Counted from the first letter of the stretch, positions 1 to 64,000 are shown. The stretch is 64,000 nt of DNA from Abditibacterium sp. (GCA_965199495.1 CBDASK010000003.1:2688001-2752000), one strand, 5' to 3'. A program made the numbers and translations. The notes: generated by a model not told the origin, from the letters alone.

Positions 1-1
1 C

Positions 2-196
2 GAAGTTCAAATTGCGCTGCAAACCACGCGCATCAATTATCTGACCGATCACCTCAAGACGCACAAAAAAGACCACGCCTCGCGCCTGGGCCTCTTGAAA
101 TTGGTCGGCTCCCGCCGCCGCTTGCTGCGCTATCTGCAAACCAACGATGTCGAGCGTTATCGCGCCATCATCGGAAAGCTCGGCCTGCGCCGCTAA
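2..196 (+). CDS. rpsO: 30S ribosomal protein S15, 3' part (5' truncated by window)
   Basis: Frame 2 reads [64 protein letters not shown]; lies upstream of pnp. Confidence 0.97.
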
Positions 197-273
197 TTTT
201 TCATGCCGCGAAAGTCAGCGTCAATCTCGAAAACCATTCGCGTTTTCGAGACTTTTCGCGTTTCTAACGGCAT

Positions 274-428
274 TTTTTAGTCACAGAAGACACAGAGAAC
301 GCTCAGAAAAACACAGAAGGGAACAAAGAGAATTTAATCCCAAAGCTCAAATTTAGCTTCGATTTTTTAAGTCTGGTTTTTCTTTCTGTGTTCTTCTGAG
401 CGTTCTCTATGTCTTCTGTGGCTAAAAA
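274..428. repeat. Long imperfect inverted repeat (about 45-bp arms with about 9-nt periodicity) in the pnp leader
   Basis: TTTTTAGTCACAGAAGACACAGAGAACGCTCAGAAAAACACAGAA matches the reverse complement of 384-428 with 3 mismatches. Confidence 0.9.
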
Positions 429-450
429 CATCACAATATAAAGGAATAGA

Positions 451-2943
451 ATGGCAATACAACCAGAAAGCGTCTCGCTCGAATGGGGCGGACGTACCCT
501 CAGCATCGAAACCGGGCTTTTCGCCCCACAGGCCAACGGCGCCGTGACGGTGCAATATGGCGATACCGTCGTGCTCGTGACCGCGACGATGGCGCGTTCG
601 CCGCGTCCCGGCATGGACTTTTTCCCGCTCACCGTTGATTACGAAGAGCGGATGTATGCCGCCGGAAAACTGCCCGGCTCGCGCTTCGTGCGCCGCGAAA
701 CTCGCCCCGGCGAAGACGCGATTCTCAATGGTCGCATGATTGACCGCTCGATTCGCCCGCAATTTCCCAAAGGCGCGCTCAACGACGTGCAAATCGTCGT
801 GACGACGTTGGCTTACGACGGCGAAAACGAAGTGGATATCGTCGGTTTAATCGGCGCGTCGGCGGCTTTGCAAATTTCGGATATTCCGTTTGAAGGCCCG
901 ATTGCTGGCGTCAAAATCGGAATGTTAGACGGCGATTTGATTGTCAATCCGACGCATGACGAAATCGAGGAAGGCGATTTGGAGTTGGTGGTTTCGGCGC
1001 GCGCCGAAGGCATCTGCATGATCGAGGCGGGCGCCAAACAGGTCGGCGAAGACCAAATGGCCGAAGCGCACGAATTGGCGATGCGCCTGATTCAACCGGT
1101 TTTGGAATTGCAAAATGAGTTGCAGCGCAAAGTCGGCAAGCCGAAAGTGGAAATGATTATTTCCAAAGTGCCTGACGCCGTGATGAACGCGCTTGAAGAG
1201 AAATATGGCGCGCGTTTCAAAGACGCGGTTGGTACGGTTTCCAAAGGCGAGCGCAACGAGAATTTGGAAGCGCTCAAAGACGAAGCCAAAACCGCTTTGA
1301 AAGACGAGTTGGGCGACGACGCGTCGTATCTGGGCGCGGCGTTCGAGAAGTTGGCGGCCAAATATACGCGCCAGATGATTTTGGAAGAAGGCCGTCGCCC
1401 CGACGGTCGCGGGCCGGGCGATTTGCGCGAACTGACGGCGAAAGTGGATATTCTGCCGCGCACGCATGGCACCGGTTTGTTCTCGCGCGGCGAAACGCAG
1501 GTTTTGACGATTGCGACGCTGGGCAGCCCCGGCGATGAGAAAATCGTGGACGGTTTGGACGACGAAGAGAAAAAGCGTTATCTGCATCACTATAACTTCC
1601 CGCCCTATTCGGTCGGCGAAGCGCGCCCGATGCGCGGGCCGGGTCGCCGCGAGATCGGCCACGGCGCCCTGGCCGAGAAAGCGTTAGTTCCCGTTTTGCC
1701 GTCGCAAACCGATTTTCCCTACGTTTTGCGCTGTGTTTCCGAGGTTTTAAGCTCCAACGGTTCGACTTCGATGGCGAGCGTTTGCGGTTCGACGCTGGCT
1801 TTGATGGACGCGGGCGTGCCGATTGCCGCGCCGGTGGCTGGTATCTCGATTGGTCTGGTCAAAGAAGAGGGCGACGATTATACGCTGCTCACCGACATCA
1901 TCGGCATGGAAGATTTCTATGGCGATATGGACTTCAAAGTCGCGGGCACGACCGAGGGCATCACGGCGATTCAGCTCGATACCAAAGCCAAATATCTGCC
2001 GATGGAAATGATTCCCAAAGTCTTCGCCCAAGCGCGCGACGCGCGTTTGAAAATTTTGGACGTGCTGAAAAGCGCCATCGAAGCGCCGCGCGAAGCCTTA
2101 TCGGAATTCGCGCCGCGCATTTTGACCGTCACAATTCCAGTGGATTTGATCGGCACCGTCATCGGGCCGGGCGGCAAAAATATCCGTTCGATTGTCGAAC
2201 GGACGGGCGCCAAAATAGACATCGAAGACGACGGCACGGTGTTCATTTCGAGCCTCAAAGCCGAGGGCGGCGAGATGGCGGCGAAAATCATTCGCGATAT
2301 GACGCAGGATGTCGAATTGGGCGAAGAATATACCGGAACCGTCACGCGTTTGATGAATTTCGGTGCGTTCGTCGAGATTCTGCCCGGCAAAGAAGGTTTG
2401 ATTCGCATGGGCGATTTGGCGTGGGAATACGTGGATTCGGTCGAGTCGGTCTTGAGCGTTGGCGATGAAGTCAAAGTCGTTGTCAACGAAATTGACGATC
2501 AGGGCCGCACCAACTTGAGCCGCAAAGCGTTGTTGCCCAAACCCGAAGGCTACCAAGAGCGCGCCCCGCGCGAAGGCGGCGAAAGTCGCGGCGGACGTGA
2601 AGGAAGTGGCGGTCGCGGTGATGGCGGCAATCGTGGCGGCGGTTCGCGCGAAGGCGGCGGTCGTCCACAGCGCAGCGAAGGCGGCGGCAATCGTGGCGGC
2701 GGCACTCGCGCGCCGCGTAGCGAAGGCGGCAATGGTGGCAATCGTCCGCAACGCAGCGAAGGCGGCAATGGTGGCAATCGTCCGCAACGTAGCGAAGGCG
2801 GCAATGGCGGCGCAAGCCGCCCGCCGCGCGGCGAAAGTGGCAACGGCAATTCGCGTCCGCCGCGCAACAATGGCGGTAACGCGAACGGCGGCGATAGCAC
2901 TCCGCGTGGCGGCATGGGCGGTTTTGGCGGCCCACGCCAATAA
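451..2943 (+). CDS. pnp: Polyribonucleotide nucleotidyltransferase (PNPase) with Gly/Arg/Asn-rich C-terminal tail
   Basis: FFPLTVDYEER, RREIGHGALAE, SNGSTSMASVC, GDMDFKVAG, KH (IGPGGKNIR) and S1 domains; RBS AAGGA. Confidence 0.99.
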   Translation: MAIQPESVSLEWGGRTLSIETGLFAPQANGAVTVQYGDTVVLVTATMARSPRPGMDFFPLTVDYEERMYAAGKLPGSRFVRRETRPGEDAILNGRMIDRSIRPQFPKGALNDVQIVVTTLAYDGENEVDIVGLIGASAALQISDIPFEGPIAGVKIGMLDGDLIVNPTHDEIEEGDLELVVSARAEGICMIEAGAKQVGEDQMAEAHELAMRLIQPVLELQNELQRKVGKPKVEMIISKVPDAVMNALEEKYGARFKDAVGTVSKGERNENLEALKDEAKTALKDELGDDASYLGAAFEKLAAKYTRQMILEEGRRPDGRGPGDLRELTAKVDILPRTHGTGLFSRGETQVLTIATLGSPGDEKIVDGLDDEEKKRYLHHYNFPPYSVGEARPMRGPGRREIGHGALAEKALVPVLPSQTDFPYVLRCVSEVLSSNGSTSMASVCGSTLALMDAGVPIAAPVAGISIGLVKEEGDDYTLLTDIIGMEDFYGDMDFKVAGTTEGITAIQLDTKAKYLPMEMIPKVFAQARDARLKILDVLKSAIEAPREALSEFAPRILTVTIPVDLIGTVIGPGGKNIRSIVERTGAKIDIEDDGTVFISSLKAEGGEMAAKIIRDMTQDVELGEEYTGTVTRLMNFGAFVEILPGKEGLIRMGDLAWEYVDSVESVLSVGDEVKVVVNEIDDQGRTNLSRKALLPKPEGYQERAPREGGESRGGREGSGGRGDGGNRGGGSREGGGRPQRSEGGGNRGGGTRAPRSEGGNGGNRPQRSEGGNGGNRPQRSEGGNGGASRPPRGESGNGNSRPPRNNGGNANGGDSTPRGGMGGFGGPRQ

Positions 2944-2953
2944 GTTGTTGGCG

Positions 2954-2997
2954 AAAACAAAAAGGCGCACGATGAAAATCGTGCGCCTTTTTGTTTT
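2954..2997 (+). terminator. Intrinsic (bidirectional-type) terminator after pnp
   Basis: AAAACAAAAAGGCGCACGAT-GAAA-ATCGTGCGCCTTTTTGTTTT. Confidence 0.9.
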
Positions 2998-3096
2998 ATT
3001 CCACAGTTGCTGATAGCCTGTAATTAGTTGCCGAATGATTCCAGCTGAACACAACAGAAAAATAATTTTATCTCTAATCTATATCAATTTTATGCC

Positions 3097-4260
3097 ATGA
3101 CGAAATCCCGATTACCGCGCTCGCCAACGCTTTCTGTTTATGCTTCGGAATTGCCGACGCATTCACCAATAGCGCCGCGACCCCGGCGTCAGTCGTATAT
3201 GCCGCAACTCGATGCGTTGCGCGCATTTGCGGTGTTGGCGGTAATGTTCCAGCATTTTTATGGCAGCCACGTCGGGATTGATTTGCCTATCGGCGAGTGG
3301 GGCGTGCAGCTTTTCTTCGTGCTGAGCGGATTTCTCATCACCGGAATTTTGCTCGATTGTCGCGGGGACGACGAGGATTCAAATACAGAACAGCGTAAAA
3401 TTCAGATTCGCCGGTTTTACATTCGGCGCGCGTTGCGCATTTTGCCGCTATTTTATCTGGTTGTTTTGAGCGCGGCTTTGGTTAATATCCGCCCACTTCG
3501 CGAAAATTTAATCTGGCATTTGACGTATACGACCAACATTATGCTGGCCATCCGGGATAGCTGGGACGGCCCTGCTTCTCATTTGTGGTCGTTGGCGGTC
3601 GAAGAACAATTTTATCTGGTGTGGCCGTGGCTGATCTTGTGGCTGCCATCGAAATGGTTGAAACCGGCGATTTTGGGGATTATCGCTGTGGCGCCGCTCT
3701 ACAAAATCGGCGGTTACTTCGCCGGTGTTGGCTCGATTGCCTTAGCGGTTTTGACGTTGTCTTGTCTGGATGCGCTGGGCATCGGCGCCCTGTTGGCGCT
3801 TTATAAAAAGCGGCAACCGGAAGCATTCGCGGACTTAGTTCACAGCGAATGGCATCGCTGGCTGGGAGTTGGCGCGCTGTTTTTCGCTCTGCTGAGTTGG
3901 ATTTTCTGGGAAGAGCATTATTTCGTGCAGGTCGCTGGAACGCTGGCGGCCATTCTCTTTTTTAGTTGGCTCATTCATCGAGCCGCCGTGGGATTCACCG
4001 GCTGGCCCGGACGCGTGATGCGTTGGAAACCAATGCTTTATCTGGGACAAATTAGTTATGGACTTTACCTTTTCCATAAATTTATTTCCATCATTATGCC
4101 GCACGTCTTTAGTAAGTTAAAGTTGCCATATCCAGAAAATATAATGTTGCAAGCGCTATTGCTCATTGGAATTAATATCGCGTTAGCTTCGTGTTCGTGG
4201 TTTTGGTTCGAGCGCCCAATGAATAGACTAAAAAGTCGTTTTAAATATGAGATTAATTGA
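3097..4260 (+). CDS. Acyltransferase family 3 (OafA/YrhL-like membrane acyltransferase)
   Basis: LDALRAFAV, GVQLFFVLSGFLIT, FYIRRALRILP, HLWSLAVEEQFY, ISYGLYLFH, FERP motifs. Confidence 0.93.
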   Translation: MTKSRLPRSPTLSVYASELPTHSPIAPRPRRQSYMPQLDALRAFAVLAVMFQHFYGSHVGIDLPIGEWGVQLFFVLSGFLITGILLDCRGDDEDSNTEQRKIQIRRFYIRRALRILPLFYLVVLSAALVNIRPLRENLIWHLTYTTNIMLAIRDSWDGPASHLWSLAVEEQFYLVWPWLILWLPSKWLKPAILGIIAVAPLYKIGGYFAGVGSIALAVLTLSCLDALGIGALLALYKKRQPEAFADLVHSEWHRWLGVGALFFALLSWIFWEEHYFVQVAGTLAAILFFSWLIHRAAVGFTGWPGRVMRWKPMLYLGQISYGLYLFHKFISIIMPHVFSKLKLPYPENIMLQALLLIGINIALASCSWFWFERPMNRLKSRFKYEIN

Positions 4261-4978
4261 CCGCTAACGTTTTCGCCGCGTGCCACTGATGGGGAATATC
4301 GCGCATCAACAGCGCGTGATCGAACGCGATAGAACCGGGCGGGAACTTTCCGGTATCATCGAAAACGCTCGAATGAATCTGAGAAACTTTCAGAGCTTGC
4401 ACGCGCCAATTTTGCGTTTCCAATTGCATTCCGTCCAATATCTCCGAATCGCACCGCGCCGAATAGCCCAGACAACCGCGCTCGAAAAACGCCGAGGCTT
4501 CGTCAAGCGAAGCAAAAATCGAATTCGGTGGCAACATCTCTGTGATAACACCAGCCACGCGCAACGCGACCTCGCCATCACACGAACGCATTTGCACCTC
4601 GAATTCCGTCGCGCTTTCGCGCACCTCGAATTTCGCCAGATGCTGCTCGCCGGGAAAAAGGCGACCGCCGCTCCAAGCGTTGAGCCGCGAATTGGTATCG
4701 CGACGCGGAATGAAAACGCCCTCGCGCGTTTGGCCGTTTTCGTCCCACTCGACAGCAATGCGGTGCGCGGCGTTCTCGCTGGCGATGCCGCACGGCAACG
4801 GACTGAGCATCGGACGCATGGCTTCCAAGCGAATCAGGCACACGCCAACAATGGCGTGTCCGCCGTGCAGCTTGGGCCGAAACGGTGACGGCAATTGCGC
4901 GGCGACAATTTCGGAATCGGCGCGAAAGTTCGCTAAAATTCGCCGCGCGATCACGCCCTGAATGGTGGGAAGATTCAT
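4253..4978 (-). CDS. DUF2071/YqjF-like conserved protein
   Basis: RRILANFR, AIVGVCLIRL, SENAAHRIAVEW, GVFIPRRDT, GGRLFPG, DHALLMRDIPHQW. Confidence 0.7.
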   Translation of the reverse strand: MNLPTIQGVIARRILANFRADSEIVAAQLPSPFRPKLHGGHAIVGVCLIRLEAMRPMLSPLPCGIASENAAHRIAVEWDENGQTREGVFIPRRDTNSRLNAWSGGRLFPGEQHLAKFEVRESATEFEVQMRSCDGEVALRVAGVITEMLPPNSIFASLDEASAFFERGCLGYSARCDSEILDGMQLETQNWRVQALKVSQIHSSVFDDTGKFPPGSIAFDHALLMRDIPHQWHAAKTLAVN

Positions 4979-5051
4979 GGTTTTTTAATTGTTGACAACG
5001 CTCGCCCTTTTGACGTTTAATATCAAGTGCGCGTTTTTTATAAATATTACC

Positions 5052-5357
5052 ATGATTGTTTTCGGCATTAAATTTTGGGCCTGGGGTAGCCAACTCACCA
5101 ACCAAGTCTGGCGTTGTCTCAAATGCGGCTACAACGGGCAATTCATTCAGAAAAAAGGCATGAAATTCATCACGCTCTACTGGATTATTCCCACGATTCC
5201 CGTTTCGGGCATCAAAGACATTGTGCAGTGTCCCCAATGCAAAGCTCAATACGACGCGGCTCCGCCCAATGGGAACAGTGGCTCAAACGCGGGCGGCACT
5301 CCGCCGATTGCCAATCCGTGGAGCAACGGAAGCGAAAATAAGCCCAACTTGAATTAG
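5052..5357 (+). CDS. Zinc-ribbon domain protein
   Basis: MIVFG start; CLKC...FITLYWIIP...CPQC pattern; ATG at 5052 in frame with the listed ORF. Confidence 0.75.
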   Translation: MIVFGIKFWAWGSQLTNQVWRCLKCGYNGQFIQKKGMKFITLYWIIPTIPVSGIKDIVQCPQCKAQYDAAPPNGNSGSNAGGTPPIANPWSNGSENKPNLN

Positions 5358-5359
5358 GG

Positions 5360-5490
5360 AAAGATTGACCACAAAAACCCAAAAATCACAAAAAGTTTTG
5401 AAGAACGAACTTTCTTTATAGAAAGTTCGACCGACTATTTTTGTCTTTTTTGTGCCTTTTGTGATTTCTGGGTTTTTGTGGTCAATCTTT
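5360..5490. repeat. Imperfect inverted repeat with about 9-nt periodic CACAAAAA-type arms between convergent genes
   Basis: AAAGATTGACCACAAAAACCCAAAAATCACAAAA ... TTTTGTGATTTCTGGGTTTTTGTGGTCAATCTTT. Confidence 0.85.
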
Positions 5491-5847
5491 CATTCTTGAA
5501 CCGCGCGCCGCTTCGATTTGAGCAGCCACGGCGCCCGGCTTCTCGACTTCGAGAACTAAAACCTGATATTTTTCGCCTTCGAGTTCGATAACTAAGGCGT
5601 TATCGGGATTGCTCACGTCCCAAAACAGGCGTTTTTTGTCGTGATAAAATGTGCCCGCCGTAACCATGCGCGGGATGTAAGTTCCCGGCGCTTTCCAGCC
5701 CAACGGTTTGTCGGCGAATCGTGGGTCTCTGCGCACGCTGGAAATGCTCGATAGCGGGAATTGCAAGCGGCTTTTGAGCGCCAAAACTTTATGGATTCCC
5801 AGAATTTCAATGGATAAATTGCCGCCTTGCGTTGAAATTTGAACCAT
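5482..5847 (-). CDS. Hypothetical protein (bacterial PH-like)
   Basis: 121-aa ORF, WKAPGTYIP...AGTF...FWDV pattern; co-oriented with upstream gene. Confidence 0.65.
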   Translation of the reverse strand: MVQISTQGGNLSIEILGIHKVLALKSRLQFPLSSISSVRRDPRFADKPLGWKAPGTYIPRMVTAGTFYHDKKRLFWDVSNPDNALVIELEGEKYQVLVLEVEKPGAVAAQIEAARGSRMKD

Positions 5848-5853
5848 AATTTA

Positions 5854-6510
5854 TTAGCCGCCCAGCAAGCTCGAAACCACGTTGAGCGAGAGCGCGACGA
5901 CGACGGTGGCGAAAGTAAACGAAAGGACACCGTGTTTCAAAATCGTGCGGCGAATTTTGCGCCCGCCGATTTCGCTATCAGTCGCGCCAAAAGTTGTGCC
6001 GACAGCGAACGACAAATAGCAAAAATCGAGATAATCGGGCGGCTCGTCGCCGTGAAAATTCACGCCGTCGCCTTTGCCCGTGCCTTCGTAATAGAGCCGC
6101 GCGTAGTGAAACGCGTAGACCGTGTGAATCAGCGCCCACGACAAAACGACCGTCGCAATCGCCGCCAGAGTGAGATGCGTGGACAGCGCGTTTTTGGCTT
6201 TGTTGGCCTGCGAAAGCGCCTGCAAAACGCCGCCGATGCTGGTGACGCTGGCGAGCAAAATCAGCGAATCAATAATCGAACGATACTCGTCTTCGCGGCG
6301 GCTCAATTGAGCGGTACGCGAGGCATCGCACATCAGAATTGTGCGCCAAGCCAATACCAAAAAGCAGGTCACCGCGCCATTCCACGCGACCAATCCGCGC
6401 AGTTCGCCCGGCCAGCTATGCGGCAACAGCAATAGCAGCAAAAGCGCGGCGCCTCCGGCGATCCACAAGCGCGATTTCGTCGCACGATGCCAAAAATTCG
6501 CGTGTTTCAT
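5854..6510 (-). CDS. DUF1345 membrane protein
   Basis: SWALIHTVYAFHYARLYY, PDYLDFCYLSFAVG, IRRTILKHGVLSF. Confidence 0.9.
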   Translation of the reverse strand: MKHANFWHRATKSRLWIAGGAALLLLLLLPHSWPGELRGLVAWNGAVTCFLVLAWRTILMCDASRTAQLSRREDEYRSIIDSLILLASVTSIGGVLQALSQANKAKNALSTHLTLAAIATVVLSWALIHTVYAFHYARLYYEGTGKGDGVNFHGDEPPDYLDFCYLSFAVGTTFGATDSEIGGRKIRRTILKHGVLSFTFATVVVALSLNVVSSLLGG

Positions 6511-6521
6511 AGGGATTTTTC

Positions 6522-6618
6522 TGTAGAGACGCCGATTTATCGCGTCTAAAATGTTAAATCTCCCGTTGAATTGGCGGGTTCAGTTACGTTTTAAACGAGA
6601 TAAATCGGCGTCTCTACA
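6522..6618. repeat. GTAG-type REP doublet (REPIN-like)
   Basis: GTAGAGACGCCGATTTATCGCGTCT and inverted copy GATAAATCGGCGTCTCTAC. Confidence 0.85.
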
Positions 6619-6626
6619 AAAGACGG

Positions 6627-8000
6627 CTAAACGTGAATCGCTTTCCATTCCGCCGCCATCGCGGCTTCTTTGAGCGTTTCGGCCAGCGTCGGGTGGGCGT
6701 GGCTGGTGCGGCGCAGGTCTTCGGCACTCGCACCAAACTCAATCGCCGCGACCGCTTCGGCGATCAAATCGCCCGCGCGCGGGCCGATGATGTGAACGCC
6801 CAAAATGCGGTCGGTAGTTTTATCGGCCAGAACTTTGACTTTGCCTTCGGTGTGCCCCAAAGCGCGCGCGCGCCCGTTGGCCATCATCGGGAATGTGCCT
6901 TTTTTGTATTCGATGCCCTTCTCTTTGAGTTGCTCTTCGGTTTGCCCGACGCCCGCGATTTCCGGTTCGGTATAAACCACGCCCGGAATCGCGTCGTAGT
7001 TGACGTGCGCGTAACCCGACGTGATGCCCTCGACAACAGCCACGCCCTCTTCCTCGGCTTTGTGCGCCAGCATCGGCCCGGCGATGACATCGCCAATCGC
7101 GAAGACGCCCGGCACGTTGGTTTGATATTTCTCGTCCACAATCACGCGGCCTTTCTCATCCAACGCGACGCCCGCCGCTTCCAAATTCAAACCGTCGGTG
7201 TTGGGCAAACGGCCCGCCGCGACCAAAACCCGATCCGCCGTAATCGTTTCGGCGCCCTCAATTTCAATAACCGCTTTGCCATCCACGACTTTGGCTGAGG
7301 TAACTTTGGCGCCCAACTGAAATTCGATGCCTTGTTTCTTGAAAATCTTCAAGGCTTCGTCGGCGATTTCGCGATCTAAACCGGCCAAAATAAATGGGAA
7401 ATATTCTAAAACAGTAACTTTAGCGCCCAACCTTGCCCAAACGCTGCCTAATTCCATGCCGATGTAGCCACCGCCAATCACCACCAAATGTTCGGGAACA
7501 GTCGGATACGAAAGCGCCTCGGTCGAAGTGCCGATAACATCGTAATCGAACTCGATGCCACGAAGCGGCGACGGCTTACTTCCCGTTGCGATCACGATAT
7601 TTTTGGCTTCGATTTCTTCGTCGCCAACTTTGACGCGGTTTGGCCCGACAAACGTCGCTTCGCCTTCGTAGCGCGCGACTTTGTTTTTCTTAATCAAAAA
7701 CGCGACGCCATCGGTTAAAGTCTTGACGACTTCATCTTTGCGCGATAGCATGGTCGGCAAATCGAGTTCGACGCCCTCGACTTTGACGCCGAATTTGGCC
7801 AGCGAATTTTTGGTTTCGATATAACGTTCACTCGATTCGAGCAGAGCTTTGGAGGGAATACAACCGACGCGCAGACAGGTACCGCCGAGTCTGGGATTTT
7901 TTTCGATGACGCCGACGTTAAGGCCGAGTTGCGCGCCGCGAATGGCGCACACATAGCCGCCCGGCCCGGCGCCGAGGACGAGAAGATCGTGAGTTTTCAT
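6627..8000 (-). CDS. lpdA: Dihydrolipoamide dehydrogenase
   Basis: GAGPGGY, GGTCLRVGCIPSK redox disulfide, GGGYIG, MLAHKAEEEG, HAHPTLAE. Confidence 0.98.
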   Translation of the reverse strand: MKTHDLLVLGAGPGGYVCAIRGAQLGLNVGVIEKNPRLGGTCLRVGCIPSKALLESSERYIETKNSLAKFGVKVEGVELDLPTMLSRKDEVVKTLTDGVAFLIKKNKVARYEGEATFVGPNRVKVGDEEIEAKNIVIATGSKPSPLRGIEFDYDVIGTSTEALSYPTVPEHLVVIGGGYIGMELGSVWARLGAKVTVLEYFPFILAGLDREIADEALKIFKKQGIEFQLGAKVTSAKVVDGKAVIEIEGAETITADRVLVAAGRLPNTDGLNLEAAGVALDEKGRVIVDEKYQTNVPGVFAIGDVIAGPMLAHKAEEEGVAVVEGITSGYAHVNYDAIPGVVYTEPEIAGVGQTEEQLKEKGIEYKKGTFPMMANGRARALGHTEGKVKVLADKTTDRILGVHIIGPRAGDLIAEAVAAIEFGASAEDLRRTSHAHPTLAETLKEAAMAAEWKAIHV

Positions 8001-8083
8001 GGAAGAGTTTCAAGACGAACGAGAACGAGATAAAGGTTTAACGGATAAACGCGCGCGCTGCTAATGGTTTCAACGGGCACTTC

Positions 8084-8166
8084 GCTTCGAGCGGGGCTTA
8101 CGCCCTCTTCCAATCGGGTTCTCTCTTCGCATAAGATTGGAAGAGGGCATAAGCCCCGCTCGAAGC
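8084..8166. repeat. Palindromic REP-like element family B, copy 1
   Basis: GCGGGGCTTACGCCCTCTTCCAATC...GATTGGAAGAGGGCATAAGCCCCGC; related copies at 9781-9838 and 31557-31633. Confidence 0.85.
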
Positions 8167-8205
8167 ATTGAAAAATGAGGAATGCAAGAAATCTATCAAC
8201 AAAAA

Positions 8206-8376
8206 TCAATCGTCGTCGAAGGCGTCCAGATTCAACTGGCTTTTCAGTTCGTCGGACGCGCGGCGGATTTTGCGAATGCCTTTTCCGATTTGGCGGGCCA
8301 GTTCGGGCAGTTTGTCGGGGCCGAACAGCACCAGCACCAACAAAAATATCACCAAAATTTCGGGAGTTCCGGGCAT
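8206..8376 (-). CDS. tatA: Twin-arginine translocase TatA/TatB-family subunit (56 aa, not in ORF track)
   Basis: Own translation: MPGTPEILVIFLLVLVLFGPDKLPELARQIGKGIRKIRRASDELKSQLNLDAFDDD*; TM helix + FGP hinge + amphipathic helix. Confidence 0.92.
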   Translation of the reverse strand: MPGTPEILVIFLLVLVLFGPDKLPELARQIGKGIRKIRRASDELKSQLNLDAFDDD

Positions 8377-8456
8377 AATTTAGAGTTCCTTCGCGAATTT
8401 GCGAGCCAAAAGCATCGCCGTCCAATTGCGTAGATAGAAGTTTAATTCAACGCGAA

Positions 8457-9698
8457 TCATTCGACTTCCGCGCAATCCAGAAGCCGCGCTCGGACTTGCG
8501 TTCCTGCGGGCAATTGAGTTTGGTCGGCGCCGATGACAAGGAGCGCATTGGCGCGCGTCATCGTGGACAAGCGCCCACTGCCCTGATCGCCGCTCACGCG
8601 CGCGATTAACACGCCGCCTTCATGCGTTACCTGCGCTCGCACGAACTCGGTTTTGCCGGAAGGACTGTGCAAATTCTCAGCGAGCCGTGCCTCGACTTCC
8701 AACCGTTTGAGCGCGCGCGCGCCGCCGCGTTTCAAAATCGCCGGGCGGGCGAACTCTTCCCAGCCGACCATCACCGAAGCCGGATTACCGGGTAGGGCGA
8801 ATACGGGAACTTCGCGGTAAAGCGCCAGCATCACCGGTTTGCCCGGCTTCATCGCGACTTTCCAAAATATTACGCGCGCATCCGCCAATAATACATCGCG
8901 CACCGGATCGAAGTCGCCTGCCGAAACGCCGCCCGAAGTCAAAATCAAATCGCATTGCCCGACTAATTCGTCTAAAACCGCGCGTAATTCATCGGGCTGG
9001 TCGCCGACATGGCGCTCCGCCACGATTTCGGCGCCCGCGCCCAGACACAACCCGCGCAAAGCCGGGCCGTTGGAATCGCGAATTTGCCCGGCTTGTAATT
9101 CGGCTTCAACGCCGACTAACTCTTCGCCCGTGGTAATAATGCCAACGCGCGGGCGCACATAAACTTCGACTCGGCTTTGTCCCAGCGCCGCCAACATCGC
9201 CAATTCGGCGGGCCGCACGCGCGTGCCCGCCGCCAAAACCGTCTCACCGCGCGCGACATCGCTCCCGGCGCGCCGCACGTTCTGCCCCGCCGTGGCTGCT
9301 CCGAAGAACTCAACTTTGTCCCCAACTTCGCGCGTCTCTTCGCGCATAACTACGGCTTCGGCTCCACGGGGAAGTGGTGCGCCCGTCATGATTTTGGCGC
9401 ATTGTCCCGGCACAAATTCGCTTCGCGCAACATCGCCCGCGCCGATAATTTCGCCCAACCGCAGCGTTATTGGCGCACTTTCCGTCGTGCCCTGCACATC
9501 AGCCACGCGCACGGCATAACCGTCCATTGCCGAATTATCGAACGGCGGCAAAGCGATCTCGGAAACAAGGTCGCGACTTAAAATCCGCCCCAGAACCTCG
9601 CGATGTTCAACCCATTGCGCGGGGCCGACGCTTATATTCTCTAATGCCAATGCGCGGGCGGCATCGGGCATTATCATCGTGGGAAAGGTTGAGTTCAT
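8457..9698 (-). CDS. moeA: Molybdopterin molybdenumtransferase MoeA
   Basis: PPFDNSAMDGYA, IMTGAPLP, TSGGVSAGDFD, MKPGKP, LPGNP; start taken at ATG 9698. Confidence 0.97.
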   Translation of the reverse strand: MNSTFPTMIMPDAARALALENISVGPAQWVEHREVLGRILSRDLVSEIALPPFDNSAMDGYAVRVADVQGTTESAPITLRLGEIIGAGDVARSEFVPGQCAKIMTGAPLPRGAEAVVMREETREVGDKVEFFGAATAGQNVRRAGSDVARGETVLAAGTRVRPAELAMLAALGQSRVEVYVRPRVGIITTGEELVGVEAELQAGQIRDSNGPALRGLCLGAGAEIVAERHVGDQPDELRAVLDELVGQCDLILTSGGVSAGDFDPVRDVLLADARVIFWKVAMKPGKPVMLALYREVPVFALPGNPASVMVGWEEFARPAILKRGGARALKRLEVEARLAENLHSPSGKTEFVRAQVTHEGGVLIARVSGDQGSGRLSTMTRANALLVIGADQTQLPAGTQVRARLLDCAEVE

Positions 9699-9780
9699 GC
9701 TAAGAAGAAACAATTATATACGCGCGTGCTGACAAGTCTATTGAATTTCGTTACGCCGATGTCTCTTATAGCCCTTCCTA

Positions 9781-9838
9781 CTTCCAATCGGCAGAGTTCC
9801 TCCAAAGCACGCCGATTGGAAGAGGGCGTCAGCCCTGC
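9781..9838. repeat. Palindromic REP-like element family B, copy 2 (left arm degraded)
   Basis: CTTCCAATCGGC...GCCGATTGGAAGAGGGCGTCAGCCC. Confidence 0.75.
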
Positions 9839-9892
9839 CGGTGTTGTAGCCTCTTCAATAGGAAGCACTATATCATCTCAATTATCTAACAA

Positions 9893-9929
9893 CAAAAAGA
9901 GCGCAAGCAAATTGCTTGCGCTCTTTTTG
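9893..9929 (-). terminator. Intrinsic terminator after the secretin operon
   Basis: AAAAAGAGCGCAAGCAA-A-TTGCTTGCGCTCTTTTT. Confidence 0.88.
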
Positions 9930-9946
9930 GATCGTTCCGACATAGC

Positions 9947-11878
9947 TCAAGTTCCGGGCACATTGATATTATCGTCAGCGCGGCGGATGATACGCGCGGT
10001 GAGGAAGATGATCAATTCTGATTCGTTTTCCGCCACTGTCTTGGAGCGGAACAAACCGCCGATGATGGGAATATCGCCGAGTAGAGGCACCTTTCTATCT
10101 TGACGCGAATTGCTTATGGTTTTGAGACCACCTAAAGCAATCGTATCTCCGTCACGCACATTAGCGACGGTTTCGAGTTGTCTTTGGGTGATCGTTCCAA
10201 TCCCATTATTGCCTCCACTTGGGTCAGGAGATTGGCTCGAAACCTGCGGCTGCATCAAAACGGTGATGGTATCGTCGCCGTTGATTGTTGGTGTTACGTT
10301 CAGCCCCGTGGTGGTGCTGATAAACAACAGGTTTTGTCCCTGTGCTTGCTGACCACCAATGTTTTGCGAAACCGAGGTCAAAATTACCGGGCGTCTTTCG
10401 GTCGATTGCAAGGAAGCCGTTAAGTTGTTGATCGCTGTTACGCGAGGAGCATTGATAAGCTTAGCACGGTTACTCGCCATTAATGCGGTGAGTTGAGCTT
10501 GAAAGTTACCGCGCACAAAGCCAACAGATATAGAACCGGGAGCTGAACCTGGAGAAAATCCATTGGTTGAAGCATCGAAATCTCCCCGTGAGGTAGAAAA
10601 GTCAATACCAAAGCTGTGCGCGTCTTGAGACTGAAGCTCGACGAACTGTGCTTCGATTTCGACTTGGCGCAGTGGCTGGTCGAGAACCGCGATCAATTCT
10701 CCCAGGCGACGAATATCTTCATCCGTTCCACCGGCGACTAACAACACGTTTTGTGGATCAACAGAAACGATCTGTTGAATATCGCCGGGCAAATCGAACG
10801 AGCCGCCAGCGCTATTGCCACCGCCGCCACCATTTCGATTGCCGCCGCGATTGCCGCCGCGATTGTTGTTGCCATTACCGCCGCCGCCGCCAAAGTTGCC
10901 CCCCCCGCCCCCGCCAAATTGCGAGTTCGCCCGCACTTCAGGCGAAATTAGGCCGGAAGATGAGTTCCGCAAATAGGGATTGGTATATGGCGCTGCTGGC
11001 AAATTGTTTTGGTTGAAATTATCGAAACCGAGACCGCTGTTGAGGCCATTGTTATCGAGCGCGGCGACTGCCAGAGGTTGATCACCATACCTTCGCTTGT
11101 TGCTTTCCGACAATTGTAACTGCGACGGCATCGAGTTATGCGCTGGATCGAGTTGGTAAGCAACCAAAGCCGAAGGCACGTTCTTAATTTTTATAGAACG
11201 CAGGGGGTTTCTATCGCTGTTGCCATTGACCTGAGCCAAAACAGGCAAGTCGCTATACATGGGATTACCCATCTGCTGTTGCCCAATGGGTGGCAACGCA
11301 TTGAAGTTGTTCCCGCCAAGATTCCCCGCATTAAACGGGGAATTTCCCAATCCGTTTTGCGCACCGAAACCGTTTTGCGCACCAAAGTTATTCGGTTGCG
11401 AAATCGGCGTCTGCGAAAAGCCACCACCAAAACTGTTGGGCGCCGCGCTTTGCTCCATCATGCCGGGCTGCTTTTTGGTCACAATGTAGGTGCCATTGTC
11501 TTTGGCAATCGCCAGATTGCCAGCAACTTTGATAACGGTTTGCAACGCTTCTTCAGGCGTTTTATTGACCAGATTAATCGAACTAATAACGCCATCTACA
11601 TCGGCGTTGACGGCTAAATTGAGGTTGAACTGTTCGGCCAGAGTGCTGAGCAATTGTTTGACGGGAATATCGCGAAATTGCAGATCTAAACCCGGTGTGC
11701 TAATTGCCGCTTTGGGCGCAGCCACGCTCTGTGGCACGGGGGCGCCGGGAATCGTTGGCAGAGACACTGCGGGGTCAACAACTGGGGCAATCGGCGCTTC
11801 TTGCGCATGAGCCGCCGTGACCATCAAACATCCTGCCAGAAGCGCACCGTGTGTTGGGTGCCAAAGTTTTTTCGACAT
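9947..11878 (-). CDS. Secretin (PilQ/GspD family) with STN and N domains
   Basis: Signal peptide (AAHA/Q), LDLQFRDIPVKQLL STN domain, LDQPLRQVEIEAQFVE, VRDGDTIALGGL, KVPLLGDIPIIGGLFRS, ELIIFLTARII. Confidence 0.93.
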   Translation of the reverse strand: MSKKLWHPTHGALLAGCLMVTAAHAQEAPIAPVVDPAVSLPTIPGAPVPQSVAAPKAAISTPGLDLQFRDIPVKQLLSTLAEQFNLNLAVNADVDGVISSINLVNKTPEEALQTVIKVAGNLAIAKDNGTYIVTKKQPGMMEQSAAPNSFGGGFSQTPISQPNNFGAQNGFGAQNGLGNSPFNAGNLGGNNFNALPPIGQQQMGNPMYSDLPVLAQVNGNSDRNPLRSIKIKNVPSALVAYQLDPAHNSMPSQLQLSESNKRRYGDQPLAVAALDNNGLNSGLGFDNFNQNNLPAAPYTNPYLRNSSSGLISPEVRANSQFGGGGGGNFGGGGGNGNNNRGGNRGGNRNGGGGGNSAGGSFDLPGDIQQIVSVDPQNVLLVAGGTDEDIRRLGELIAVLDQPLRQVEIEAQFVELQSQDAHSFGIDFSTSRGDFDASTNGFSPGSAPGSISVGFVRGNFQAQLTALMASNRAKLINAPRVTAINNLTASLQSTERRPVILTSVSQNIGGQQAQGQNLLFISTTTGLNVTPTINGDDTITVLMQPQVSSQSPDPSGGNNGIGTITQRQLETVANVRDGDTIALGGLKTISNSRQDRKVPLLGDIPIIGGLFRSKTVAENESELIIFLTARIIRRADDNINVPGT

Positions 11879-12032
11879 AATTAAGAGTGTTTCGCCTTTC
11901 AAAAGGCGCCGAAGTCCAAATCTTTCTGGTCTATCGGAAGCGTGCTAATCAGCTCCGATGTGTTTCGCGAAACGTTCGTTCAATAGAAACGATGCCTCGT
12001 TAGCGATAATGTGGGTTAAGGAACCGAGGCGA

Positions 12033-13025
12033 TTAGAATCCGCCGCCACCGAATCCGCCGCCGCCGCCACCGAATCCGCCACCGCCAAAGCCGCCACCGC
12101 CACCAAAGCTACCGCCGCCACCGAAGCTGCCACCGCCACCGAAGCTGCCGCCACCGCCACCGAAGCTGTTGTTGCTGCCGCCACCAAATCCGCCGCCGCC
12201 GCCGCCGTTGTTATTACTGTTGTTGCTTGTCTGGCCCGGCGTCACGAAAATGTCGGTGGTAATTGTCGAGCTGTTGGCAAACAGCGCCGCTATACCGCCC
12301 GAATAAACGTGCTTGATATTAATGATCGTATATTTGAGCGGCTCCGCAGGGGTGCCATTGTTGGCCCGCCCCCCGTTACGCCCACCCGCGCGCGGGTTGG
12401 TTTGCGAATTCGCCAAGGTTTGCACATCCGGCAACATCTGGCGGTTACTAAAATTGCGCGTGTTGCCTTGGGGGGCGCCACCAAAACCAAAGGGATTCGC
12501 GGGAGCCGAAGTCACGCCGCGTCCCGGAAATCCGCCTTGACCGGGGAAGCCGCCTTGGTTGGAGAAACCACTCTGACCCGGAAATCCGCCCTGACCGGGA
12601 AAGCCACCGGAGCCGGAAAATCCGTCCTGACCGGGGAAGCCACTGCTGCCATCGGGATTGAAGCCGAAGGGAATGCGGGGTTCAACGACATAAAGTCCAT
12701 CGCTATTGCGAGAGAATTTATAGTTGTAAGTCAGGCACAGCGAGCGCACCAAATCGTCCCATGCGATGTTAGAGCGTACGACATCGGGCACGTAAATTTG
12801 CGAAGCCGAAGCATCAATGGAACGGCTTTTGATGCCCGCCGAGTCGAAAACTAAGTCCAGCGCGTCTTTGAGGCTGGCATCTTTGATGTCCACGACCGCC
12901 AGACGCCCGCCCGCCGCCGGAGTCACGTTGTTTTGGGCCTGAGCCGCCAGAGGAGCCAGTAGCATTCCGCCCAACAAAGCTCCCGTCAGTAATGTGGTTT
13001 GGATGTTCGTTTTCATGGTGTTCAT
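12033..13025 (-). CDS. Secreted STN-domain protein with GF-rich repeats
   Basis: Signal peptide (AAQA/Q), VDIKDASLKDALDLVF STN-like segment, GGFPGQ repeats, poly-GGGF tail; RBS AGGAG. Confidence 0.75.
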   Translation of the reverse strand: MNTMKTNIQTTLLTGALLGGMLLAPLAAQAQNNVTPAAGGRLAVVDIKDASLKDALDLVFDSAGIKSRSIDASASQIYVPDVVRSNIAWDDLVRSLCLTYNYKFSRNSDGLYVVEPRIPFGFNPDGSSGFPGQDGFSGSGGFPGQGGFPGQSGFSNQGGFPGQGGFPGRGVTSAPANPFGFGGAPQGNTRNFSNRQMLPDVQTLANSQTNPRAGGRNGGRANNGTPAEPLKYTIINIKHVYSGGIAALFANSSTITTDIFVTPGQTSNNSNNNGGGGGGFGGGSNNSFGGGGGSFGGGGSFGGGGSFGGGGGFGGGGFGGGGGGFGGGGF

Positions 13026-13096
13026 TCTTTTATCTCCTATAAATTTCTACTGGCCATCGAAACGCCTTTAAACAAGGGCGCGTAGGAGACGCCCAT

Positions 13097-13126
13097 ATTA
13101 TAGCAGTTTTCGCGATTGCCCGCCAA
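13097..13126 (-). promoter_or_regulatory. Putative sigma70 promoter inside the pil operon, upstream of the STN and secretin genes
   Basis: TTGGCG-N18-TATAAT with TGn extended -10 on the minus strand. Confidence 0.5.
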
Positions 13127-13167
13127 TATCTTCTTTCCTTGACGCTTCAAACCCCGCGACGTTTGCT

Positions 13168-14214
13168 TTATCCGCGCGGAAAACCTCCGAATCCTCCGGG
13201 AGACCCGCCAAATCCACCGGGGCCACCAAATGCTCCGGGAGACCCGCCAAATCCACCGGGGCCACCGAATCCACCCGGCCCCTCGGCTCCAAATTCGCCG
13301 CCAGCGGCGGTGCGCGGTGGCCCCGGTTTGAGGTCAACGGTGCGTTCGCCGCCATTCTCGCGAATCAGCATCCGCGTGACCTGCGTGCCGCTTTCGTTAT
13401 AGCGCCGAATATTGAGGATCGTAATGCCTTCGACCACATCTCCGGGCTGCACCACATAAGTCTTGGGAACATCCCCTCCGCTAATTTCCAAAATGGCGCG
13501 CACTCCATTTCCGATGACGACGCCTGACAAACGTTTGTCGAACGAGGGTGAGGCCGTGCCGGAACCAGCGCCGCTCGAAGAGCGAGGCGGCGGAAACGCG
13601 TTGGTGGGCGCGAGTTTGGTGGAATTCAAACGCGGAATGACAACTGCTGGCAGCACCAATGGCCCTTCGCCCGCACCGGAACCGTTAATGCCGGGCACCG
13701 CGAAACCGGGAGCTGGAGCGCCGCCGCCGAAACCGCCGCCAGGACGCGGAATATCTACCGGTTCGATTTGCGGAATTACGACGGGTTGCGGGATGGGCGT
13801 CGGTGTTGGCACGGGCGGCGCTGGCGGCGGCGGCGGTGTGGGCGTGGGAATAATAAAGAACGGCTGAAAGGGATCGCGCCGGTAGGGCGAGAGTGGCAAC
13901 AGCGTGGACGGATTGCCAACCGTGCTGATCTGCGTGGCTGTCGCGGGTGGAATGCCGCCGTTAGCCAGCGTCGAGCCGGGCGCCCCCGCTTCGGCTCCCG
14001 AATCCAGAGGAACACCTGCTGCGTTCGCGGCGACGGAATTAGTCGCCGCAGTTTGAGTGCCTCCGCTCATCGAACGCATGACGAAAAAGCCGCCGATGCC
14101 CAACGCCGCAATGCCAGCCACGCCCAAAGCGATGAATAACTTCTTTTTGTCGGTTGAGGTCGAATCGCTCGCCGCAGGAGTCGGTGACGGCGGAGCGCCG
14201 GAAGAATTAGCCAT
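13168..14214 (-). CDS. Pilus assembly protein (PilP-like position), Pro-rich membrane-anchored
   Basis: N-terminal TM, RRDPFQPF motif, C-terminal RLSGVVIG...YVVQPGDVVEG beta domain; operon position. Confidence 0.6.
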   Translation of the reverse strand: MANSSGAPPSPTPAASDSTSTDKKKLFIALGVAGIAALGIGGFFVMRSMSGGTQTAATNSVAANAAGVPLDSGAEAGAPGSTLANGGIPPATATQISTVGNPSTLLPLSPYRRDPFQPFFIIPTPTPPPPPAPPVPTPTPIPQPVVIPQIEPVDIPRPGGGFGGGAPAPGFAVPGINGSGAGEGPLVLPAVVIPRLNSTKLAPTNAFPPPRSSSGAGSGTASPSFDKRLSGVVIGNGVRAILEISGGDVPKTYVVQPGDVVEGITILNIRRYNESGTQVTRMLIRENGGERTVDLKPGPPRTAAGGEFGAEGPGGFGGPGGFGGSPGAFGGPGGFGGSPGGFGGFPRG

Positions 14215-14380
14215 GATAGAAATTTAAGAAAAGGGGAGGGCATCCATAACCCTCCCCATAGAAATTGACGGCAACGCTGGGTTAGAACTTCCACGCGTTC
14301 CAAAGTTACAAATTGTTTTTTCTGGCTTCAAACGGCTCACTGACCGTTGCTGAAACCTCATCCTTGCTTGAAACCGCGAT

Positions 14381-15214
14381 TTAAATCGCGGGCGCTGGTG
14401 CCGAACTTGGTGGAGCGCCAGTCGCGCTCGGAGTTCCGCCTGAATCTCCCAAGGCGTTGGGAGCGCCTGCTGCTCCGCCAGCAACTACTGCTGCCGCGGC
14501 TCCCGGACGGGCCGCGTCAATGCCGGGAATCGGGGCGGCTTGAGCGGAAGGCCCAGAAACCAACAAATAAGGCGTGATAGTGAAAGTCGCTTCGATGTTG
14601 GGCGTCGTGCCCGCCATTTTCACGTTGCCAATCACCATCAAAATCTCGGAACGGTTGATGATCTGAAAGAAATTGAGAATGCTTTCAAAAGTTCCCGTCA
14701 CCGAAACTGTCAGTGGCGCGGCTTGTGGCTTGAGCAAACCGCTGGGAGGAGAATAGACATCTTCGGGGTTTTGCGGCGGCGCATCCACTTTGATGTTGGT
14801 CTTAATCTGTACGCCACTTTCGTCGGCGGCACGAATCAATTGACTGCGCGCTGCCAAACCAAATCCCGACGCGTATTCATTCAGGTAACGCACGAAAGTG
14901 GCGTTGCGCGGCCCCTGTCCCGAAACCGGCGTCTCGGTTAAATCGAACGGCAAGCTGCGGTAACGCGTGCGGAAATATTGGAGTCCGCCTTGCGCCAAGT
15001 CCAGCCGTTGCTGAGCCAAAAGCGCCGCTTTAAGCGTTGGAGCCAACTTGTCCGCGCTGGCTTTTTCCGTAGTGTAATTGGTATTAGTCGTCGTCAGTTG
15101 GCTGACGACTTGGTCGTAGAAGCGGAACTTCCACACGAGCACCATCGCCACAATCAGCACAAAGGCGCCGACGAGTGTGCCGATCCATGCGTGGCGTAAT
15201 TTTTTTTCGTTCAT
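14381..15214 (-). CDS. PilO-like type IV pilus assembly protein
   Basis: TM + coiled coil + VSVTGTFESILNFFQII ferredoxin-like signature; follows pilN-like gene. Confidence 0.7.
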   Translation of the reverse strand: MNEKKLRHAWIGTLVGAFVLIVAMVLVWKFRFYDQVVSQLTTTNTNYTTEKASADKLAPTLKAALLAQQRLDLAQGGLQYFRTRYRSLPFDLTETPVSGQGPRNATFVRYLNEYASGFGLAARSQLIRAADESGVQIKTNIKVDAPPQNPEDVYSPPSGLLKPQAAPLTVSVTGTFESILNFFQIINRSEILMVIGNVKMAGTTPNIEATFTITPYLLVSGPSAQAAPIPGIDAARPGAAAAVVAGGAAGAPNALGDSGGTPSATGAPPSSAPAPAI

Positions 15215-15281
15215 TAGATATTAAGTCAAATTTCTCGCGATTAAGACCCCGTGTTACCGGGAAATTCGCTAATTAGCCACC

Positions 15282-16142
15282 TTAGCCAGGCGTTGGAGCG
15301 GGTTGAGGTACGGTACGATCATTTGGCACGATGGGTGGCGGCGGCGCTCCCGGCCCACCAGACACACCCGGCGATCCCGATGAACTTGGCCCACCCGGCC
15401 CGCCCGGCGATCCCGATGCACCCGGCCCACCAAATCCACCCGGCGCTCCTGTTGCGCCTGCGGCTCCGGCGGCTCCATTGGCAAGAGCGGGGTCGGGAAT
15501 AACTGGAATCGGGTATTTGAGCGGCCCCTGCGCTGTGACTTTGAGCGGATAAACCAAAATAACGGGTTGGTCGGTGGGAATCGCTGGTGGCACGAACGCG
15601 GCGGCGCCGTTGTTAAATCCGCCAACGCCCGAAGCCTTGGGCGCCAGAGCGAATAACGGCCCGGCGTCGGTTGTCGTCGTTCCTGCGGGTGGCGGCCCGG
15701 CGCGGCGCAGATTGAAGAGGAATTGCGCGTATTGATTGGGATTTTTGACCGAAGCCTGAACCACCGCGTTTTGACCATCGCTCAAATCAATGGACTGCAC
15801 GACGGTATCAATGTAAATATATTGGCGCACCTGATTGAGTAGCGCCGCGCGTTGCGGCCCCGACTTGCCCGCCGTCAGCATGAAGGTGATGGTGTCTCTA
15901 AACGGCTGTGCGGCAGTGACTGCCGCAGTTTCTGTGTCCGCCGCCGCCTTGGTTTGATTCGAGACCACGGTTACCGCAGCCAGATTTTGCTTGGCCGTCC
16001 CCAACTCTTTCTTTTTGGAGTCGAGTGCCATCGCCAGACCGGTGCCCACCAAGGCGACAGTCAGCACGCTGGCCGCAATGGCAAGCTCAAGGTTACGCCG
16101 TTGTTTGACGTGGCCGGGCAGAAGATCGATTTTAATCGCCAT
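15282..16142 (-). CDS. PilN-like type IV pilus assembly protein
   Basis: N-terminal IKIDLLP (variant of the PilM-binding INLLP motif), TM, coiled coil. Confidence 0.78.
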   Translation of the reverse strand: MAIKIDLLPGHVKQRRNLELAIAASVLTVALVGTGLAMALDSKKKELGTAKQNLAAVTVVSNQTKAAADTETAAVTAAQPFRDTITFMLTAGKSGPQRAALLNQVRQYIYIDTVVQSIDLSDGQNAVVQASVKNPNQYAQFLFNLRRAGPPPAGTTTTDAGPLFALAPKASGVGGFNNGAAAFVPPAIPTDQPVILVYPLKVTAQGPLKYPIPVIPDPALANGAAGAAGATGAPGGFGGPGASGSPGGPGGPSSSGSPGVSGGPGAPPPPIVPNDRTVPQPAPTPG

Positions 16143-16382
16143 GAGAAAAATTAAGCCAAATGTTTGTGCCGGGAAACCGAAAGTGCCGAAACTCCGACCG
16201 AAAATTTGATGTTCTCCAAAGAGCCGTTCTCAAATTTTATCATCGTTCCCTTTTTCGTTGCTGCTCCCGAACCGCCATCACTAAATCACCAATTTTGCCC
16301 CCGATTCGAGGGCTTTGCACCTTATTCATCCCGATCCAGATCGCGTTTTTGCGCGCCCGAACTTTTGAGCGGGTCATTCTAT

Positions 16383-18842
16383 TTACTCGATAAAGTCGCG
16401 CAGTGCCAGTCCCAGCGCCACCGCACACAGCGGCGCGTTGGTCGGAACAAATTCTGTTGGCAATCCCGGCGCGTTGACTTTGATGTTATTGAATGGGTTG
16501 CCCACGCTGGCGGGCACGCCCAGATTGTTCGCCAAAAACTCGTCCAGATTGCGCAACTTGGCGCCGCCGCCGACCAACACCAAACGCGAGAACGTGGTGT
16601 CGGGGTAGCGTCCCAAATGGAATTCCAGCGAGCGCCGCACTTCGGTCGCCAAATCGTCCAAAACCGGCTGCATCGCCGCATAAAGCGTGGCGTCGTCGGT
16701 TTCGCTGGTCTGGCTCAGGCCAGCGCCAAACGTCGAGAAATCTTCGCTTCCGCTCGCTGTGGCATTAAGCGCGCCCATATCGAAGTCGTCCGCGCTGGCG
16801 TCACCGCCGAACATATTGGCATCGAAACCACCATCGTCCGCCGTGGCTGCAACAGCAGCCACGGCGGGTTCGCCCGCCGCGACGGGCGCGCCAAACATAT
16901 CGTTCACGTCGAAGGCCGCATCATCGGCATTCACATCGTCGGCCAGAGGTTCGCCCACGGCTGCGACATCCGCGCCTTTGTCCAACGAAACCACCGGTTC
17001 GAGCGTCGGTTCGATGATAATAGCTTCGTCGGCAATGGGTTCCTCGTCTGTGATCGCGGGTTCATCAATCGTCTTTTCAAAGCTCAACGGCGCCGCGACT
17101 TGCGGGGTATCTTCCAGAGATTCCGCCGCTAAAGGCTCGGTCGCTGGAGCTTGTTCCGCCAAAGTATTATCGCTGAAACCGAAACTAAACGCCGCAGGCG
17201 CGGGCGTCGCCGGAACTGCTGGGGTTGGAACTGCCGAAATTGGTGCTGGTGCCAAAGCATCCGTGTCGTCGGAGAGTTTTTGCGTGGGCGCTGTAATTTC
17301 CGTCTCCGTGGCGCCTGAACCGACTTTCGCCGGGGCTTTGACAGTGGGCAAATCGAAATCGGAAAAGTCGAAGGCCGAAGGAATCGCGGGCGTCGCGGGC
17401 GTCGCGGGTGCAATGGGCGTCGCGGGCGTCGCGGGCGTCGCGGGTGCAATGGGCGTGGCTTCGATTGGTTGTGTGCTGGCGCTTGCGGCGCTTGCGACGG
17501 TTGCGTCCATCGCGGGCAGAAACGTATCGTCTAAATCGAAGTTGTCTGTGCTCGGCGGCGCGGCTTCGGCGCTGGGCGCCGGAATCGGTGGCGGCGGCGA
17601 GGCGGGCGTCACGTCCTGTTTGGCAATCGAGGGCGAAAGGTCGTCGTCCATGCTGTCGAACGAAAAGTTGATGCCCGATGGTTGGTCGGCTTCGTCGTCC
17701 TCTTTCTGGCCGTGACCGGCTCCCGGCTCCGACTGCTGCGGCCCCTGATCGAAAAAGTCCAAATCAAACGGATCGTCCGAACCCGCCGTTGCCGCGCTCG
17801 TGTCGGTCGCCGTGGCTGTTGTCGCGGGCGCGGTTGTGGTGGCGGTATCGGCGCCGAAGTCGTCGGCGCCAAAATCCATATCCGGCGAAAAATCGGCGGC
17901 CCCGCCACCGAAATCGCCAAAGTCGCCGAAATCATCACCCGCGCCCGCGCCGTAACCGGTGGGCGGCAACGCATCACCGCGTTCGATTTTGAGGCGCTCG
18001 GCGTCCGCAGTCGGAATGCCCATGCTTTGGGCGATGGCCTGCGTCAGGGCGCCGCCGCCGTTGGGCACGCTGCGCGTGAAGACCACGATGTCGCCGCGCA
18101 AAATCGAAATTTCGGTGCTGGTCTGGCCGATGTTCAAAACAGCCGTCACATCGTCGTAATCAATGATTGGGTTTTGCGCGCGCAGTTCGAGCTGCATCGT
18201 GCGCGCCAACGCGAGCGGTTCGACATCAATGGCGCGCGGCGTTAATTTGGCTTTTTGCACGACGGCGATATGCAAATCAATGATTTCGCGTTGCGCCGCC
18301 GCCAGCAAAACTTCCATGTTGGCCGCATCCGGGTCGGATGGCAAATCGCGGAGCGCCCTGAAATCCATCACGACTTCTGAAGGTGGAAACGGGATATAAC
18401 GGTCGGCGTCCACGCGCATGTTGTCGGCGAGTTCGCCGTCGGTCATTTTGGGCACTTCGATGACGCGCACGACTAAGGAACCGCTACCGGCGACCGAAAA
18501 AATCGTCGCTTTACTGCTCAAACCGGCCTGTTTCCACATGGTGCGGATGGCGTTGGAAAGAGCGGTCACGCTCAAAACGTTGCCGTTGGCATAGCTTTCG
18601 GGCGGCGTGGCGATAACGCCCATGCCGGTCACCGTGAGTTGGCCGCCTTTGGAGGTCACTTCGACGGCTTTGATAAAGGCGTTGCCGATGTTGAGACCGA
18701 CGACGGTGCCACTGGTGGAAACAGTGGATTTCACCGGTTTATTCGCTTTAACTTTGCGCGCCTTGACAGCCACTGGGGCTGCTGCGGGCGCGGCGTTAGC
18801 TGGGGCGGAAGTATCCGCGTTCTTTTTGCCGAAAAGAGCCAT
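16383..18842 (-). CDS. pilM: Type IV pilus assembly protein PilM with about 440-aa low-complexity insertion
   Basis: VGLNIG...IKAVEV, RYIPFP, EVLLAAA, IDVEPLALAR, LNIGQTSTEI, EVRRSLEF, LVGGGAKL, ALGLALR. Confidence 0.92.
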   Translation of the reverse strand: MALFGKKNADTSAPANAAPAAAPVAVKARKVKANKPVKSTVSTSGTVVGLNIGNAFIKAVEVTSKGGQLTVTGMGVIATPPESYANGNVLSVTALSNAIRTMWKQAGLSSKATIFSVAGSGSLVVRVIEVPKMTDGELADNMRVDADRYIPFPPSEVVMDFRALRDLPSDPDAANMEVLLAAAQREIIDLHIAVVQKAKLTPRAIDVEPLALARTMQLELRAQNPIIDYDDVTAVLNIGQTSTEISILRGDIVVFTRSVPNGGGALTQAIAQSMGIPTADAERLKIERGDALPPTGYGAGAGDDFGDFGDFGGGAADFSPDMDFGADDFGADTATTTAPATTATATDTSAATAGSDDPFDLDFFDQGPQQSEPGAGHGQKEDDEADQPSGINFSFDSMDDDLSPSIAKQDVTPASPPPPIPAPSAEAAPPSTDNFDLDDTFLPAMDATVASAASASTQPIEATPIAPATPATPATPIAPATPATPAIPSAFDFSDFDLPTVKAPAKVGSGATETEITAPTQKLSDDTDALAPAPISAVPTPAVPATPAPAAFSFGFSDNTLAEQAPATEPLAAESLEDTPQVAAPLSFEKTIDEPAITDEEPIADEAIIIEPTLEPVVSLDKGADVAAVGEPLADDVNADDAAFDVNDMFGAPVAAGEPAVAAVAATADDGGFDANMFGGDASADDFDMGALNATASGSEDFSTFGAGLSQTSETDDATLYAAMQPVLDDLATEVRRSLEFHLGRYPDTTFSRLVLVGGGAKLRNLDEFLANNLGVPASVGNPFNNIKVNAPGLPTEFVPTNAPLCAVALGLALRDFIE

Positions 18843-19016
18843 AAGAGAAATTTTAACCCAAAGCCAATGAGCGCGCGAGGCCCAGACATAAATATCTTTT
18901 TCGTCGCGAGGGTGGCTAATCTATTATGGGTGCCGCGCGATTTCTTGTCAAATCAGCTACACTCGCGCGCCGCTCCCAATAACCTCACCAAAGCGCGGTT
19001 TGCGCACCCTTTTCTC

Positions 19017-19919
19017 GTGACACTTCAAAATTCCTCCGATTCGCCGGGCCGCGTGTGCCGTCTCGGTTTGCCCAAAGGTTCGCTGCAAGAAGCCACGCTG
19101 CGCATGATGCGCCGCGCTGGCTGGTCAATTTCAGTTTCCAGCCGCTCCTATTTTCCCGCCGTCAACGACGCCGAACTCGAAATCGTCTTATTACGCGCCC
19201 AAGAAATCCCGCGCTACGTCGCCGATGGCGTGTTAGATGCGGGCATCACCGGCCACGACAACGTGTTAGAAAACGACGTGGACGTTCACGAAATCTGTGA
19301 ATTGATTTATTCCAAAGCGACTTCGCGTCCCTATCGTTGGGTTTTGGCGGTTCCCAAAGGCTCCGAAATTCGCGGCCCGCAAGATTTGCAGGGCAAGCGC
19401 ATTGCGACCGAACTCGTCAACGTGACGCAGCGTTATCTGGACAAACATGGCGTCAAAGCCGAAGTCGAATTTTCGTGGGGCGCGACCGAAGTCAAAGTGC
19501 CCGCTCTGGTTGACGCCATCGTTGAAGGAACGGAAACCGGTTCGACACTACGCGCGCACAACCTCGAAATCATTGACGAACTGCTGGCTTCAACCACGCG
19601 TTTCATCGCCAATCACGGCGCGTGGGGCGACGAATGGAAGCGCCAAAAATTGAGCGCAATGGCGACGCTGCTGCAAGGCGCGATGGAAGCCGAGGGCAAA
19701 GTCGGCCTGAAAATGAACGTGCCGCGCGCCGGTTTAGACGCCGTGGCTGCGTTGTTGCCCTCAATGCGTTCGCCGACAATTACGCCGCTCGCCGACGAAG
19801 ATTGGGTCGCTCTGGAAGTTGTGGCCGACGAAGGTCTGGTGCGCGAGATTATTCCCGGTTTGCTCGACGCGGGCGCCACGGGCATCATCGAATATCCGTT
19901 GAACAAAGTGATCGCGTGA
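19017..19919 (+). CDS. hisG: ATP phosphoribosyltransferase (long form)
   Basis: LGLPKGSL, RAQEIPRYV, DAGITGHD, SWGATE, ETGSTLRAHNL, C-terminal regulatory domain; GTG start inferred. Confidence 0.97.
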   Translation: MTLQNSSDSPGRVCRLGLPKGSLQEATLRMMRRAGWSISVSSRSYFPAVNDAELEIVLLRAQEIPRYVADGVLDAGITGHDNVLENDVDVHEICELIYSKATSRPYRWVLAVPKGSEIRGPQDLQGKRIATELVNVTQRYLDKHGVKAEVEFSWGATEVKVPALVDAIVEGTETGSTLRAHNLEIIDELLASTTRFIANHGAWGDEWKRQKLSAMATLLQGAMEAEGKVGLKMNVPRAGLDAVAALLPSMRSPTITPLADEDWVALEVVADEGLVREIIPGLLDAGATGIIEYPLNKVIA

Positions 19920-19924
19920 ATTTC

Positions 19925-20054
19925 GTGCCAGCGAATAAATTCGCGGCTGGGAGGCGTTCCGCCGGGCGTCCCCCTGCGGGGACGCGATTGCATCTTGTCC
20001 GCGAAGGCGGACTTCCGGCTTTAGCCTCCCAGCCGCGAATTTATTCGCTGGCAC
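19925..20054. repeat. Palindromic REP-like element family C between convergent genes
   Basis: GTGCCAGCGAATAAATTCGCGGCTGGGAGGC...GCCTCCCAGCCGCGAATTTATTCGCTGGCAC with inner GTCCGCGAAGGCGGAC hairpin. Confidence 0.88.
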
Positions 20055-20063
20055 CGAAATCCG

Positions 20064-22190
20064 TTATCCGCCGTCCGAAATCGGCAAACTCATTTCGACG
20101 CGCGTGCCGCCGCTCGCCGGATGTTCAATCGCCAGATTGCCGCCAGCCACCGCCAGTAGCGCCGCGTGCAGACTGAGGCCACTGCCGCTACCGCCGCTAT
20201 TTTCGGTTTGGATTTGCGCGGCTCCCACGCCATCGTCGGCGATCCAAATTTTGAGGCCATTTTCGCAATTGGCCCCGACTTCGAGATTGAGCGCGCGCGC
20301 GACATCGGCGCCGCGTCCGTGGCGGGCGGCGTTGCGAATCGCTTCGCGTGCGGCGAAGTAAAACGTCGAAGCCAAAAATTGCGGCAACGCTTCGCTGGCG
20401 ACTTCGGCATCAGGCGCGATTTGCCACGTCACCCCGTCGAACTGGCCGCTCAGTACGCTTTCAATTTCGTGTTGCAACGCCTCGAAAAACGCGCGCTTTT
20501 CGAGCGGCAAGGGCGCGGGCAGTTCGCGCAATAAATCCGAAATGCCTTTGTGCGCGGCGGTAATTTTTTCGGCTGCCTCGTCGGGAAATAATAGCGCCGC
20601 GTGCAAGAGCGGCAAAATATCGTCGTGCAAGCTGCGGCGCGCGCCGCGATCTAACGTCACGACATGCGCGACTTTCTGGCGTTGCAGCGCGACTAATCGG
20701 GCAGCCAACGTCGCTCCGGCGCCCGAATCCAACAGATGTTCGCCCGCCGCGCGCGCGATTTCGATTTCTTCGAGCGTATACAATCCGCCGTCGCGGCGCG
20801 GCCCCAACAACAGCGCGCCGATGCCGCCGCCCTCACCCAGCGGCACCAGATAATCCATGCCGCAACCTTCGGGCAACGACTGAACTTCGCTCGAATTGGA
20901 ATGGCGCGCCGCCAGTTCGAGCCAGGCAGCCACGGCGGGCATGGCGGCGGGATAAAAGCGTGGCGCGCCAAAGAGGGGCGCGATTTCGCCGCGCGCGACC
21001 AACATCGCGCGCCCGGCGTTGAGAACGTCTTCGCACAAAGCGCGAAACGGTTCGTCAATCGCGGCGCGCAAGCGCGATTCGTCGCCTTCCAACAGTCCGC
21101 CCAGCAGATGACCCGACGCCACAAACGGCGCCAGATTCGCCGTGGCGCGCGCGCGGTCGGTGTAGGCGCGATGCGAAAATAACGCCAGAATAATTCCCAG
21201 CAAACAGGTCGAAAGTAAAAGCGGATAAATGCCCGCCACATCGAATCCGAGCGAAACCGCAATGAGTGCCGAATAGATCGCCGCCAGCAAAACGACGGCG
21301 CGCCATTGTCGCCAAAACCCGCGTCGCGGCAAAACTTTGCCGGTGAAAATCTCGAACGAAACCACGGCTTTGCCCAACAACATCACGGCGAGCGAAATGC
21401 CCGCGCAAAGGGCGAAATCGGTCGCGTTGAGCCACTGCGCGAGGGCACCCGCGACGTTGTAAAGCGCCGTCGTGCTGGCGGCGGGATTGTATAAATCGGA
21501 GCGATTGCCCGCCACCGCGAAATAAACCAGCGCGCTCGCGACGGCGCACGAAACGCCGAACTGCACAATCGAACTGCCCAACAAAAAAGGCCGCGCCCGC
21601 TTTTGCGAGGCTTCGCGGCTCCAACTCGCCGGAGGCATCGGGCGAAGTAGCGCCAGCAACGCGGTTCCGGTGCAGGTGAGCAAAAAAAGCGGGTAGAGCC
21701 ACAACAACAATCGCAGCGACAGAAATTGCGTGATGTTGTTCGGCTCGGCGTAAGTAAACGGCGAGGCGCCAAAGCGCGGCAAGCCGATCCACACGATGAC
21801 CAACTGGCAGAAAACTAAAGCCGTGGCGAACGCGAAAAGCCAGCGCGTGCGGCGGCGAAGCGGCGAGTGAGCTTCGTCCCAGTAGCCGCAATACCACAGC
21901 ATTAAAACCATCCAACCAAACGGCAACGCGCCGACGGGCGCCGACAGAATTAGCCACCAAATCGGCGAGTTTTCCAGCAAAGTATCGAGCGAATAATTGA
22001 GCGCCGCCGTGTGCAACAAAAAGAAAATCGCGCCGACCAAAAAACCGCTGCCCGCCAGATAAGTGCCCCAGTTGCGCTCCTGCGCGTTGAGCAAAATCGT
22101 CAGGCCGAGCCACAAAAGTAAGACGAGATTAAACAGCGAAACGGCATACATCGCCCACGGCAGCAGCCAATCTTGGAAAAGGTTGAGCAT
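20064..22190 (-). CDS. Multi-TM sensor histidine kinase (HisKA_3-like)
   Basis: About 9 TM segments, ARRSLHDDILP H-box, EAIRNAARH, DDGVG, GSGLSL. Confidence 0.88.
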   Translation of the reverse strand: MLNLFQDWLLPWAMYAVSLFNLVLLLWLGLTILLNAQERNWGTYLAGSGFLVGAIFFLLHTAALNYSLDTLLENSPIWWLILSAPVGALPFGWMVLMLWYCGYWDEAHSPLRRRTRWLFAFATALVFCQLVIVWIGLPRFGASPFTYAEPNNITQFLSLRLLLWLYPLFLLTCTGTALLALLRPMPPASWSREASQKRARPFLLGSSIVQFGVSCAVASALVYFAVAGNRSDLYNPAASTTALYNVAGALAQWLNATDFALCAGISLAVMLLGKAVVSFEIFTGKVLPRRGFWRQWRAVVLLAAIYSALIAVSLGFDVAGIYPLLLSTCLLGIILALFSHRAYTDRARATANLAPFVASGHLLGGLLEGDESRLRAAIDEPFRALCEDVLNAGRAMLVARGEIAPLFGAPRFYPAAMPAVAAWLELAARHSNSSEVQSLPEGCGMDYLVPLGEGGGIGALLLGPRRDGGLYTLEEIEIARAAGEHLLDSGAGATLAARLVALQRQKVAHVVTLDRGARRSLHDDILPLLHAALLFPDEAAEKITAAHKGISDLLRELPAPLPLEKRAFFEALQHEIESVLSGQFDGVTWQIAPDAEVASEALPQFLASTFYFAAREAIRNAARHGRGADVARALNLEVGANCENGLKIWIADDGVGAAQIQTENSGGSGSGLSLHAALLAVAGGNLAIEHPASGGTRVEMSLPISDGG

Positions 22191-22201
22191 GGTTTGAGAT
22201 T

Positions 22202-22390
22202 AGAAGCAAGCGCGTAGGTTTTTCCCTCACCCCAGCCCTCTCCCGGAGGGAGAAGGAGCTACCTACTCGAAATTCATACCCGCTTGAACTTACTTTTAAG
22301 CCAGTTGAGCAAAGTAGAGTTTGCTCGAACGTAGCTCCTTCTCCCTCCGGGAGAGGGCTGGGGTGAGGGAAAAACCTACGCGCTTGCTTC
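22202..22390. repeat. Long palindrome family D (CCCTCACCCCAGCCCTCTCCC type)
   Basis: About 59-bp perfect arms GAAGCAAGCGCGTAGGTTTTTCCCTCACCCCAGCCCTCTCCCGGAGGGAGAAGGAGCTAC and reverse complement. Confidence 0.92.
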
Positions 22391-22397
22391 CGACTAT

Positions 22398-23135
22398 TCA
22401 CTCCCAAACCTCCCATTTCCCGCTTTCGCTCTGCACCCTCGCCACGCCGTCGTTGTCCCATTCGATGAAACGGTTTTCGCGATAAATCAAAGCCGCCCGC
22501 AGCCTTGCGACTTTCTCGTCGGTCGCCGAATCGTTGAGGCTCCAACTGGTGTAAATCTGGCCGTTGACCCGCGAAATCGTGCGCTTGTCGCGAAAGCCCA
22601 TGCGCGTGGCGATTTGCTCGTTTGTGAGGCCCGCCGCCAGCATTTTGGCGACGGCGAGTTCGTTGGGTTCGAGCAGCGACATCGGCGAGTCTTCGTCGCG
22701 GCGCGCGACTTCGTGAACGCGCGATTCAATGTCGGGGTCAATGAAACTGCGACCAGAAACCGCGTCTTTGAGCAAGGGCACGATCATCGAAGGCAACAGA
22801 AAATTCGATTTGCGCACGTAGGCGTAATGCGACAAAATGCCCGAACGCCGGAAGTCGCGGTAATAACTATCGTCGTCTTGAATCGAATAAAAAACCAAAG
22901 GCAAACGCGGGAACTCGCGGCGCAGAGCCACGGCGGCTTCGATGCCGTTCCATTTGCCTTCGAGTTGCACGTCCATCAACACGCAATCGGGCCGCCCGCT
23001 TTCCAAAGCGATTTGCAGCGCCAATTCGCCCGACGCGCTTTGGCCGCAGACGCAGATTTCGCCCGTCGCCTCTAATCCCTGCGCGAGCGCCGGGCGCAGT
23101 TTGGCGTTGTCCTCGACCAATAACATTTGTAGCAT
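22398..23135 (-). CDS. NarL/LuxR-family response regulator
   Basis: LLVEDN, PDCVLMDVQL receiver domain; LAAGLTNEQIA HTH; adjacent to the kinase. Confidence 0.92.
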   Translation of the reverse strand: MLQMLLVEDNAKLRPALAQGLEATGEICVCGQSASGELALQIALESGRPDCVLMDVQLEGKWNGIEAAVALRREFPRLPLVFYSIQDDDSYYRDFRRSGILSHYAYVRKSNFLLPSMIVPLLKDAVSGRSFIDPDIESRVHEVARRDEDSPMSLLEPNELAVAKMLAAGLTNEQIATRMGFRDKRTISRVNGQIYTSWSLNDSATDEKVARLRAALIYRENRFIEWDNDGVARVQSESGKWEVWE

Positions 23136-23270
23136 GATGCAACGCAGTTTGCGGGTTTGACCCTCAACAAACAAGCGTTTCAAACCTTCGCTGGCGCGCA
23201 CTCAGGTGCGTTGAAATTGGCGTTTGAGGCGTTGGACGTGGCTGGTCTGTGGGCGAAAATCTTTTGCGTT

Positions 23271-23290
23271 AAGGGACGATTTGTCCCCTG
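23271..23290. promoter_or_regulatory. Putative operator palindrome between the response regulator and the divergent membrane-protein genes
   Basis: GGGAC-GATTT-GTCCC just upstream of RBS AAGGAG. Confidence 0.5.
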
Positions 23291-23309
23291 AGAAAAGGAG
23301 AAATTCAAC

Positions 23310-24164
23310 ATGACACAAGCCATTGGAACTGCTTTCAAAGACCTCGACCGACTTTTGCGCGGCGAGGCGACGCGACTGGGCGCGCTCAAGAGCGGGCATA
23401 TCGAAATTGATCAGACCAAACTGCCGTGGATTATCATCGGCATGGGCGTTTTGTATGGCGCCTGCATGGGCAGTTTCGCCCTCGCCAACACGCCCGATAA
23501 AACCATCGCGTTGCTGCAAACTTTGTCTTCGATGGGCAAAGTGCCGATTTTGTTTTTCGCGACCTTACTCGTCACGTTTCCCTCGCTCTACGTTTTCAAC
23601 GCGCTCGTCGGCTCGCGCTTAACCTTAGTTTCGGTGTGGCGCCTGTTGATTTCGGCTCTGGCCGTGATGATGACGATTTTATCGAGCCTTGGCCCAATCG
23701 TCGCGTTCTTCTCGATTTCGACGACCAACTATCCGTTCATGCTGCTGCTCAACGTGGTTGTCTTCGGATTATCGGGCTTTCTGGGCCTCAAATTTCTGCT
23801 CGGCACGCTGCAACGCCTGACAGTTGTGCTTTACGAAAAGCCGGACGCGCCCGCCGTGGCTGCATCGGACGCGGCAACAGCCCAGCAAGCCGAACTCGAC
23901 GAAGTGTTGACTTTATTCGCCGAAGACGACGTGAAACAGGGCGCCTTGGATCGCGTCGAGGCGCGCGCGATGGCGGCCAATGTCAAACAGGTTTTCGGAT
24001 TGTGGATGATCGCGTTTGGCTTAGTCGGTTCGCAAATGGCGTGGGTTTTGAGGCCGTTCATTTCCGATCCGCAACGCACCGAATTCGTGCTGTTCGCCCA
24101 ACGCGAATCGAATTTCTTCGCGGCGGTTATCCAAACGCTTTTCCGCGCGGTTGGCTTGGGCTGA
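23310..24164 (+). CDS. Conserved multi-TM protein (QxxWxLRPF motif), paralog 1
   Basis: Strong RBS; KVPILFFATLLVTFPSLY; SQMAWVLRPFI. Confidence 0.8.
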   Translation: MTQAIGTAFKDLDRLLRGEATRLGALKSGHIEIDQTKLPWIIIGMGVLYGACMGSFALANTPDKTIALLQTLSSMGKVPILFFATLLVTFPSLYVFNALVGSRLTLVSVWRLLISALAVMMTILSSLGPIVAFFSISTTNYPFMLLLNVVVFGLSGFLGLKFLLGTLQRLTVVLYEKPDAPAVAASDAATAQQAELDEVLTLFAEDDVKQGALDRVEARAMAANVKQVFGLWMIAFGLVGSQMAWVLRPFISDPQRTEFVLFAQRESNFFAAVIQTLFRAVGLG

Positions 24165-24175
24165 AATCCGCCATA

Positions 24176-24321
24176 TGTCATTTCGAGCGAGGAACGAGCC
24201 GAGAAATCTTTTGCTCGCGCGGCAGCGCAAGTTAAAGCCATTCTTACTTTCAGGCTCTCTCATGATTTCCGATGGCGCGGGGCCGCAAGATTTCTCGGTT
24301 CGTGCCTCACTCGAAATGACA
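24176..24321. repeat. Palindromic element family E (TGTCAT...ATGACA), copy 1
   Basis: TGTCATTTCGAGCGAGGAACGAGCCGAGAAATC...GATTTCTCGGTTCGTGCCTCACTCGAAATGACA. Confidence 0.9.
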
Positions 24322-24356
24322 ACGCTCGCCCATATCCGCTATCCGAAAACACTCCC

Positions 24357-25010
24357 ATGACACTCACAATCACTCGCGCCGATGGCGCTCTGCGCGCGTT
24401 ATTGCGGCCCGATGCGCCCGCGATGGCGCTGCCCAAACTCGCGATTCTGGTGGCGCTGTGCGGCGCGATTCAAGGCGCGATCATGGGCAGTTACGCGCTG
24501 TTCAACGGCGGCTCGCCGTTATTTATGGTGTGGGCGATGTTCAAAGTTCCGCTGTTTCTGGGCATCGCCGCCGCTTTGTGTTTTCCGGCGCTACGCGTGT
24601 TGTATTATCTCGTCGGCCTGAGCGACGAGTTCGCGCCGATGATTCGCGCGCTGACGGCGGCGCAAGCGGCATTCGCAGCGATTTTGGCGGCGATGGCACC
24701 GTTTGTTTTAGTTTTCTACGCGTCGGGTTTGTCCTATCGCGGGGCGCTGATGCTCAATTTGGCGGTGTTCGCCCTCGCCGGAATCGCCGCCCAAAACGTG
24801 GCGCGCGGACGTTTGCAAGCGTTGCTCGCGCGCGAATCGCGGCACCTCAAATTATGGGCGCTTGGTTTTGGAGTTTGGGCGTTTGTCGCGGTTCAACTCG
24901 CGTGGAATTTGCGCCCATTCATCGGCTCGCCCGAAGCGAGCGTTCAGTTTTTGCGGCCCGACGCGTTTTCCAACGTTTATCTGGCGTTATGGAAAATTTT
25001 GGCGGGCTGA
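24357..25010 (+). CDS. Conserved multi-TM protein (QxxWxLRPF motif), paralog 2
   Basis: KVPLFLG...CFPAL; VQLAWNLRPFIG; aligns by eye with 23310-24164. Confidence 0.8.
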   Translation: MTLTITRADGALRALLRPDAPAMALPKLAILVALCGAIQGAIMGSYALFNGGSPLFMVWAMFKVPLFLGIAAALCFPALRVLYYLVGLSDEFAPMIRALTAAQAAFAAILAAMAPFVLVFYASGLSYRGALMLNLAVFALAGIAAQNVARGRLQALLARESRHLKLWALGFGVWAFVAVQLAWNLRPFIGSPEASVQFLRPDAFSNVYLALWKILAG

Positions 25011-25082
25011 TATTCTGCAAATCAAACGAAAACGGGCGCCGTCACAATGACAGCGCCCGTTTTTGCTATCGCAGTGGATGTA

Positions 25083-25640
25083 TCAGCCACGCCCGCGACC
25101 CATCCAATTATTGCCCTGCGCTGGCCCATCGCCATAGACGCCCATCAGCGTCAGATACGCTTCGAGGCGCGGGTTTTTGAGCAAATCTACGCTTTCGCCC
25201 AGTTTCTTTTGCGCGGCTTTGCGGCGCGTGCGGTTGTCCTCGATGGCGACGTTGTAATCGTTCAATAAAACCGCGACTTGCTGATCGGTGACGGCTGGGG
25301 TGCGCAGTGCCGTGGTGAGCGCGCGACTGCTGGTTTGCAGTTTGTCGGCGGCTTCGGTTTCGCCCTGAATGTAATCCATCACGGTGGTTTGCTGATCTTT
25401 GTCGGTGATGCCAAGGCCCTCCAGTTGACGCGTCATCACGCGCTGGCGCATCTGTTCGCGCTGGGCGGCACGTTGCTCTGGCGTCGGGCGCACGCCCACC
25501 GGATGATTGATCGGATTCTGAGCTTTGGGCGCGTTGTTCGGATCGGGTTGCGCGCGGGCAACGAGCGGCGCGCAGAGCGCCAACGCGAACGTTAAAGCCG
25601 CGAGGCCACGGGGAGAACCGAGAGTTTTGAAGGGCTTCAT
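25083..25640 (-). CDS. Secreted helical hypothetical protein, paralog A
   Basis: Signal peptide (VARA/Q); C-terminal PRLEAYLTLMGVYGDG; start ATG 25640. Confidence 0.75.
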   Translation of the reverse strand: MKPFKTLGSPRGLAALTFALALCAPLVARAQPDPNNAPKAQNPINHPVGVRPTPEQRAAQREQMRQRVMTRQLEGLGITDKDQQTTVMDYIQGETEAADKLQTSSRALTTALRTPAVTDQQVAVLLNDYNVAIEDNRTRRKAAQKKLGESVDLLKNPRLEAYLTLMGVYGDGPAQGNNWMGRGRG

Positions 25641-25666
25641 AACGAAATACCAACGATTAGGGGCTT

Positions 25667-26602
25667 TCAAGGTGTCGGAACTTTTGTGACGGTTTGTGTC
25701 GCGTCTTCCGGCTGCAATTTGATCACGCGGCGGCGCTCCTGCCAGACCCACTGCACGCGGATTCGCGCGCTGAGCGCCGTGCCAGTTAGCTGCTTTTCGA
25801 TGTCGGAATCGGGCGCTTTGAGGTCGTCGCGCCACGGCGCGCTATAACGTTCGAGCGCGCCGCTATCGTCGCGAATTTCGAGCCAATGCGCACCGTTGTC
25901 CTCGACGCCCTTGGCCATGACAGTTCCCACGATTTCGCCGCGCGCCGCGAAATTGGGATTGGGCATCGGCCCGTAAATCAGCGTATTTTCCGGCGTCTCG
26001 TCGGGTGGGGTTGGCGCGAGCGTTTTGGGCAGGGCGAGCGCGCCCGTCGGCAATTTTGAGGCGCCATCGCCCAAAACGCCCATCAGCCACAGCGTCGCTT
26101 CGAGTTTGGGATCGAGCGAATAACCCACGCGCGCGTCCAAACGCCGTTGCTGGGTTTCGCGGTTGGTCTTGTCGGTTTCGACCGCCGCGCGATAATCGCT
26201 GAGCAAATCGCGCATCCGTTCGGGTGGCACGTCGCGCCGCAAACCGTTCATCAAACTTTTTTCGGCGTCGCGCAACGTGGCGCGTGCCATCTCGTCGGCG
26301 GTCAGATATTCGAGAATCGCGTCCTGCGTGTTGGCGTCCGCGATGCCCAGATTTTTCATCAAAGCCCGCAGTTTGTCCTCGGTCTGCTGGCGCCTTTCAT
26401 CGGGCGAAAGCGTTTTTTTCGCCACGCTTGCGCCCGCCGTGGCTGTGGCCGTAGCTGTGGCGCCCTGTGCGGTTTCGCCCGGCCCGACGGGCACCGGAAC
26501 CGGCGAAGCGTTTTGAGCGCGCGCGAGGGGCGCCAAAAAGCACAAGATTAAACCCACGCTCCACAGGGCGCGGCGCGGCAAAGTCAAACGCATCAAAATC
26601 AA
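25667..26602 (-). CDS. Secreted helical hypothetical protein, paralog B, with extra C-terminal beta domain
   Basis: Signal peptide (LARA/Q); PKLEATLWLMGVLGDG shared with paralog A. Confidence 0.75.
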   Translation of the reverse strand: MILMRLTLPRRALWSVGLILCFLAPLARAQNASPVPVPVGPGETAQGATATATATAGASVAKKTLSPDERRQQTEDKLRALMKNLGIADANTQDAILEYLTADEMARATLRDAEKSLMNGLRRDVPPERMRDLLSDYRAAVETDKTNRETQQRRLDARVGYSLDPKLEATLWLMGVLGDGASKLPTGALALPKTLAPTPPDETPENTLIYGPMPNPNFAARGEIVGTVMAKGVEDNGAHWLEIRDDSGALERYSAPWRDDLKAPDSDIEKQLTGTALSARIRVQWVWQERRRVIKLQPEDATQTVTKVPTP

Positions 26603-26647
26603 CGGTGCCTTAGGACAATGCGCAGTGCGCGCGGTTGCTTTTTATCG

Positions 26648-26863
26648 GATGCCAGATTTCGGATAATCGGATTGGGGCGCGATGTCATTTCGAGTGAGGC
26701 ACGAACCGAGAAATCTTCCGCCCACGCGGCAGCGCAGGTTAAAGCCATTCTTACGTTCAGGCTCTCGCATGATTTCCGCTGGCGCGGGGCCAACAGATTT
26801 CTCGGTTCGTGCCTCACTCGAAATGACATCGCGCCCCAATCCGATTATCCGAAATCTGGTATC
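26648..26863. repeat. Palindromic element family E, copy 2, with extended outer arms
   Basis: Core 26683-26828 near-identical to 24176-24321; outer arms GATGCCAGATTTCGGATAATCGGATTGGGGCGCGA / reverse complement. Confidence 0.92.
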
Positions 26864-26887
26864 TGACATCCGCCATATCCGATAAAA

Positions 26888-27844
26888 TTGAATGCGGTGT
26901 CGGTTTCTCAACTTTCTTCTTTTTCTGTTTCGGTGCGCGTGCCCGCGACTTCGGCCAATCTCGGCCCCGGCTTCGACGCGCTGGGTTTAGCTCTCGATTT
27001 ATTTAATACGCTTGCGCTTTCGGCTTCGGCTCACGATGGGCTGTGCGCGACGGGCGAGGGCGCCGCCGAACTCGCCAATTATTCGACGACCATCGCGCAC
27101 GATGGCGCGCATCGCGTTTTGCGCGCATTGGGTTGTGACGTTCCCGGCGTGCATTTGCAAATGCACAATAACATTCCGCTCGCGCGCGGATTGGGTTCGT
27201 CATCGGCGGCGATTGTCGGCGGCATGATGGCGGCCAACGCGTGGGCGCAGGCGGCGCACGGAAAATGTTTGTCGCTGCGCCAACTGCTCGAAATGGCGAC
27301 CCAAATCGAGGGCCATCCCGATAACGTGGCGCCCGCTTTGATGGGCGGTTTGGTCGCGGCGGCGTGCGAGCAAACCGCCGATGCGCTCGCCGTGGCTGCT
27401 GTGCGCGTGCCGGTCAAAGCGTGGCCGCAGTTCGCCGTTTGGATTCCCGATGCCGAACTTTCGACCAACAAAGCGCGCGGCGTTTTGCCCGATAGCGTCA
27501 GCCGCGCCGACGCGATTTATAATTTGTCGCGCTCGGCGCTCCTAATCGCTGCTCTAACAACCGGTGATTTCGACGCGCTGCGCGAGGCGCTCAAAGATAA
27601 ATTGCATCAGAGCCAGCGCGCGCCGCTCGTGCCGGGCTTCGACGCGATTGTCGGCGCTGCGACACAAGCGGGCGCCATCGGCGCGACATTATCGGGCGCT
27701 GGCCCAACGATTTTGGCGTGGATTGCGCCCGACGCCGATGCGGGCAAAGTGCGACGCGCAATGGAAGTGGCGGCGCGCAATTCGGGTGTCGCGGGCCGCG
27801 CGTTGTTGCTCAAAGTGAGCGAAATGGGCGCGACGGCGATTTAA
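26888..27844 (+). CDS. thrB: Homoserine kinase
   Basis: VPATSANLGPGFDALG, IPLARGLGSSSAA, EGHPDNVAP, LSGAGPT; exact start uncertain. Confidence 0.97.
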   Translation: MNAVSVSQLSSFSVSVRVPATSANLGPGFDALGLALDLFNTLALSASAHDGLCATGEGAAELANYSTTIAHDGAHRVLRALGCDVPGVHLQMHNNIPLARGLGSSSAAIVGGMMAANAWAQAAHGKCLSLRQLLEMATQIEGHPDNVAPALMGGLVAAACEQTADALAVAAVRVPVKAWPQFAVWIPDAELSTNKARGVLPDSVSRADAIYNLSRSALLIAALTTGDFDALREALKDKLHQSQRAPLVPGFDAIVGAATQAGAIGATLSGAGPTILAWIAPDADAGKVRRAMEVAARNSGVAGRALLLKVSEMGATAI

Positions 27845-28290
27845 GATTCGTTTTCGTCGCGTTCGTAATCGTTGGTTAAGCCGAAAAAGTAAGGCAAACG
27901 CGCTTGGCTTACACGCCCACGGCGCCATCCAGACACAAACAACGGGAAAGCGAAAATCAACACGAAAAAAGCGCCACATCCTAATGCCGCGACCGGCAAA
28001 AAGAAGACGATTGACAAAACAATTGACCAATTGTAATGTTGCTCGATTGGCTCGACTTTATGCCAGCAAAACGCGCAAATGAAAGCCATCGCAAAGCCGA
28101 CGCAAAAGAACGCTACCATCCACAGTAGGCCAAATCCAGTGACGTATAGCAGCATCGAAAATGTTGGCGGACTGAGATAATTAATCGCGACGTTCGTCAG
28201 CCAAATTCCAAACGCGATGGCTGCCCAGCCGACCAAAAGCGCGGCCAACGCACCCGCCCAGATTCGGCCCCAGCGTTTCCATTTACTCAT
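27841..28290 (-). CDS. Small 4-TM hypothetical protein, tandem array member 5
   Basis: ICAFCW; C-terminus FFGLTNDYERDENES. Confidence 0.8.
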   Translation of the reverse strand: MSKWKRWGRIWAGALAALLVGWAAIAFGIWLTNVAINYLSPPTFSMLLYVTGFGLLWMVAFFCVGFAMAFICAFCWHKVEPIEQHYNWSIVLSIVFFLPVAALGCGAFFVLIFAFPLFVSGWRRGRVSQARLPYFFGLTNDYERDENES

Positions 28291-28786
28291 TGCGCAACCC
28301 CGCGAAATCGCGCCGCCGACGAAGCGTCTGGCGCTGCAATTCGCGATGAATACCGCTCATAAACGGAGCGCAAACACAAATATTTAGAAACGTATAACCC
28401 AGAATTGCGGCGGTCATTCCACTGCCCAATTCGCTCGGCGGCAACCACAATCCGATGAGAATTAACGGCGCGAAAAGCAAAAGCGCGCTCGCGATTATCC
28501 ATCGCCGTCTTTGTCCGTTATCTCGAATCGCGCCGCGCCAAAAAGACGCGCACAAAACTCCGGCGTAAAAGAACAGCGACAGCGCCGCGCCGATGAGAAA
28601 AATCATCCAAATTCCGTCAACCCACGGTTTGGCAAAATGGTCGTAATTTCCAGTTATGCCCGGAATTAACGCGTCAATGCCCAATCGCGTAAGGGCCAGC
28701 AACGCTAACCCCAGCCACGTCGCGGCGGACGCGCACAATGTTCCCAATGCGAACGTTTTGATGTCGGATAAAAATTGAAATTTCAT
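28283..28786 (-). CDS. Small 4-TM hypothetical protein, array member 4 (divergent)
   Basis: ATG at 28786 overlaps upstream TGA (ATGA); AGVLCASFW motif. Confidence 0.78.
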   Translation of the reverse strand: MKFQFLSDIKTFALGTLCASAATWLGLALLALTRLGIDALIPGITGNYDHFAKPWVDGIWMIFLIGAALSLFFYAGVLCASFWRGAIRDNGQRRRWIIASALLLFAPLILIGLWLPPSELGSGMTAAILGYTFLNICVCAPFMSGIHRELQRQTLRRRRDFAGLRNE

Positions 28787-29262
28787 CGCTGGTTTTCCTC
28801 GCGCTCCCAGTCGTTGGCGAAATCGAATAAGTGGCGCCAGCCGCGATTGGGCCACCATTTGACGCCGAAATCGAGGGCTTTGTAGAACGTGACTAAACTT
28901 GGCAAAAACACCAGCAAACCCAATCCATAAACCAATATCGCGGGCGCCAGAGCCAACAGATAGACCCAGAACCCCCAGCGTTCGTAATTGGAAACTGTCG
29001 CAACGGGATGCCAGAAAAACGCGCAAATCAGGCCCGCCGCGCAACTGAGAACCGCGAAGCTAACAACGACAATCAGCAAGCCTCCAACGATGAGCAACGG
29101 CACAAACAACCAAGGCGAATCGAGAATCGGTGACCGCGCCAGCGCATCGCTTCCCCACAGAGCAAACACCAGCACATAGAAAAACAACGCCAATCCCAGC
29201 CAACTCGCCAATATCGCGCAGACGGCACCCGCAAGCATGCGGCTCCAGTAACGCAGTTTCAT
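28783..29262 (-). CDS. Small 4-TM hypothetical protein, array member 3
   Basis: ATGA overlap; AGLICAFFWHPVA; WRHLFDFANDWEREENQR. Confidence 0.82.
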   Translation of the reverse strand: MKLRYWSRMLAGAVCAILASWLGLALFFYVLVFALWGSDALARSPILDSPWLFVPLLIVGGLLIVVVSFAVLSCAAGLICAFFWHPVATVSNYERWGFWVYLLALAPAILVYGLGLLVFLPSLVTFYKALDFGVKWWPNRGWRHLFDFANDWEREENQR

Positions 29263-29711
29263 CGTTGATTTTCCTCGCGCTCCCAATCGTTGGCAAAATC
29301 GAACAGATGGCGCCAGCGACGATTTTCCCAGATTTCTTCACCCCAATCGCGACCGTAATCAAACGGCAATATCGCCAATAAAAACGCCGGAATTAAAATG
29401 GGAATTATCCAAAATCCCAGCACTAACAAGGGCGAGAGAATGATCAAAACCACGAATTCGCTCCAACGTTCGTCCGGGTTGCAATCGGCGATGGCGACCC
29501 AGAAATAGGTGGCGAAAACTCCGGCGCCAAACAAAATTGCGACGAGCGACAATAATCCCAGTGGCGCGGCGACCAAAATCCCCCAATCGAAGTTGCGCTG
29601 CAACGCCAACCCCAAAAAACCGCACAGCGCGACAGCCAGCCACGTCCAAAGCGCCGCGCACAACGCGCCCGCCCAAAAGCGAGCCGTTCGTGTCAATTGG
29701 CCGTGTTTCAT
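29259..29711 (-). CDS. Small 4-TM hypothetical protein, array member 2
   Basis: AGVFATYFW; WRHLFDFANDWEREENQR. Confidence 0.82.
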   Translation of the reverse strand: MKHGQLTRTARFWAGALCAALWTWLAVALCGFLGLALQRNFDWGILVAAPLGLLSLVAILFGAGVFATYFWVAIADCNPDERWSEFVVLIILSPLLVLGFWIIPILIPAFLLAILPFDYGRDWGEEIWENRRWRHLFDFANDWEREENQR

Positions 29712-29718
29712 AAATTTA

Positions 29719-30180
29719 TCACCGTTCTTCGGGTTCGCGCTCCCAATCGTTGGCCAACCCCACGAAATTGCGCCAGCGACCTTCGCGCCAATAGCGAAAT
29801 CCGACGTTGATTCCTCGATGAAATGGCACCAACGCGCAGGGAAAAGCCACGATTACAGGCACAACAAAAGAAGAAAGTGGCGTTACTACCCTAAGCAGAA
29901 AGGGGGCGAAAAATAGCAGGACAACGATGGCGCCCCATTGTTCGCAGGTCACGCGCTTGGCGACGGGATGCCAGAGCAACGAGCAAATCAATCCTGCCAC
30001 GAAGCCACCGGCTGGAATCTGCGCGAATTGTAGCAACGTTAATGGTAGGGTCAACGCCCCAAGACTTGGATCAATAAAAGTCCGTTCTCGAATGAGTTCC
30101 AGCGCTACGAGAGAGACCCACCAGATGAGGAGCGCGCTTAAAGTGCCCCACCAAAAGCGGCAGTGAAGTTTCCAATTCAT
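29719..30180 (-). CDS. Small 4-TM hypothetical protein, array member 1
   Basis: AGLICSLLWHPVA; WRNFVGLANDWEREPEER; start ATG 30180. Confidence 0.8.
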   Translation of the reverse strand: MNWKLHCRFWWGTLSALLIWWVSLVALELIRERTFIDPSLGALTLPLTLLQFAQIPAGGFVAGLICSLLWHPVAKRVTCEQWGAIVVLLFFAPFLLRVVTPLSSFVVPVIVAFPCALVPFHRGINVGFRYWREGRWRNFVGLANDWEREPEER

Positions 30181-30191
30181 GCGCGAAAAAC

Positions 30192-30229
30192 AAAAACGCG
30201 CGCTCGAACTTTCCGAGCGCGCGTTTTTC
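30192..30229 (-). terminator. Intrinsic terminator after ridA
   Basis: AAAAACGCGCGCTCG-AACTTTC-CGAGCGCGCGTTTTT. Confidence 0.8.
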
Positions 30230-30233
30230 AAAT

Positions 30234-30659
30234 TTAATACAGTTCCGGTTCGTAACTGCTGTGCGTGATGACGGCAATCGCTTCCATTTCGATTTGCGCG
30301 TCGCGCGGCAAGCGAGCGACTTGCACAGTTGAGCGCGCGGGCAGCAGGTTAGTCGAGGTTTCGGTGTTGGGAAAAAACAGTTTATAAACCGCGTTCATGG
30401 CGTCGAAATCGTCCAAGTCCGTCATGAAAATGGTGACTTTCACGATGTCGTCGAGCGTGGCTTCGCCCTCTTCCAAGACGGCGCGCAGGTTGAGCAAAAC
30501 CTGTTCGGTCTGCTCGCGGATGCCGCCCGCCACCATTTCGTTGGTTTTGGGATTGACGGGCAGTTGTCCCGACGCGAAGATCATGTCGTTGACTTTGATG
30601 CCCTGTGCGTATGGCCCCAGCGCGGCGGGCGCGTCGGCGGTTGCGATGATTTCTTTCAT
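30234..30659 (-). CDS. ridA: RidA/YjgF family enamine deaminase
   Basis: APAALGPYAQG, SGQLP, VKVTIFM, PARSTVQVARLP, IEMEAIA. Confidence 0.95.
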   Translation of the reverse strand: MKEIIATADAPAALGPYAQGIKVNDMIFASGQLPVNPKTNEMVAGGIREQTEQVLLNLRAVLEEGEATLDDIVKVTIFMTDLDDFDAMNAVYKLFFPNTETSTNLLPARSTVQVARLPRDAQIEMEAIAVITHSSYEPELY

Positions 30660-30707
30660 ATCAATGTGGAGTTTAGCTGCGATGGTTGCGCAGTGATTTC
30701 ACGAAAT

Positions 30708-31487
30708 TTAAACGGGAATAACTGCGGCTTTAGAGTTTTGGAGCCACTTTTCGGCCAACGCCAAATCTTCGGGTTTGTCCACGTCAAAGGCAATCGTCGC
30801 ATCGGGCACTTCGACACGCCCGGCGTGGCAACCGAGCAGACGCGAAACTTTGGCTTCGGCCTCGCCCACGCTCAGACGATGCAACAGCGCCTTGACGATA
30901 AAACTCAATCCCAAAAGTTTCGCCAATGCCAGCGGTTTTTTCCGTGCGGCGAACGCGGTTTCGATCAGGTTTTCCAGTTCCGGCAGTTGGGCGCGCGGCA
31001 CCAAAAACGCGTTGCCGCCGCTAAACGCGCCGTCGCTAAAACGTGCATAAGTCCGCGTCGCGCCGGGAAACTGCGCTTCCATTTTGTCTTCGCGCACCAC
31101 GGCATAAGCTGCTTCCAAACGATTCACGCTGGCGCCGTCCAAAAATTGCATCCAAGTGCGCCCGGTGGCGAGCGGCCCATCGCCAGTCACGATGAGAATT
31201 TGATCGGACTTGGCCTCGCGCGCGCCATTGAGCAAATTCAGGCTTAATTTATCGCCCGACGGCAAACCGGTGACGACGACTTCGCCAATTACAGCGGGCA
31301 AGGTTTTGAGCGCTTCGGGCGTCGTCACGCAGATGATGCGCGTGATTGGCGTCACGGTCGCCAGCGAGTGCAAAACGTGCAACAAAATCGGTTGCCCGCC
31401 CACGGGAATGAGCGCACGCTCACTCGCCGACGTGGCTCCTTGTAACGCGGCGGGGATTGCGCCCCCGGCCAAAATAACGGCTTCCAT
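30708..31487 (-). CDS. MobA-like nucleotidyltransferase
   Basis: AVILAGG, ALIPVGGQPIL, TGDGPL, GGNAF, FDVDKPEDL. Confidence 0.85.
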   Translation of the reverse strand: MEAVILAGGAIPAALQGATSASERALIPVGGQPILLHVLHSLATVTPITRIICVTTPEALKTLPAVIGEVVVTGLPSGDKLSLNLLNGAREAKSDQILIVTGDGPLATGRTWMQFLDGASVNRLEAAYAVVREDKMEAQFPGATRTYARFSDGAFSGGNAFLVPRAQLPELENLIETAFAARKKPLALAKLLGLSFIVKALLHRLSVGEAEAKVSRLLGCHAGRVEVPDATIAFDVDKPEDLALAEKWLQNSKAAVIPV

Positions 31488-31556
31488 AATTCGCTTTTAA
31501 TTTTACCCGGTCAGCAAATCGGTTCGCCTAAACTTTCCTGTATACAGATGTAAAAG

Positions 31557-31633
31557 TGCGGGGCTGATGCCTCCTTCCAATCGGTATGATCTCGAAGAAA
31601 GTCCGCCGATTGGAAGGAGGCGTCAGCCCCGCA
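31557..31633. repeat. Palindromic REP-like element family B, copy 3
   Basis: GCGGGGCTGATGCCTCCTTCCAATCGG...CCGATTGGAAGGAGGCGTCAGCCCCGC. Confidence 0.85.
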
Positions 31634-31680
31634 TTCACAGAGGAACGTTCTTTTTAGCAAACCTGACTAAACTTTGCATC

Positions 31681-32535
31681 ATGCAACTCCAAACGCGCGC
31701 GCAATGGCAAGCCGCCCTTAACAGCCACGCCGCCCGACTCGCGCCGTTTGTCGAGGCGCATCGGGCGCGCCGCAGTCGCGGGCACAAACACGCGGTCTGG
31801 GATTTTTTGTGGGAATACTACAATTTCAAACCCGCGCAATTGCTGCAATGGTCGCCGGGATTAGACGTCGAATTAGAAGATGGTGCAACGGAATTTGCTG
31901 GCAAATTTTGGAGATCAACCGAGAACGGCGCCGCGTTGGATATTTCCCAATTTCCAATTCATCGTCTCGAAGGCGCTCGCGAAATCTTGAACCTGCTCGA
32001 ACGCACCGCCGCCCGCGCGCCGACGCACCATTGCTTTGGCCTCCACGAATGGGCGATGGTTCATCGCGCGCCACAAACGCGTCACGCGTCGCCGCTCCGT
32101 TTGAGCGACGACGAAATCGCCGCAGTTGTCGAATCGCAGGGCGTGCGATGTTCGCACTACGACGCGTTTCGCTTTTTTACGCCGTCGGCGCGTCCACTCA
32201 ATCTGTTGCAACCCTCGTCCGATAATCGCGCCGAATTCGAGCAACCCGGTTGTTTGCACGCCAACATGGATTTGTATAAATGGGCCTACAAGTTCGCGCC
32301 GTGGATCGCGTCCGATTTGGTCGCCGACGGCTTTGAACTCGCCCGCGACGCGCGTTTACTGGATATGCGCGCCGCGCCCTACGATTTGAGCGAATTCGGC
32401 GTCGAACCAATTCCGCTCGAAACCGCGCCGGGCCGCGCCCATTACGCGGCCCGACAACGCCAAATCGCCGAGCGCGCCGCGCCGCTACGCGCGCGCTTGA
32501 TCGTGGCCTATCAGGAAATTTTGAAGCAGGTATAA
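31681..32535 (+). CDS. Conserved protein of a family often labelled '3-methyladenine DNA glycosylase' (function uncertain)
   Basis: KHAVWDFLWEYY, CFGLHEWAMV, CSHYDAFRFFT, EQPGCLHANMDLYKW, DMRAAPYDL. Confidence 0.8.
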   Translation: MQLQTRAQWQAALNSHAARLAPFVEAHRARRSRGHKHAVWDFLWEYYNFKPAQLLQWSPGLDVELEDGATEFAGKFWRSTENGAALDISQFPIHRLEGAREILNLLERTAARAPTHHCFGLHEWAMVHRAPQTRHASPLRLSDDEIAAVVESQGVRCSHYDAFRFFTPSARPLNLLQPSSDNRAEFEQPGCLHANMDLYKWAYKFAPWIASDLVADGFELARDARLLDMRAAPYDLSEFGVEPIPLETAPGRAHYAARQRQIAERAAPLRARLIVAYQEILKQV

Positions 32536-32539
32536 ATCA

Positions 32540-32765
32540 GCAACGGTGATTCGATTTTACGTCTCCCTGAATTTGCGTTGCGTAACCGCGCGCCAGTTTG
32601 AGTGTGGCCAACGTCGCGCGCGCCGAATCCTGCCATGCGCCAGCGGGATAGGTCATGCGCGGCCCGCACGCGCCGACAACTGGATGCGCATCCAATTGCC
32701 TAAAGTATCGAGCGCGCGCCGTCTGCGGCAACCGCGTCGGGATTGAGAAACAACGCCACGCGGTC
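32540..32765 (-). pseudogene. Degraded, internally deleted copy of the GT2 gene at 34509-35453
   Basis: Fragments ALFLNPD / LDAHPVVGACGPRMTYP / ARATLATLKLARGYA match GT2 segments; frameshift and fused ends. Confidence 0.85.
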
Positions 32766-33097
32766 GGCAATTGAGGGCAGCAAAATGTTGGCGGCGATAA
32801 CGGGCAAGAGCGACGTGCCGCCGCCCGGAGTTATCGAGCAGATAATTGAACGCACGTTGCTGATTTGCCCGATGGCAACATCAAAGCAAAGCTGGTCAAA
32901 AGCCCCCTGATGCGCGCGCAAAGACGCACGGAGGGGATAAAAGATGAAGGCGCAGGAATGAAGGGCGAAACGCGAAATAGCGCCAAATCAATCCGCCGCC
33001 TCATGCAGCCACGGCGCATGGATGGGGGAATTCGCCCCCATAAACGCGGGTAAATCGCGCGGTTTGTGGCCCACGATTTTCACTTTGGAAGCGAGTT

Positions 33098-34447
33098 ATG
33101 GCCAACATCACAGATAGAGTTATAGACGCCGCTCATTTGATAGATAGCTCCGACGAATTCAATTTTCTGTTGCACCTCGTTGGCGACGCGCGTTTCGTTT
33201 TGCTGGGCGAAGCCTCGCACGGAACGCGCGAGTTTTACCACGCGCGCGCAAATATAACGCGGCGTCTCATCGAAGAAAAAGGCTTTAACGCCGTCGCCGT
33301 CGAAGCCGATTGGCCCGATGCTTATCGCGTCAACTGCTACGCGCGCGCCGCCAGCGACGACGCCGATGCCGAACAAGCCCTGAGCGATTTCGAGCGATTC
33401 CCAACCTGGATGTGGCGCAATCACACCGTCGCCGATTTCGTCGAGTGGCTGTGCGAGCATAACCAAAACCGCGCCAGCGATGTCGGCTTTTACGGCCTCG
33501 ATTTGTATTCGCTGCACGCTTCTATCGAAGCCGTTACGCGCTACTTAGACCGCGCCGACCCCGCAGCAGCCACGCGCGCGCGCCAGCGTTACGCGTGCTT
33601 TGAAAGGTTCGGCGAAAACACGCAACAATACGGGCTTTACACCTCGCTGGGCCTGTCGCCTTCGCACGAAGACGAGGCCACATCTCAGTTGGTCGAACTG
33701 CAAAAACGCGTCGCGCGCCACGCCGCGCAGGATGGTCGCGTGGCGCGCGACAAAGAATTCTACGCGCAGCAAAACGCGAAATTGGTGGTAGACGCCGAAC
33801 GTTATTATCGCGCGATGTTCGCGGGCCGCGACGAAAGCTGGAATTTGCGCGACACGCACATGGCCGATACTCTCGACGCTCTGGCGCAGCATCTGGGCGA
33901 CGAGAGCAAAATCGTGGTGTGGGCGCACAACTCGCATTTGGGCGACGCGCGCGCCACCGAAATGGCGCGGCGCGGCGAACTGAATCTGGGCCAACTGACG
34001 CGCGAGCGCCACGGCGACGCCACGATAAACGTCGGATTTTCGACCTACGCGGGCGAAGTCACGGCGGCTTCGGATTGGGATGCGCCCGCCGAGCGCAAAC
34101 GCGTGCGCCCCGGCTTGAACAATTCTTACGAAGCGCTATTTCACGAAGTCGCCGCTCAAGTCGGCAACTTCGGATTGAACTTGCGCGAGCAGCCCGCGCA
34201 CGATGAATTAAGCCAGCCGCGCTTGCAGCGCGCCATCGGCGTGATTTACCGGCCTGACACCGAACGCCTGAGCCACTATTTTCAGGCGCATCTGTCGCAG
34301 CAGTTCGATGTCATGCTGCACTACGACCAAACTCACGCTCTCGAACCGTTGGAGCCGAGCGAAATCTGGCGACGCGGGCAGCATCCCGATAGCGAAGCGC
34401 ACGCGCTCGCTGGCGAGGCGCTCGAAACTTACCCTTCGGGCCTGTGA
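33098..34447 (+). CDS. Erythromycin esterase family protein
   Basis: VLLGEASHGTREFY, VEADWPDA, FPTWMWRN, WNLRDTHM, VVWAHNSHLGDARAT, RAIGVIY. Confidence 0.92.
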   Translation: MANITDRVIDAAHLIDSSDEFNFLLHLVGDARFVLLGEASHGTREFYHARANITRRLIEEKGFNAVAVEADWPDAYRVNCYARAASDDADAEQALSDFERFPTWMWRNHTVADFVEWLCEHNQNRASDVGFYGLDLYSLHASIEAVTRYLDRADPAAATRARQRYACFERFGENTQQYGLYTSLGLSPSHEDEATSQLVELQKRVARHAAQDGRVARDKEFYAQQNAKLVVDAERYYRAMFAGRDESWNLRDTHMADTLDALAQHLGDESKIVVWAHNSHLGDARATEMARRGELNLGQLTRERHGDATINVGFSTYAGEVTAASDWDAPAERKRVRPGLNNSYEALFHEVAAQVGNFGLNLREQPAHDELSQPRLQRAIGVIYRPDTERLSHYFQAHLSQQFDVMLHYDQTHALEPLEPSEIWRRGQHPDSEAHALAGEALETYPSGL

Positions 34448-34508
34448 AACAACATTGGTTGCGCGCGCTTAAAACGCGCGCGGCGAAAAATAAAGCGCGC
34501 AAATCCGT

Positions 34509-35453
34509 TCACGATTTGCGCGCTTTGCGCCGCAAAATGCCGCGCAGTTCGCCGATTTTAGCGTAGCCGCGCAACAGTTTCAGCGTGGCCAGACTCGCGC
34601 GCGCACCGATGCCAAGAGCAGCCACGGGCGCCAGCCAGCGACCTTTGCCTTTCATATAATGCTTGCGATAAAACAGCCACATCGCCGCGTGATGGCGTCG
34701 GATGCTGGTGCCCTGCGCCAAATCGGACGACTTGCCGATATGATGTTGAATCGTCGCAGAAGTCACATAGAAACGCGACCAGTTTTTTTCCATCAGGCGA
34801 TAACATAAATCAATATCTTCGCAATACATGAAAAAATCTTCGTCCCACGGCCCGCGCCCCAGATCGATTTCTTGTAACGCCTCGCGCCGCGCTGTAATCG
34901 CCGAACCCGACAGCCAATCCACCGCGCGCTCCTGCGTGCGGTCAACGTTTGTCATCAAATAGCCGCGCGACCACGGATTGTTGGGCCACAAGCGGCCCAG
35001 AAACGAATTGCGAAACAAACCCGCACCAAACGACGGAAACCCGCGCGCCGACGCTTGCAACTCGCCGTCGGGATAAGTCATGCGCGGCCCGCACGCGCCG
35101 ACTGCGGGATGCGCGTCCATCCAATCGCACAAAACATCGAGAGCGCCGTCTTCGACAATTGTATCGGGATTGAGAAACAGCACGAAACGCCCGCGCGAAC
35201 GTTTGTAACCCAAGTTATTGCCCGCGCTAAACCCGATGTTGCCGCCGCTTTCGATGAGCGTGACGCCGGAATAATCGCGCTTAACCACGGCGACCGAATC
35301 GTCATATTGCGAGTCGTTATCTACGACAATAATTTCAATGGAATGCCGCCAATTTTGATTTTGGATCGAATCGAGACACGCGACCAAAAAAGGCCGCGCA
35401 TTCCAGTTAAGAATCACGACCGATAAATCCACGCCGCGCGCCGTTTCGTTCAA
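34509..35453 (-). CDS. Glycosyltransferase family 2 (WbbL-like)
   Basis: SVVILNWN, VVDNDS, NIGFSAGNN, FLNPD, DWLSGS, DEDFFMYCEDIDLC. Confidence 0.93.
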   Translation of the reverse strand: MNETARGVDLSVVILNWNARPFLVACLDSIQNQNWRHSIEIIVVDNDSQYDDSVAVVKRDYSGVTLIESGGNIGFSAGNNLGYKRSRGRFVLFLNPDTIVEDGALDVLCDWMDAHPAVGACGPRMTYPDGELQASARGFPSFGAGLFRNSFLGRLWPNNPWSRGYLMTNVDRTQERAVDWLSGSAITARREALQEIDLGRGPWDEDFFMYCEDIDLCYRLMEKNWSRFYVTSATIQHHIGKSSDLAQGTSIRRHHAAMWLFYRKHYMKGKGRWLAPVAALGIGARASLATLKLLRGYAKIGELRGILRRKARKS

Positions 35454-35656
35454 GCGGCATCGGGCGCGTCGCTGGCGGATTCAGGCGCCGTGGCTGCATC
35501 GTCGGGCACCATCATAATTGGGATACCGTCGCGCACGGGGAATTCCTGACCGTCGTTTTGGCAGCGCAAAACCGATTTGGCTTCGTCTTCTTCGAGTTCG
35601 CCGTGACAGGTCGGGCACACCAAGATTTCTTTGAGTTGAGCGGAAATAAGGGACAT
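35450..35656 (-). CDS. Trm112/YcaR family protein
   Basis: LKEILVCPTCHGEL...FPVRDGIPIM. Confidence 0.92.
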   Translation of the reverse strand: MSLISAQLKEILVCPTCHGELEEDEAKSVLRCQNDGQEFPVRDGIPIMMVPDDAATAPESASDAPDAA

Positions 35657-35683
35657 TGGCGAAGCAGTATAAATCGCTGAAAT

Positions 35684-37330
35684 CTACTGCACCCAACTTT
35701 GCGCCAGTTTTTGAATTTGGCCGACCCAAACTTCTTCGTCGGCGCTGTTTGCGTTGGCCTGAATCGCGCCTTCCAAAAACTGATGCAAAGAACTCGCGTT
35801 GGAAAAATTCTTTTGCACGCCCAACTGCGCGAACTGGATGAAATTTTCCAGACTCAACGGAATAATCTGGGTTTTGCCACCGTAAAATTTGGTGTGAAGG
35901 CGGTTCAAACCGAAAAAATGTGACTTGGCACCTTCGCTCAAATTAGGCGCGATAAACAAACAATAAACCGGCTTTTGGCTATTGCGTTTGACGTTGCCAT
36001 AGTGACGCGCGACCGGTTCGCCTTCCATTTCAAATTGCTTGTTGCCCGACGAAAGCGTGACTTCGACCAACAATTTGAAATCGTCGTATTCGCACTCGAT
36101 GTCGGCCTGATTGCCGCCCGCAGTCGAAAGCGGTTGACCGTCTAAATCCATCGAGAAATTGTTGTCAATCGCAACCGCGTAATTGAGCATCGTCAGCGCG
36201 CGCCACACGTTCCACTCCAGATAAAGCGGCGCATCGGGCAATTCTTTGTCTTTGATTTGCTGAAAGACCTGCAAAATATCGGGTAAATCCTCGTGCGATT
36301 TCAGTTTGCGCTTGATTTCGCCCAAATTGCGCGCCTTGAGCGCCTGCTGCAACGCTTCCAAACGGTCTTTGAGCGCCTCCAAATCGAGCGTGCCAGAAAC
36401 CGACGCGGGCGCCGTGGCTGCTACGATGCCCTGCTTTTCTATCGCCGCGATAGCTTGTTGAATGCGCCCCAAATCGTCGGTGTAAAGCGCGATGTTATCG
36501 GCATCGAACAGATAACTTTTAAACGCCACCAAATCTTTGAAATCGCGCGGCTCGCGTTCGACGGTTTGCAGCAAAAACTCGACTTCGGCGCGCCTGACCG
36601 GCGAAATTTGCAAACGCGTGCTGCGCGTATCGAAATTCGCCAACTGCGTGGCGCGCAGATAACGCATAAAGGCGTCGGCATAATCGCGCATCGAACTCTT
36701 TTTGGTTGCCACAAATTTCTTGTAAGTCGCGTCCGAACTTTGGCGCGTGGCGAAATCTCTCTGCGCGATTTGATCGGCGAAAATCTCGGTGATTTGCGCG
36801 TTGAAATAACTATCGGCAAACGCGCGTTTGTTGGTTACACAGGCTTTAATCGCCGCCCGAAAATCGAGAATTTTCTGCTTTACTTCCTCGTATTTGTCAA
36901 CGCGCGTCAGTTGCAAAAAGAACATCGCGATTTCGCGTTTAGAAATTCCGTCGAGTTCGTGCGCCAAACGCAGCAATTCCAGATACGGTTTCACGCCAAA
37001 ACGTCCCTGCGCATCCGCCGTGTGATAAGGCGAAGGCAACTGAAACTTCATCATTTGCCGCGTCAATGTTTCGTGCGTGCGCTTGCCACCAAGCAACCGC
37101 TCGCCCGCCGGAGTGAGCGCGATGACGGGTTTAAGATCGATGAAACCGAGTAATTCCATCGGTTCGCCCGCGAATCTTTTTTCCCAAAGGCCTTCGTCGT
37201 CCAATTGCCGCGCGGCGCGTTTGCGCACGTCGCGCCAATTTTGCCCGACGAAGTTGGACGAAACCGACGCGACAATTGGGGCGAGATTCACCAAATCGTA
37301 AGGGAAACGCGAATGTTTTAAGATGGACAT
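35684..37330 (-). CDS. AlwI-family (MlyI/PleI/Nt.BstNBI-like) type IIS restriction endonuclease
   Basis: KFQLPSPYH, PYLELLRL, DYADAFMRY, LYLEWNVWRA, ADIE...VEVTLSSG, EGEPVARHYG; similarity recalled from memory. Confidence 0.85.
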   Translation of the reverse strand: MSILKHSRFPYDLVNLAPIVASVSSNFVGQNWRDVRKRAARQLDDEGLWEKRFAGEPMELLGFIDLKPVIALTPAGERLLGGKRTHETLTRQMMKFQLPSPYHTADAQGRFGVKPYLELLRLAHELDGISKREIAMFFLQLTRVDKYEEVKQKILDFRAAIKACVTNKRAFADSYFNAQITEIFADQIAQRDFATRQSSDATYKKFVATKKSSMRDYADAFMRYLRATQLANFDTRSTRLQISPVRRAEVEFLLQTVEREPRDFKDLVAFKSYLFDADNIALYTDDLGRIQQAIAAIEKQGIVAATAPASVSGTLDLEALKDRLEALQQALKARNLGEIKRKLKSHEDLPDILQVFQQIKDKELPDAPLYLEWNVWRALTMLNYAVAIDNNFSMDLDGQPLSTAGGNQADIECEYDDFKLLVEVTLSSGNKQFEMEGEPVARHYGNVKRNSQKPVYCLFIAPNLSEGAKSHFFGLNRLHTKFYGGKTQIIPLSLENFIQFAQLGVQKNFSNASSLHQFLEGAIQANANSADEEVWVGQIQKLAQSWVQ

Positions 37331-37334
37331 AAAT

Positions 37335-38114
37335 CTACGATTTGGCCGGAAAGAATTGTTCTTTCAACAGAAAATGTTGCGCCGCCGCGATGTATAAATC
37401 GGTGACTTGATTGAAGCTACGAAACAGAAAATCGTCTTTATTCTGGTTGAACGGATCGTTGTCGAGACGCGTATCGAAAAGCGATTTTTTGGATTCGTCG
37501 GCGACCAGATAAAACTCGGTTTTAAAATCGCGCAACTGATACAATTTGAGCAGCGAACGTCGAAATTCCGGCGTGTTCTCGACTTCAAAAGCCGCTTTGG
37601 GAAACGGGCGTTTGGTGTGCTTGCTAAACCACAACACATCAATTTTGGTGGTCTGTTTTTGCAAATCCGCAAAAGTAAACTGCGGGACTTTCGATAGCGA
37701 GGCAATGCTGCCCAATTTTTTGCCGTCGAAATCCGAACTTGGGTCGGCGGTATAAGTTTCGTAACCGTAAAAATTGCCCATTTCGAGCAGCATTCCCTGG
37801 ATCGTGGCGTGGCGCGCCGCAGGTTTAATCGCGACTTTATCGGCAATTTTTTGGAAAGTGCTTTTTTTGGCTTTGGCGTTTTTAAAGCCGAAAACGCCCA
37901 AACCCAAACGCACGATTTGGTCGCGCTGTTTCATGTCGCGATAAAGCACGCCGCGCAAAGTCGCCTGCCAGTTGGCGTTGGTCGAAAGATCGCGATATTT
38001 GGCGATGCCGACATACATTTTTTCCAGCGATGCCGCGCCGCCGTTATCTTCGATGGTTTTTTCGATGGCTTCGACCCAGCTCAATTCGGTTTGCGGTTGC
38101 GATGTTTGCGGCAC
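37335..38114 (-). CDS. wHTH + PD-(D/E)XK nuclease-like protein
   Basis: N-terminal SWVEAI...WQATLRGVLY HTH-like segment; HATIQGMLLEMG; IDVLWF...AFEVE; start uncertain (listed ATG at 38216 overlaps cca). Confidence 0.7.
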   Translation of the reverse strand: MPQTSQPQTELSWVEAIEKTIEDNGGAASLEKMYVGIAKYRDLSTNANWQATLRGVLYRDMKQRDQIVRLGLGVFGFKNAKAKKSTFQKIADKVAIKPAARHATIQGMLLEMGNFYGYETYTADPSSDFDGKKLGSIASLSKVPQFTFADLQKQTTKIDVLWFSKHTKRPFPKAAFEVENTPEFRRSLLKLYQLRDFKTEFYLVADESKKSLFDTRLDNDPFNQNKDDFLFRSFNQVTDLYIAAAQHFLLKEQFFPAKS

Positions 38115-38190
38115 GACTCCAATTCTACCAAGCGGCTCCGATTTAAGCGAGTCGAATTTCGCCGCCGCGCTCCGTTTATACTTGCTTTTG

Positions 38191-39474
38191 ATGTCCGCCA
38201 ATCCCCTCTTCGCCAAAAGTCAAGCCCTCGCGCGCGCCGTGGCTGCGCGTGGCGGGCGGGCGCTTTTGGTCGGCGGCTACGTGCGCGACGAACTTTTGGG
38301 CCGCGCGCCCAAAGACGCCGACATCGAAGTTTACGGTTTGCAAGCGCCCGATTTGCGCGCGACTTTGGAACAGTTGAGCCGCGTGGATTGCGTCGGCGAA
38401 AGTTTTCGGGTTTATAAATTGGTCTGGCACGATCGTAAAATTCGCCACGAACTCGATGTTTCGCTGCCGCGCCGCGACCGCAAAATCGGCGACGGACACA
38501 AAGGTTTTGAAGTCGAGGGCGACCCATTCGCCTCGTTCGAGGACGCCGCGCGGCGGCGCGATTTCACGCTCAACGCGATTTTGCGCGATCCGTTGTCGGG
38601 CGAAATCATCGATCCGTTTGGCGGGCGCACCGATTTAGAAAACCGCGTTTTGCGCGCGGTTGATGCCGCGCATTTCGGCGAAGATTCGCTGCGCGTGTTG
38701 CGCGCCATGCAATTCGCCGGACGATTCGGTCTGTCCATCGAAGCAGCAACGGCGACGCTGTGTCGCGCGACGCCGCTCGACGATTTGCCCGCCGAACGCG
38801 TGTGGGGCGAATGGGAAAAATGGCTGCTCAAATCGCCGCGACCAAGTTTGGGTTTGCGCGCGGGCCGCGAAATCGGCGTGTTTGCGCGTTTGTTTCCGTA
38901 TTTGCAAATCGCGATGGAACGGCGCGGAACCGACATCGAAAACGCTTTGGATAGCGCCGCGCTTTTGTTAAACGGTTTGGAAATGCCACATCAAGTCGCG
39001 TTAATGCTTTCGACAATCGGTTCTTTTCTGGGCTGGCGCGATACCAAATTGATGTTAGACAAATTAGGCGTTGCCAAAATGAAGGGCGAAAAACAGGCGA
39101 TTGACGTGGCGAAACTCACGATTCAATTGGTCGGCGCGCGCAAAACGCCGCGCGATTGGTTCGAGCGGCGCGAATTGGTGGAAGATAAAGAATTTCGTTT
39201 TTTCTCGGCGCGCATTCATCCGCAGTTGACAACGCTTTTGTCGCGCGCCCGCAGCCACGGCGAGGCGGCGGATTGGTTTGAAGACAATTTGAAACGATTG
39301 GAAGTTTGGAATGGGCCGCCCGCGCCGCTATTATTGGGGCGTCATTTGTTGGAAATGGGAATGACGCCGGGGCCGAAAATTGGCGAAATCGTCAACCGCG
39401 TTTACATGGCTCAATTGGCGGGCGAAGTCGTGACGTTGGACGACGCGAAGGCTTTGGTCAAAAATGTGACCTAA
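38191..39474 (+). CDS. cca: CCA-adding tRNA nucleotidyltransferase (class II)
   Basis: LVGGYVRDELLG, DADIE, RRDFTLNA, DPFGG, EDSLRVLRA, ERVWGE, PGPKIG. Confidence 0.93.
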   Translation: MSANPLFAKSQALARAVAARGGRALLVGGYVRDELLGRAPKDADIEVYGLQAPDLRATLEQLSRVDCVGESFRVYKLVWHDRKIRHELDVSLPRRDRKIGDGHKGFEVEGDPFASFEDAARRRDFTLNAILRDPLSGEIIDPFGGRTDLENRVLRAVDAAHFGEDSLRVLRAMQFAGRFGLSIEAATATLCRATPLDDLPAERVWGEWEKWLLKSPRPSLGLRAGREIGVFARLFPYLQIAMERRGTDIENALDSAALLLNGLEMPHQVALMLSTIGSFLGWRDTKLMLDKLGVAKMKGEKQAIDVAKLTIQLVGARKTPRDWFERRELVEDKEFRFFSARIHPQLTTLLSRARSHGEAADWFEDNLKRLEVWNGPPAPLLLGRHLLEMGMTPGPKIGEIVNRVYMAQLAGEVVTLDDAKALVKNVT

Positions 39475-39610
39475 TGCAACTTCAAATATTGGGGCGCGTT
39501 CGACTGACTGACTCCCCGTTTTCTGAAACAAACTCATTCTCACGACTGATTTCGCGAGTGAAACGAGATTTTGCTGAAACAGCAGTCCAAAGACATCAAA
39601 CTAATCAATC

Positions 39611-40864
39611 ATGTCGCTTTTCGAGACGAATTCATCGGAGATAAACGACCCGCAACGTTTAGCTGCGTTGGGGCTTTCGGGGTTGCTCGATACGCCGCCC
39701 GAAGCGGCCTTTGATAAATTCACCGCTCTGGCTCAGCAAATTTTGGGAGTGTCCGTCGCGCTGATTTCGCTGGTGGACGAAGATCGCCAGTTTTTCAAAA
39801 GCCAGATCGGATTGCCCGAACCGTGGGCACAAGCCCGGCAAACGCCGCTTTCTCACTCGTTTTGTCAGTATGTAATCACCCGAAACGAGCCTTTGATTGT
39901 CAACGACGCGCACTTAAATTCACTGGTCAAAGAGAATCTCGCGGTTTCGGAAATTGGCTTGGTCGCTTATGCGGGCGTTCCTCTGCGCACGGCTTCCGGC
40001 CAAGTCATCGGCGCGTTTTGCGCCATTGACACGCAACCCGTGCAATGGACGCCGCGCGACATCGAAATTTTGAGCGCCTTAGCCGAAATGGTGATGCGCG
40101 AAGTCGCATTGCGCCAGATGGCGCAGCAGCTTGACGAGCGTTACAAATCGCTTCAAATCGCCGAAGATCGCCGCGATAGTCTGGTCAATATGCTCGTCCA
40201 CGACTTGCGCACTCCTCTCTCTTCGCTGGTTGCCGGTTTGGATACGCTGAACGTGGTCGCGCAATTGGATGGCGTTGCGCAGAATATGCTCGATATTTCG
40301 GTGCGTGGCGCAAAATCTTTGTCGGGCATGATCGACACGATTCTGGACGTGAGCCGAGCCGAAGCGGGGCTGCTGGTTTTGGATCGCAAACCGATATTGC
40401 CGCTCTCTCTGGCGGCGTTGGCAACCGAAGAAGTGGAGCAATTAATCTTGAAGAAATCGCTCGCACTATCGCTCGAAATCGCACCCGAACTGCCGGTTTT
40501 TAGCGCCGATAAAAACAAGTTAAGACGCGTGTTGATTAATCTTCTGGGCAACGCGATTTCTCACACGCCAGCGAAGGGCCAGCTCAAAATTTCCGTCGAA
40601 TTATGTTCCGATGGACAAACTTTTCTGTGGTGCGTTTCGGATACGGGAACGGGCATTCCCGCCGACGAATTGGAACATATCTTTGAGAAATTTGGTCAGG
40701 TCGCCTCAACCAGCCACGGCCAAGCCAACTCAGGGTTGGGCCTGACGTTTTGCAAACTGGTCATCGAAGCGCACGGCGGAAAAATGTGGGCCGAGAGCCA
40801 GATGGAGCAGGGCAGCCAGTTCTATTTCACTATCCCGCTCGCCAATGGAGATTCCGAATTATAG
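39611..40864 (+). CDS. Cytoplasmic GAF-domain sensor histidine kinase
   Basis: GAF (SFCQY, AYAGVPL), VHDLRTPL H-box, NLLGNA, DTGTGI, GLGLTFCK. Confidence 0.95.
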   Translation: MSLFETNSSEINDPQRLAALGLSGLLDTPPEAAFDKFTALAQQILGVSVALISLVDEDRQFFKSQIGLPEPWAQARQTPLSHSFCQYVITRNEPLIVNDAHLNSLVKENLAVSEIGLVAYAGVPLRTASGQVIGAFCAIDTQPVQWTPRDIEILSALAEMVMREVALRQMAQQLDERYKSLQIAEDRRDSLVNMLVHDLRTPLSSLVAGLDTLNVVAQLDGVAQNMLDISVRGAKSLSGMIDTILDVSRAEAGLLVLDRKPILPLSLAALATEEVEQLILKKSLALSLEIAPELPVFSADKNKLRRVLINLLGNAISHTPAKGQLKISVELCSDGQTFLWCVSDTGTGIPADELEHIFEKFGQVASTSHGQANSGLGLTFCKLVIEAHGGKMWAESQMEQGSQFYFTIPLANGDSEL

Positions 40865-40923
40865 AACCTCATTCCCAAAATATCGCATCACACGCCGCAA
40901 ACGCAATTTGCTTTACTATTGGC

Positions 40924-42255
40924 ATGGAAAAAATCACCATTATTGGCGGCGGCCTCGCCGGTTGCGAAGCCGCGTGGCAAGCTGCCAACGCGGGCGCGCA
41001 CGTTCGGCTTTACGAAATGCGCCCGCACGTTTCGACCAAAATTCACCAGACGCACGATTTAGCCGAATTGGTTTGCTCCAACTCGCTTAAATCGAACGAT
41101 TTGAGCAAAGCGTCGGGCTTGCTCAAATGGGAAATGCGCCGTTTGAATTCGCTGCTCATCGCCGCCGCCGACGCGTCGAGCGTTCCGGCGGGTTCGGCCT
41201 TAGCCGTTGACCGTCGCAAGTTCGCGGCTTATATTACGGAACATCTGGAAAATCATCCGAACGTCGAAATCGTGCGCGAAGAGGTGCAGGAAATTCCCGC
41301 CGAAGGTTTCGTTATCGTTGCGTCCGGCCCGCTTTCGAGCGAGCATTTGGCGGCTTCGATTCAACGCGAATTGGGCAGCGCATTCCTCAATTTCTTCGAT
41401 GCCGTCGCGCCGATTGTGGACGCCGACACTTTGGATTACGATACGCTATTTCTCGCTTCGCGTTATGACAAAGGCGACGCGGCCTATTGGAATTCGGCGC
41501 TGACCGAAGCCAAATACGACGAGTTTCGCAACGCTCTGCTCGAAGCCGAGAAATCCGAATCGCACAACGAAGACGACGCGCCTTATTTCGAGAGTTGTAT
41601 GCCCATCGAAGAACTCGCCAATCGCGGGCGCCTGACGATGCGTTTCGGGCCGTTACGCGGCGCCGGTTTAACCGATCCGAAAACCGACCGTTGGCCGTTC
41701 GCCGCCGTGCAACTGCGCGCCGAAAACGCCGATTGCACGATGTATAACTTGGTCGGTTTTCAGACGCGTCTCAAATGGGGCGAACAAACGCGCATTTTGC
41801 GGATGTTGCCCGGTCTGGAAAACGTTGAAATCGTGCGATTTGGCGTGATTCACAAGAACATCTTTCTCAATTCGCCCGCCGTGTTGAACCCGACTTTTGC
41901 GGCCAAACACCGCGCGAACTTGTTCTTCGCCGGACAGTTGACTGGCGTCGAAGGTTACGTCGAAAGTTCGGCGGCGGGCCTGATGGCCGGGCGCAACGCC
42001 GCGCGCGTGGCTGCTAATCGGGAGCCGCTCGTTTGGCCGCGCGAAACGGTTCTGGGCAGCTTGGCGCATTACATTACCGGAGCCGACGCCAAACATTTTC
42101 AGCCGATGAACTCGAACTGGGCTTTGCTTCCGCCGCTACCCGAACCGACCGATAAAAAGAAGTGGAAAAAAGATGAGAAGCCGCCGCTTCACGTCGAGCG
42201 CGGACAGGCGGCGCTGGAGCGGTTTGTCGAGCAGTTTGAGTTGGTTGCGGTATAA
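40924..42255 (+). CDS. trmFO: Folate-dependent tRNA m5U54 methyltransferase TrmFO
   Basis: IIGGGLAGCEAA, AELVCSNS, YFESCMPIE, VGFQTRLKWGEQ, AGQLTGVEGYVES, FQPMN. Confidence 0.97.
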   Translation: MEKITIIGGGLAGCEAAWQAANAGAHVRLYEMRPHVSTKIHQTHDLAELVCSNSLKSNDLSKASGLLKWEMRRLNSLLIAAADASSVPAGSALAVDRRKFAAYITEHLENHPNVEIVREEVQEIPAEGFVIVASGPLSSEHLAASIQRELGSAFLNFFDAVAPIVDADTLDYDTLFLASRYDKGDAAYWNSALTEAKYDEFRNALLEAEKSESHNEDDAPYFESCMPIEELANRGRLTMRFGPLRGAGLTDPKTDRWPFAAVQLRAENADCTMYNLVGFQTRLKWGEQTRILRMLPGLENVEIVRFGVIHKNIFLNSPAVLNPTFAAKHRANLFFAGQLTGVEGYVESSAAGLMAGRNAARVAANREPLVWPRETVLGSLAHYITGADAKHFQPMNSNWALLPPLPEPTDKKKWKKDEKPPLHVERGQAALERFVEQFELVAV

Positions 42256-42275
42256 ATTCACATTGGGAGGATTGA

Positions 42276-42773
42276 ATGTTTATCAACGAGCAATATACCT
42301 TTCATTTCGTGTGTCTTGCGTGTCGCCGCTCGATTAAACGTGCGGCGAATATTCGTTGGGCTTCGCAAATGCGCGGCGAAGTCTGGAATACGCCTTCGAT
42401 TCGTTGTGGGCAGTGTGGCGAAGAATTGTTGTGTATGGGACGCAAATTCGCGGCGCCCAAACGCCGCGATGACGCGGGTTGGAAAAAATTGGCGTGGATG
42501 ATCGAAAACGGTTGGCGCGGTGGCAGTTGGCCGGTTACGCCCACGATGAATTTAAATCAAGTGCGCGAAAGCTTGCGCGCCGCGCGCGAGAAACGCATCG
42601 CCGTTTGGCAACGCGTGAAAGAGGAATCTTCTTTTGAAGAAGCCAAGCGCCGCGCACGTCGCAATGCGCGCAAAACTCGCACAGGGCGCAAACGCGCGCG
42701 GCTCGAACTCAAGGCGCAACGCCAATATCAAGACGCAGTTTTGGCGCGCGTGCCAGAGCGGAAACCCGCATGA
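42276..42773 (+). CDS. Basic Zn-finger-like hypothetical protein
   Basis: RBS GGAGG; CLAC...CGQC; MGRKFAAPKRRDDAGW. Confidence 0.7.
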   Translation: MFINEQYTFHFVCLACRRSIKRAANIRWASQMRGEVWNTPSIRCGQCGEELLCMGRKFAAPKRRDDAGWKKLAWMIENGWRGGSWPVTPTMNLNQVRESLRAAREKRIAVWQRVKEESSFEEAKRRARRNARKTRTGRKRARLELKAQRQYQDAVLARVPERKPA

Positions 42774-42984
42774 AATCAAACAATGTAATGACGCACAAAA
42801 AGACTGCCGTATAATCGTGTCTAACTTTAGCGCTTGAAATTGTGGTGCGTTTGGATTAACATCCAACGGGCGCCGCGCTCGTTTTTTCTAAATTTCAAGC
42901 GGAATTCCGTTCCTCTGGCGATAACGTTGCCGATGAGAAGGGTGAAAGTTTGTTTCGATAACTCCGACGGTCTTTGTTACTTTT

Positions 42985-44325
42985 ATGCGCTCTACTCGCA
43001 CCATCGTTTTTGGCTGTGCCCTGATTGCGGTGGCCCTGATTTTTTGGGTCATTCTCAGCAAAATCCGGCACTCCAACTCGCTCACTCCCGTCGCCACTCG
43101 CACGGCGATGCAGGGCGCCACCACTGTTTCTGCGCCCAGTTCCGGCCAAATCGCCGTCGCGGCAACCGATATTCCCGCTGGCTCCATCGTGACCTCCGAT
43201 ATGCTTCAGATGAAGGACTATACCGGCCCTTCGACGACCGGTTTCATCACCGATGTGGACAAGCAGGCGGCGGGCTTTATCACGCGCGTGACGCTTACCA
43301 AGGGCAGCCAGATTCGGCCCGCCGAAGATTTTATCGGCCACATTTCGCAGGTCGGCATCGCGGGCGCTTTGCGTCCCGGCACGCGCGCTCTGGTGTTGCC
43401 CCTCCCCGGCAAACCGACGCTGCACGATTTAGTCAAAATCGGCAATTCGGTGGACATCATCGCTTCGTTCGACGGGCAGGAATCGCGCACCATCGTCGAG
43501 AACGTGCGCGTGCTGGCCGTTGACGTTTTCGCCAACGATTACCCGCAGGTCAACGCGGCGATGCGCGGCGCCTACAAAGCGCCACCTTTAGGCAGCGCCG
43601 TCGCGGCGGGCAATACGGCGCCGAGCGCGCCCAGCGCTCGCACGAGCGCTGCGCCCGATTCGGAGGCGCCCTCCGAAACGCCCACGCCGACGCCCGCGCC
43701 GCAGAACCTGCCGCCGCTCGATCCGGCTTTAACGCTCGAAGTCACGCCGCAACAGGCCTCGGCAATTCAGTTGGCGCAATCGTCGGGCGCGCCGCTCGAC
43801 TTCTTGGTGCGCCCGGCGTTGCCCGGCAACCGTTCGGGCGAAATCACGCTCGTGGGCGACGACGGCACTGCGAGCGGCACCGAGGGCGTGGCTACGCCCA
43901 TCATCAATTCGGTGACCAAACGCCAGCTCGCGCCCTACGCCGAAGCCGTGAAAAATCGCGGCGCCGGTAACAACGCCAATCGCAGCGGTTCGGCGGGCGG
44001 CGACACGCGCACTGCTTCGGCGGGTTCCGGTTCGGGACGTGCCGGTGGCTCCGGTCGTTCGGCGCGCAATGCTTTCCCAGTGCCCGACTTTCCGCCCATT
44101 ACCACGACGAGTTCGCCCAGCGAGATTTTGCCCACGCCATTTGTCCCGCCGCATTCGAGCGGTAGCAATGGCAACGGGGGCAGCAACCCCGAATTGGGGG
44201 GCGGCGCGAGCAACGGTGGCAGTTCGGCGGCGCGCGGCTCTTCATCCGGCGGGACGTATCAAATTCCGATCTACTCCGATGGCGGCGTCGTGCGCACCGA
44301 GACCGTGCCGGTTCCGACCCGCTAA
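42985..44325 (+). CDS. cpaB: Flp/Tad pilus assembly protein CpaB/RcpC
   Basis: N-terminal TM, SAF domain (VAATDIPAG), PGTRAL, GNSVDII, VENVRVLAVD, TLEVTPQQA. Confidence 0.88.
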   Translation: MRSTRTIVFGCALIAVALIFWVILSKIRHSNSLTPVATRTAMQGATTVSAPSSGQIAVAATDIPAGSIVTSDMLQMKDYTGPSTTGFITDVDKQAAGFITRVTLTKGSQIRPAEDFIGHISQVGIAGALRPGTRALVLPLPGKPTLHDLVKIGNSVDIIASFDGQESRTIVENVRVLAVDVFANDYPQVNAAMRGAYKAPPLGSAVAAGNTAPSAPSARTSAAPDSEAPSETPTPTPAPQNLPPLDPALTLEVTPQQASAIQLAQSSGAPLDFLVRPALPGNRSGEITLVGDDGTASGTEGVATPIINSVTKRQLAPYAEAVKNRGAGNNANRSGSAGGDTRTASAGSGSGRAGGSGRSARNAFPVPDFPPITTTSSPSEILPTPFVPPHSSGSNGNGGSNPELGGGASNGGSSAARGSSSGGTYQIPIYSDGGVVRTETVPVPTR

Positions 44326-44438
44326 AATCCGCGCCATTGGTCATTTTGTCGCGTTAGCCTGTAAGCGTTAGTCTCTAAAGTTAGCCGTAATTGTTTCGTC
44401 TGTTTGCCGTGTTGTTCGAGCGGTTGATTTTTCCAGCC

Positions 44439-47400
44439 ATGCTGAATTTTTGTTCTTCTTTTCCCGCCCCCGGTCGCATCTTTCTGCCCGGTTGCGCCTT
44501 GGCCGCCGGTCTGTTGCTCCTCGCTCCCGCCGCTCGCGCCACACCAAAACCGCCCGCAAAAGGCGCCCTTAAAGCGTCCGCCATGAAGTTGAGCGTGGGC
44601 AAAACCGCGACTTATCCGCTACCCGCCAAAGGCAGCTACACGGTCGAGTCGGGCGCTCTCAATACGGTGAGCGAACGCAAAAACGGCACGCTTTCCATTA
44701 AAGCATTGCGCCCCGGATTGGTGCGCGTGCGCTTGAAAACGCCCGGCCAAAAAGATCGCGTTATCGCGTTGCAACTGGTGGATTCTGGCGAATCATTCGC
44801 GCCGACCAGCCAGAATTTCGGCGGCCAGACAACGTTGGCCATCGCCGCCGAAATTCCCGACATCGCGCCCAATACCAAATCCGATAGCGATAAAGTCAAT
44901 CGCTTAATTTCGGCCCAAGTCGTGGCGCGCCCGGCCTCGCCCGGCGCCACGCCGCAAACGGCGCCGCTCAGTTCGCCCGCCGCTCCAACCAACGCGGCGC
45001 CCGCGATGCCCGCGACTTCGACATCGGGCACGCCGCCGATTAATCTCGGCCCGATTCCCGCCGCCGGAACCACGTCTGTCGCGCCGCCGCGCGCGGCGAC
45101 GCCCAACCCGTTTGAGTTGTTTTCGCCCGATTACGTCGGCTCGGCCAGGGGAACCGCGATACCCGCCGCAGGCACCGCCGCGACGGGCGCGCCCGTCGCT
45201 GGCGCGCCCATGACTGGGATTGCCGGAACGCCTCTCAAGGCGTTGCCGCCGCAGAATTTGCCGCCGCAAAACTTTCCGCCCGCGCAGCGCCCGCCCGCCA
45301 CAGTTACAGCCACGCCGCGCGTGCCGTCGGCGCCGCCGAAGCAAACGCGGCCCCAAACCAACATCGCGGCGCCCGCCAATTCCGCGCAACTGCCGGTTTT
45401 GCCCGCCGCGCCCGATACGGTCGCGATGAACAACGCCGCCGATGGCGGCGCGCGCATTTCTCCGGCGTTGCCGATTCCGGCGCAAAACCCGAATTTCGTG
45501 CCGCAGGTCAGTTACAAAACGACCTCCAAACTTCCAGCCAGCGTCAACCAGCTCAAGGCCAAGCAGAGCGTGGCTGTCACGCAGGGCGAGGCGCGTTTGC
45601 TGACTTTTCAGAATAACATTCTGGCGGTCTTTTTCTCCGACCCCAACGTGATGGATGCGCGCGCCATCAACGCGCGCACCATCGCCGTGACCGGCACGGG
45701 CGCCGGACAATCCACGCTCGCGGTTTTCACCGAGCGCTATCCCGGCGACGCCGTCGGTTTCGCCAGCATTTATCGCGTCGAAACCGCCGCGCGCGGCAAC
45801 GGCATGCGGGTTGTCACGCCCGACCCAGCAACCGTGGAAGCGGCATTGACGACGGCTTTGGCCGATCCGCGCGTGCGGGTTTCGGTGGTGAAGTTGCCCG
45901 AAGGCACGCTCGCCGCGCGCCTGACCGGCATCGTGCGCGACGCCGCCGAAGTGCAGGGCGCCATCACGACGGCCTCGTTTTTCGCGCCGCGCGTTTTGCC
46001 CTCGGTTTACGCCGATCCCAACGCGCCCTCGATTGACGCGGTTTTGTCGGGCGTCGTCGAAAAAGCGCCCGCCGAGCAGTTGCAGGACAATCTGCGCCGC
46101 ATCACCGGCAATTCTTCTATCGAATTAATCGCGATGCCGGGCAGCTTGGTTTTGAAAGCCGAGGCCGATTCGCAGGCCGATGCGCAACGTTTGTTAGAAT
46201 TGTTGCCCACACTCAATCAGGCGGTGATTCCGTTCGTGACGATTCGCGGCGGCGGCACGGTCGAAAGCTCGAACGTGCCGTTGTTGCAGGGCGAAGATTT
46301 GCAGCTCACCCAGAAATTGCAGGCCGTGACTGGCGTGCGCACGGTCTATGCGGTGCGCGCTTCGGGCAATAGCCTCGCGATTTATGGCACCGTCCAAGAC
46401 CGCGCGCAGTATCAGGCGGTCAAGCGTTATGGCTCGATCATCGCGCAATCGGCGGCGCCCACGGCTCAGGCTGGAACCGCGCAGGGCGGCTCGATTTTTC
46501 GTCCGCAAGGCACCGAACCCGCGCTGGCGGCCTACGATCCGACCGGTGGCTATGCGCGCCAGTTGGGCGTGCAGATGTTCGTGCGCATCACCGACCCGAC
46601 CGAATCTGTCATTCGCAACGTGACCATCGAAACCAATATCGTCGAAATCACGCGCACCAACCTCAAAAATCTGGGCGCCGAATACGGCTCGGCCACGCTG
46701 ACCAATGAAACTGTCACCGGGGGAACTTCAACGCCAGCTTTGGATGGTGCGGGCAATCCGGTCATTGGCACCAACGGCCAACCGGTATTGAATTCATTGC
46801 CCAGCACGATTGCGCGCACGATCAGCCCCGTCTTCAATGCGGGCACGCAACTGCTGGGCAATGGCTTCGCGGGCACGGGCGGCTTTAGCGCCATTGACCC
46901 GTTCCGCGCGCGCATCAACGCCGTCGCGCAAAACAACAATGCGCGCGTTTTGGCCAGCCCCAACATTCGCGCCACCGAAGGCACCGTCGCCCAGATCACC
47001 ATCGGTGGCGAGCGTCCGGTTCCCAGCGCCTCGTCGTCGTTTGGCTCTAATGCGCAGACCATCGAATTCCGTCGTTTCGGCGTGATTTTAACGATGCGCC
47101 CGACTGTCAGCGACGACAACACGATTATTCTGCAAATTCGCGCCGATGTGACGCAGCCCGATCAGACCTACGCCATCAACGTCGGCGGCGCGATTATCCC
47201 CGGCGAAAGCGTGCGCTCGATTGACACGACGCTGACGGTGCGGCCCGGCGACATCGTGGTGATGGGCGGCTTGCTGACCAACGACAAGCGCCAGCAAACC
47301 TCGAAAGTGCCGATTTTGGGCGACCTACCGATCATCGGTTCGCTGTTCCGCTCGCGCCGTTTTGAGAACAACGAAACCGAACTGGCGATTTTCATGTCGC

Positions 47401-47534
47401 CGCGCATTGATGCCGTGCCCGCCACGATGGACACGATGGAAATCGGCAATCGCATCCCGTCGTTCCCGGCGCTACCGGGCCGTCAGGAAAGCAACAACAC
47501 GTTGATTTCGGCGCCGCCGCGTCAGGCCGGTTAA
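44439..47534 (+). CDS. CpaC/RcpA-type secretin with long Pro-rich N-terminus
   Basis: Pilus-formation N domain (SDPNVMDA...GQSTL), ARVLASPN, GGERPVP, IEFRRFGVIL, KVPILGDLPIIGSLFRS; start uncertain. Confidence 0.88.
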   Translation: MLNFCSSFPAPGRIFLPGCALAAGLLLLAPAARATPKPPAKGALKASAMKLSVGKTATYPLPAKGSYTVESGALNTVSERKNGTLSIKALRPGLVRVRLKTPGQKDRVIALQLVDSGESFAPTSQNFGGQTTLAIAAEIPDIAPNTKSDSDKVNRLISAQVVARPASPGATPQTAPLSSPAAPTNAAPAMPATSTSGTPPINLGPIPAAGTTSVAPPRAATPNPFELFSPDYVGSARGTAIPAAGTAATGAPVAGAPMTGIAGTPLKALPPQNLPPQNFPPAQRPPATVTATPRVPSAPPKQTRPQTNIAAPANSAQLPVLPAAPDTVAMNNAADGGARISPALPIPAQNPNFVPQVSYKTTSKLPASVNQLKAKQSVAVTQGEARLLTFQNNILAVFFSDPNVMDARAINARTIAVTGTGAGQSTLAVFTERYPGDAVGFASIYRVETAARGNGMRVVTPDPATVEAALTTALADPRVRVSVVKLPEGTLAARLTGIVRDAAEVQGAITTASFFAPRVLPSVYADPNAPSIDAVLSGVVEKAPAEQLQDNLRRITGNSSIELIAMPGSLVLKAEADSQADAQRLLELLPTLNQAVIPFVTIRGGGTVESSNVPLLQGEDLQLTQKLQAVTGVRTVYAVRASGNSLAIYGTVQDRAQYQAVKRYGSIIAQSAAPTAQAGTAQGGSIFRPQGTEPALAAYDPTGGYARQLGVQMFVRITDPTESVIRNVTIETNIVEITRTNLKNLGAEYGSATLTNETVTGGTSTPALDGAGNPVIGTNGQPVLNSLPSTIARTISPVFNAGTQLLGNGFAGTGGFSAIDPFRARINAVAQNNNARVLASPNIRATEGTVAQITIGGERPVPSASSSFGSNAQTIEFRRFGVILTMRPTVSDDNTIILQIRADVTQPDQTYAINVGGAIIPGESVRSIDTTLTVRPGDIVVMGGLLTNDKRQQTSKVPILGDLPIIGSLFRSRRFENNETELAIFMSPRIDAVPATMDTMEIGNRIPSFPALPGRQESNNTLISAPPRQAG

Positions 47535-47549
47535 GTGAAATCGGCGCTG

Positions 47550-47593
47550 TAAACCACAAAAAGAGCGGCAAATGCCGCTCTTTTTGTGGTTTA
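47550..47593 (+). terminator. Intrinsic terminator
   Basis: AAACCACAAAAAGAGCGGCA-AA-TGCCGCTCTTTTTGTGGTTT. Confidence 0.9.
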
Positions 47594-47718
47594 AGTCGGG
47601 CTAACTACGGCAAGCGTGCGGCACCCCGGCGCGCACGAGACGTTTTTATGGATTAACTTCTCGCGCGGCCCTCGGCACAGCTTCTCAAATCCTGCTCTGG
47701 CGCGCGAGTTAATCTTTT

Positions 47719-48585
47719 ATGTTACGCGGAATTTTTCAAAAGATGGGCGGCTTGGTCGGGCGCAAACTCGACGCGGATTTGCTCGATGAATGGGAAGAAC
47801 AACTCATTTTGTCTGACGTGTCGGTCGAGACAGCCACGGCGTTGGTGGACGAACTGCGCGACGCCGCGCGCAGTGGCAAAACCCCGACCGACGAAGCCGC
47901 GCAAAACTGGCTCAAGGGCCGCGTCATCGAACTGCTCGGCCCCGATACCGCGCCGCTTCAATTCAACGCCAACGGTTTGACGGTGTGGCTGTTTATTGGC
48001 GTGAATGGCGTGGGCAAAACCACTTCGATTGGCAAAATGGCGCATCGTCTGGTCGAAGAAGGCCACAAACCATTGCTGGCGGCGGGCGATACTTTTCGCG
48101 CCGCCGCGTCGGAACAATTGGCCGAATGGGGCCGCCGCGCGGGTGTTCCCGTCGTGAGCGGCCAACAGGGCGCTGACCCCGCCGCCGTGGTTTTCGATGC
48201 TTTGAGCGCGGCCCGTGCTCGTGGCTGCAATATCGTGCTGGTTGATACGGCGGGCCGACTGCACAACAAAACCAATTTAATGAACGAATTGGGCAAAATC
48301 GCGCGCATCATCGAGCGCGAAACCGGCCACGCGCCCGCCGAATCGCTGCTGGTTTTGGACGCAACAACCGGCCAAAACGGATTAGTTCAAGCGCGCGCCT
48401 TTGCGCAAACGGCCCCGCTCACGGGACTAATTTTGACCAAATGGGATGGCACGGCCAAAGGCGGCATCGTTTTGACGGTCGCCCGCGAAGTTGGCGTGCC
48501 GGTGAAGTTATTGGGCGTCGGCGAAAAAGCCGATGAAATCTGCGATTTCGACGCGCGCGAGTGGACGGAAACGATGTTTAGCTGA
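47719..48585 (+). CDS. ftsY: SRP receptor FtsY (NG domain only)
   Basis: GVNGVGKTT, DTFRAAA, DTAGRLHNK, DATTGQNG, TKWDGTAKGG. Confidence 0.97.
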   Translation: MLRGIFQKMGGLVGRKLDADLLDEWEEQLILSDVSVETATALVDELRDAARSGKTPTDEAAQNWLKGRVIELLGPDTAPLQFNANGLTVWLFIGVNGVGKTTSIGKMAHRLVEEGHKPLLAAGDTFRAAASEQLAEWGRRAGVPVVSGQQGADPAAVVFDALSAARARGCNIVLVDTAGRLHNKTNLMNELGKIARIIERETGHAPAESLLVLDATTGQNGLVQARAFAQTAPLTGLILTKWDGTAKGGIVLTVAREVGVPVKLLGVGEKADEICDFDAREWTETMFS

Positions 48586-48595
48586 ACAAACTATT

Positions 48596-48856
48596 ATGTG
48601 GAACCGACCTCTTTTTAGAAACGGCGTGATTTACGGCTTAGCTGGAGTTCTGCTCTTTCGTTTAGGCACAGCCGCGACGATCTACTTCTTCACGACATTA
48701 CCGCAACGCTCTGGCTCAAAACCAGTGGAGCCTCCCACAATTTTGATATTGTTGATCATCGGATTTTTCCTGATGGCGCTGGGAGGAACAATCGCGATTG
48801 TGGCGAGTCTAATTATTGGCGATAAGAGCGAACGTGAAATTTCAAAACTGCGCTAA
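48596..48856 (+). CDS. Small 2-TM hypothetical protein
   Basis: ATG 48596, two hydrophobic segments, fills the ftsY to R-M gap. Confidence 0.55.
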   Translation: MWNRPLFRNGVIYGLAGVLLFRLGTAATIYFFTTLPQRSGSKPVEPPTILILLIIGFFLMALGGTIAIVASLIIGDKSEREISKLR

Positions 48857-48939
48857 CTTGCGATTTCGACGCGCGGATGGAAAAGATACTTAGCCAAAAA
48901 CTCTTTCGGCACAGCGCGGCGGCTGTCAAAATTGAAGGG

Positions 48940-51249
48940 ATGACTTCGCCCGCGCCCTCCATTCTTCTCGAAATTCAACACGACCAAAACGGACGCATTT
49001 ATTCGCACGTCCGCCAGAAATATCTCGTCGAAACGCCCGAAGAGCGCGTGCGCCAGGAATATCTGCTCGTTTTGCACAACGAATACGGTTATGCGCTCGA
49101 CCAGATTGATGAAGAAGTTGACCCGAATCAGAGCGGCAAACAGCGCGGAACCGCGCAGGCGCGCGCCGACTTCGCGATTTATCGGAGCGCCGCCGACAAG
49201 AACGGCGACGCCACGCCGCTTGTGATCGTCGAGTGCAAATCCGATAACGTCACCATCCGCGAAACCGATTATCAGCAGGGCGAAAACTATGCGCGCCTCA
49301 ACGAAGCGCCGTTTTTCGTGACGCACAATTCCAAAGAAACGCGCTTTTGGAAAGTTCTTAAAGACAAGCGGCCCGGCTATCGTCTGGAAATCTCCGACAT
49401 TCCGCACGCGCACGATTCGCAAAAAGAGATTGACGCGCTTCTAACCAAACTCAAAACCTTCAAAGAAGACGATTTCGCGTCGCTCTTGCACAAATGCCAC
49501 AACATCATTCGCAACCGCGACCATCTCGATCCGGCGGCGGCGTTTGATGAAATCGCCAAAATTCTTTTCGTCAAAGTGTGGGTCGAACGCGATATGCGCG
49601 CCAAAAAATTGCGTCTCAATCGCTTCACCACCGATTACATGGACAGCTTGCCCGGTCACGCGCCGCTCGATTTGCTGTTTACCGAAACCCGCAATTCCTA
49701 CAAAGGCGCGCACATTTTCCGCGACGACGAAAAGATCAATCTCAAAGCCGAAACGGGCCGCGCCATCGTCAAGGAACTGGAGGTTTACAATCTTTCCGAT
49801 ACTTCGGAAGATATTAAAGGCATCGCGTTTGAGCGGTTTCTGGGGCGCACATTCAGGGGCGAAATCGGCCAGTTTTTCACGCCGCGCTCGATTGTCGAAT
49901 TTATGATTCGCATGATTGACCCGCGCAAAGACGACATTATTTGCGATCCGGCGTCGGGTTCGGGCGGCTTTTTGATTCGCTTTTTCGAGATGGTGCGCCA
50001 ACAACAATTGGCGCAGGCCGACGCGCGTTATGCCGATTTCAAAGCGAAGGTCGAAGCCGACGTGGCTCTTAATGACGAGACGCGCGGCGCCCAACTGCGC
50101 GAGGAATATCGGGCGATTCAAATTCATCTGAAACAGCAGTTGGATCGTTTGGCCAACCACCAGATTTTCGGCACCGACGCCAATGACCGCATGGCGCGCA
50201 CCTCGAAAATGAACATGATTATGCACGGCGACGGACACGCCGGAGTGCATCACCGCAACGGATTTCTCAACGTCAACGGCATCTTCGAGGGCCGTTTTTC
50301 GGTGATTCTGACCAATCCGCCGTTTGGTTCGAGCGTCGAGGAAACCGACCGCGTGCCCGTCGAACCGATGGATCGCGAGGTCGAAGACCGCTACATCCAA
50401 CTCTACGGCAAACCCTACGAAGACGAACTGGCGCGCCAACGTAGCCACGCCGCCAGAGGCCCGAAAGATTCGGCGATTGCCAAAATGTTCGATCTGGGAC
50501 AGCGCGGCACCAAAATCAAAACCGAAATCCTGTTTATCGAACGCTGTCTGCGCTTGCTCCAGCCGGGCGGACGCTTGGGCATCGTGTTGCCCGAAGGCAT
50601 TTTTAACAATCCCTCGCTCGATTATGTGCGCGAGTATTGCGAAGACCGCGCGCAAATTTTGGCGGTCGTGTCGCTGCCGACCGAAGCCTTTGTCGCGTCG
50701 GGCGCCAGCGTCAAAACTTCGCTGCTTTTCCTGAAGAAGTTCACCGACGCCGAAAAACTCGATTACGACACGCAATTGCATCAGACGCGCTTGGAGATTC
50801 GCGGCAAACATCAAAGCCGCGTTGACCAAATGAACGCCGAATTTGACGCGCGCATTTTGGCCGCGCGCCAAACCAAAAACATGGGCGAGCGCAAACTCGC
50901 TGAATCCGAGCAGCGCGCGTTCAAGAAAGCTGAAGCCGCGCGGCAGGAGATCGAAACGCGCGCGCTTCACAAAGAACGTTTCGCTTATAACGTGTTTTTA
51001 TACGAAGCTCAAAACGTCGGTATCACCGCGACGGGCGACGACGATTGGAACGAACTGTTGCCCGCCAATGACGAAGCCAATCCGCGCGGTTTGCCGTCCG
51101 GTGTCACGGTTTCGACGTTGGAAATGTATCGTCTTTTCCGCGACGATGCGCCCGCCTTCGCCGCCGCGATGCAAGCGCAAATCGAAGCGCAAGCCGCCGA
51201 AACAGACGACGAAGACGAGTCCAACGCCGAAGAAGAGGAGGGCGCATGA
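48940..51249 (+). CDS. Fused endonuclease (HsdR_N-like) + N6-adenine methyltransferase (type IIG/IIB-like RM subunit)
   Basis: PEERVRQ, ADFAIY...IVECK nuclease; GQFFTPR, DPASGSGGF (motif I), NPPF (motif IV), GIVLPEG. Confidence 0.92.
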   Translation: MTSPAPSILLEIQHDQNGRIYSHVRQKYLVETPEERVRQEYLLVLHNEYGYALDQIDEEVDPNQSGKQRGTAQARADFAIYRSAADKNGDATPLVIVECKSDNVTIRETDYQQGENYARLNEAPFFVTHNSKETRFWKVLKDKRPGYRLEISDIPHAHDSQKEIDALLTKLKTFKEDDFASLLHKCHNIIRNRDHLDPAAAFDEIAKILFVKVWVERDMRAKKLRLNRFTTDYMDSLPGHAPLDLLFTETRNSYKGAHIFRDDEKINLKAETGRAIVKELEVYNLSDTSEDIKGIAFERFLGRTFRGEIGQFFTPRSIVEFMIRMIDPRKDDIICDPASGSGGFLIRFFEMVRQQQLAQADARYADFKAKVEADVALNDETRGAQLREEYRAIQIHLKQQLDRLANHQIFGTDANDRMARTSKMNMIMHGDGHAGVHHRNGFLNVNGIFEGRFSVILTNPPFGSSVEETDRVPVEPMDREVEDRYIQLYGKPYEDELARQRSHAARGPKDSAIAKMFDLGQRGTKIKTEILFIERCLRLLQPGGRLGIVLPEGIFNNPSLDYVREYCEDRAQILAVVSLPTEAFVASGASVKTSLLFLKKFTDAEKLDYDTQLHQTRLEIRGKHQSRVDQMNAEFDARILAARQTKNMGERKLAESEQRAFKKAEAARQEIETRALHKERFAYNVFLYEAQNVGITATGDDDWNELLPANDEANPRGLPSGVTVSTLEMYRLFRDDAPAFAAAMQAQIEAQAAETDDEDESNAEEEEGA

Positions 51250-52598
51250 GCAACTGGAATCGCGTCGTTATCGTAGCCTCGAATGAGATGCAGAATTGGA
51301 GCGTTAGCGCCATTCCTAAAGTGAAGTGGAATTGGCCAGCAGAATATATTTTGCCTATGGGAACGGCGTTTCAACGATGCCTCAAAGAGGTTCCGCGCAA
51401 ACAATACGGCAATCCAGATTTGCGCCTTATCACTATCAAGTTTGATGGTTCGATACATTTGCGCACGGCGGACACACGAAATTTTAAAGGCGCTCTTTTT
51501 TATGCTCGCCCCGGCGACGTTGTGTATTCGAGAATTGACGCGCGAAATGGCGCGATTGGAATTGTGACTGACCGAATCGGCACAGCAGCCGTGAGTGGCG
51601 AGTTTCCGGTTTACCGCATAAAAGAAGAGGTTGCGACAGCCAAATTTATCTTTTTGCTTTTTCGCTCTCATCCTTTTCGCAAAACCATTAACGCGTTAAT
51701 TAGCGGGACAAGCGGGCGAAAAAGAGTGCAACCGCATCTATTGGAATCTATTAATGTTCCGCTTCCGCCGCTCGCAATTCAAGCGCAAATCGTGGCCGAT
51801 TGGGAAATCGCCGAACGCCAATATCGCGCGGGTTTGGCGTCGCTCGCGCAGCGCGAAGCCGATAATGACGCGCAATTTCTGGCCGCGTTGGGTTTGCAAT
51901 CGCCTAAACCCGCGCCGCCCACGCGCTGTCTGTCGGTCGCATGGAAAGAGATGGAGCGTTGGAGTAAGTCGGCGACAGAAATTCTCGCGCAAATCAATTT
52001 GAAAGATTGTTTATTCCCAATTGTGTCCGTTGAAGAATGCGTTCATGAAATTCGGCATGGTTGCTCTGATAGTCCTCCCAAATGGAAAACCGATTTGGAA
52101 ACTCTGAAAATTAGCGCCGTTACCAAAGGTTTCTTCAAACCTGACGAACGAAAATCTGCTGTCGATTCCGCCAGAAACCGACGAGACTTTGACCTAAAGC
52201 AAGGAGATGTTTTGATGTGCCGCACTAATGGCACATTGCGTTATGTGGGAATGTCGGCGCTGGTCGCAGAAGATTTTGACAACCTGATTTTTCCCGATAA
52301 AGTAATTCGTCTGCGAGTCAAAAACAACCTTTTGCCGGAGTATCTTTGGAAAGTGTTACAAACGCCGGTTCTGCGAACACAAATTGAAAGCATGGCCCGA
52401 ACTTCGGTTGGCAATTACGCCATTGGAAGCCAAGAAATTTGGCAGTTCAAAATTCCCCTGCCGCCGCTCGAAGTCCAGCGCGCGTTGATGGAAACAATGG
52501 CGGCGCAACGCGCGCACATCGCGAGCGAACACGCCGCGCTCGACGCAAACTTTGCCGACGCTAAAATGCGGCTCGAACGCGCTTTGCTGGGCGCATAA
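51246..52598 (+). CDS. HsdS-like specificity subunit (two TRDs)
   Basis: [44 protein letters not shown] overlap with the MTase gene. Confidence 0.9.
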
Positions 52599-52664
52599 GC
52601 AGCCACGCCGTGCGAAACACTCGTTCGGCGTGGCTGCTTGCGAGCGGCGTTTGCGTCTCACCTA

Positions 52665-52708
52665 TTGACGTGTCGCTATCGGCGACATATCCTCAAAACG
52701 TGTCGCTA
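52665..52708 (+). promoter_or_regulatory. Putative fic promoter with operator repeats
   Basis: TTGACG-N17-TATCCT; TGTCGC-N5-GCGACA in the spacer; ACGTGTCGCTA repeated at 52668 and 52698. Confidence 0.65.
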
Positions 52709-52726
52709 AAAACCGAAAACGTAAAC

Positions 52727-53872
52727 ATGAAGATTCCTTTTTGGGATGCGCTGCGGCCTTACAACGAACTGCCGCGTTTGCCGCCGCCCGATGAAATAGA
52801 GAGCAAAGCCGTATTGCGGCGCTGCATTGCGGCGCGCGCGGCGCTGGGCGAACTGAAACAGGCGACGGAATTGATGCCCAATCAATCGATTTTGATCAAT
52901 TCGATTCCGCTACTGGAAGCCTAGACCAGTTCGGAAATCGAGAATATCGTGACCACGACCGACCGTTTGTTCCAGCAGGTCGGGCGCGGCGCAAACGATA
53001 GCGACCCCGCGACCAAAGAAGCGTTGCGTTATGGTCAGGCGTTAATGGACGGATTTGGATTGGTGAAAGACCTGCCGATTCATACAGCCACGGCGGAAGA
53101 GATTTGCACGCGCATTCGCGGCGTTTCGATGACGGTGCGGCGCGTGCCGGGCACAACAATTGGCAACGCCACGACGGGCGAAGTGATTTACACGCCGCCC
53201 GAAGGCGAGTCGTTATTGCGCGATTTGCTGGGGAACTGGGAAAAGTTTCTGCACGACGAAAAACAGACCGGCATTGACCTGCTCATTCGCATGGCGGTCG
53301 GCCATTATCAGTTCGAGGCGATTCATCCGTTTACCGATGGTAACGGGCGCACCGGACGCATTTTGAACTCGCTCTTTCTCATCGAAGAGGGATTGCTGAC
53401 CCTACCGATTTTATATTTGAGCCGTTATATCATTCGCAACAAAACCGATTATTATCGCTTGCTGTTGGCCGTCACCGCACAGGGCGACTGGGAGGCGTGG
53501 CTGCTGTTTGTCATCAACGGCGTCGAGGAAACCGCGCGCTGGACGACGGCCAAAATCGCCGCGATCCGCGAGCTTTCGTCGCACACGCGCAAAGTTGTCA
53601 AAAGCGCGGCGTCCGCCGTTTACTCGCACGAATTGGTCAACCTGATTTTCGAGCGACCCTACTGTCGCATCGGAGATTTGGAAACGGCGGGCATCGCCAA
53701 GCGACAGGCGGCGTCGCGCTATCTCAAGCAACTCGTCAATATCGGCGTTTTGTGGGAACAGCCGTTTGGCAAGGAAAAACTGTTTTTGCATCCGAAGTTC
53801 TTGGAATTGCTCACCCGCGAAACCAACGAGTGGACGCCTTATCCTATCGGTATCGTGCCCGGTTCGCCCTGA
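52727..53872 (+). pseudogene. Class II Fic (AMPylase) gene with in-frame TAG at 52922-52924
   Basis: PYNELP...IPLLEA*TSSEIENIVTT...HPFTDGNGRTGR, C-terminal wHTH; both listed ORFs are in the same frame. Confidence 0.9.
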
Positions 53873-53940
53873 GCAACAAATGTGACGCTTCATAACAGGC
53901 AATTTTCACCAGAATTCAACCACAGGTTGCGGACAAAAAC

Positions 53941-53979
53941 AAAACAGCCTGCTCGCGCATTGCGCGAGCAGGCTGTTTT
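53941..53979. terminator. Bidirectional terminator between fic and tRNA-Glu
   Basis: AAAACAGCCTGCTCGCGCA-T-TGCGCGAGCAGGCTGTTTT. Confidence 0.88.
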
Positions 53980-53984
53980 AGGAT

Positions 53985-54058
53985 TACCCCGTAGGGGATT
54001 CGAACCCCTGATTTCTACCGTGAGAGGGTAGCGTCCTGGGCCGCTAGACCAACGGGGC
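53985..54058 (-). tRNA. tRNA-Glu (anticodon CTC), CCA not encoded
   Basis: GCCCCGTTGGTCTAGCGGCCCAGGACGCTACC-CTCTCAC-GGTAGAAATCAGGGGTTCGAATCCCCTACGGGGTA cloverleaf. Confidence 0.96.
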
Positions 54059-54088
54059 GGCTTCATTCTTCGATAAGAACAAGAAAAA

Positions 54089-54117
54089 ATTATACTGCCT
54101 CGCGCCAGTTTTAGCAA
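54089..54117 (-). promoter_or_regulatory. sigma70 promoter of tRNA-Glu
   Basis: TTGCTA-N17-TATAAT on the minus strand. Confidence 0.7.
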
Positions 54118-54129
54118 CCCCTAATTTTT

Positions 54130-54972
54130 ATGTCTTTCCCTCTCTGGATCGCCGATGCCTTCGTCGGCCAACTCAAAAACCGTGTTTTGCGCGGCAACCC
54201 GGCGGCTGTTATGATTCTCGACGAATTTCGCTCGGACAATTGGCACCAAGACGTGGCCGCCGAATTGAATTTGTCCGAAACCGCGTTTTTAGTTCAGCGC
54301 GCCGATAAAGATAAAAATTGGGATTTGCGTTGGTTTACCCCGACAACCGAAGTGGATTTGTGCGGTCACGCCACGCTCGCCAGCGCGCACGTTTTGTGGC
54401 AAAGCGAACGCGCGCGCAACGACGAACTCAGATTTCACACGCGGAGCGGCGTTTTGGGCGCGCGGCGCGCTGGCGAACACATCGCGCTCGATTTTCCGGT
54501 TCAGCCGGTGAAAATGGTGACGACGACTTCGCCCGCTCTCGACGCTTTGATCGAAGCCGTCGGCCTACGCAGCCACGCCGACCCGGTCGTGGCTTATCGC
54601 GCCGCCGATGATTGGTTGCTCAAAGTCGCGAGCGGGCGCGTCGAAAGTCTGCAACCCAATTTCGCCCGCCTGCGCGAATTGGCGGCGCCGCTACAAATGC
54701 GTGGCGTCATCGTGACCGCGCGCGCGCCGCGCGGGGCGAATTACGATTTCGATTCGCGCTTTTTCGCGTCCGGCGTCGGCATTGACGAAGACCCCGTCAC
54801 CGGTTCGGCGCACACCAAATTGGCACCGTTGTGGGGCGCTTTGCTCAAAAAAGACGATTTAATTGCTGTTCAAATTTCGCCGCGCGGCGGCTGGTGGCAA
54901 CTCAAATTGCGCGAAAACCGCGTCGAAATCAGTGGGAAAACCGAAATTCGCGTGCAGGGCCAATGGTTGTAG
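54130..54972 (+). CDS. PhzF-family isomerase
   Basis: DAF...GNPAAV, NLSETAF, LRWFTPTTEVDLCGHATLA, EDPVTGSAH. Confidence 0.95.
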   Translation: MSFPLWIADAFVGQLKNRVLRGNPAAVMILDEFRSDNWHQDVAAELNLSETAFLVQRADKDKNWDLRWFTPTTEVDLCGHATLASAHVLWQSERARNDELRFHTRSGVLGARRAGEHIALDFPVQPVKMVTTTSPALDALIEAVGLRSHADPVVAYRAADDWLLKVASGRVESLQPNFARLRELAAPLQMRGVIVTARAPRGANYDFDSRFFASGVGIDEDPVTGSAHTKLAPLWGALLKKDDLIAVQISPRGGWWQLKLRENRVEISGKTEIRVQGQWL

Positions 54973-55005
54973 TTGCGGTTTGTTTTTGTTAAAATAGAGA
55001 GGTTC

Positions 55006-55078
55006 GCGTCTGTAGTTCAGTGGATAGAACGCTGGCCTCCGAAGCCAGAAGTCGCTGGTTCGATCCCAGCCAGACGCA
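55006..55078 (+). tRNA. tRNA-Arg (anticodon CCG), CCA not encoded
   Basis: GCGTCTGTAGTTCAGTGGATAGAACGCTGGC-CTCCGAA-GCCAGAAGTCGCTGGTTCGATCCCAGCCAGACGCA. Confidence 0.96.
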
Positions 55079-55082
55079 TGCG

Positions 55083-55160
55083 AAAGGATAAAGGCTGAAG
55101 GATTAAGGATAAAAAAGGTTTTCCCAATTTTATCCTTAATCCTTCAGCCTTTATCCTTTT
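55083..55160. repeat. Inverted array of 7-nt repeats between tRNAs
   Basis: AAGGATA AAGGCTG AAGGATT AAGGATA and exact reverse complement TATCCTT AATCCTT CAGCCTT TATCCTT. Confidence 0.88.
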
Positions 55161-55164
55161 TTCC

Positions 55165-55236
55165 GCCTCCGTAGCTCAATGGATAGAGCAGACCTCTCCT
55201 AAGGGTAAGATCGGGGTTCGATTCCCTGTGGGGGCA
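55165..55236 (+). tRNA. tRNA-Arg (anticodon CCT), CCA not encoded
   Basis: GCCTCCGTAGCTCAATGGATAGAGCAGACCT-CTCCTAA-GGGTAAGATCGGGGTTCGATTCCCTGTGGGGGCA. Confidence 0.9.
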
Positions 55237-55296
55237 AACTTTCGGCGAACGCTGTTCAAGGCGTTCGCATTTTTTTCGTCTCTCGCCTTCTGAATT

Positions 55297-55782
55297 ATGA
55301 ACGCTTCCGACGATATTCATTGGATGCGCATCGCGCTCGAAGCCGCGCAACTCTGCTCACGTTCTGCTGGAGATTCTTCGCTGCCCGACGATGTGCCCGT
55401 CGGCGCGATTTGCGTTTTAAACGGTGCAGTCGTTGGCCGTGGCTGCAATCAGCGTCAACTCTTAAACGACCCGACGGCGCACGCCGAAACTATCGCTTTG
55501 CGCGAAGCCGCGCGCGCGCTCGGCACCTCGCATTTGAACGATGTCACGCTTTACGTCACGCTCGAACCGTGCGCGATGTGCGCGGGCGCGCTGTGGCTTG
55601 CGCGCGCGCGGCGCGTGGTTTTTGGCGCGTGGGATGACAAAGCCGGAGCGTGCGGCAGCGTTTTCGATGTGGCGCGCGACCCGCGTTTGAACCATATTTT
55701 GCAAGTGCGCGGCGGCGTTCTGGAAAGCGAATGCGCGCTTTTGCTACGCGAATTCTTTGAAAGTCGCCGCCAAAAAAACTGA
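55297..55782 (+). CDS. tadA: tRNA-specific adenosine deaminase
   Basis: VPVGA, DPTAHAE, TLYVTLEPCAMCAGA, DKAGACGS, RLNH. Confidence 0.95.
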   Translation: MNASDDIHWMRIALEAAQLCSRSAGDSSLPDDVPVGAICVLNGAVVGRGCNQRQLLNDPTAHAETIALREAARALGTSHLNDVTLYVTLEPCAMCAGALWLARARRVVFGAWDDKAGACGSVFDVARDPRLNHILQVRGGVLESECALLLREFFESRRQKN

Positions 55783-55834
55783 AAATCAGGGTAACGCGGC
55801 GCAGTTATTGATAACTCGCTGCGCCAAATTTATT

Positions 55835-57820
55835 ATGAATCCGCTTCGTTTTCGTCAGGTTCACCTCGACTTTCATACTTCCGAGAAAATTCCCGGCATC
55901 GGCGCTCACTTTTCCAAAACTCAGTTTCAGGAAATGCTCAAGCGCGGCCACGTCAATTCGGTCACGCTCTTCGCCAAATGCCATCACGGCTTGAGTTATC
56001 ACGATACCAAAATTGGTCTGCGCCATCCGGGTTTAGATTACGAATTATTGCCGCGCCAAATCGAGGCGTGCCGCGAAATTGATGTCAAATGCCCAATTTA
56101 CATTTCGGCGGGTTTGGACGAATACGCCGCCACCAAAAATCCCGCATGGATCACGGTCGCGCGCGATGGCCAGCCATCGAATCCGCTCCAGGCGCGCTGG
56201 AAAGAGTTGGGATTCGACACGCCTTACCTGAGTTATTTGTGCGAGCAAATCGAGGAGGTCGTGGACAATTACGACGCCACAGACGGGATTTTTCTCGATA
56301 TTATTCGCGCCAAAGACAACTTTTCGCCGCTCGGTTTGTTGGCGATGACCGGAAACGACGTTGACCCGTTGGACGAGGAAGCCGTGCGCGCCTGGAACTG
56401 GCGGATTTTACAGGATTATTACGCGCGCTCGACTAAAGCCAGCAAAAAGGGCGACGAAAATCGCCGCGTTTTTCATAATTCCGGCCATATTCCCAAGGGC
56501 AACGCCGACATTGTCCAATGGCAGTCGCACTTGGAATTGGAGAGTTTGCCGACGGGCGGTTGGGGCTACGATCATTTTCCGTTGTCGGCCAAATACGCGC
56601 GCACTTTGCCCCACGAAGTGTTGGGCATGACCGGCAAATTTCACACGACGTGGGGCGAGTTTGGCGGGTTTAAACGCGCCAATGCGCTCAAATATGAGTG
56701 CGCGGCGATGCTGGCGTTTGGCACCAAATGTTCGATTGGCGACCAACTGCATCCGAGCGGTTCGATGAACGCCGACACCTACGATTTGATCGGCGCGGCT
56801 TACAGCCACGTCGAGGCGCGCGAGCAATGGTGCGAGGGCGCCTCGACGTTATCGGACATCGCGCTCGTTTCGCCCGAAGCCGCGATGGGCGGCAGTTTGA
56901 ACCATTATTCTTATGATGCCCGCAGCGAACAGGGCGCCTCGCGGATGCTGTTGGAATTGCACGCCAGCTTCGATGTGGTTGATCTCGACCGCGATTTGAG
57001 CGGCTACAAAGTCGTAATTCTGCCCGACACGGTTGTTTTAGAGGGCGAATTTAAAACGAAAATCGAGGATTATCTTCAAAACGGTGGCAAATTATTGCTG
57101 TCGGGCGCCAGTGGTTTGACGCCCGACCAGTCCGAGTTCGCGCTCGACATCGGCCTGAAATTGGTTGGCAAAAGAGAGTTCGATCCCGATTACATCGTGC
57201 CGACGGACGCGATGCCAACGCCGCCGGTGCGCGGGCCGTTCGTGATTCATGGCGGTGCCAAAAACGTCGAAGCGAGCGCGAATTGGGAAGTTTTGGCGAC
57301 GCGACGCGATCCGTATTTCAATCGCGCGTGGAACCATTTTTGTTCGCACCAACATACGCCCGACGAAAAAGACAGTGCGTTCGCGGCGGCGCTTTCTAAC
57401 GGACAAATCGTCTATTTCGCGCACTCGATTTTTACCTGTTATCGCCAGTTGGGCCAGATGCTCTATCGCGATTTGGTAAAAGACGCGCTCAACATTTTGC
57501 TGCCGCGACCCAGTTTGCGGACGAATTTGCCTTCGACGGCGCGCGTGGCTTTGACCGAGCAAGCGCAACAAAATCGCGCGGTTTTGCATCTATTGTTCGC
57601 GATTCCGGTCAAGCGCGGCGATGACATCGAAGTGATTGACGAACTGTTTCCGCTCGCGGATATCGAGTGCGAAGTGCGTTTGGATAAACCGGTAAAGCAG
57701 GTCAAACTTGTGCCCGAAAACCGGCAACTCTCCTTTGAAACTGGCGATGGCGTCACCAGTTTTACAGTGCCCGAACTGTTGTGTCATCAAATGATCGAGT
57801 TGAGTTACCAAGAAAGATGA
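55835..57820 (+). CDS. Glycoside hydrolase, GH151/GHL6-like (putative alpha-L-fucosidase) with beta-galactosidase trimerisation domain
   Basis: FRQVHLDFHTS, FAKCHHG, DGIFLDI, LELESLPTGGWGY, GMTGKFHTTWGEFGG, IGDQLHP. Confidence 0.85.
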   Translation: MNPLRFRQVHLDFHTSEKIPGIGAHFSKTQFQEMLKRGHVNSVTLFAKCHHGLSYHDTKIGLRHPGLDYELLPRQIEACREIDVKCPIYISAGLDEYAATKNPAWITVARDGQPSNPLQARWKELGFDTPYLSYLCEQIEEVVDNYDATDGIFLDIIRAKDNFSPLGLLAMTGNDVDPLDEEAVRAWNWRILQDYYARSTKASKKGDENRRVFHNSGHIPKGNADIVQWQSHLELESLPTGGWGYDHFPLSAKYARTLPHEVLGMTGKFHTTWGEFGGFKRANALKYECAAMLAFGTKCSIGDQLHPSGSMNADTYDLIGAAYSHVEAREQWCEGASTLSDIALVSPEAAMGGSLNHYSYDARSEQGASRMLLELHASFDVVDLDRDLSGYKVVILPDTVVLEGEFKTKIEDYLQNGGKLLLSGASGLTPDQSEFALDIGLKLVGKREFDPDYIVPTDAMPTPPVRGPFVIHGGAKNVEASANWEVLATRRDPYFNRAWNHFCSHQHTPDEKDSAFAAALSNGQIVYFAHSIFTCYRQLGQMLYRDLVKDALNILLPRPSLRTNLPSTARVALTEQAQQNRAVLHLLFAIPVKRGDDIEVIDELFPLADIECEVRLDKPVKQVKLVPENRQLSFETGDGVTSFTVPELLCHQMIELSYQER

Positions 57821-57909
57821 AGCGATTTTCAGCATTTATGCTTCTCTCGGACGTTCCGGCTGGAACATCTCTGCGAAAGCGCTGAAAATCGGCGTAGGTT
57901 GAGGAAAAG

Positions 57910-57938
57910 CCATGATGCGTTGCGTCGTGGCTTTTTTC
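57910..57938 (+). terminator. Intrinsic terminator
   Basis: AAAAGCCATGATGC-GTT-GCGTCGTGGCTTTTTT. Confidence 0.7.
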
Positions 57939-58039
57939 GTTCTCGTGGATTTTGTTTTTGGTGTGTTTCTACGTTACTCCTTCGCCGAGGGCGGGTGAGG
58001 GAGTAACGTAATGGCGCTCAAATAAACAAAACCACAAGC

Positions 58040-58066
58040 GAACTTTTCGCCCCCGTTGCATCGTTG
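58040..58066 (+). promoter_or_regulatory. Putative ECF-sigma autoregulatory promoter
   Basis: GAAC-N18-CGTT immediately upstream of the ECF sigma gene. Confidence 0.55.
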
Positions 58067-58076
58067 ACTCATTCAA

Positions 58077-58655
58077 ATGCCCCCGATTTCCCTGCTGGCG
58101 CCATTACATTCGTCGCGATTGCAAATGGACGCGCCCGCCGAACTCTTGCAACGCGCCCGCGCGGGCGAACGCGACGCCATCGCGGTGTTATACGGGCGCT
58201 TTCGCGACCGCATGATCGCGCTGGCGTTTGGCATCGTGCGCGACCGCGCCGAGGCCGAAGATTGCGCGCAAGAAATTTTGCTGCGCGCCTTCAATAAAAT
58301 GCCGGTTTTGAACAGCGAATCCGAGTTCGCCGCGTGGCTCTACCGTCTGGCGATTAATCATTGTCTGGATCGCAAACGCAAATTAGACCGCCGCCAAAAC
58401 ATCAGCCACGGCGCGCCGCAACCGCAACATCAACCGAGTTTTGATGCGCAAATCGAAACCCGATTGGCGCTCGAACGCGTTTTGGACGAACTCTCCGAAA
58501 CCGCGCGATTAACGCTGATGCTGCGCGAATGGCATGAACTGGATTACGAAGAAATCGCGCAGATTACCAATGTGCCCGTCGGCACGGTGAAATCGCGATT
58601 GAACCAAGCGCGTCGCGAATTTCGGCGCATCTGGGAGGCGCACAATGCCGGATGA
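58077..58655 (+). CDS. ECF RNA polymerase sigma factor
   Basis: AEDCAQE, FAAWLYRLAINHCLD, YEEIAQ...VGTVKSRL; start may be 58125. Confidence 0.95.
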   Translation: MPPISLLAPLHSSRLQMDAPAELLQRARAGERDAIAVLYGRFRDRMIALAFGIVRDRAEAEDCAQEILLRAFNKMPVLNSESEFAAWLYRLAINHCLDRKRKLDRRQNISHGAPQPQHQPSFDAQIETRLALERVLDELSETARLTLMLREWHELDYEEIAQITNVPVGTVKSRLNQARREFRRIWEAHNAG

Positions 58656-59106
58656 AAACCATCCCGAAGAATTCCCGCCCGCAATTCGCGCGGCGTTTGA
58701 CAATTATCCGCGACCGATTGGCGACGCGCAGTTCGACGCTAAATTCTGGCGCGAACTCGATGCGCGCCAGAATCGTTATCGCGGAATGACCGGCGTTTTG
58801 CGTCGCTTAATCGAAGTCGAAATCGAGGGCATCGCCGTGTGGCGCTTGGGCGTGGCTCTGTTTAGCATGCCGATAGTCTGTGCCATTGGCGTGGCGCTGT
58901 TGAATCTGAGTTCGTCGCCGATTACGCCGACGCAAAGCGCACCACTCGTCGCGCAAACGCCGCTCGATCCGTTTTCGTCGCCGCGTCTGGCGCGCGAATT
59001 TTGGGACGAACGCGATTATGAATATCGCGCGCCCGCAGTGCAATCGGAAGGGCTACAAAACAAGGAGGAAATTTCATGCGTTTCATTCGCTCACGATTTG
59101 GCATAG
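58645..59106 (+). CDS. Putative single-TM anti-sigma factor
   Basis: Overlaps the sigma gene; one TM segment. Confidence 0.6.
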   Translation: MPDENHPEEFPPAIRAAFDNYPRPIGDAQFDAKFWRELDARQNRYRGMTGVLRRLIEVEIEGIAVWRLGVALFSMPIVCAIGVALLNLSSSPITPTQSAPLVAQTPLDPFSSPRLAREFWDERDYEYRAPAVQSEGLQNKEEISCVSFAHDLA

Positions 59107-61313
59107 TGTTGTGGTGCGCGATTGCGCTTTTAATTTTGACGATTCCGCTATGGCGTTTGCGCGTGGTGCGGCAATGGAATTTCGCTTCGGTGCAAAAGGC
59201 GCTGGAGCCGGATTATAACTCGTCCCCGATTTTAGTCGCGGGTCAACCTGAACCCGAACCGACGCCGGTTCCATTGCCTTACGGATTTTCGCAGGACGAT
59301 AATGCGGCGGCAGTGCGGCGATTTCCCGCTGAACCCATCGCGCAATTAACGCGTTTCGATGTTCTCAAGCTGAATGTTCAAGTGAGATCGCTGAATAATG
59401 GACTTTACCAAAATTACCCTGACGCCAAAAGTTTGGCGCAGGCCAAAGCGCGGTTGCAGAAATCTCAGCCGCGCATTTGGAAAACGACCGACGCTTATTT
59501 CGATCAATACGACGCGTTGGAGCGCCAATTTCCCAATTCCCTGTTGGTGCGCGCCCAACATCTGCGCGACGTGACGATGCTGACTTATGTGTCCGATCCG
59601 GGCACAGAAAAACTCATCTTCCCGGCGAATACTCTGGTTCTCAAGTTCGATTCGCCCGCTTCCAATCGGGCGCTCGAAGAGGCGATACGAGTGGCGCGTG
59701 AGGGCGCGCGTTTGCAGCCCGACAACGCCTTTTTTCCCTGGATGGAAGCCATTTTTCAGTTCGCGCTCGAACGCCCGGACGCGGCATTGCGCGCGCTCGA
59801 ATTGGCGGCCAAATGTTCGACTTTCGACGATTACACGTTTCGCAGTTTGGACGAGCGCACACGAATGCTGCGTCGTTTGCGCACGACGGGTTGGGAAGAC
59901 GAACTGACCGAATGGGCGCACACGATTTTTCCGCATTACTCGCTGATGCGCGGTGTGGCGCGCGCGGCGAGTTGGCAGATGCAGTTGGCGCGCAAACGCA
60001 ACGATAAACCCGCCGCCTTTCGCTGGGCCGCAGCCACGGCGCGCGCGGCTTATCCGGTCGCGCTCAACCAACGCGACAGCGTGATTTGCGCTTTGGTAGG
60101 ACAAGCGATTTGTCACCTCACCTGGAGTGCCGCCGTGCAGGGTGAGCCGGACGCGCCCAAAAAGCCCGCGCAAAATACGCCGCCGGAGCAGCGAGAACAA
60201 GATTACCGGCAGTTCTACGCGGACAACGCCGCCGTCTTTGCGCGCCTCGCGCGCGAAAACGGCGACGACGCGCTGGCGCAGCAGACGCTCGACGTGGCTG
60301 CAGCTCCGGGCGGGCGCGAATTTTCGCGCTATTCGGAATCTGATGCAACCGGCCAAATGGCGCATTTTCTCTGGTTATCGGGTTTCTACTGGGTCGGCGC
60401 GCAACTGCTGCGCCTCGCGTTGGCGGGCGCGCTACTCTGGGGCGCGTGTTGTTTTTTCACGCGACGCACGCCAACAATTGCCGCGACACGCGCCCGAATG
60501 CTGTTGCCCGCGATGTTTTGCGTGGGCATCACGGGCGCCATTTTGGTGGGCGCATTCCGTGTTTCGCCAAGCCTTTATAGCCTAATTTTTGGAGGCGTGA
60601 ATCCACAAGATTCCGAGATTTCTTGGACGGTTACCATTTTGCGCGATGATTTCTTTTGGATTATCGCTTCTTTGTGGCTCTTGCTCATCCTTGGAAGCGC
60701 GCTTTATGATACTTTGCGCGCACATTTCGCGCGTCAGGCGCGCCCGAAACCAAGCGTTAAAAGCGCGCGTTGGTTCGTGTTCGCTGCGATAGTAATAGCC
60801 GCCGCAATTTGGGCCACGCATTTTTTTCTTGCGGCTTCCAACGACGTTTACCTTTACGGTTCGCTGTTAATTTTGGGCGCGCTTTGCCTGACAATCAGCG
60901 TGCAAAGTCTGCGCAAAACAGCGGGACTGAAACGAGTGTTTGCCGCGTGTCTAATCGGCGCGTTTTGGTCGGGTGTTACGCCGTTGATCTTGCAGACGCT
61001 CAACTTGGACGAGACAAATGCGTGGGGTTCTCTATTGTGGATGCCCGTCGCACCCGCCTTCGCCGTGGCTGCGTTGTTGGCGGCGGCAGTAATGGTCGTG
61101 CGCAACTTCGGTTCGATCCAAAAATTCGACTTCCAACTCGCCGCCCGCACCCGCATCGCCGCCGGAGTATTGGCGCTGTTATGCGCCGTCGCTTATTTCG
61201 GCATTACGCTGTGGACGATTCCCGTCGAAGCGAAAACGCGTTCGATGATGCAAAGGCAATTGCAAATCGGCGAAGTGGCGTGGTTGCGCGAACAAATCGG
61301 CGCGCGTAAGTGA
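59076..61313 (+). CDS. Large hypothetical membrane protein (helical extracytoplasmic domain + multi-TM C-terminus)
   Basis: RBS AAGGAGG; 745-aa ORF; PDNAFFPW TPR-like segment; about 8 TM segments. Confidence 0.8.
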   Translation: MRFIRSRFGIVLWCAIALLILTIPLWRLRVVRQWNFASVQKALEPDYNSSPILVAGQPEPEPTPVPLPYGFSQDDNAAAVRRFPAEPIAQLTRFDVLKLNVQVRSLNNGLYQNYPDAKSLAQAKARLQKSQPRIWKTTDAYFDQYDALERQFPNSLLVRAQHLRDVTMLTYVSDPGTEKLIFPANTLVLKFDSPASNRALEEAIRVAREGARLQPDNAFFPWMEAIFQFALERPDAALRALELAAKCSTFDDYTFRSLDERTRMLRRLRTTGWEDELTEWAHTIFPHYSLMRGVARAASWQMQLARKRNDKPAAFRWAAATARAAYPVALNQRDSVICALVGQAICHLTWSAAVQGEPDAPKKPAQNTPPEQREQDYRQFYADNAAVFARLARENGDDALAQQTLDVAAAPGGREFSRYSESDATGQMAHFLWLSGFYWVGAQLLRLALAGALLWGACCFFTRRTPTIAATRARMLLPAMFCVGITGAILVGAFRVSPSLYSLIFGGVNPQDSEISWTVTILRDDFFWIIASLWLLLILGSALYDTLRAHFARQARPKPSVKSARWFVFAAIVIAAAIWATHFFLAASNDVYLYGSLLILGALCLTISVQSLRKTAGLKRVFAACLIGAFWSGVTPLILQTLNLDETNAWGSLLWMPVAPAFAVAALLAAAVMVVRNFGSIQKFDFQLAARTRIAAGVLALLCAVAYFGITLWTIPVEAKTRSMMQRQLQIGEVAWLREQIGARK

Positions 61314-61363
61314 CGAAGTCTCGCGCGGGGCAACGTCGCGCGCGCCAAAACTTCTAACTCTCC

Positions 61364-63331
61364 GTGTTTTCTCGTTTTCTGCTCGCGCCCGCCTTGCTGG
61401 CCCTAACAGCCACGGCGGCTATCTCCACGGCGCACGCGGCGCCGCTCACTTTTCTCGATGACGAAGCCGAACCCGGCGGTTACGACGTAACAGCCACCGT
61501 CACGGCGCCCGCGCAACTGGCGTTGTCGCAGCAGGAAAATGGCGACGGCTATAGTTTTAAAGTCGCGCCCGGCACGCTCGAACTCGATGTGACGAACAAG
61601 GGCGTAACGCGGGTTTTGGAGCGCCAAAACAATTTAAATTTCCAGTTTCCCCTTCAGTTGGTGGCGCAGCGACGCGGGCGGCGCTGGAACTTTATGCTGA
61701 ACGGCAAAAGTGGGTTGCGCGCCGAAGACGAAGACTTTAGCGACGGCAAAATCGGCTTTTCGGGCGGCGTTAAAGACGCCAAAGTGCAGCCGGTCGAGCC
61801 GATTACCTTTGACGACGATTTCATGCGCATCGCCAGCGATGTCGCGATGAAAGACGCGATTGCCAATCCGCGCAACGGCGTCACCATCAAGGGCGCCGCC
61901 ATCACCGAAACGATTTGGACGACTTTAACCGGCGCGTGGGCGACGACGGGATTGACCGAAAACGATGCCGCGCAGGTCGCGCAAAGTGCCAATCCGTTCG
62001 CGTTTCGCGCGATGAACAAAGGCGACAACCTCGCCGTGGCTGGTCGTCCGTTCTGGAGCGATGTCGAGTTCTCGGTTTCGGTTGCGCCACAGGGTGCGCA
62101 GGAAATCGGACTGTTACTGGACGTGACCGACGCCCGCAATTATCTCGAATTTAGTTGGGGCGCCGATTCCGACCCGATGCTACGCGCGGTTGCCGACGGA
62201 AAAACTTATGTTCTGGGTGCGGCCAAAGGTTATGGCGGCTACGAGCAAGACCAATGGACGCGCCTAAAATTCACCGCGTCGAACGGCGCTTTGACCGCCG
62301 CGATTGATGATGTGCAAGTCGTGAGCGCGCACTCCGGTTGGGGCGGACGCGGCCAGATCGGTTTGCGCGCCCAATTGCCTGACGTGGGCGACGACAAAAA
62401 AGGCATCGGCGCCGTTTTCGATGACGCGCGCGTGCGCACACTCGACGATTTTCGCGACAATTTCGGCGCCGTCGTGCCCGGTCGCTGGCAACCCGTCGTC
62501 GGAAAATGGAATTGGAAGGGCGCCGCCAAACCGCTCGATAGCGGCAGCGATTACGCTGTCACGGGCGAAACCAGTTGGGCGAATTACACCGTTTCGGGCG
62601 ATTTGAACGTGCCAACAAACGGCGCGACGGGCTTGCTCAGCCATCATATCGCGGGCAAAGGCGCCTATTTGCTGCGCGTTGGCGGCTCGAAGTCGCCCAT
62701 CGCGCCGGGTGAGGTTCAACTGGCGCGCATCGGCGGCGGCAAAACGCAAATTCTGGGCGAGATAAGTGTCGGCACGCGCTACGATAGTTCTAAAATTAAT
62801 TGGGAACTGGGCGAAGAAAACGGTTATCTCAGCGCGCGCGCCGACGGCAAATTAATTTTGGATGCGTTCGACGAAACCTTGCCCGACGGGCGCGCAGGCG
62901 TTTACGCGCAAAACGGCAGCGTCGGTAATTTCGCGGTCAAGTTCGACACAACGCGTCCGACGTGGGCCAAAGTGCCCGAACTTTACGAAGTCGAGCAGCA
63001 GGCCGCGACAATGGGCAGTTGGTCAACGCCGCAGGGGTTCTGGCTGGCGAGCGGCGCCGGAGCGGCCCAGACGTGGGAACACAAAGGCGAATTTTGGGGC
63101 GATAGCGAAATCAATTTTCCTCTCCCCGATTTGAGCGGCGACAAAAGCGCGCAACTGACTTTGGGCGCGCTCGATGTGAAATTCAACGCGAAGGAAGTTG
63201 CGGTCGGCGACGCCAAAGGTTCGCTCAAAGACGTAAAGGCGGGCGTGCCGATGGAAGTCGCGCGGCGCGGAAACTGGGCGATCGTGCGCGCCGATGGGAA
63301 AGTTGTGTTGGCGGCGAAGGTTGGAGCGTAA
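61364..63331 (+). CDS. Secreted beta-sandwich (concanavalin/DUF1080-like) repeat protein
   Basis: Signal peptide (AHA/A); repeated DDF...W, WSDVEF/WANYTV, GQIGL/GRAGV motifs. Confidence 0.7.
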   Translation: MFSRFLLAPALLALTATAAISTAHAAPLTFLDDEAEPGGYDVTATVTAPAQLALSQQENGDGYSFKVAPGTLELDVTNKGVTRVLERQNNLNFQFPLQLVAQRRGRRWNFMLNGKSGLRAEDEDFSDGKIGFSGGVKDAKVQPVEPITFDDDFMRIASDVAMKDAIANPRNGVTIKGAAITETIWTTLTGAWATTGLTENDAAQVAQSANPFAFRAMNKGDNLAVAGRPFWSDVEFSVSVAPQGAQEIGLLLDVTDARNYLEFSWGADSDPMLRAVADGKTYVLGAAKGYGGYEQDQWTRLKFTASNGALTAAIDDVQVVSAHSGWGGRGQIGLRAQLPDVGDDKKGIGAVFDDARVRTLDDFRDNFGAVVPGRWQPVVGKWNWKGAAKPLDSGSDYAVTGETSWANYTVSGDLNVPTNGATGLLSHHIAGKGAYLLRVGGSKSPIAPGEVQLARIGGGKTQILGEISVGTRYDSSKINWELGEENGYLSARADGKLILDAFDETLPDGRAGVYAQNGSVGNFAVKFDTTRPTWAKVPELYEVEQQAATMGSWSTPQGFWLASGAGAAQTWEHKGEFWGDSEINFPLPDLSGDKSAQLTLGALDVKFNAKEVAVGDAKGSLKDVKAGVPMEVARRGNWAIVRADGKVVLAAKVGA

Positions 63332-63394
63332 GTTGGACTTTGTAGCGAACGCTTCGCTTGTAACAGTAGTGAAGTAACAGTTTGAGTATGAAAG

Positions 63395-63576
63395 GTTCGA
63401 TTGTCATTCCGAGAGTAAGGAGCTTGCGACTGGAACTGAGGAATCTTATGCCCGCGCGGCAGCGCAGGTTTGAAGCGCATCTACGTTTAAGGCAAAGTAT
63501 GACTTCCGCTGGCGCGGGGCCGTAAGATTCCTCAGTTCCAGTCGCAAGCTCCTTACTCTCGGAATGACAATCGAAC
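63395..63576. repeat. Palindromic element family E, copy 3 (different arms, related core)
   Basis: Perfect arms GTTCGATTGTCATTCCGAGAGTAAGGAGCTTGCGACTGGAACTGAGGAATCTTA / reverse complement. Confidence 0.92.
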
Positions 63577-63624
63577 TGCGATGAACTTCCTTAACTCAAC
63601 GCCGCTCACCCATCAAACTCACGC

Positions 63625-64000
63625 TCACGAACCCGAAATTCGCATATCTTTAATCGTCAACTGCAACGAGACCTGCCCGCGATATTCGTTGACTTCGGGC
63701 ACGAACAGACAATCCACGCTATCACCGCGCTCGAATTCGCTCAAGCGGTCGGCGCTACGCCACCAAATCCATTCGATGGATTGTCCTTCAACCATCACGC
63801 GGCCTTTGGAATGATCTTCCTTGAGCGGCCAAATCGTCTGCAAACGCGCGCCGCGCATCAGCAAAACCGGCGAGTGATTGCCGGTTCCGCACGGCTCCAA
63901 CTGCACCATTTCCTGCGCGAGTTGCAAGGTCACGTCGCGGCCCGGCGCTTCGCAGTCGGCGGTGTGGCGCGGCACCAATTCGTCCATCGAAAGTTTGTCG
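63625..64000 (-). CDS. recJ: ssDNA exonuclease RecJ, C-terminal part (truncated by window)
   Basis: LEPCGTGNHSPV, H-x-K, VDCLFVPEVNEYRG...LQLTIKD OB-fold. Confidence 0.85.
   Translation of the reverse strand, partial: DKLSMDELVPRHTADCEAPGRDVTLQLAQEMVQLEPCGTGNHSPVLLMRGARLQTIWPLKEDHSKGRVMVEGQSIEWIWWRSADRLSEFERGDSVDCLFVPEVNEYRGQVSLQLTIKDMRISGS

Follow-up and report, generated by a model that had tools for sequence, protein, structure and literature searches.

A candidate DNA uptake sequence of independent origin in a subclade of Abditibacterium

The octamer CAGCCACG is present in 3,083 copies (0.65/kb) on the 4.72-Mb chromosome of an Abditibacterium genome, and our analysis indicates that it is most likely (probability roughly 0.55) a DNA uptake sequence, similar to the DUS and USS of other bacteria, that originated independently in one Abditibacterium subclade. 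Only two other bacterial families are known to have uptake sequences. As the pattern is found in one small clade, a preference for own-kind DNA may here have arisen a third time, independently of both; if this is true, a little-studied soil-type bacterium prefers the DNA of its own kind. The word had been noticed in a single 64,000-nucleotide stretch of this genome (the window) by a sequence-only reading, which took it for a self-DNA tag and held that loss of the enrichment under codon-preserving shuffles, confinement to the window or a strong leading-strand skew would speak against this. None of these three results was obtained, and the self-DNA-tag reading is supported.

Abundance, coding context and arrangement of the word

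An exact count in the window gave 50 copies, 27 on the plus and 23 on the minus strand, spanning 3264..62042 (Table 1). Dinucleotide-preserving shuffles predicted 2.08 (SD 1.44, largest 7), none of 100 reaching 50, in agreement with the strong over-representation claimed initially. All 48 octamer coordinates listed by the sequence-only reading were right, two copies (3264 on plus, 55438 on minus) having been overlooked, and its figure of about 24 ten-mers compares with 25 copies of CAGCCACGGC, against 0.21 expected. It had also described the PNPase region and the restriction-modification (R-M) genes as free of the word, and the copies as lying mostly inside coding sequences. Indeed, no copy was found in 1-3263 or in 48228-52599, and called open reading frames hold 45 of the 50, the usual reading being xAVAAx or xA(A/T)ATAx. 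The 3.7-kb gap over the R-M genes, bordered by copies at 48220 and 52600, is suggestive only, because such a gap alone is within Poisson expectation.

Table 1 Copies of the word and annotated features in the window
Feature	Position	Strand	Remarks
CAGCCACG, first 14 plus-strand copies	3264, 4552, 5523, 7037, 9500, 11719, 14115, 16856, 20927, 25084, 28712, 29637, 31722, 33006	+	exact match
CAGCCACG, other 13 plus-strand copies	33567, 34619, 39252, 40711, 45307, 47831, 52600, 53085, 54570, 56803, 58403, 60031, 61407	+	exact match
CAGCCACG, first 12 minus-strand copies	3626, 6698, 9291, 13933, 16842, 17811, 19742, 23237, 23855, 26438, 27391, 35489	-	exact match
CAGCCACG, other 11 minus-strand copies	36413, 38238, 42006, 45569, 48220, 52629, 53496, 55438, 60293, 61064, 62035	-	exact match
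PNPase gene	451..2943	+	2.5 kb without the word
Type IV pilus outer-membrane operon	9947..18842	-	Pfam
Secretin of the type IV pilus operon	9947-11902	-	Pfam Secretin 6.8e-40
Four ORFs of the pilus operon	12033-16142		no family match in Pfam search
PilM-like 819-aa protein	16383-18842	-	Pfam PilM_2 4.6e-60
Inverted word pair in PilM-like ORF	16842..16863		13-bp-stem hairpin, read ..AVAAVAATA...; fold -31.4 kcal/mol, z -5.1
Tad-type pilus genes (RcpC/CpaB-like protein, 1047-aa secretin)	42985..47534	+	Pfam RcpC 1.8e-9, Secretin 6.2e-43, T2SS-T3SS_pil_N 3.8e-11
R-M genes (790-aa N6 methylase/HsdR_N fusion, specificity subunit)	48877..52598	+	
Intergenic inverted word pair	52600..52636		starts 2 bases past stop of restriction-specificity gene; hairpin terminator-like, without clear U-run; fold -43.4 kcal/mol, z -4.9

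The enrichment extends over the whole chromosome, where the observed/expected ratio of CAGCCACG (13.2, order-3 Markov model) exceeds that of every other 8-mer counted 300 times or more. The extended form in this genome is a-G-CAGCCACG-[G/C]-C-G, which covers GCAGCCACGGCG, the 12-mer found most often in the genome (690 copies). Shuffles preserving both the proteins and the codon usage of every gene (n = 20) left 265 ± 15 copies of the octamer (maximum 299) compared with 2,853 observed, and 7.8 copies of the 12-mer (maximum 14) compared with 630; codon-order shuffles left 204 octamers. The enrichment is thus not a protein or codon effect. As had been suspected from the window, the copies make use of less favoured codons, GCT and GCA accounting for 10% and 5.9% of the alanine codons of the genome and ACA for 8.1% of its threonine codons. 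AVAA peptides are encoded as GCCGTGGCTGCN in 285 of 389 cases and AATA peptides as GCAGCCACGGCG in 284 of 367, and these tetrapeptides are 2-6 times commoner than in word-less genomes of the genus. Most copies (92%) are intragenic, with a density of 0.72/kb in coding versus 0.31/kb in non-coding DNA, and 72% of the intragenic ones fall in two of the six frames, giving AVAA and AAT[A/P]. Internal single-mismatch variants are not enriched, most being at or below expectation; the depleted near-misses (e.g. CAGCCAGG, CAGCCATG and CAGCCGCG, at 0.23, 0.42 and 0.44 of expectation) are scattered across many positions and bases.

No strand preference was apparent on the chromosome (1558:1525, binomial p 0.56). 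The cumulative orientation excursion did not exceed 71 of the 3,083 copies, and the best possible split was 490:419 versus 1068:1106, i.e. 54:46; GC skew is very weak in this chromosome, and the splits were computed without a mapped origin or terminus. Copies are spaced more evenly than by chance, with a coefficient of variation of 0.928 versus 1.000 ± 0.018 (minimum 0.949 in 500 simulations) and a median gap of 1198 versus 1061 ± 18 in the simulations. Close pairs are predominantly inverted, with inverted:direct ratios of 97:6, 65:4 and 9:2 in the three genomes that carry the word, and 78 of the 97 inverted pairs of this genome are intragenic. This excess agrees with the inverted-repeat DUS and USS described in the available part of a recent preprint (10.1101/2025.10.24.684340).

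Distribution among relatives, origin of copies and foreign DNA

Among 27 genomes of the family, the core is enriched in three (3091, 2676 and 3503 copies), the others being at control level, and the extended form is enriched in three of 301 genomes of the phylum. The carriers are this genome, which groups with Abditibacterium (Abditibacteriota/Armatimonadota), and its two nearest Abditibacterium relatives, G011 and G004. They form one clade, with 100/100 support, on a tree of PNPase, the marker used for phylogeny. In this genome and in G011, copies of the word are solitary 8-13-mers and lie mostly within genes. A survey of relatives for dialects, as proposed by the sequence-only reading, disclosed one in the sister species G004, where the same core has other flanks (gACAC-CAGCCACG-TCC). 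In a 400-kb sample of G004, 126 of 290 copies made up 63 intergenic hairpin pairs of about 60 bp, with conserved arms of about 23 nt and a GTAG/CTAC box near the loop; the density was 2.0/kb in non-coding versus 0.51/kb in coding DNA.

Orthologous sites in word-less genomes differ from the word by substitutions and not by insertions, and these comparisons show that copies arise by point substitution. A comparison with G011, whose nucleotide identity to this genome is 85%, showed 102 of 129 and 102 of 149 copies kept, versus 41.5% for composition-matched 8-mers (p 4e-18 and 5e-11). Copies of the word are retained above the neutral rate, about twice as often as comparable 8-mers. In one direction between this genome and G004, retention (35 of 129) was no better than the background of 26.4%.

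Depletion in prophages and islands, suggested as a check on the tag, was observed, the word being at background level in all such DNA. The phage contig contains 6 copies and the plasmid-like contig 2, versus 42 and 16 expected at the chromosomal rate. Ten word deserts, totalling 251 kb, have 0.14 copies/kb versus 0.68/kb elsewhere, and all ten carry serine recombinases, restriction/defence genes, CRISPR-Cas, prophage or a low-GC glycan cluster.

Processes that may favour the word

We hypothesized that some part of the type IV pilus/DNA-import apparatus exposed at the cell surface might bind double-stranded DNA bearing the word better than other DNA, and that word-bearing fragments from relatives would enter through the secretin, ComEA and ComEC, DprA and RecA then assisting their recombination. 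By such biased import and recombination, point mutations creating the word would be transmitted more often, amounting to a molecular drive. Selection on proteins would then limit where the word persists, and most surviving copies would be expected in non-coding DNA, in poorly conserved sequence or in the two frames that do the least damage (AVAA and AATA/AATP). The driving step would be the uptake bias, and a pilus protein would be the reader of the word. Against this proposal, any directional process favouring the whole word would give identical statistics.

We considered the possibility that the word is a highly iterated self-word kept by some directional process that does not involve uptake, either biased repair or gene conversion, or the requirement of an abundant chromosomal protein for thousands of sites. 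We regard this as unlikely. From the enrichment, the retention, the absence from foreign DNA and the restriction to one clade it follows only that the complete word is favoured by some process, and the competence genes are the same in carriers and non-carriers. Near-misses are depleted at several internal positions, as conversion would give, and the genome has two m5C methyltransferase loci; sequence-specific biased repair or conversion has been proposed for methyltransferase-linked iterated words, e.g. HIP1 of cyanobacteria. Yet, the word is non-palindromic, the near-miss depletion does not concern one deaminated cytosine, and one of the two methyltransferase loci sits in a word-free island. 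Furthermore, no Vsr was found above the Pfam cut-off (one partial match, 24.5 bits versus 27), and a resident repair bias would with time act on integrated islands as well. As to a chromosomal protein, 3,000 individually selected sites in coding DNA are hard to justify.

The hairpins of G004 brought to mind a repeat linked to a mobile element or a nuclease, namely REP/REPIN with a RAYT (Y1) transposase or NTS/dRS3 with a small GIY-YIG single-strand nuclease of the Ssn type, the intragenic single copies being decayed or captured halves. The intergenic hairpin of about 60 bp, repeated hundreds of times, does resemble these families, Ssn-associated repeats being hairpins of 20-50 nt in the part of the source available. 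Of the 13 genomes of the genus, 12 have Y1 transposase genes, and this genome and G004 share a small single-domain GIY-YIG gene. In contrast, the form found in this genome and G011 consists of single 8-13-mers made by point substitutions in conserved sequence and lying mostly within genes, whereas NTS repeats are only 2% intragenic (same partial source). Y1 genes are also found in word-less genomes; none of the six Y1 loci checked here is flanked by a close inverted word pair, and in G004 such a pair lies near only one of four. The GIY-YIG gene has different, longer palindromes at its sides and is also present in G006, which lacks the word. We consider this origin improbable and rejected membership in either family on account of the intragenic singles and the lack of flanked cognate genes, though less firmly for the G004 hairpins.

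Like Chi and KOPS, the word is a non-palindromic, over-represented octamer of self DNA, and foreign DNA contains little of it, as with Chi. A recombination hotspot or a polar chromosome signal is nevertheless very improbable, since Chi and KOPS are co-oriented with replication and the word, with its 54:46 split, is not. The enrichment of the word, 11- to 80-fold, and its specificity of about 18 bits also seem to exceed those of Chi by far. RecC was searched for in this 95%-complete genome and was not found.

Finally, that the enrichment simply follows from amino-acid or codon composition in alanine-rich linkers, as the two favoured frames could suggest, has next to no chance of being true, being refuted by the codon-preserving shuffles, by the rare codons that the word forces and the AVAA/AATA peptides that it inflates relative to relatives, and by the copies in non-coding DNA, where most of those of G004 lie.

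Relation to known iterated words and import genes

Neisseriaceae DUS, for which the minor pilin ComP is the receptor, resemble the word: they occur on both strands about once every 1-1.5 kb, are scarce in mobile elements and have dialects in related species. One Neisseria study reportedly used the absence of DUS to find ICEs. Inverted pairs forming hairpins between genes and an intragenic frame bias are further likenesses, as far as the available part of the preprint goes (10.1101/2025.10.24.684340). The canonical DUS given there, GCCGTCTGAA, differs from CAGCCACG, GCCGT and CTG being common to both, possibly by chance, and its hosts belong to an unrelated phylum. The intragenic share is 92% here versus 34% for DUS in N. 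meningitidis (source available in part), and the word is denser in coding DNA in this genome, unlike the DUS/USS families, whose signals are, in the same portion of the preprint (10.1101/2025.10.24.684340), located in terminators in about half of the cases.

Pasteurellaceae USS share with the word a short core bordered by weaker positions, many intragenic copies in tolerated frames and less conserved protein parts, spacing more even than random, and two subtypes in sister lineages. The molecular-drive model of USS fits the substitution origin and the retention of the word. USS flanks are AT-rich, whereas those of the word are GC-rich, and the lack of enrichment of internal single-mismatch variants differs from Haemophilus, which has many one-off USS. 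ComN/PpdA is said to have been predicted as USS receptor in one study. Descent from either family was rejected, as the organism groups with Abditibacterium and the word differs from DUS. The features that the word shares with the DUS/USS class are a copy density above expectation, occurrence on both strands without polarity, scarcity in foreign DNA, lineage restriction with a dialect, frame bias with inverted pairs, and the presence of import machinery genes.

HIP1 of cyanobacteria also occurs at about one copy per kb, within genes against codon habits and in a lineage-specific manner, as the word does. HIP1 is palindromic, unlike CAGCCACG; a HIP1-like word was rejected, neither the octamer nor its extended forms being self-complementary.

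A type IV pilus/secretin operon had been noted in the window, and Pfam confirmed its genes, which are part of the machinery that a DNA uptake signal would need. A wider look for uptake-type genes, also suggested beforehand, found DprA, PilB, PilT, PilC, PilD, pilins and two secretins in this genome, besides ComEA and ComEC. All 13 genomes of the genus have ComEC, and 12 of them a ComEA-like HHH_3 protein. The 10 genomes of the genus without the word have the competence genes just as the carriers do, so that these genes do not explain carrier status. A literature search on Abditibacterium and competence returned microbiome surveys and, in the portions available, no study of Abditibacterium transformation; we know of no uptake or transformation experiment for this phylum. 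The search for a clade-specific receptor found none among the minor pilins of the pilus locus, all three having orthologues in the genus (in 11, 13 and 11 of 13 genomes); this genome contains about 48 prepilin-like matches. Identity of the three minor pilins is 57-86% in G011 and 47-64% in G004, and in non-carriers 35-49% where a full-length orthologue was matched and 29-32% in two.

Frequency and coding context of the word

The 64-kb window holds 50 copies of the non-palindromic 8-mer CAGCCACG (27 on the plus strand and 23 on the minus strand), against 2.08 (maximum 7) in dinucleotide-preserving shuffles, and 25 of the 10-mer CAGCCACGGC, for which the expectation is 0.21. The sequence-only reading had listed 48 copies of the 8-mer, all at correct coordinates; the two that it missed lie at 3264(+) and 55438(-). 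It had also noted the absence of the word from rpsO-pnp and from the restriction-modification genes, and we indeed found zero copies in the PNPase gene (1-3263) and in the restriction-modification genes (48228-52599). Forty-five of the 50 copies are within ORFs.

The genome is assembled in three contigs, and the window corresponds to C3:2688001-2752000. On its 4.72-Mb chromosome (C3; 55.7% GC), 1,558 plus-strand and 1,525 minus-strand copies give a density of 0.65/kb; the two small contigs carry 2 and 6 copies. The ratio of observed to expected copies under an order-3 Markov model is 13.2; no other 8-mer present 300 times or more ranks higher, and those that follow overlap the word. The 12-mer GCAGCCACGGCG, with 690 copies, is the most frequent 12-mer of the genome. 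A position matrix extends the motif to a-G-CAGCCACG-[G/C]-C-G, the flanks being C in 82% of copies at +9, G in 75% at +10, G in 58% at -1 and A in 49% at -2. Single-mismatch variants are enriched 2-4 times at the first and last positions and are mostly at or below expectation at internal ones; as the terminal variants are enriched, the strict core is AGCCAC. Two other features of the word composition were seen: the commonest 8-mers are CG-alternating (CGCCGCGC and similar, 3,000-5,000 copies each) despite the 55.7% GC, and a further unexplained word, CGTAGAGA/TCTCTACG, reaches 303 copies, about 6 times its order-3 Markov expectation.

With genes called by a custom, crude codon-model caller (3,689 genes, 84% coding), 2,852 of the 3,083 copies are wholly intragenic, with densities of 0.72/kb inside and 0.31/kb outside genes. 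Most of these copies fall into two frames: 1,223 are in antisense frame 2 (xAVAAx) and 839 in sense frame 1 (AAT[A/P]). The remaining four frames hold 322, 307, 93 and 68 copies. Due to this frame preference, 44% of copies are sense and 56% antisense with respect to transcription. The enrichment reported from the sequence alone persisted when codons were taken into account: 20 within-gene permutations of synonymous codons, which keep the proteins and the codon usage of each gene, gave 265 ± 15 copies (maximum 299) against 2,853 observed, and 7.8 copies of the 12-mer (maximum 14) against 630. This null is conservative, because the rare codons that it redistributes owe their presence largely to the word. 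Shuffling the order of codons left 204 copies of the 8-mer and 1.9 of the 12-mer.

The proteins of this genome are altered by the word. AVAA peptides are spelled GCCGTGGCTGCN in 285 of 389 cases and AATA peptides GCAGCCACGGCG in 284 of 367, GCT and GCA making up 10% and 5.9% of Ala codons, respectively. Per 100,000 residues, AVAA occurs 40 times here versus 21 and 11 times in two species of the genus that do not carry the word, and AATA 29 times versus 8.6 and 4.7 (400-kb samples, with ORFs called simply from GC3).

Orientation, spacing and scarcity in acquired DNA

The orientation of the word is balanced on the chromosome (p 0.56). The sequence-only reading had named replichore skew as a check, and no such skew was found: in this genome with very weak GC skew, the cumulative orientation curve departs by at most 71 copies, and of all possible divisions of the chromosome the most uneven gives 490:419 vs 1068:1106. 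Copies are more regularly spaced than random ones (CV 0.928 vs 1.000 ± 0.018, minimum 0.949 in 500 simulations; median gap 1198 vs 1061 ± 18 simulated). Neighbours less than 60 bp apart are inverted in 97 cases and direct in 6 (p 3e-22); of the inverted pairs, 78 are intragenic, 15 are intergenic and 4 lie at the edge of a gene. As estimated from the frame frequencies, frame preference alone would produce about equal numbers of the two types, and therefore leaves both the excess of inverted and the shortage of direct pairs unaccounted for.

The larger of the two small contigs (64,557 b) is a tailed phage that looks complete, with genes for terminase, head protease, major head protein, a 2,400-aa tape measure, tail protein, RecT and Gam. 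The smaller one (24,667 b), which has a serine invertase as well as an anti-restriction gene, is plasmid-like. These assignments come from a PHROG scan of 30 of 85 ORFs, in which 9 of 18 scanned ORFs of the phage contig and 2 of 12 of the other were matched. At the chromosomal rate, 42 and 16 copies of the word would be expected, against the 6 and 2 present, which is about the composition background.

The chromosome itself contains ten deserts, defined as stretches in which 15 kb hold no more than 2 copies. Together they span 251 kb and hold 35 copies (0.14/kb vs 0.68/kb in the remaining chromosome). The sequence-only reading had proposed depletion in prophages and islands as a check, and all 10 deserts carry hallmark genes of acquired DNA (160 of 176 listed ORFs scanned, plus one from the custom gene caller). 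An Rfam scan of two deserts gave no match. Word-free stretches already serve to mark out foreign DNA in these genomes in a simple way. Their locations are listed below with those of other features.

Coordinates of inverted pairs, deserts and other features (window positions, or positions on chromosome C3)
Location	Feature	Content
Window 16383-18842 (-)	PilM-like protein, 819 aa	N-terminal PilM_2/FtsA-type region; second actin-like (MreB_Mbl) match near the C-terminus
Window 16842-16863	Inverted pair	Predicted to form a strong hairpin
Window 22210-22385	Intergenic palindrome, ~175 nt; looks like a MITE	~50-bp terminal inverted arms; DNA fold -78.8 kcal/mol; no CAGCCACG; ~15 places in this genome; many, on both strands, in G011 and G004
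Window 35684-37330 (-)	AlwI-family restriction endonuclease gene	Contains the word once (36413); the restriction-modification genes at 48877-52598 contain none
Window 52600-52636	Inverted pair	Predicted to form a strong hairpin
C3:430-453 kb	Desert	ParB, PD-(D/E)XK nuclease, serine recombinase, Mrr, TIR
C3:504-525 kb	Desert	Ubiquitin-like E1/E2 cluster
C3:514000-517700	Within desert; looks like a ubiquitin-like conjugation defence module	Multiubiquitin, metal-binding CEHH domain, prokaryotic E2 fused to ThiF-type E1
C3:861-881 kb	Pilus locus	PilB, PilT, PilC, PilD, a DUF1559 pilin, three N-methyl pilin-like genes (868592-872591), two 1,300-aa proteins downstream of them
C3:1.116-1.257 Mb	Four deserts	Three large serine recombinases, HsdR, TIR, KAP NTPase, transposase, SNF2/PLD genes
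C3:1.345-1.37 Mb	Desert	Low-GC glycosyltransferase/Wzt cluster
C3:1.909-1.924 Mb	Desert	m5C methylase island adjoining thiC
C3:1917000-1922500	Looks like an island inserted with partial duplication	m5C DNA methylase and two unknown ORFs, between full thiC and a second fragment with the ThiC C-terminus only
C3:2.762-2.777 Mb	Desert (2762001-2777000), 10-25 kb past the window end	CRISPR-Cas: Cas3-like, Cas1, Cas2; repeat k-mers with ~131 occurrences
C3:3607888-3608100	Small single-domain GIY-YIG gene	Between long near-perfect palindromes (arms 56 and 80 nt); homologues in G004 and G006
C3:4.230-4.255 Mb	Desert	Prophage (capsid, portal) and TnpB-type gene

Carriers, dialects and retention of copies

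The closest PNPase loci among public genomes are labelled Abditibacterium or Abditibacteriota. Among 27 genomes of the family, the core is present 3,091 times in the genome under study (G000) and 2,676 and 3,503 times in two relatives of the genus, G011 and G004; the other 24 have 130-530 copies, equal to the reversed-word control. Similarly, GCAGCCACGNCG occurs 1,350, 1,047 and 431 times in G000, G011 and G004 and at most 49 times, about the control level, elsewhere among 301 phylum-wide genomes. The word is carried by 3 of 13 species of the genus. These three are mutual nearest relatives, with PNPase identities to G000 of 90% (G011) and 87% (G004) against 75-85% for the rest, and their clade has a support of 100/100 on PNPase. 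Iterated words of their own were sought in 400-kb samples of two non-carriers, G009 and G012, which contained none besides a CRISPR repeat and short CAG-type repeats; the other eight were screened for this word only.

The flanks of the word are the same in G011 as in G000. The dialects that the sequence-only reading had envisaged among relatives are represented by G004, which has the same core with other flanks, cGACAC-CAGCCACG-TCCTAcg. In a 400-kb sample of this genome with 290 copies, 126 are arranged in 63 inverted pairs, giving ~60-bp hairpins with ~23-nt arms, one example of which folds at -51 kcal/mol. The 164 unpaired copies also favour the G004 flanks (45 ACCAGCCACGTCC vs 7 AGCAGCCACGGCG). 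With the same crude ORF calls, the non-coding DNA of G004 has 2.0 copies/kb and its coding DNA 0.51/kb, the opposite of G000 (0.18 and 0.78/kb), and the longer G004 dialect is apparently tolerated less well inside genes.

Sixteen window sites could be aligned to relatives. The core is kept in G011 at 10 of them, and non-carriers differ at the aligned sites by one to several substitutions, with no insertion. In a larger comparison with G011 (208 kb aligned, 85% identity), 102 cores were common, 27 were found in G011 only and 47 in G000 only, corresponding to retentions of 79% and 68% vs 41.5% for composition-matched 8-mers (p 4e-18 and 5e-11). With G004 (230 kb aligned, 79% identity), 35 cores were common, 44 were G004-only and 94 G000-only; background 8-mer identity was 26%, and retention exceeded it from the G004 side only. 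The sites common to G000 and G004 tend to have G000-type flanks and the G004-only sites G004 flanks, which suggests that the G000 type may be ancestral.

A candidate uptake sequence and its alternatives

The signals of Neisseriaceae (DUS) and Pasteurellaceae (USS) are described by their density, presence on both strands, genic frame bias, inverted-repeat hairpins, dialects and scarcity in mobile DNA (10.1101/2025.10.24.684340; PMC7371117). The present word resembles them point for point in all these respects. This match favours the interpretation, to which we give a probability of about 0.55, that the word is a DNA uptake sequence of independent origin. Uptake-biased recombination would be the driving step of its spread, a DNA-binding receptor would read it, and protein constraint would filter where it persists.

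We considered the possibility that another directional process acts on the whole word, either repair-linked conversion or a binding protein. This seems unlikely to us; the depleted near-misses are distributed across many positions. As for VSP-type repair, no Vsr was found at the cut-off, with one sub-threshold partial match. A hairpin repeat of the RAYT or Ssn type is plausible for the G004 hairpins only and improbable as an account of the word. Y1 transposases are present in 12 of 13 genus genomes, and a close inverted pair of the word was seen beside none of six such loci examined in G000 and one of four in G004. The small GIY-YIG gene, whose layout is reminiscent of Ssn and the hairpin repeats associated with this nuclease (PMC11893778), is flanked by other palindromes and is also found in a non-carrier. 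A Chi or KOPS signal is very improbable, since the word lacks polarity and the one enzyme searched for, RecC, was not detected. The shuffles of synonymous codons refute an amino-acid or codon by-product, which we regard as virtually eliminated.

In 10.1101/2025.10.24.684340, uptake sequences are presented as a trait of two proteobacterial families; in the review PMC12378983, they appear in the reference list only. Neither orientation of the 8-mer was found as a word in the literature searched, and that on Abditibacterium and competence consisted, as judged by titles and abstract openings, only of microbiome surveys. We put at even odds that this is a third independently evolved uptake-sequence system, the first outside Proteobacteria, caught soon after arising in a young Abditibacterium subclade. 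Under this scenario, two species would share one mainly genic dialect and the third would have shifted to a longer, intergenic-hairpin dialect, while ten species of the genus with the same competence genes are without the word. The origin of uptake sequences, a question of long standing, cannot be studied in the two proteobacterial families because every member already carries them. Here, the sequence that preceded the word at each site is still readable in sister species and the dialect shift is visible between carriers. The partial distribution in the genus, the readable ancestral sites and the dialect shift therefore make signal origin, the molecular-drive model and the search for a reader testable. 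If the uptake reading is true, the clade is a natural experiment on the origin and drift of uptake specificity and on its genomic footprint, and self-preferring natural transformation is predicted in a phylum without genetics. Word-bearing DNA might also make members of this little-studied phylum genetically tractable.

The window contains a secretin/PilM operon and Tad-type RcpC and secretin genes; PilB, PilT, PilC, PilD and a DUF1559 pilin are encoded outside it, and the genome also has ComEC, a ComEA-like HHH_3 protein and DprA. ComEC is present in all 13 genus genomes and ComEA in 12 of them, so that carriers and non-carriers cannot be told apart by their import genes. A reader protein could be sought by comparing the two groups. 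The three N-methyl pilin-like genes of the pilus locus were considered as possible clade-specific receptors; a protein search of the 13 genus genomes found orthologues of all three in non-carriers, and presence and absence therefore yielded no clade-specific candidate. A DNA-level search of the locus indicated that the pilin genes diverge fast and gave nothing further. About 48 prepilin-like genes (N-methyl, many DUF1559) are present in this genome and 20-150 in relatives, and their conserved N-terminal 130 bases appear as a dispersed DNA repeat in BLAST. Lastly, the domain matches of the 819-aa PilM-like protein suggest a possible fusion or internal duplication.
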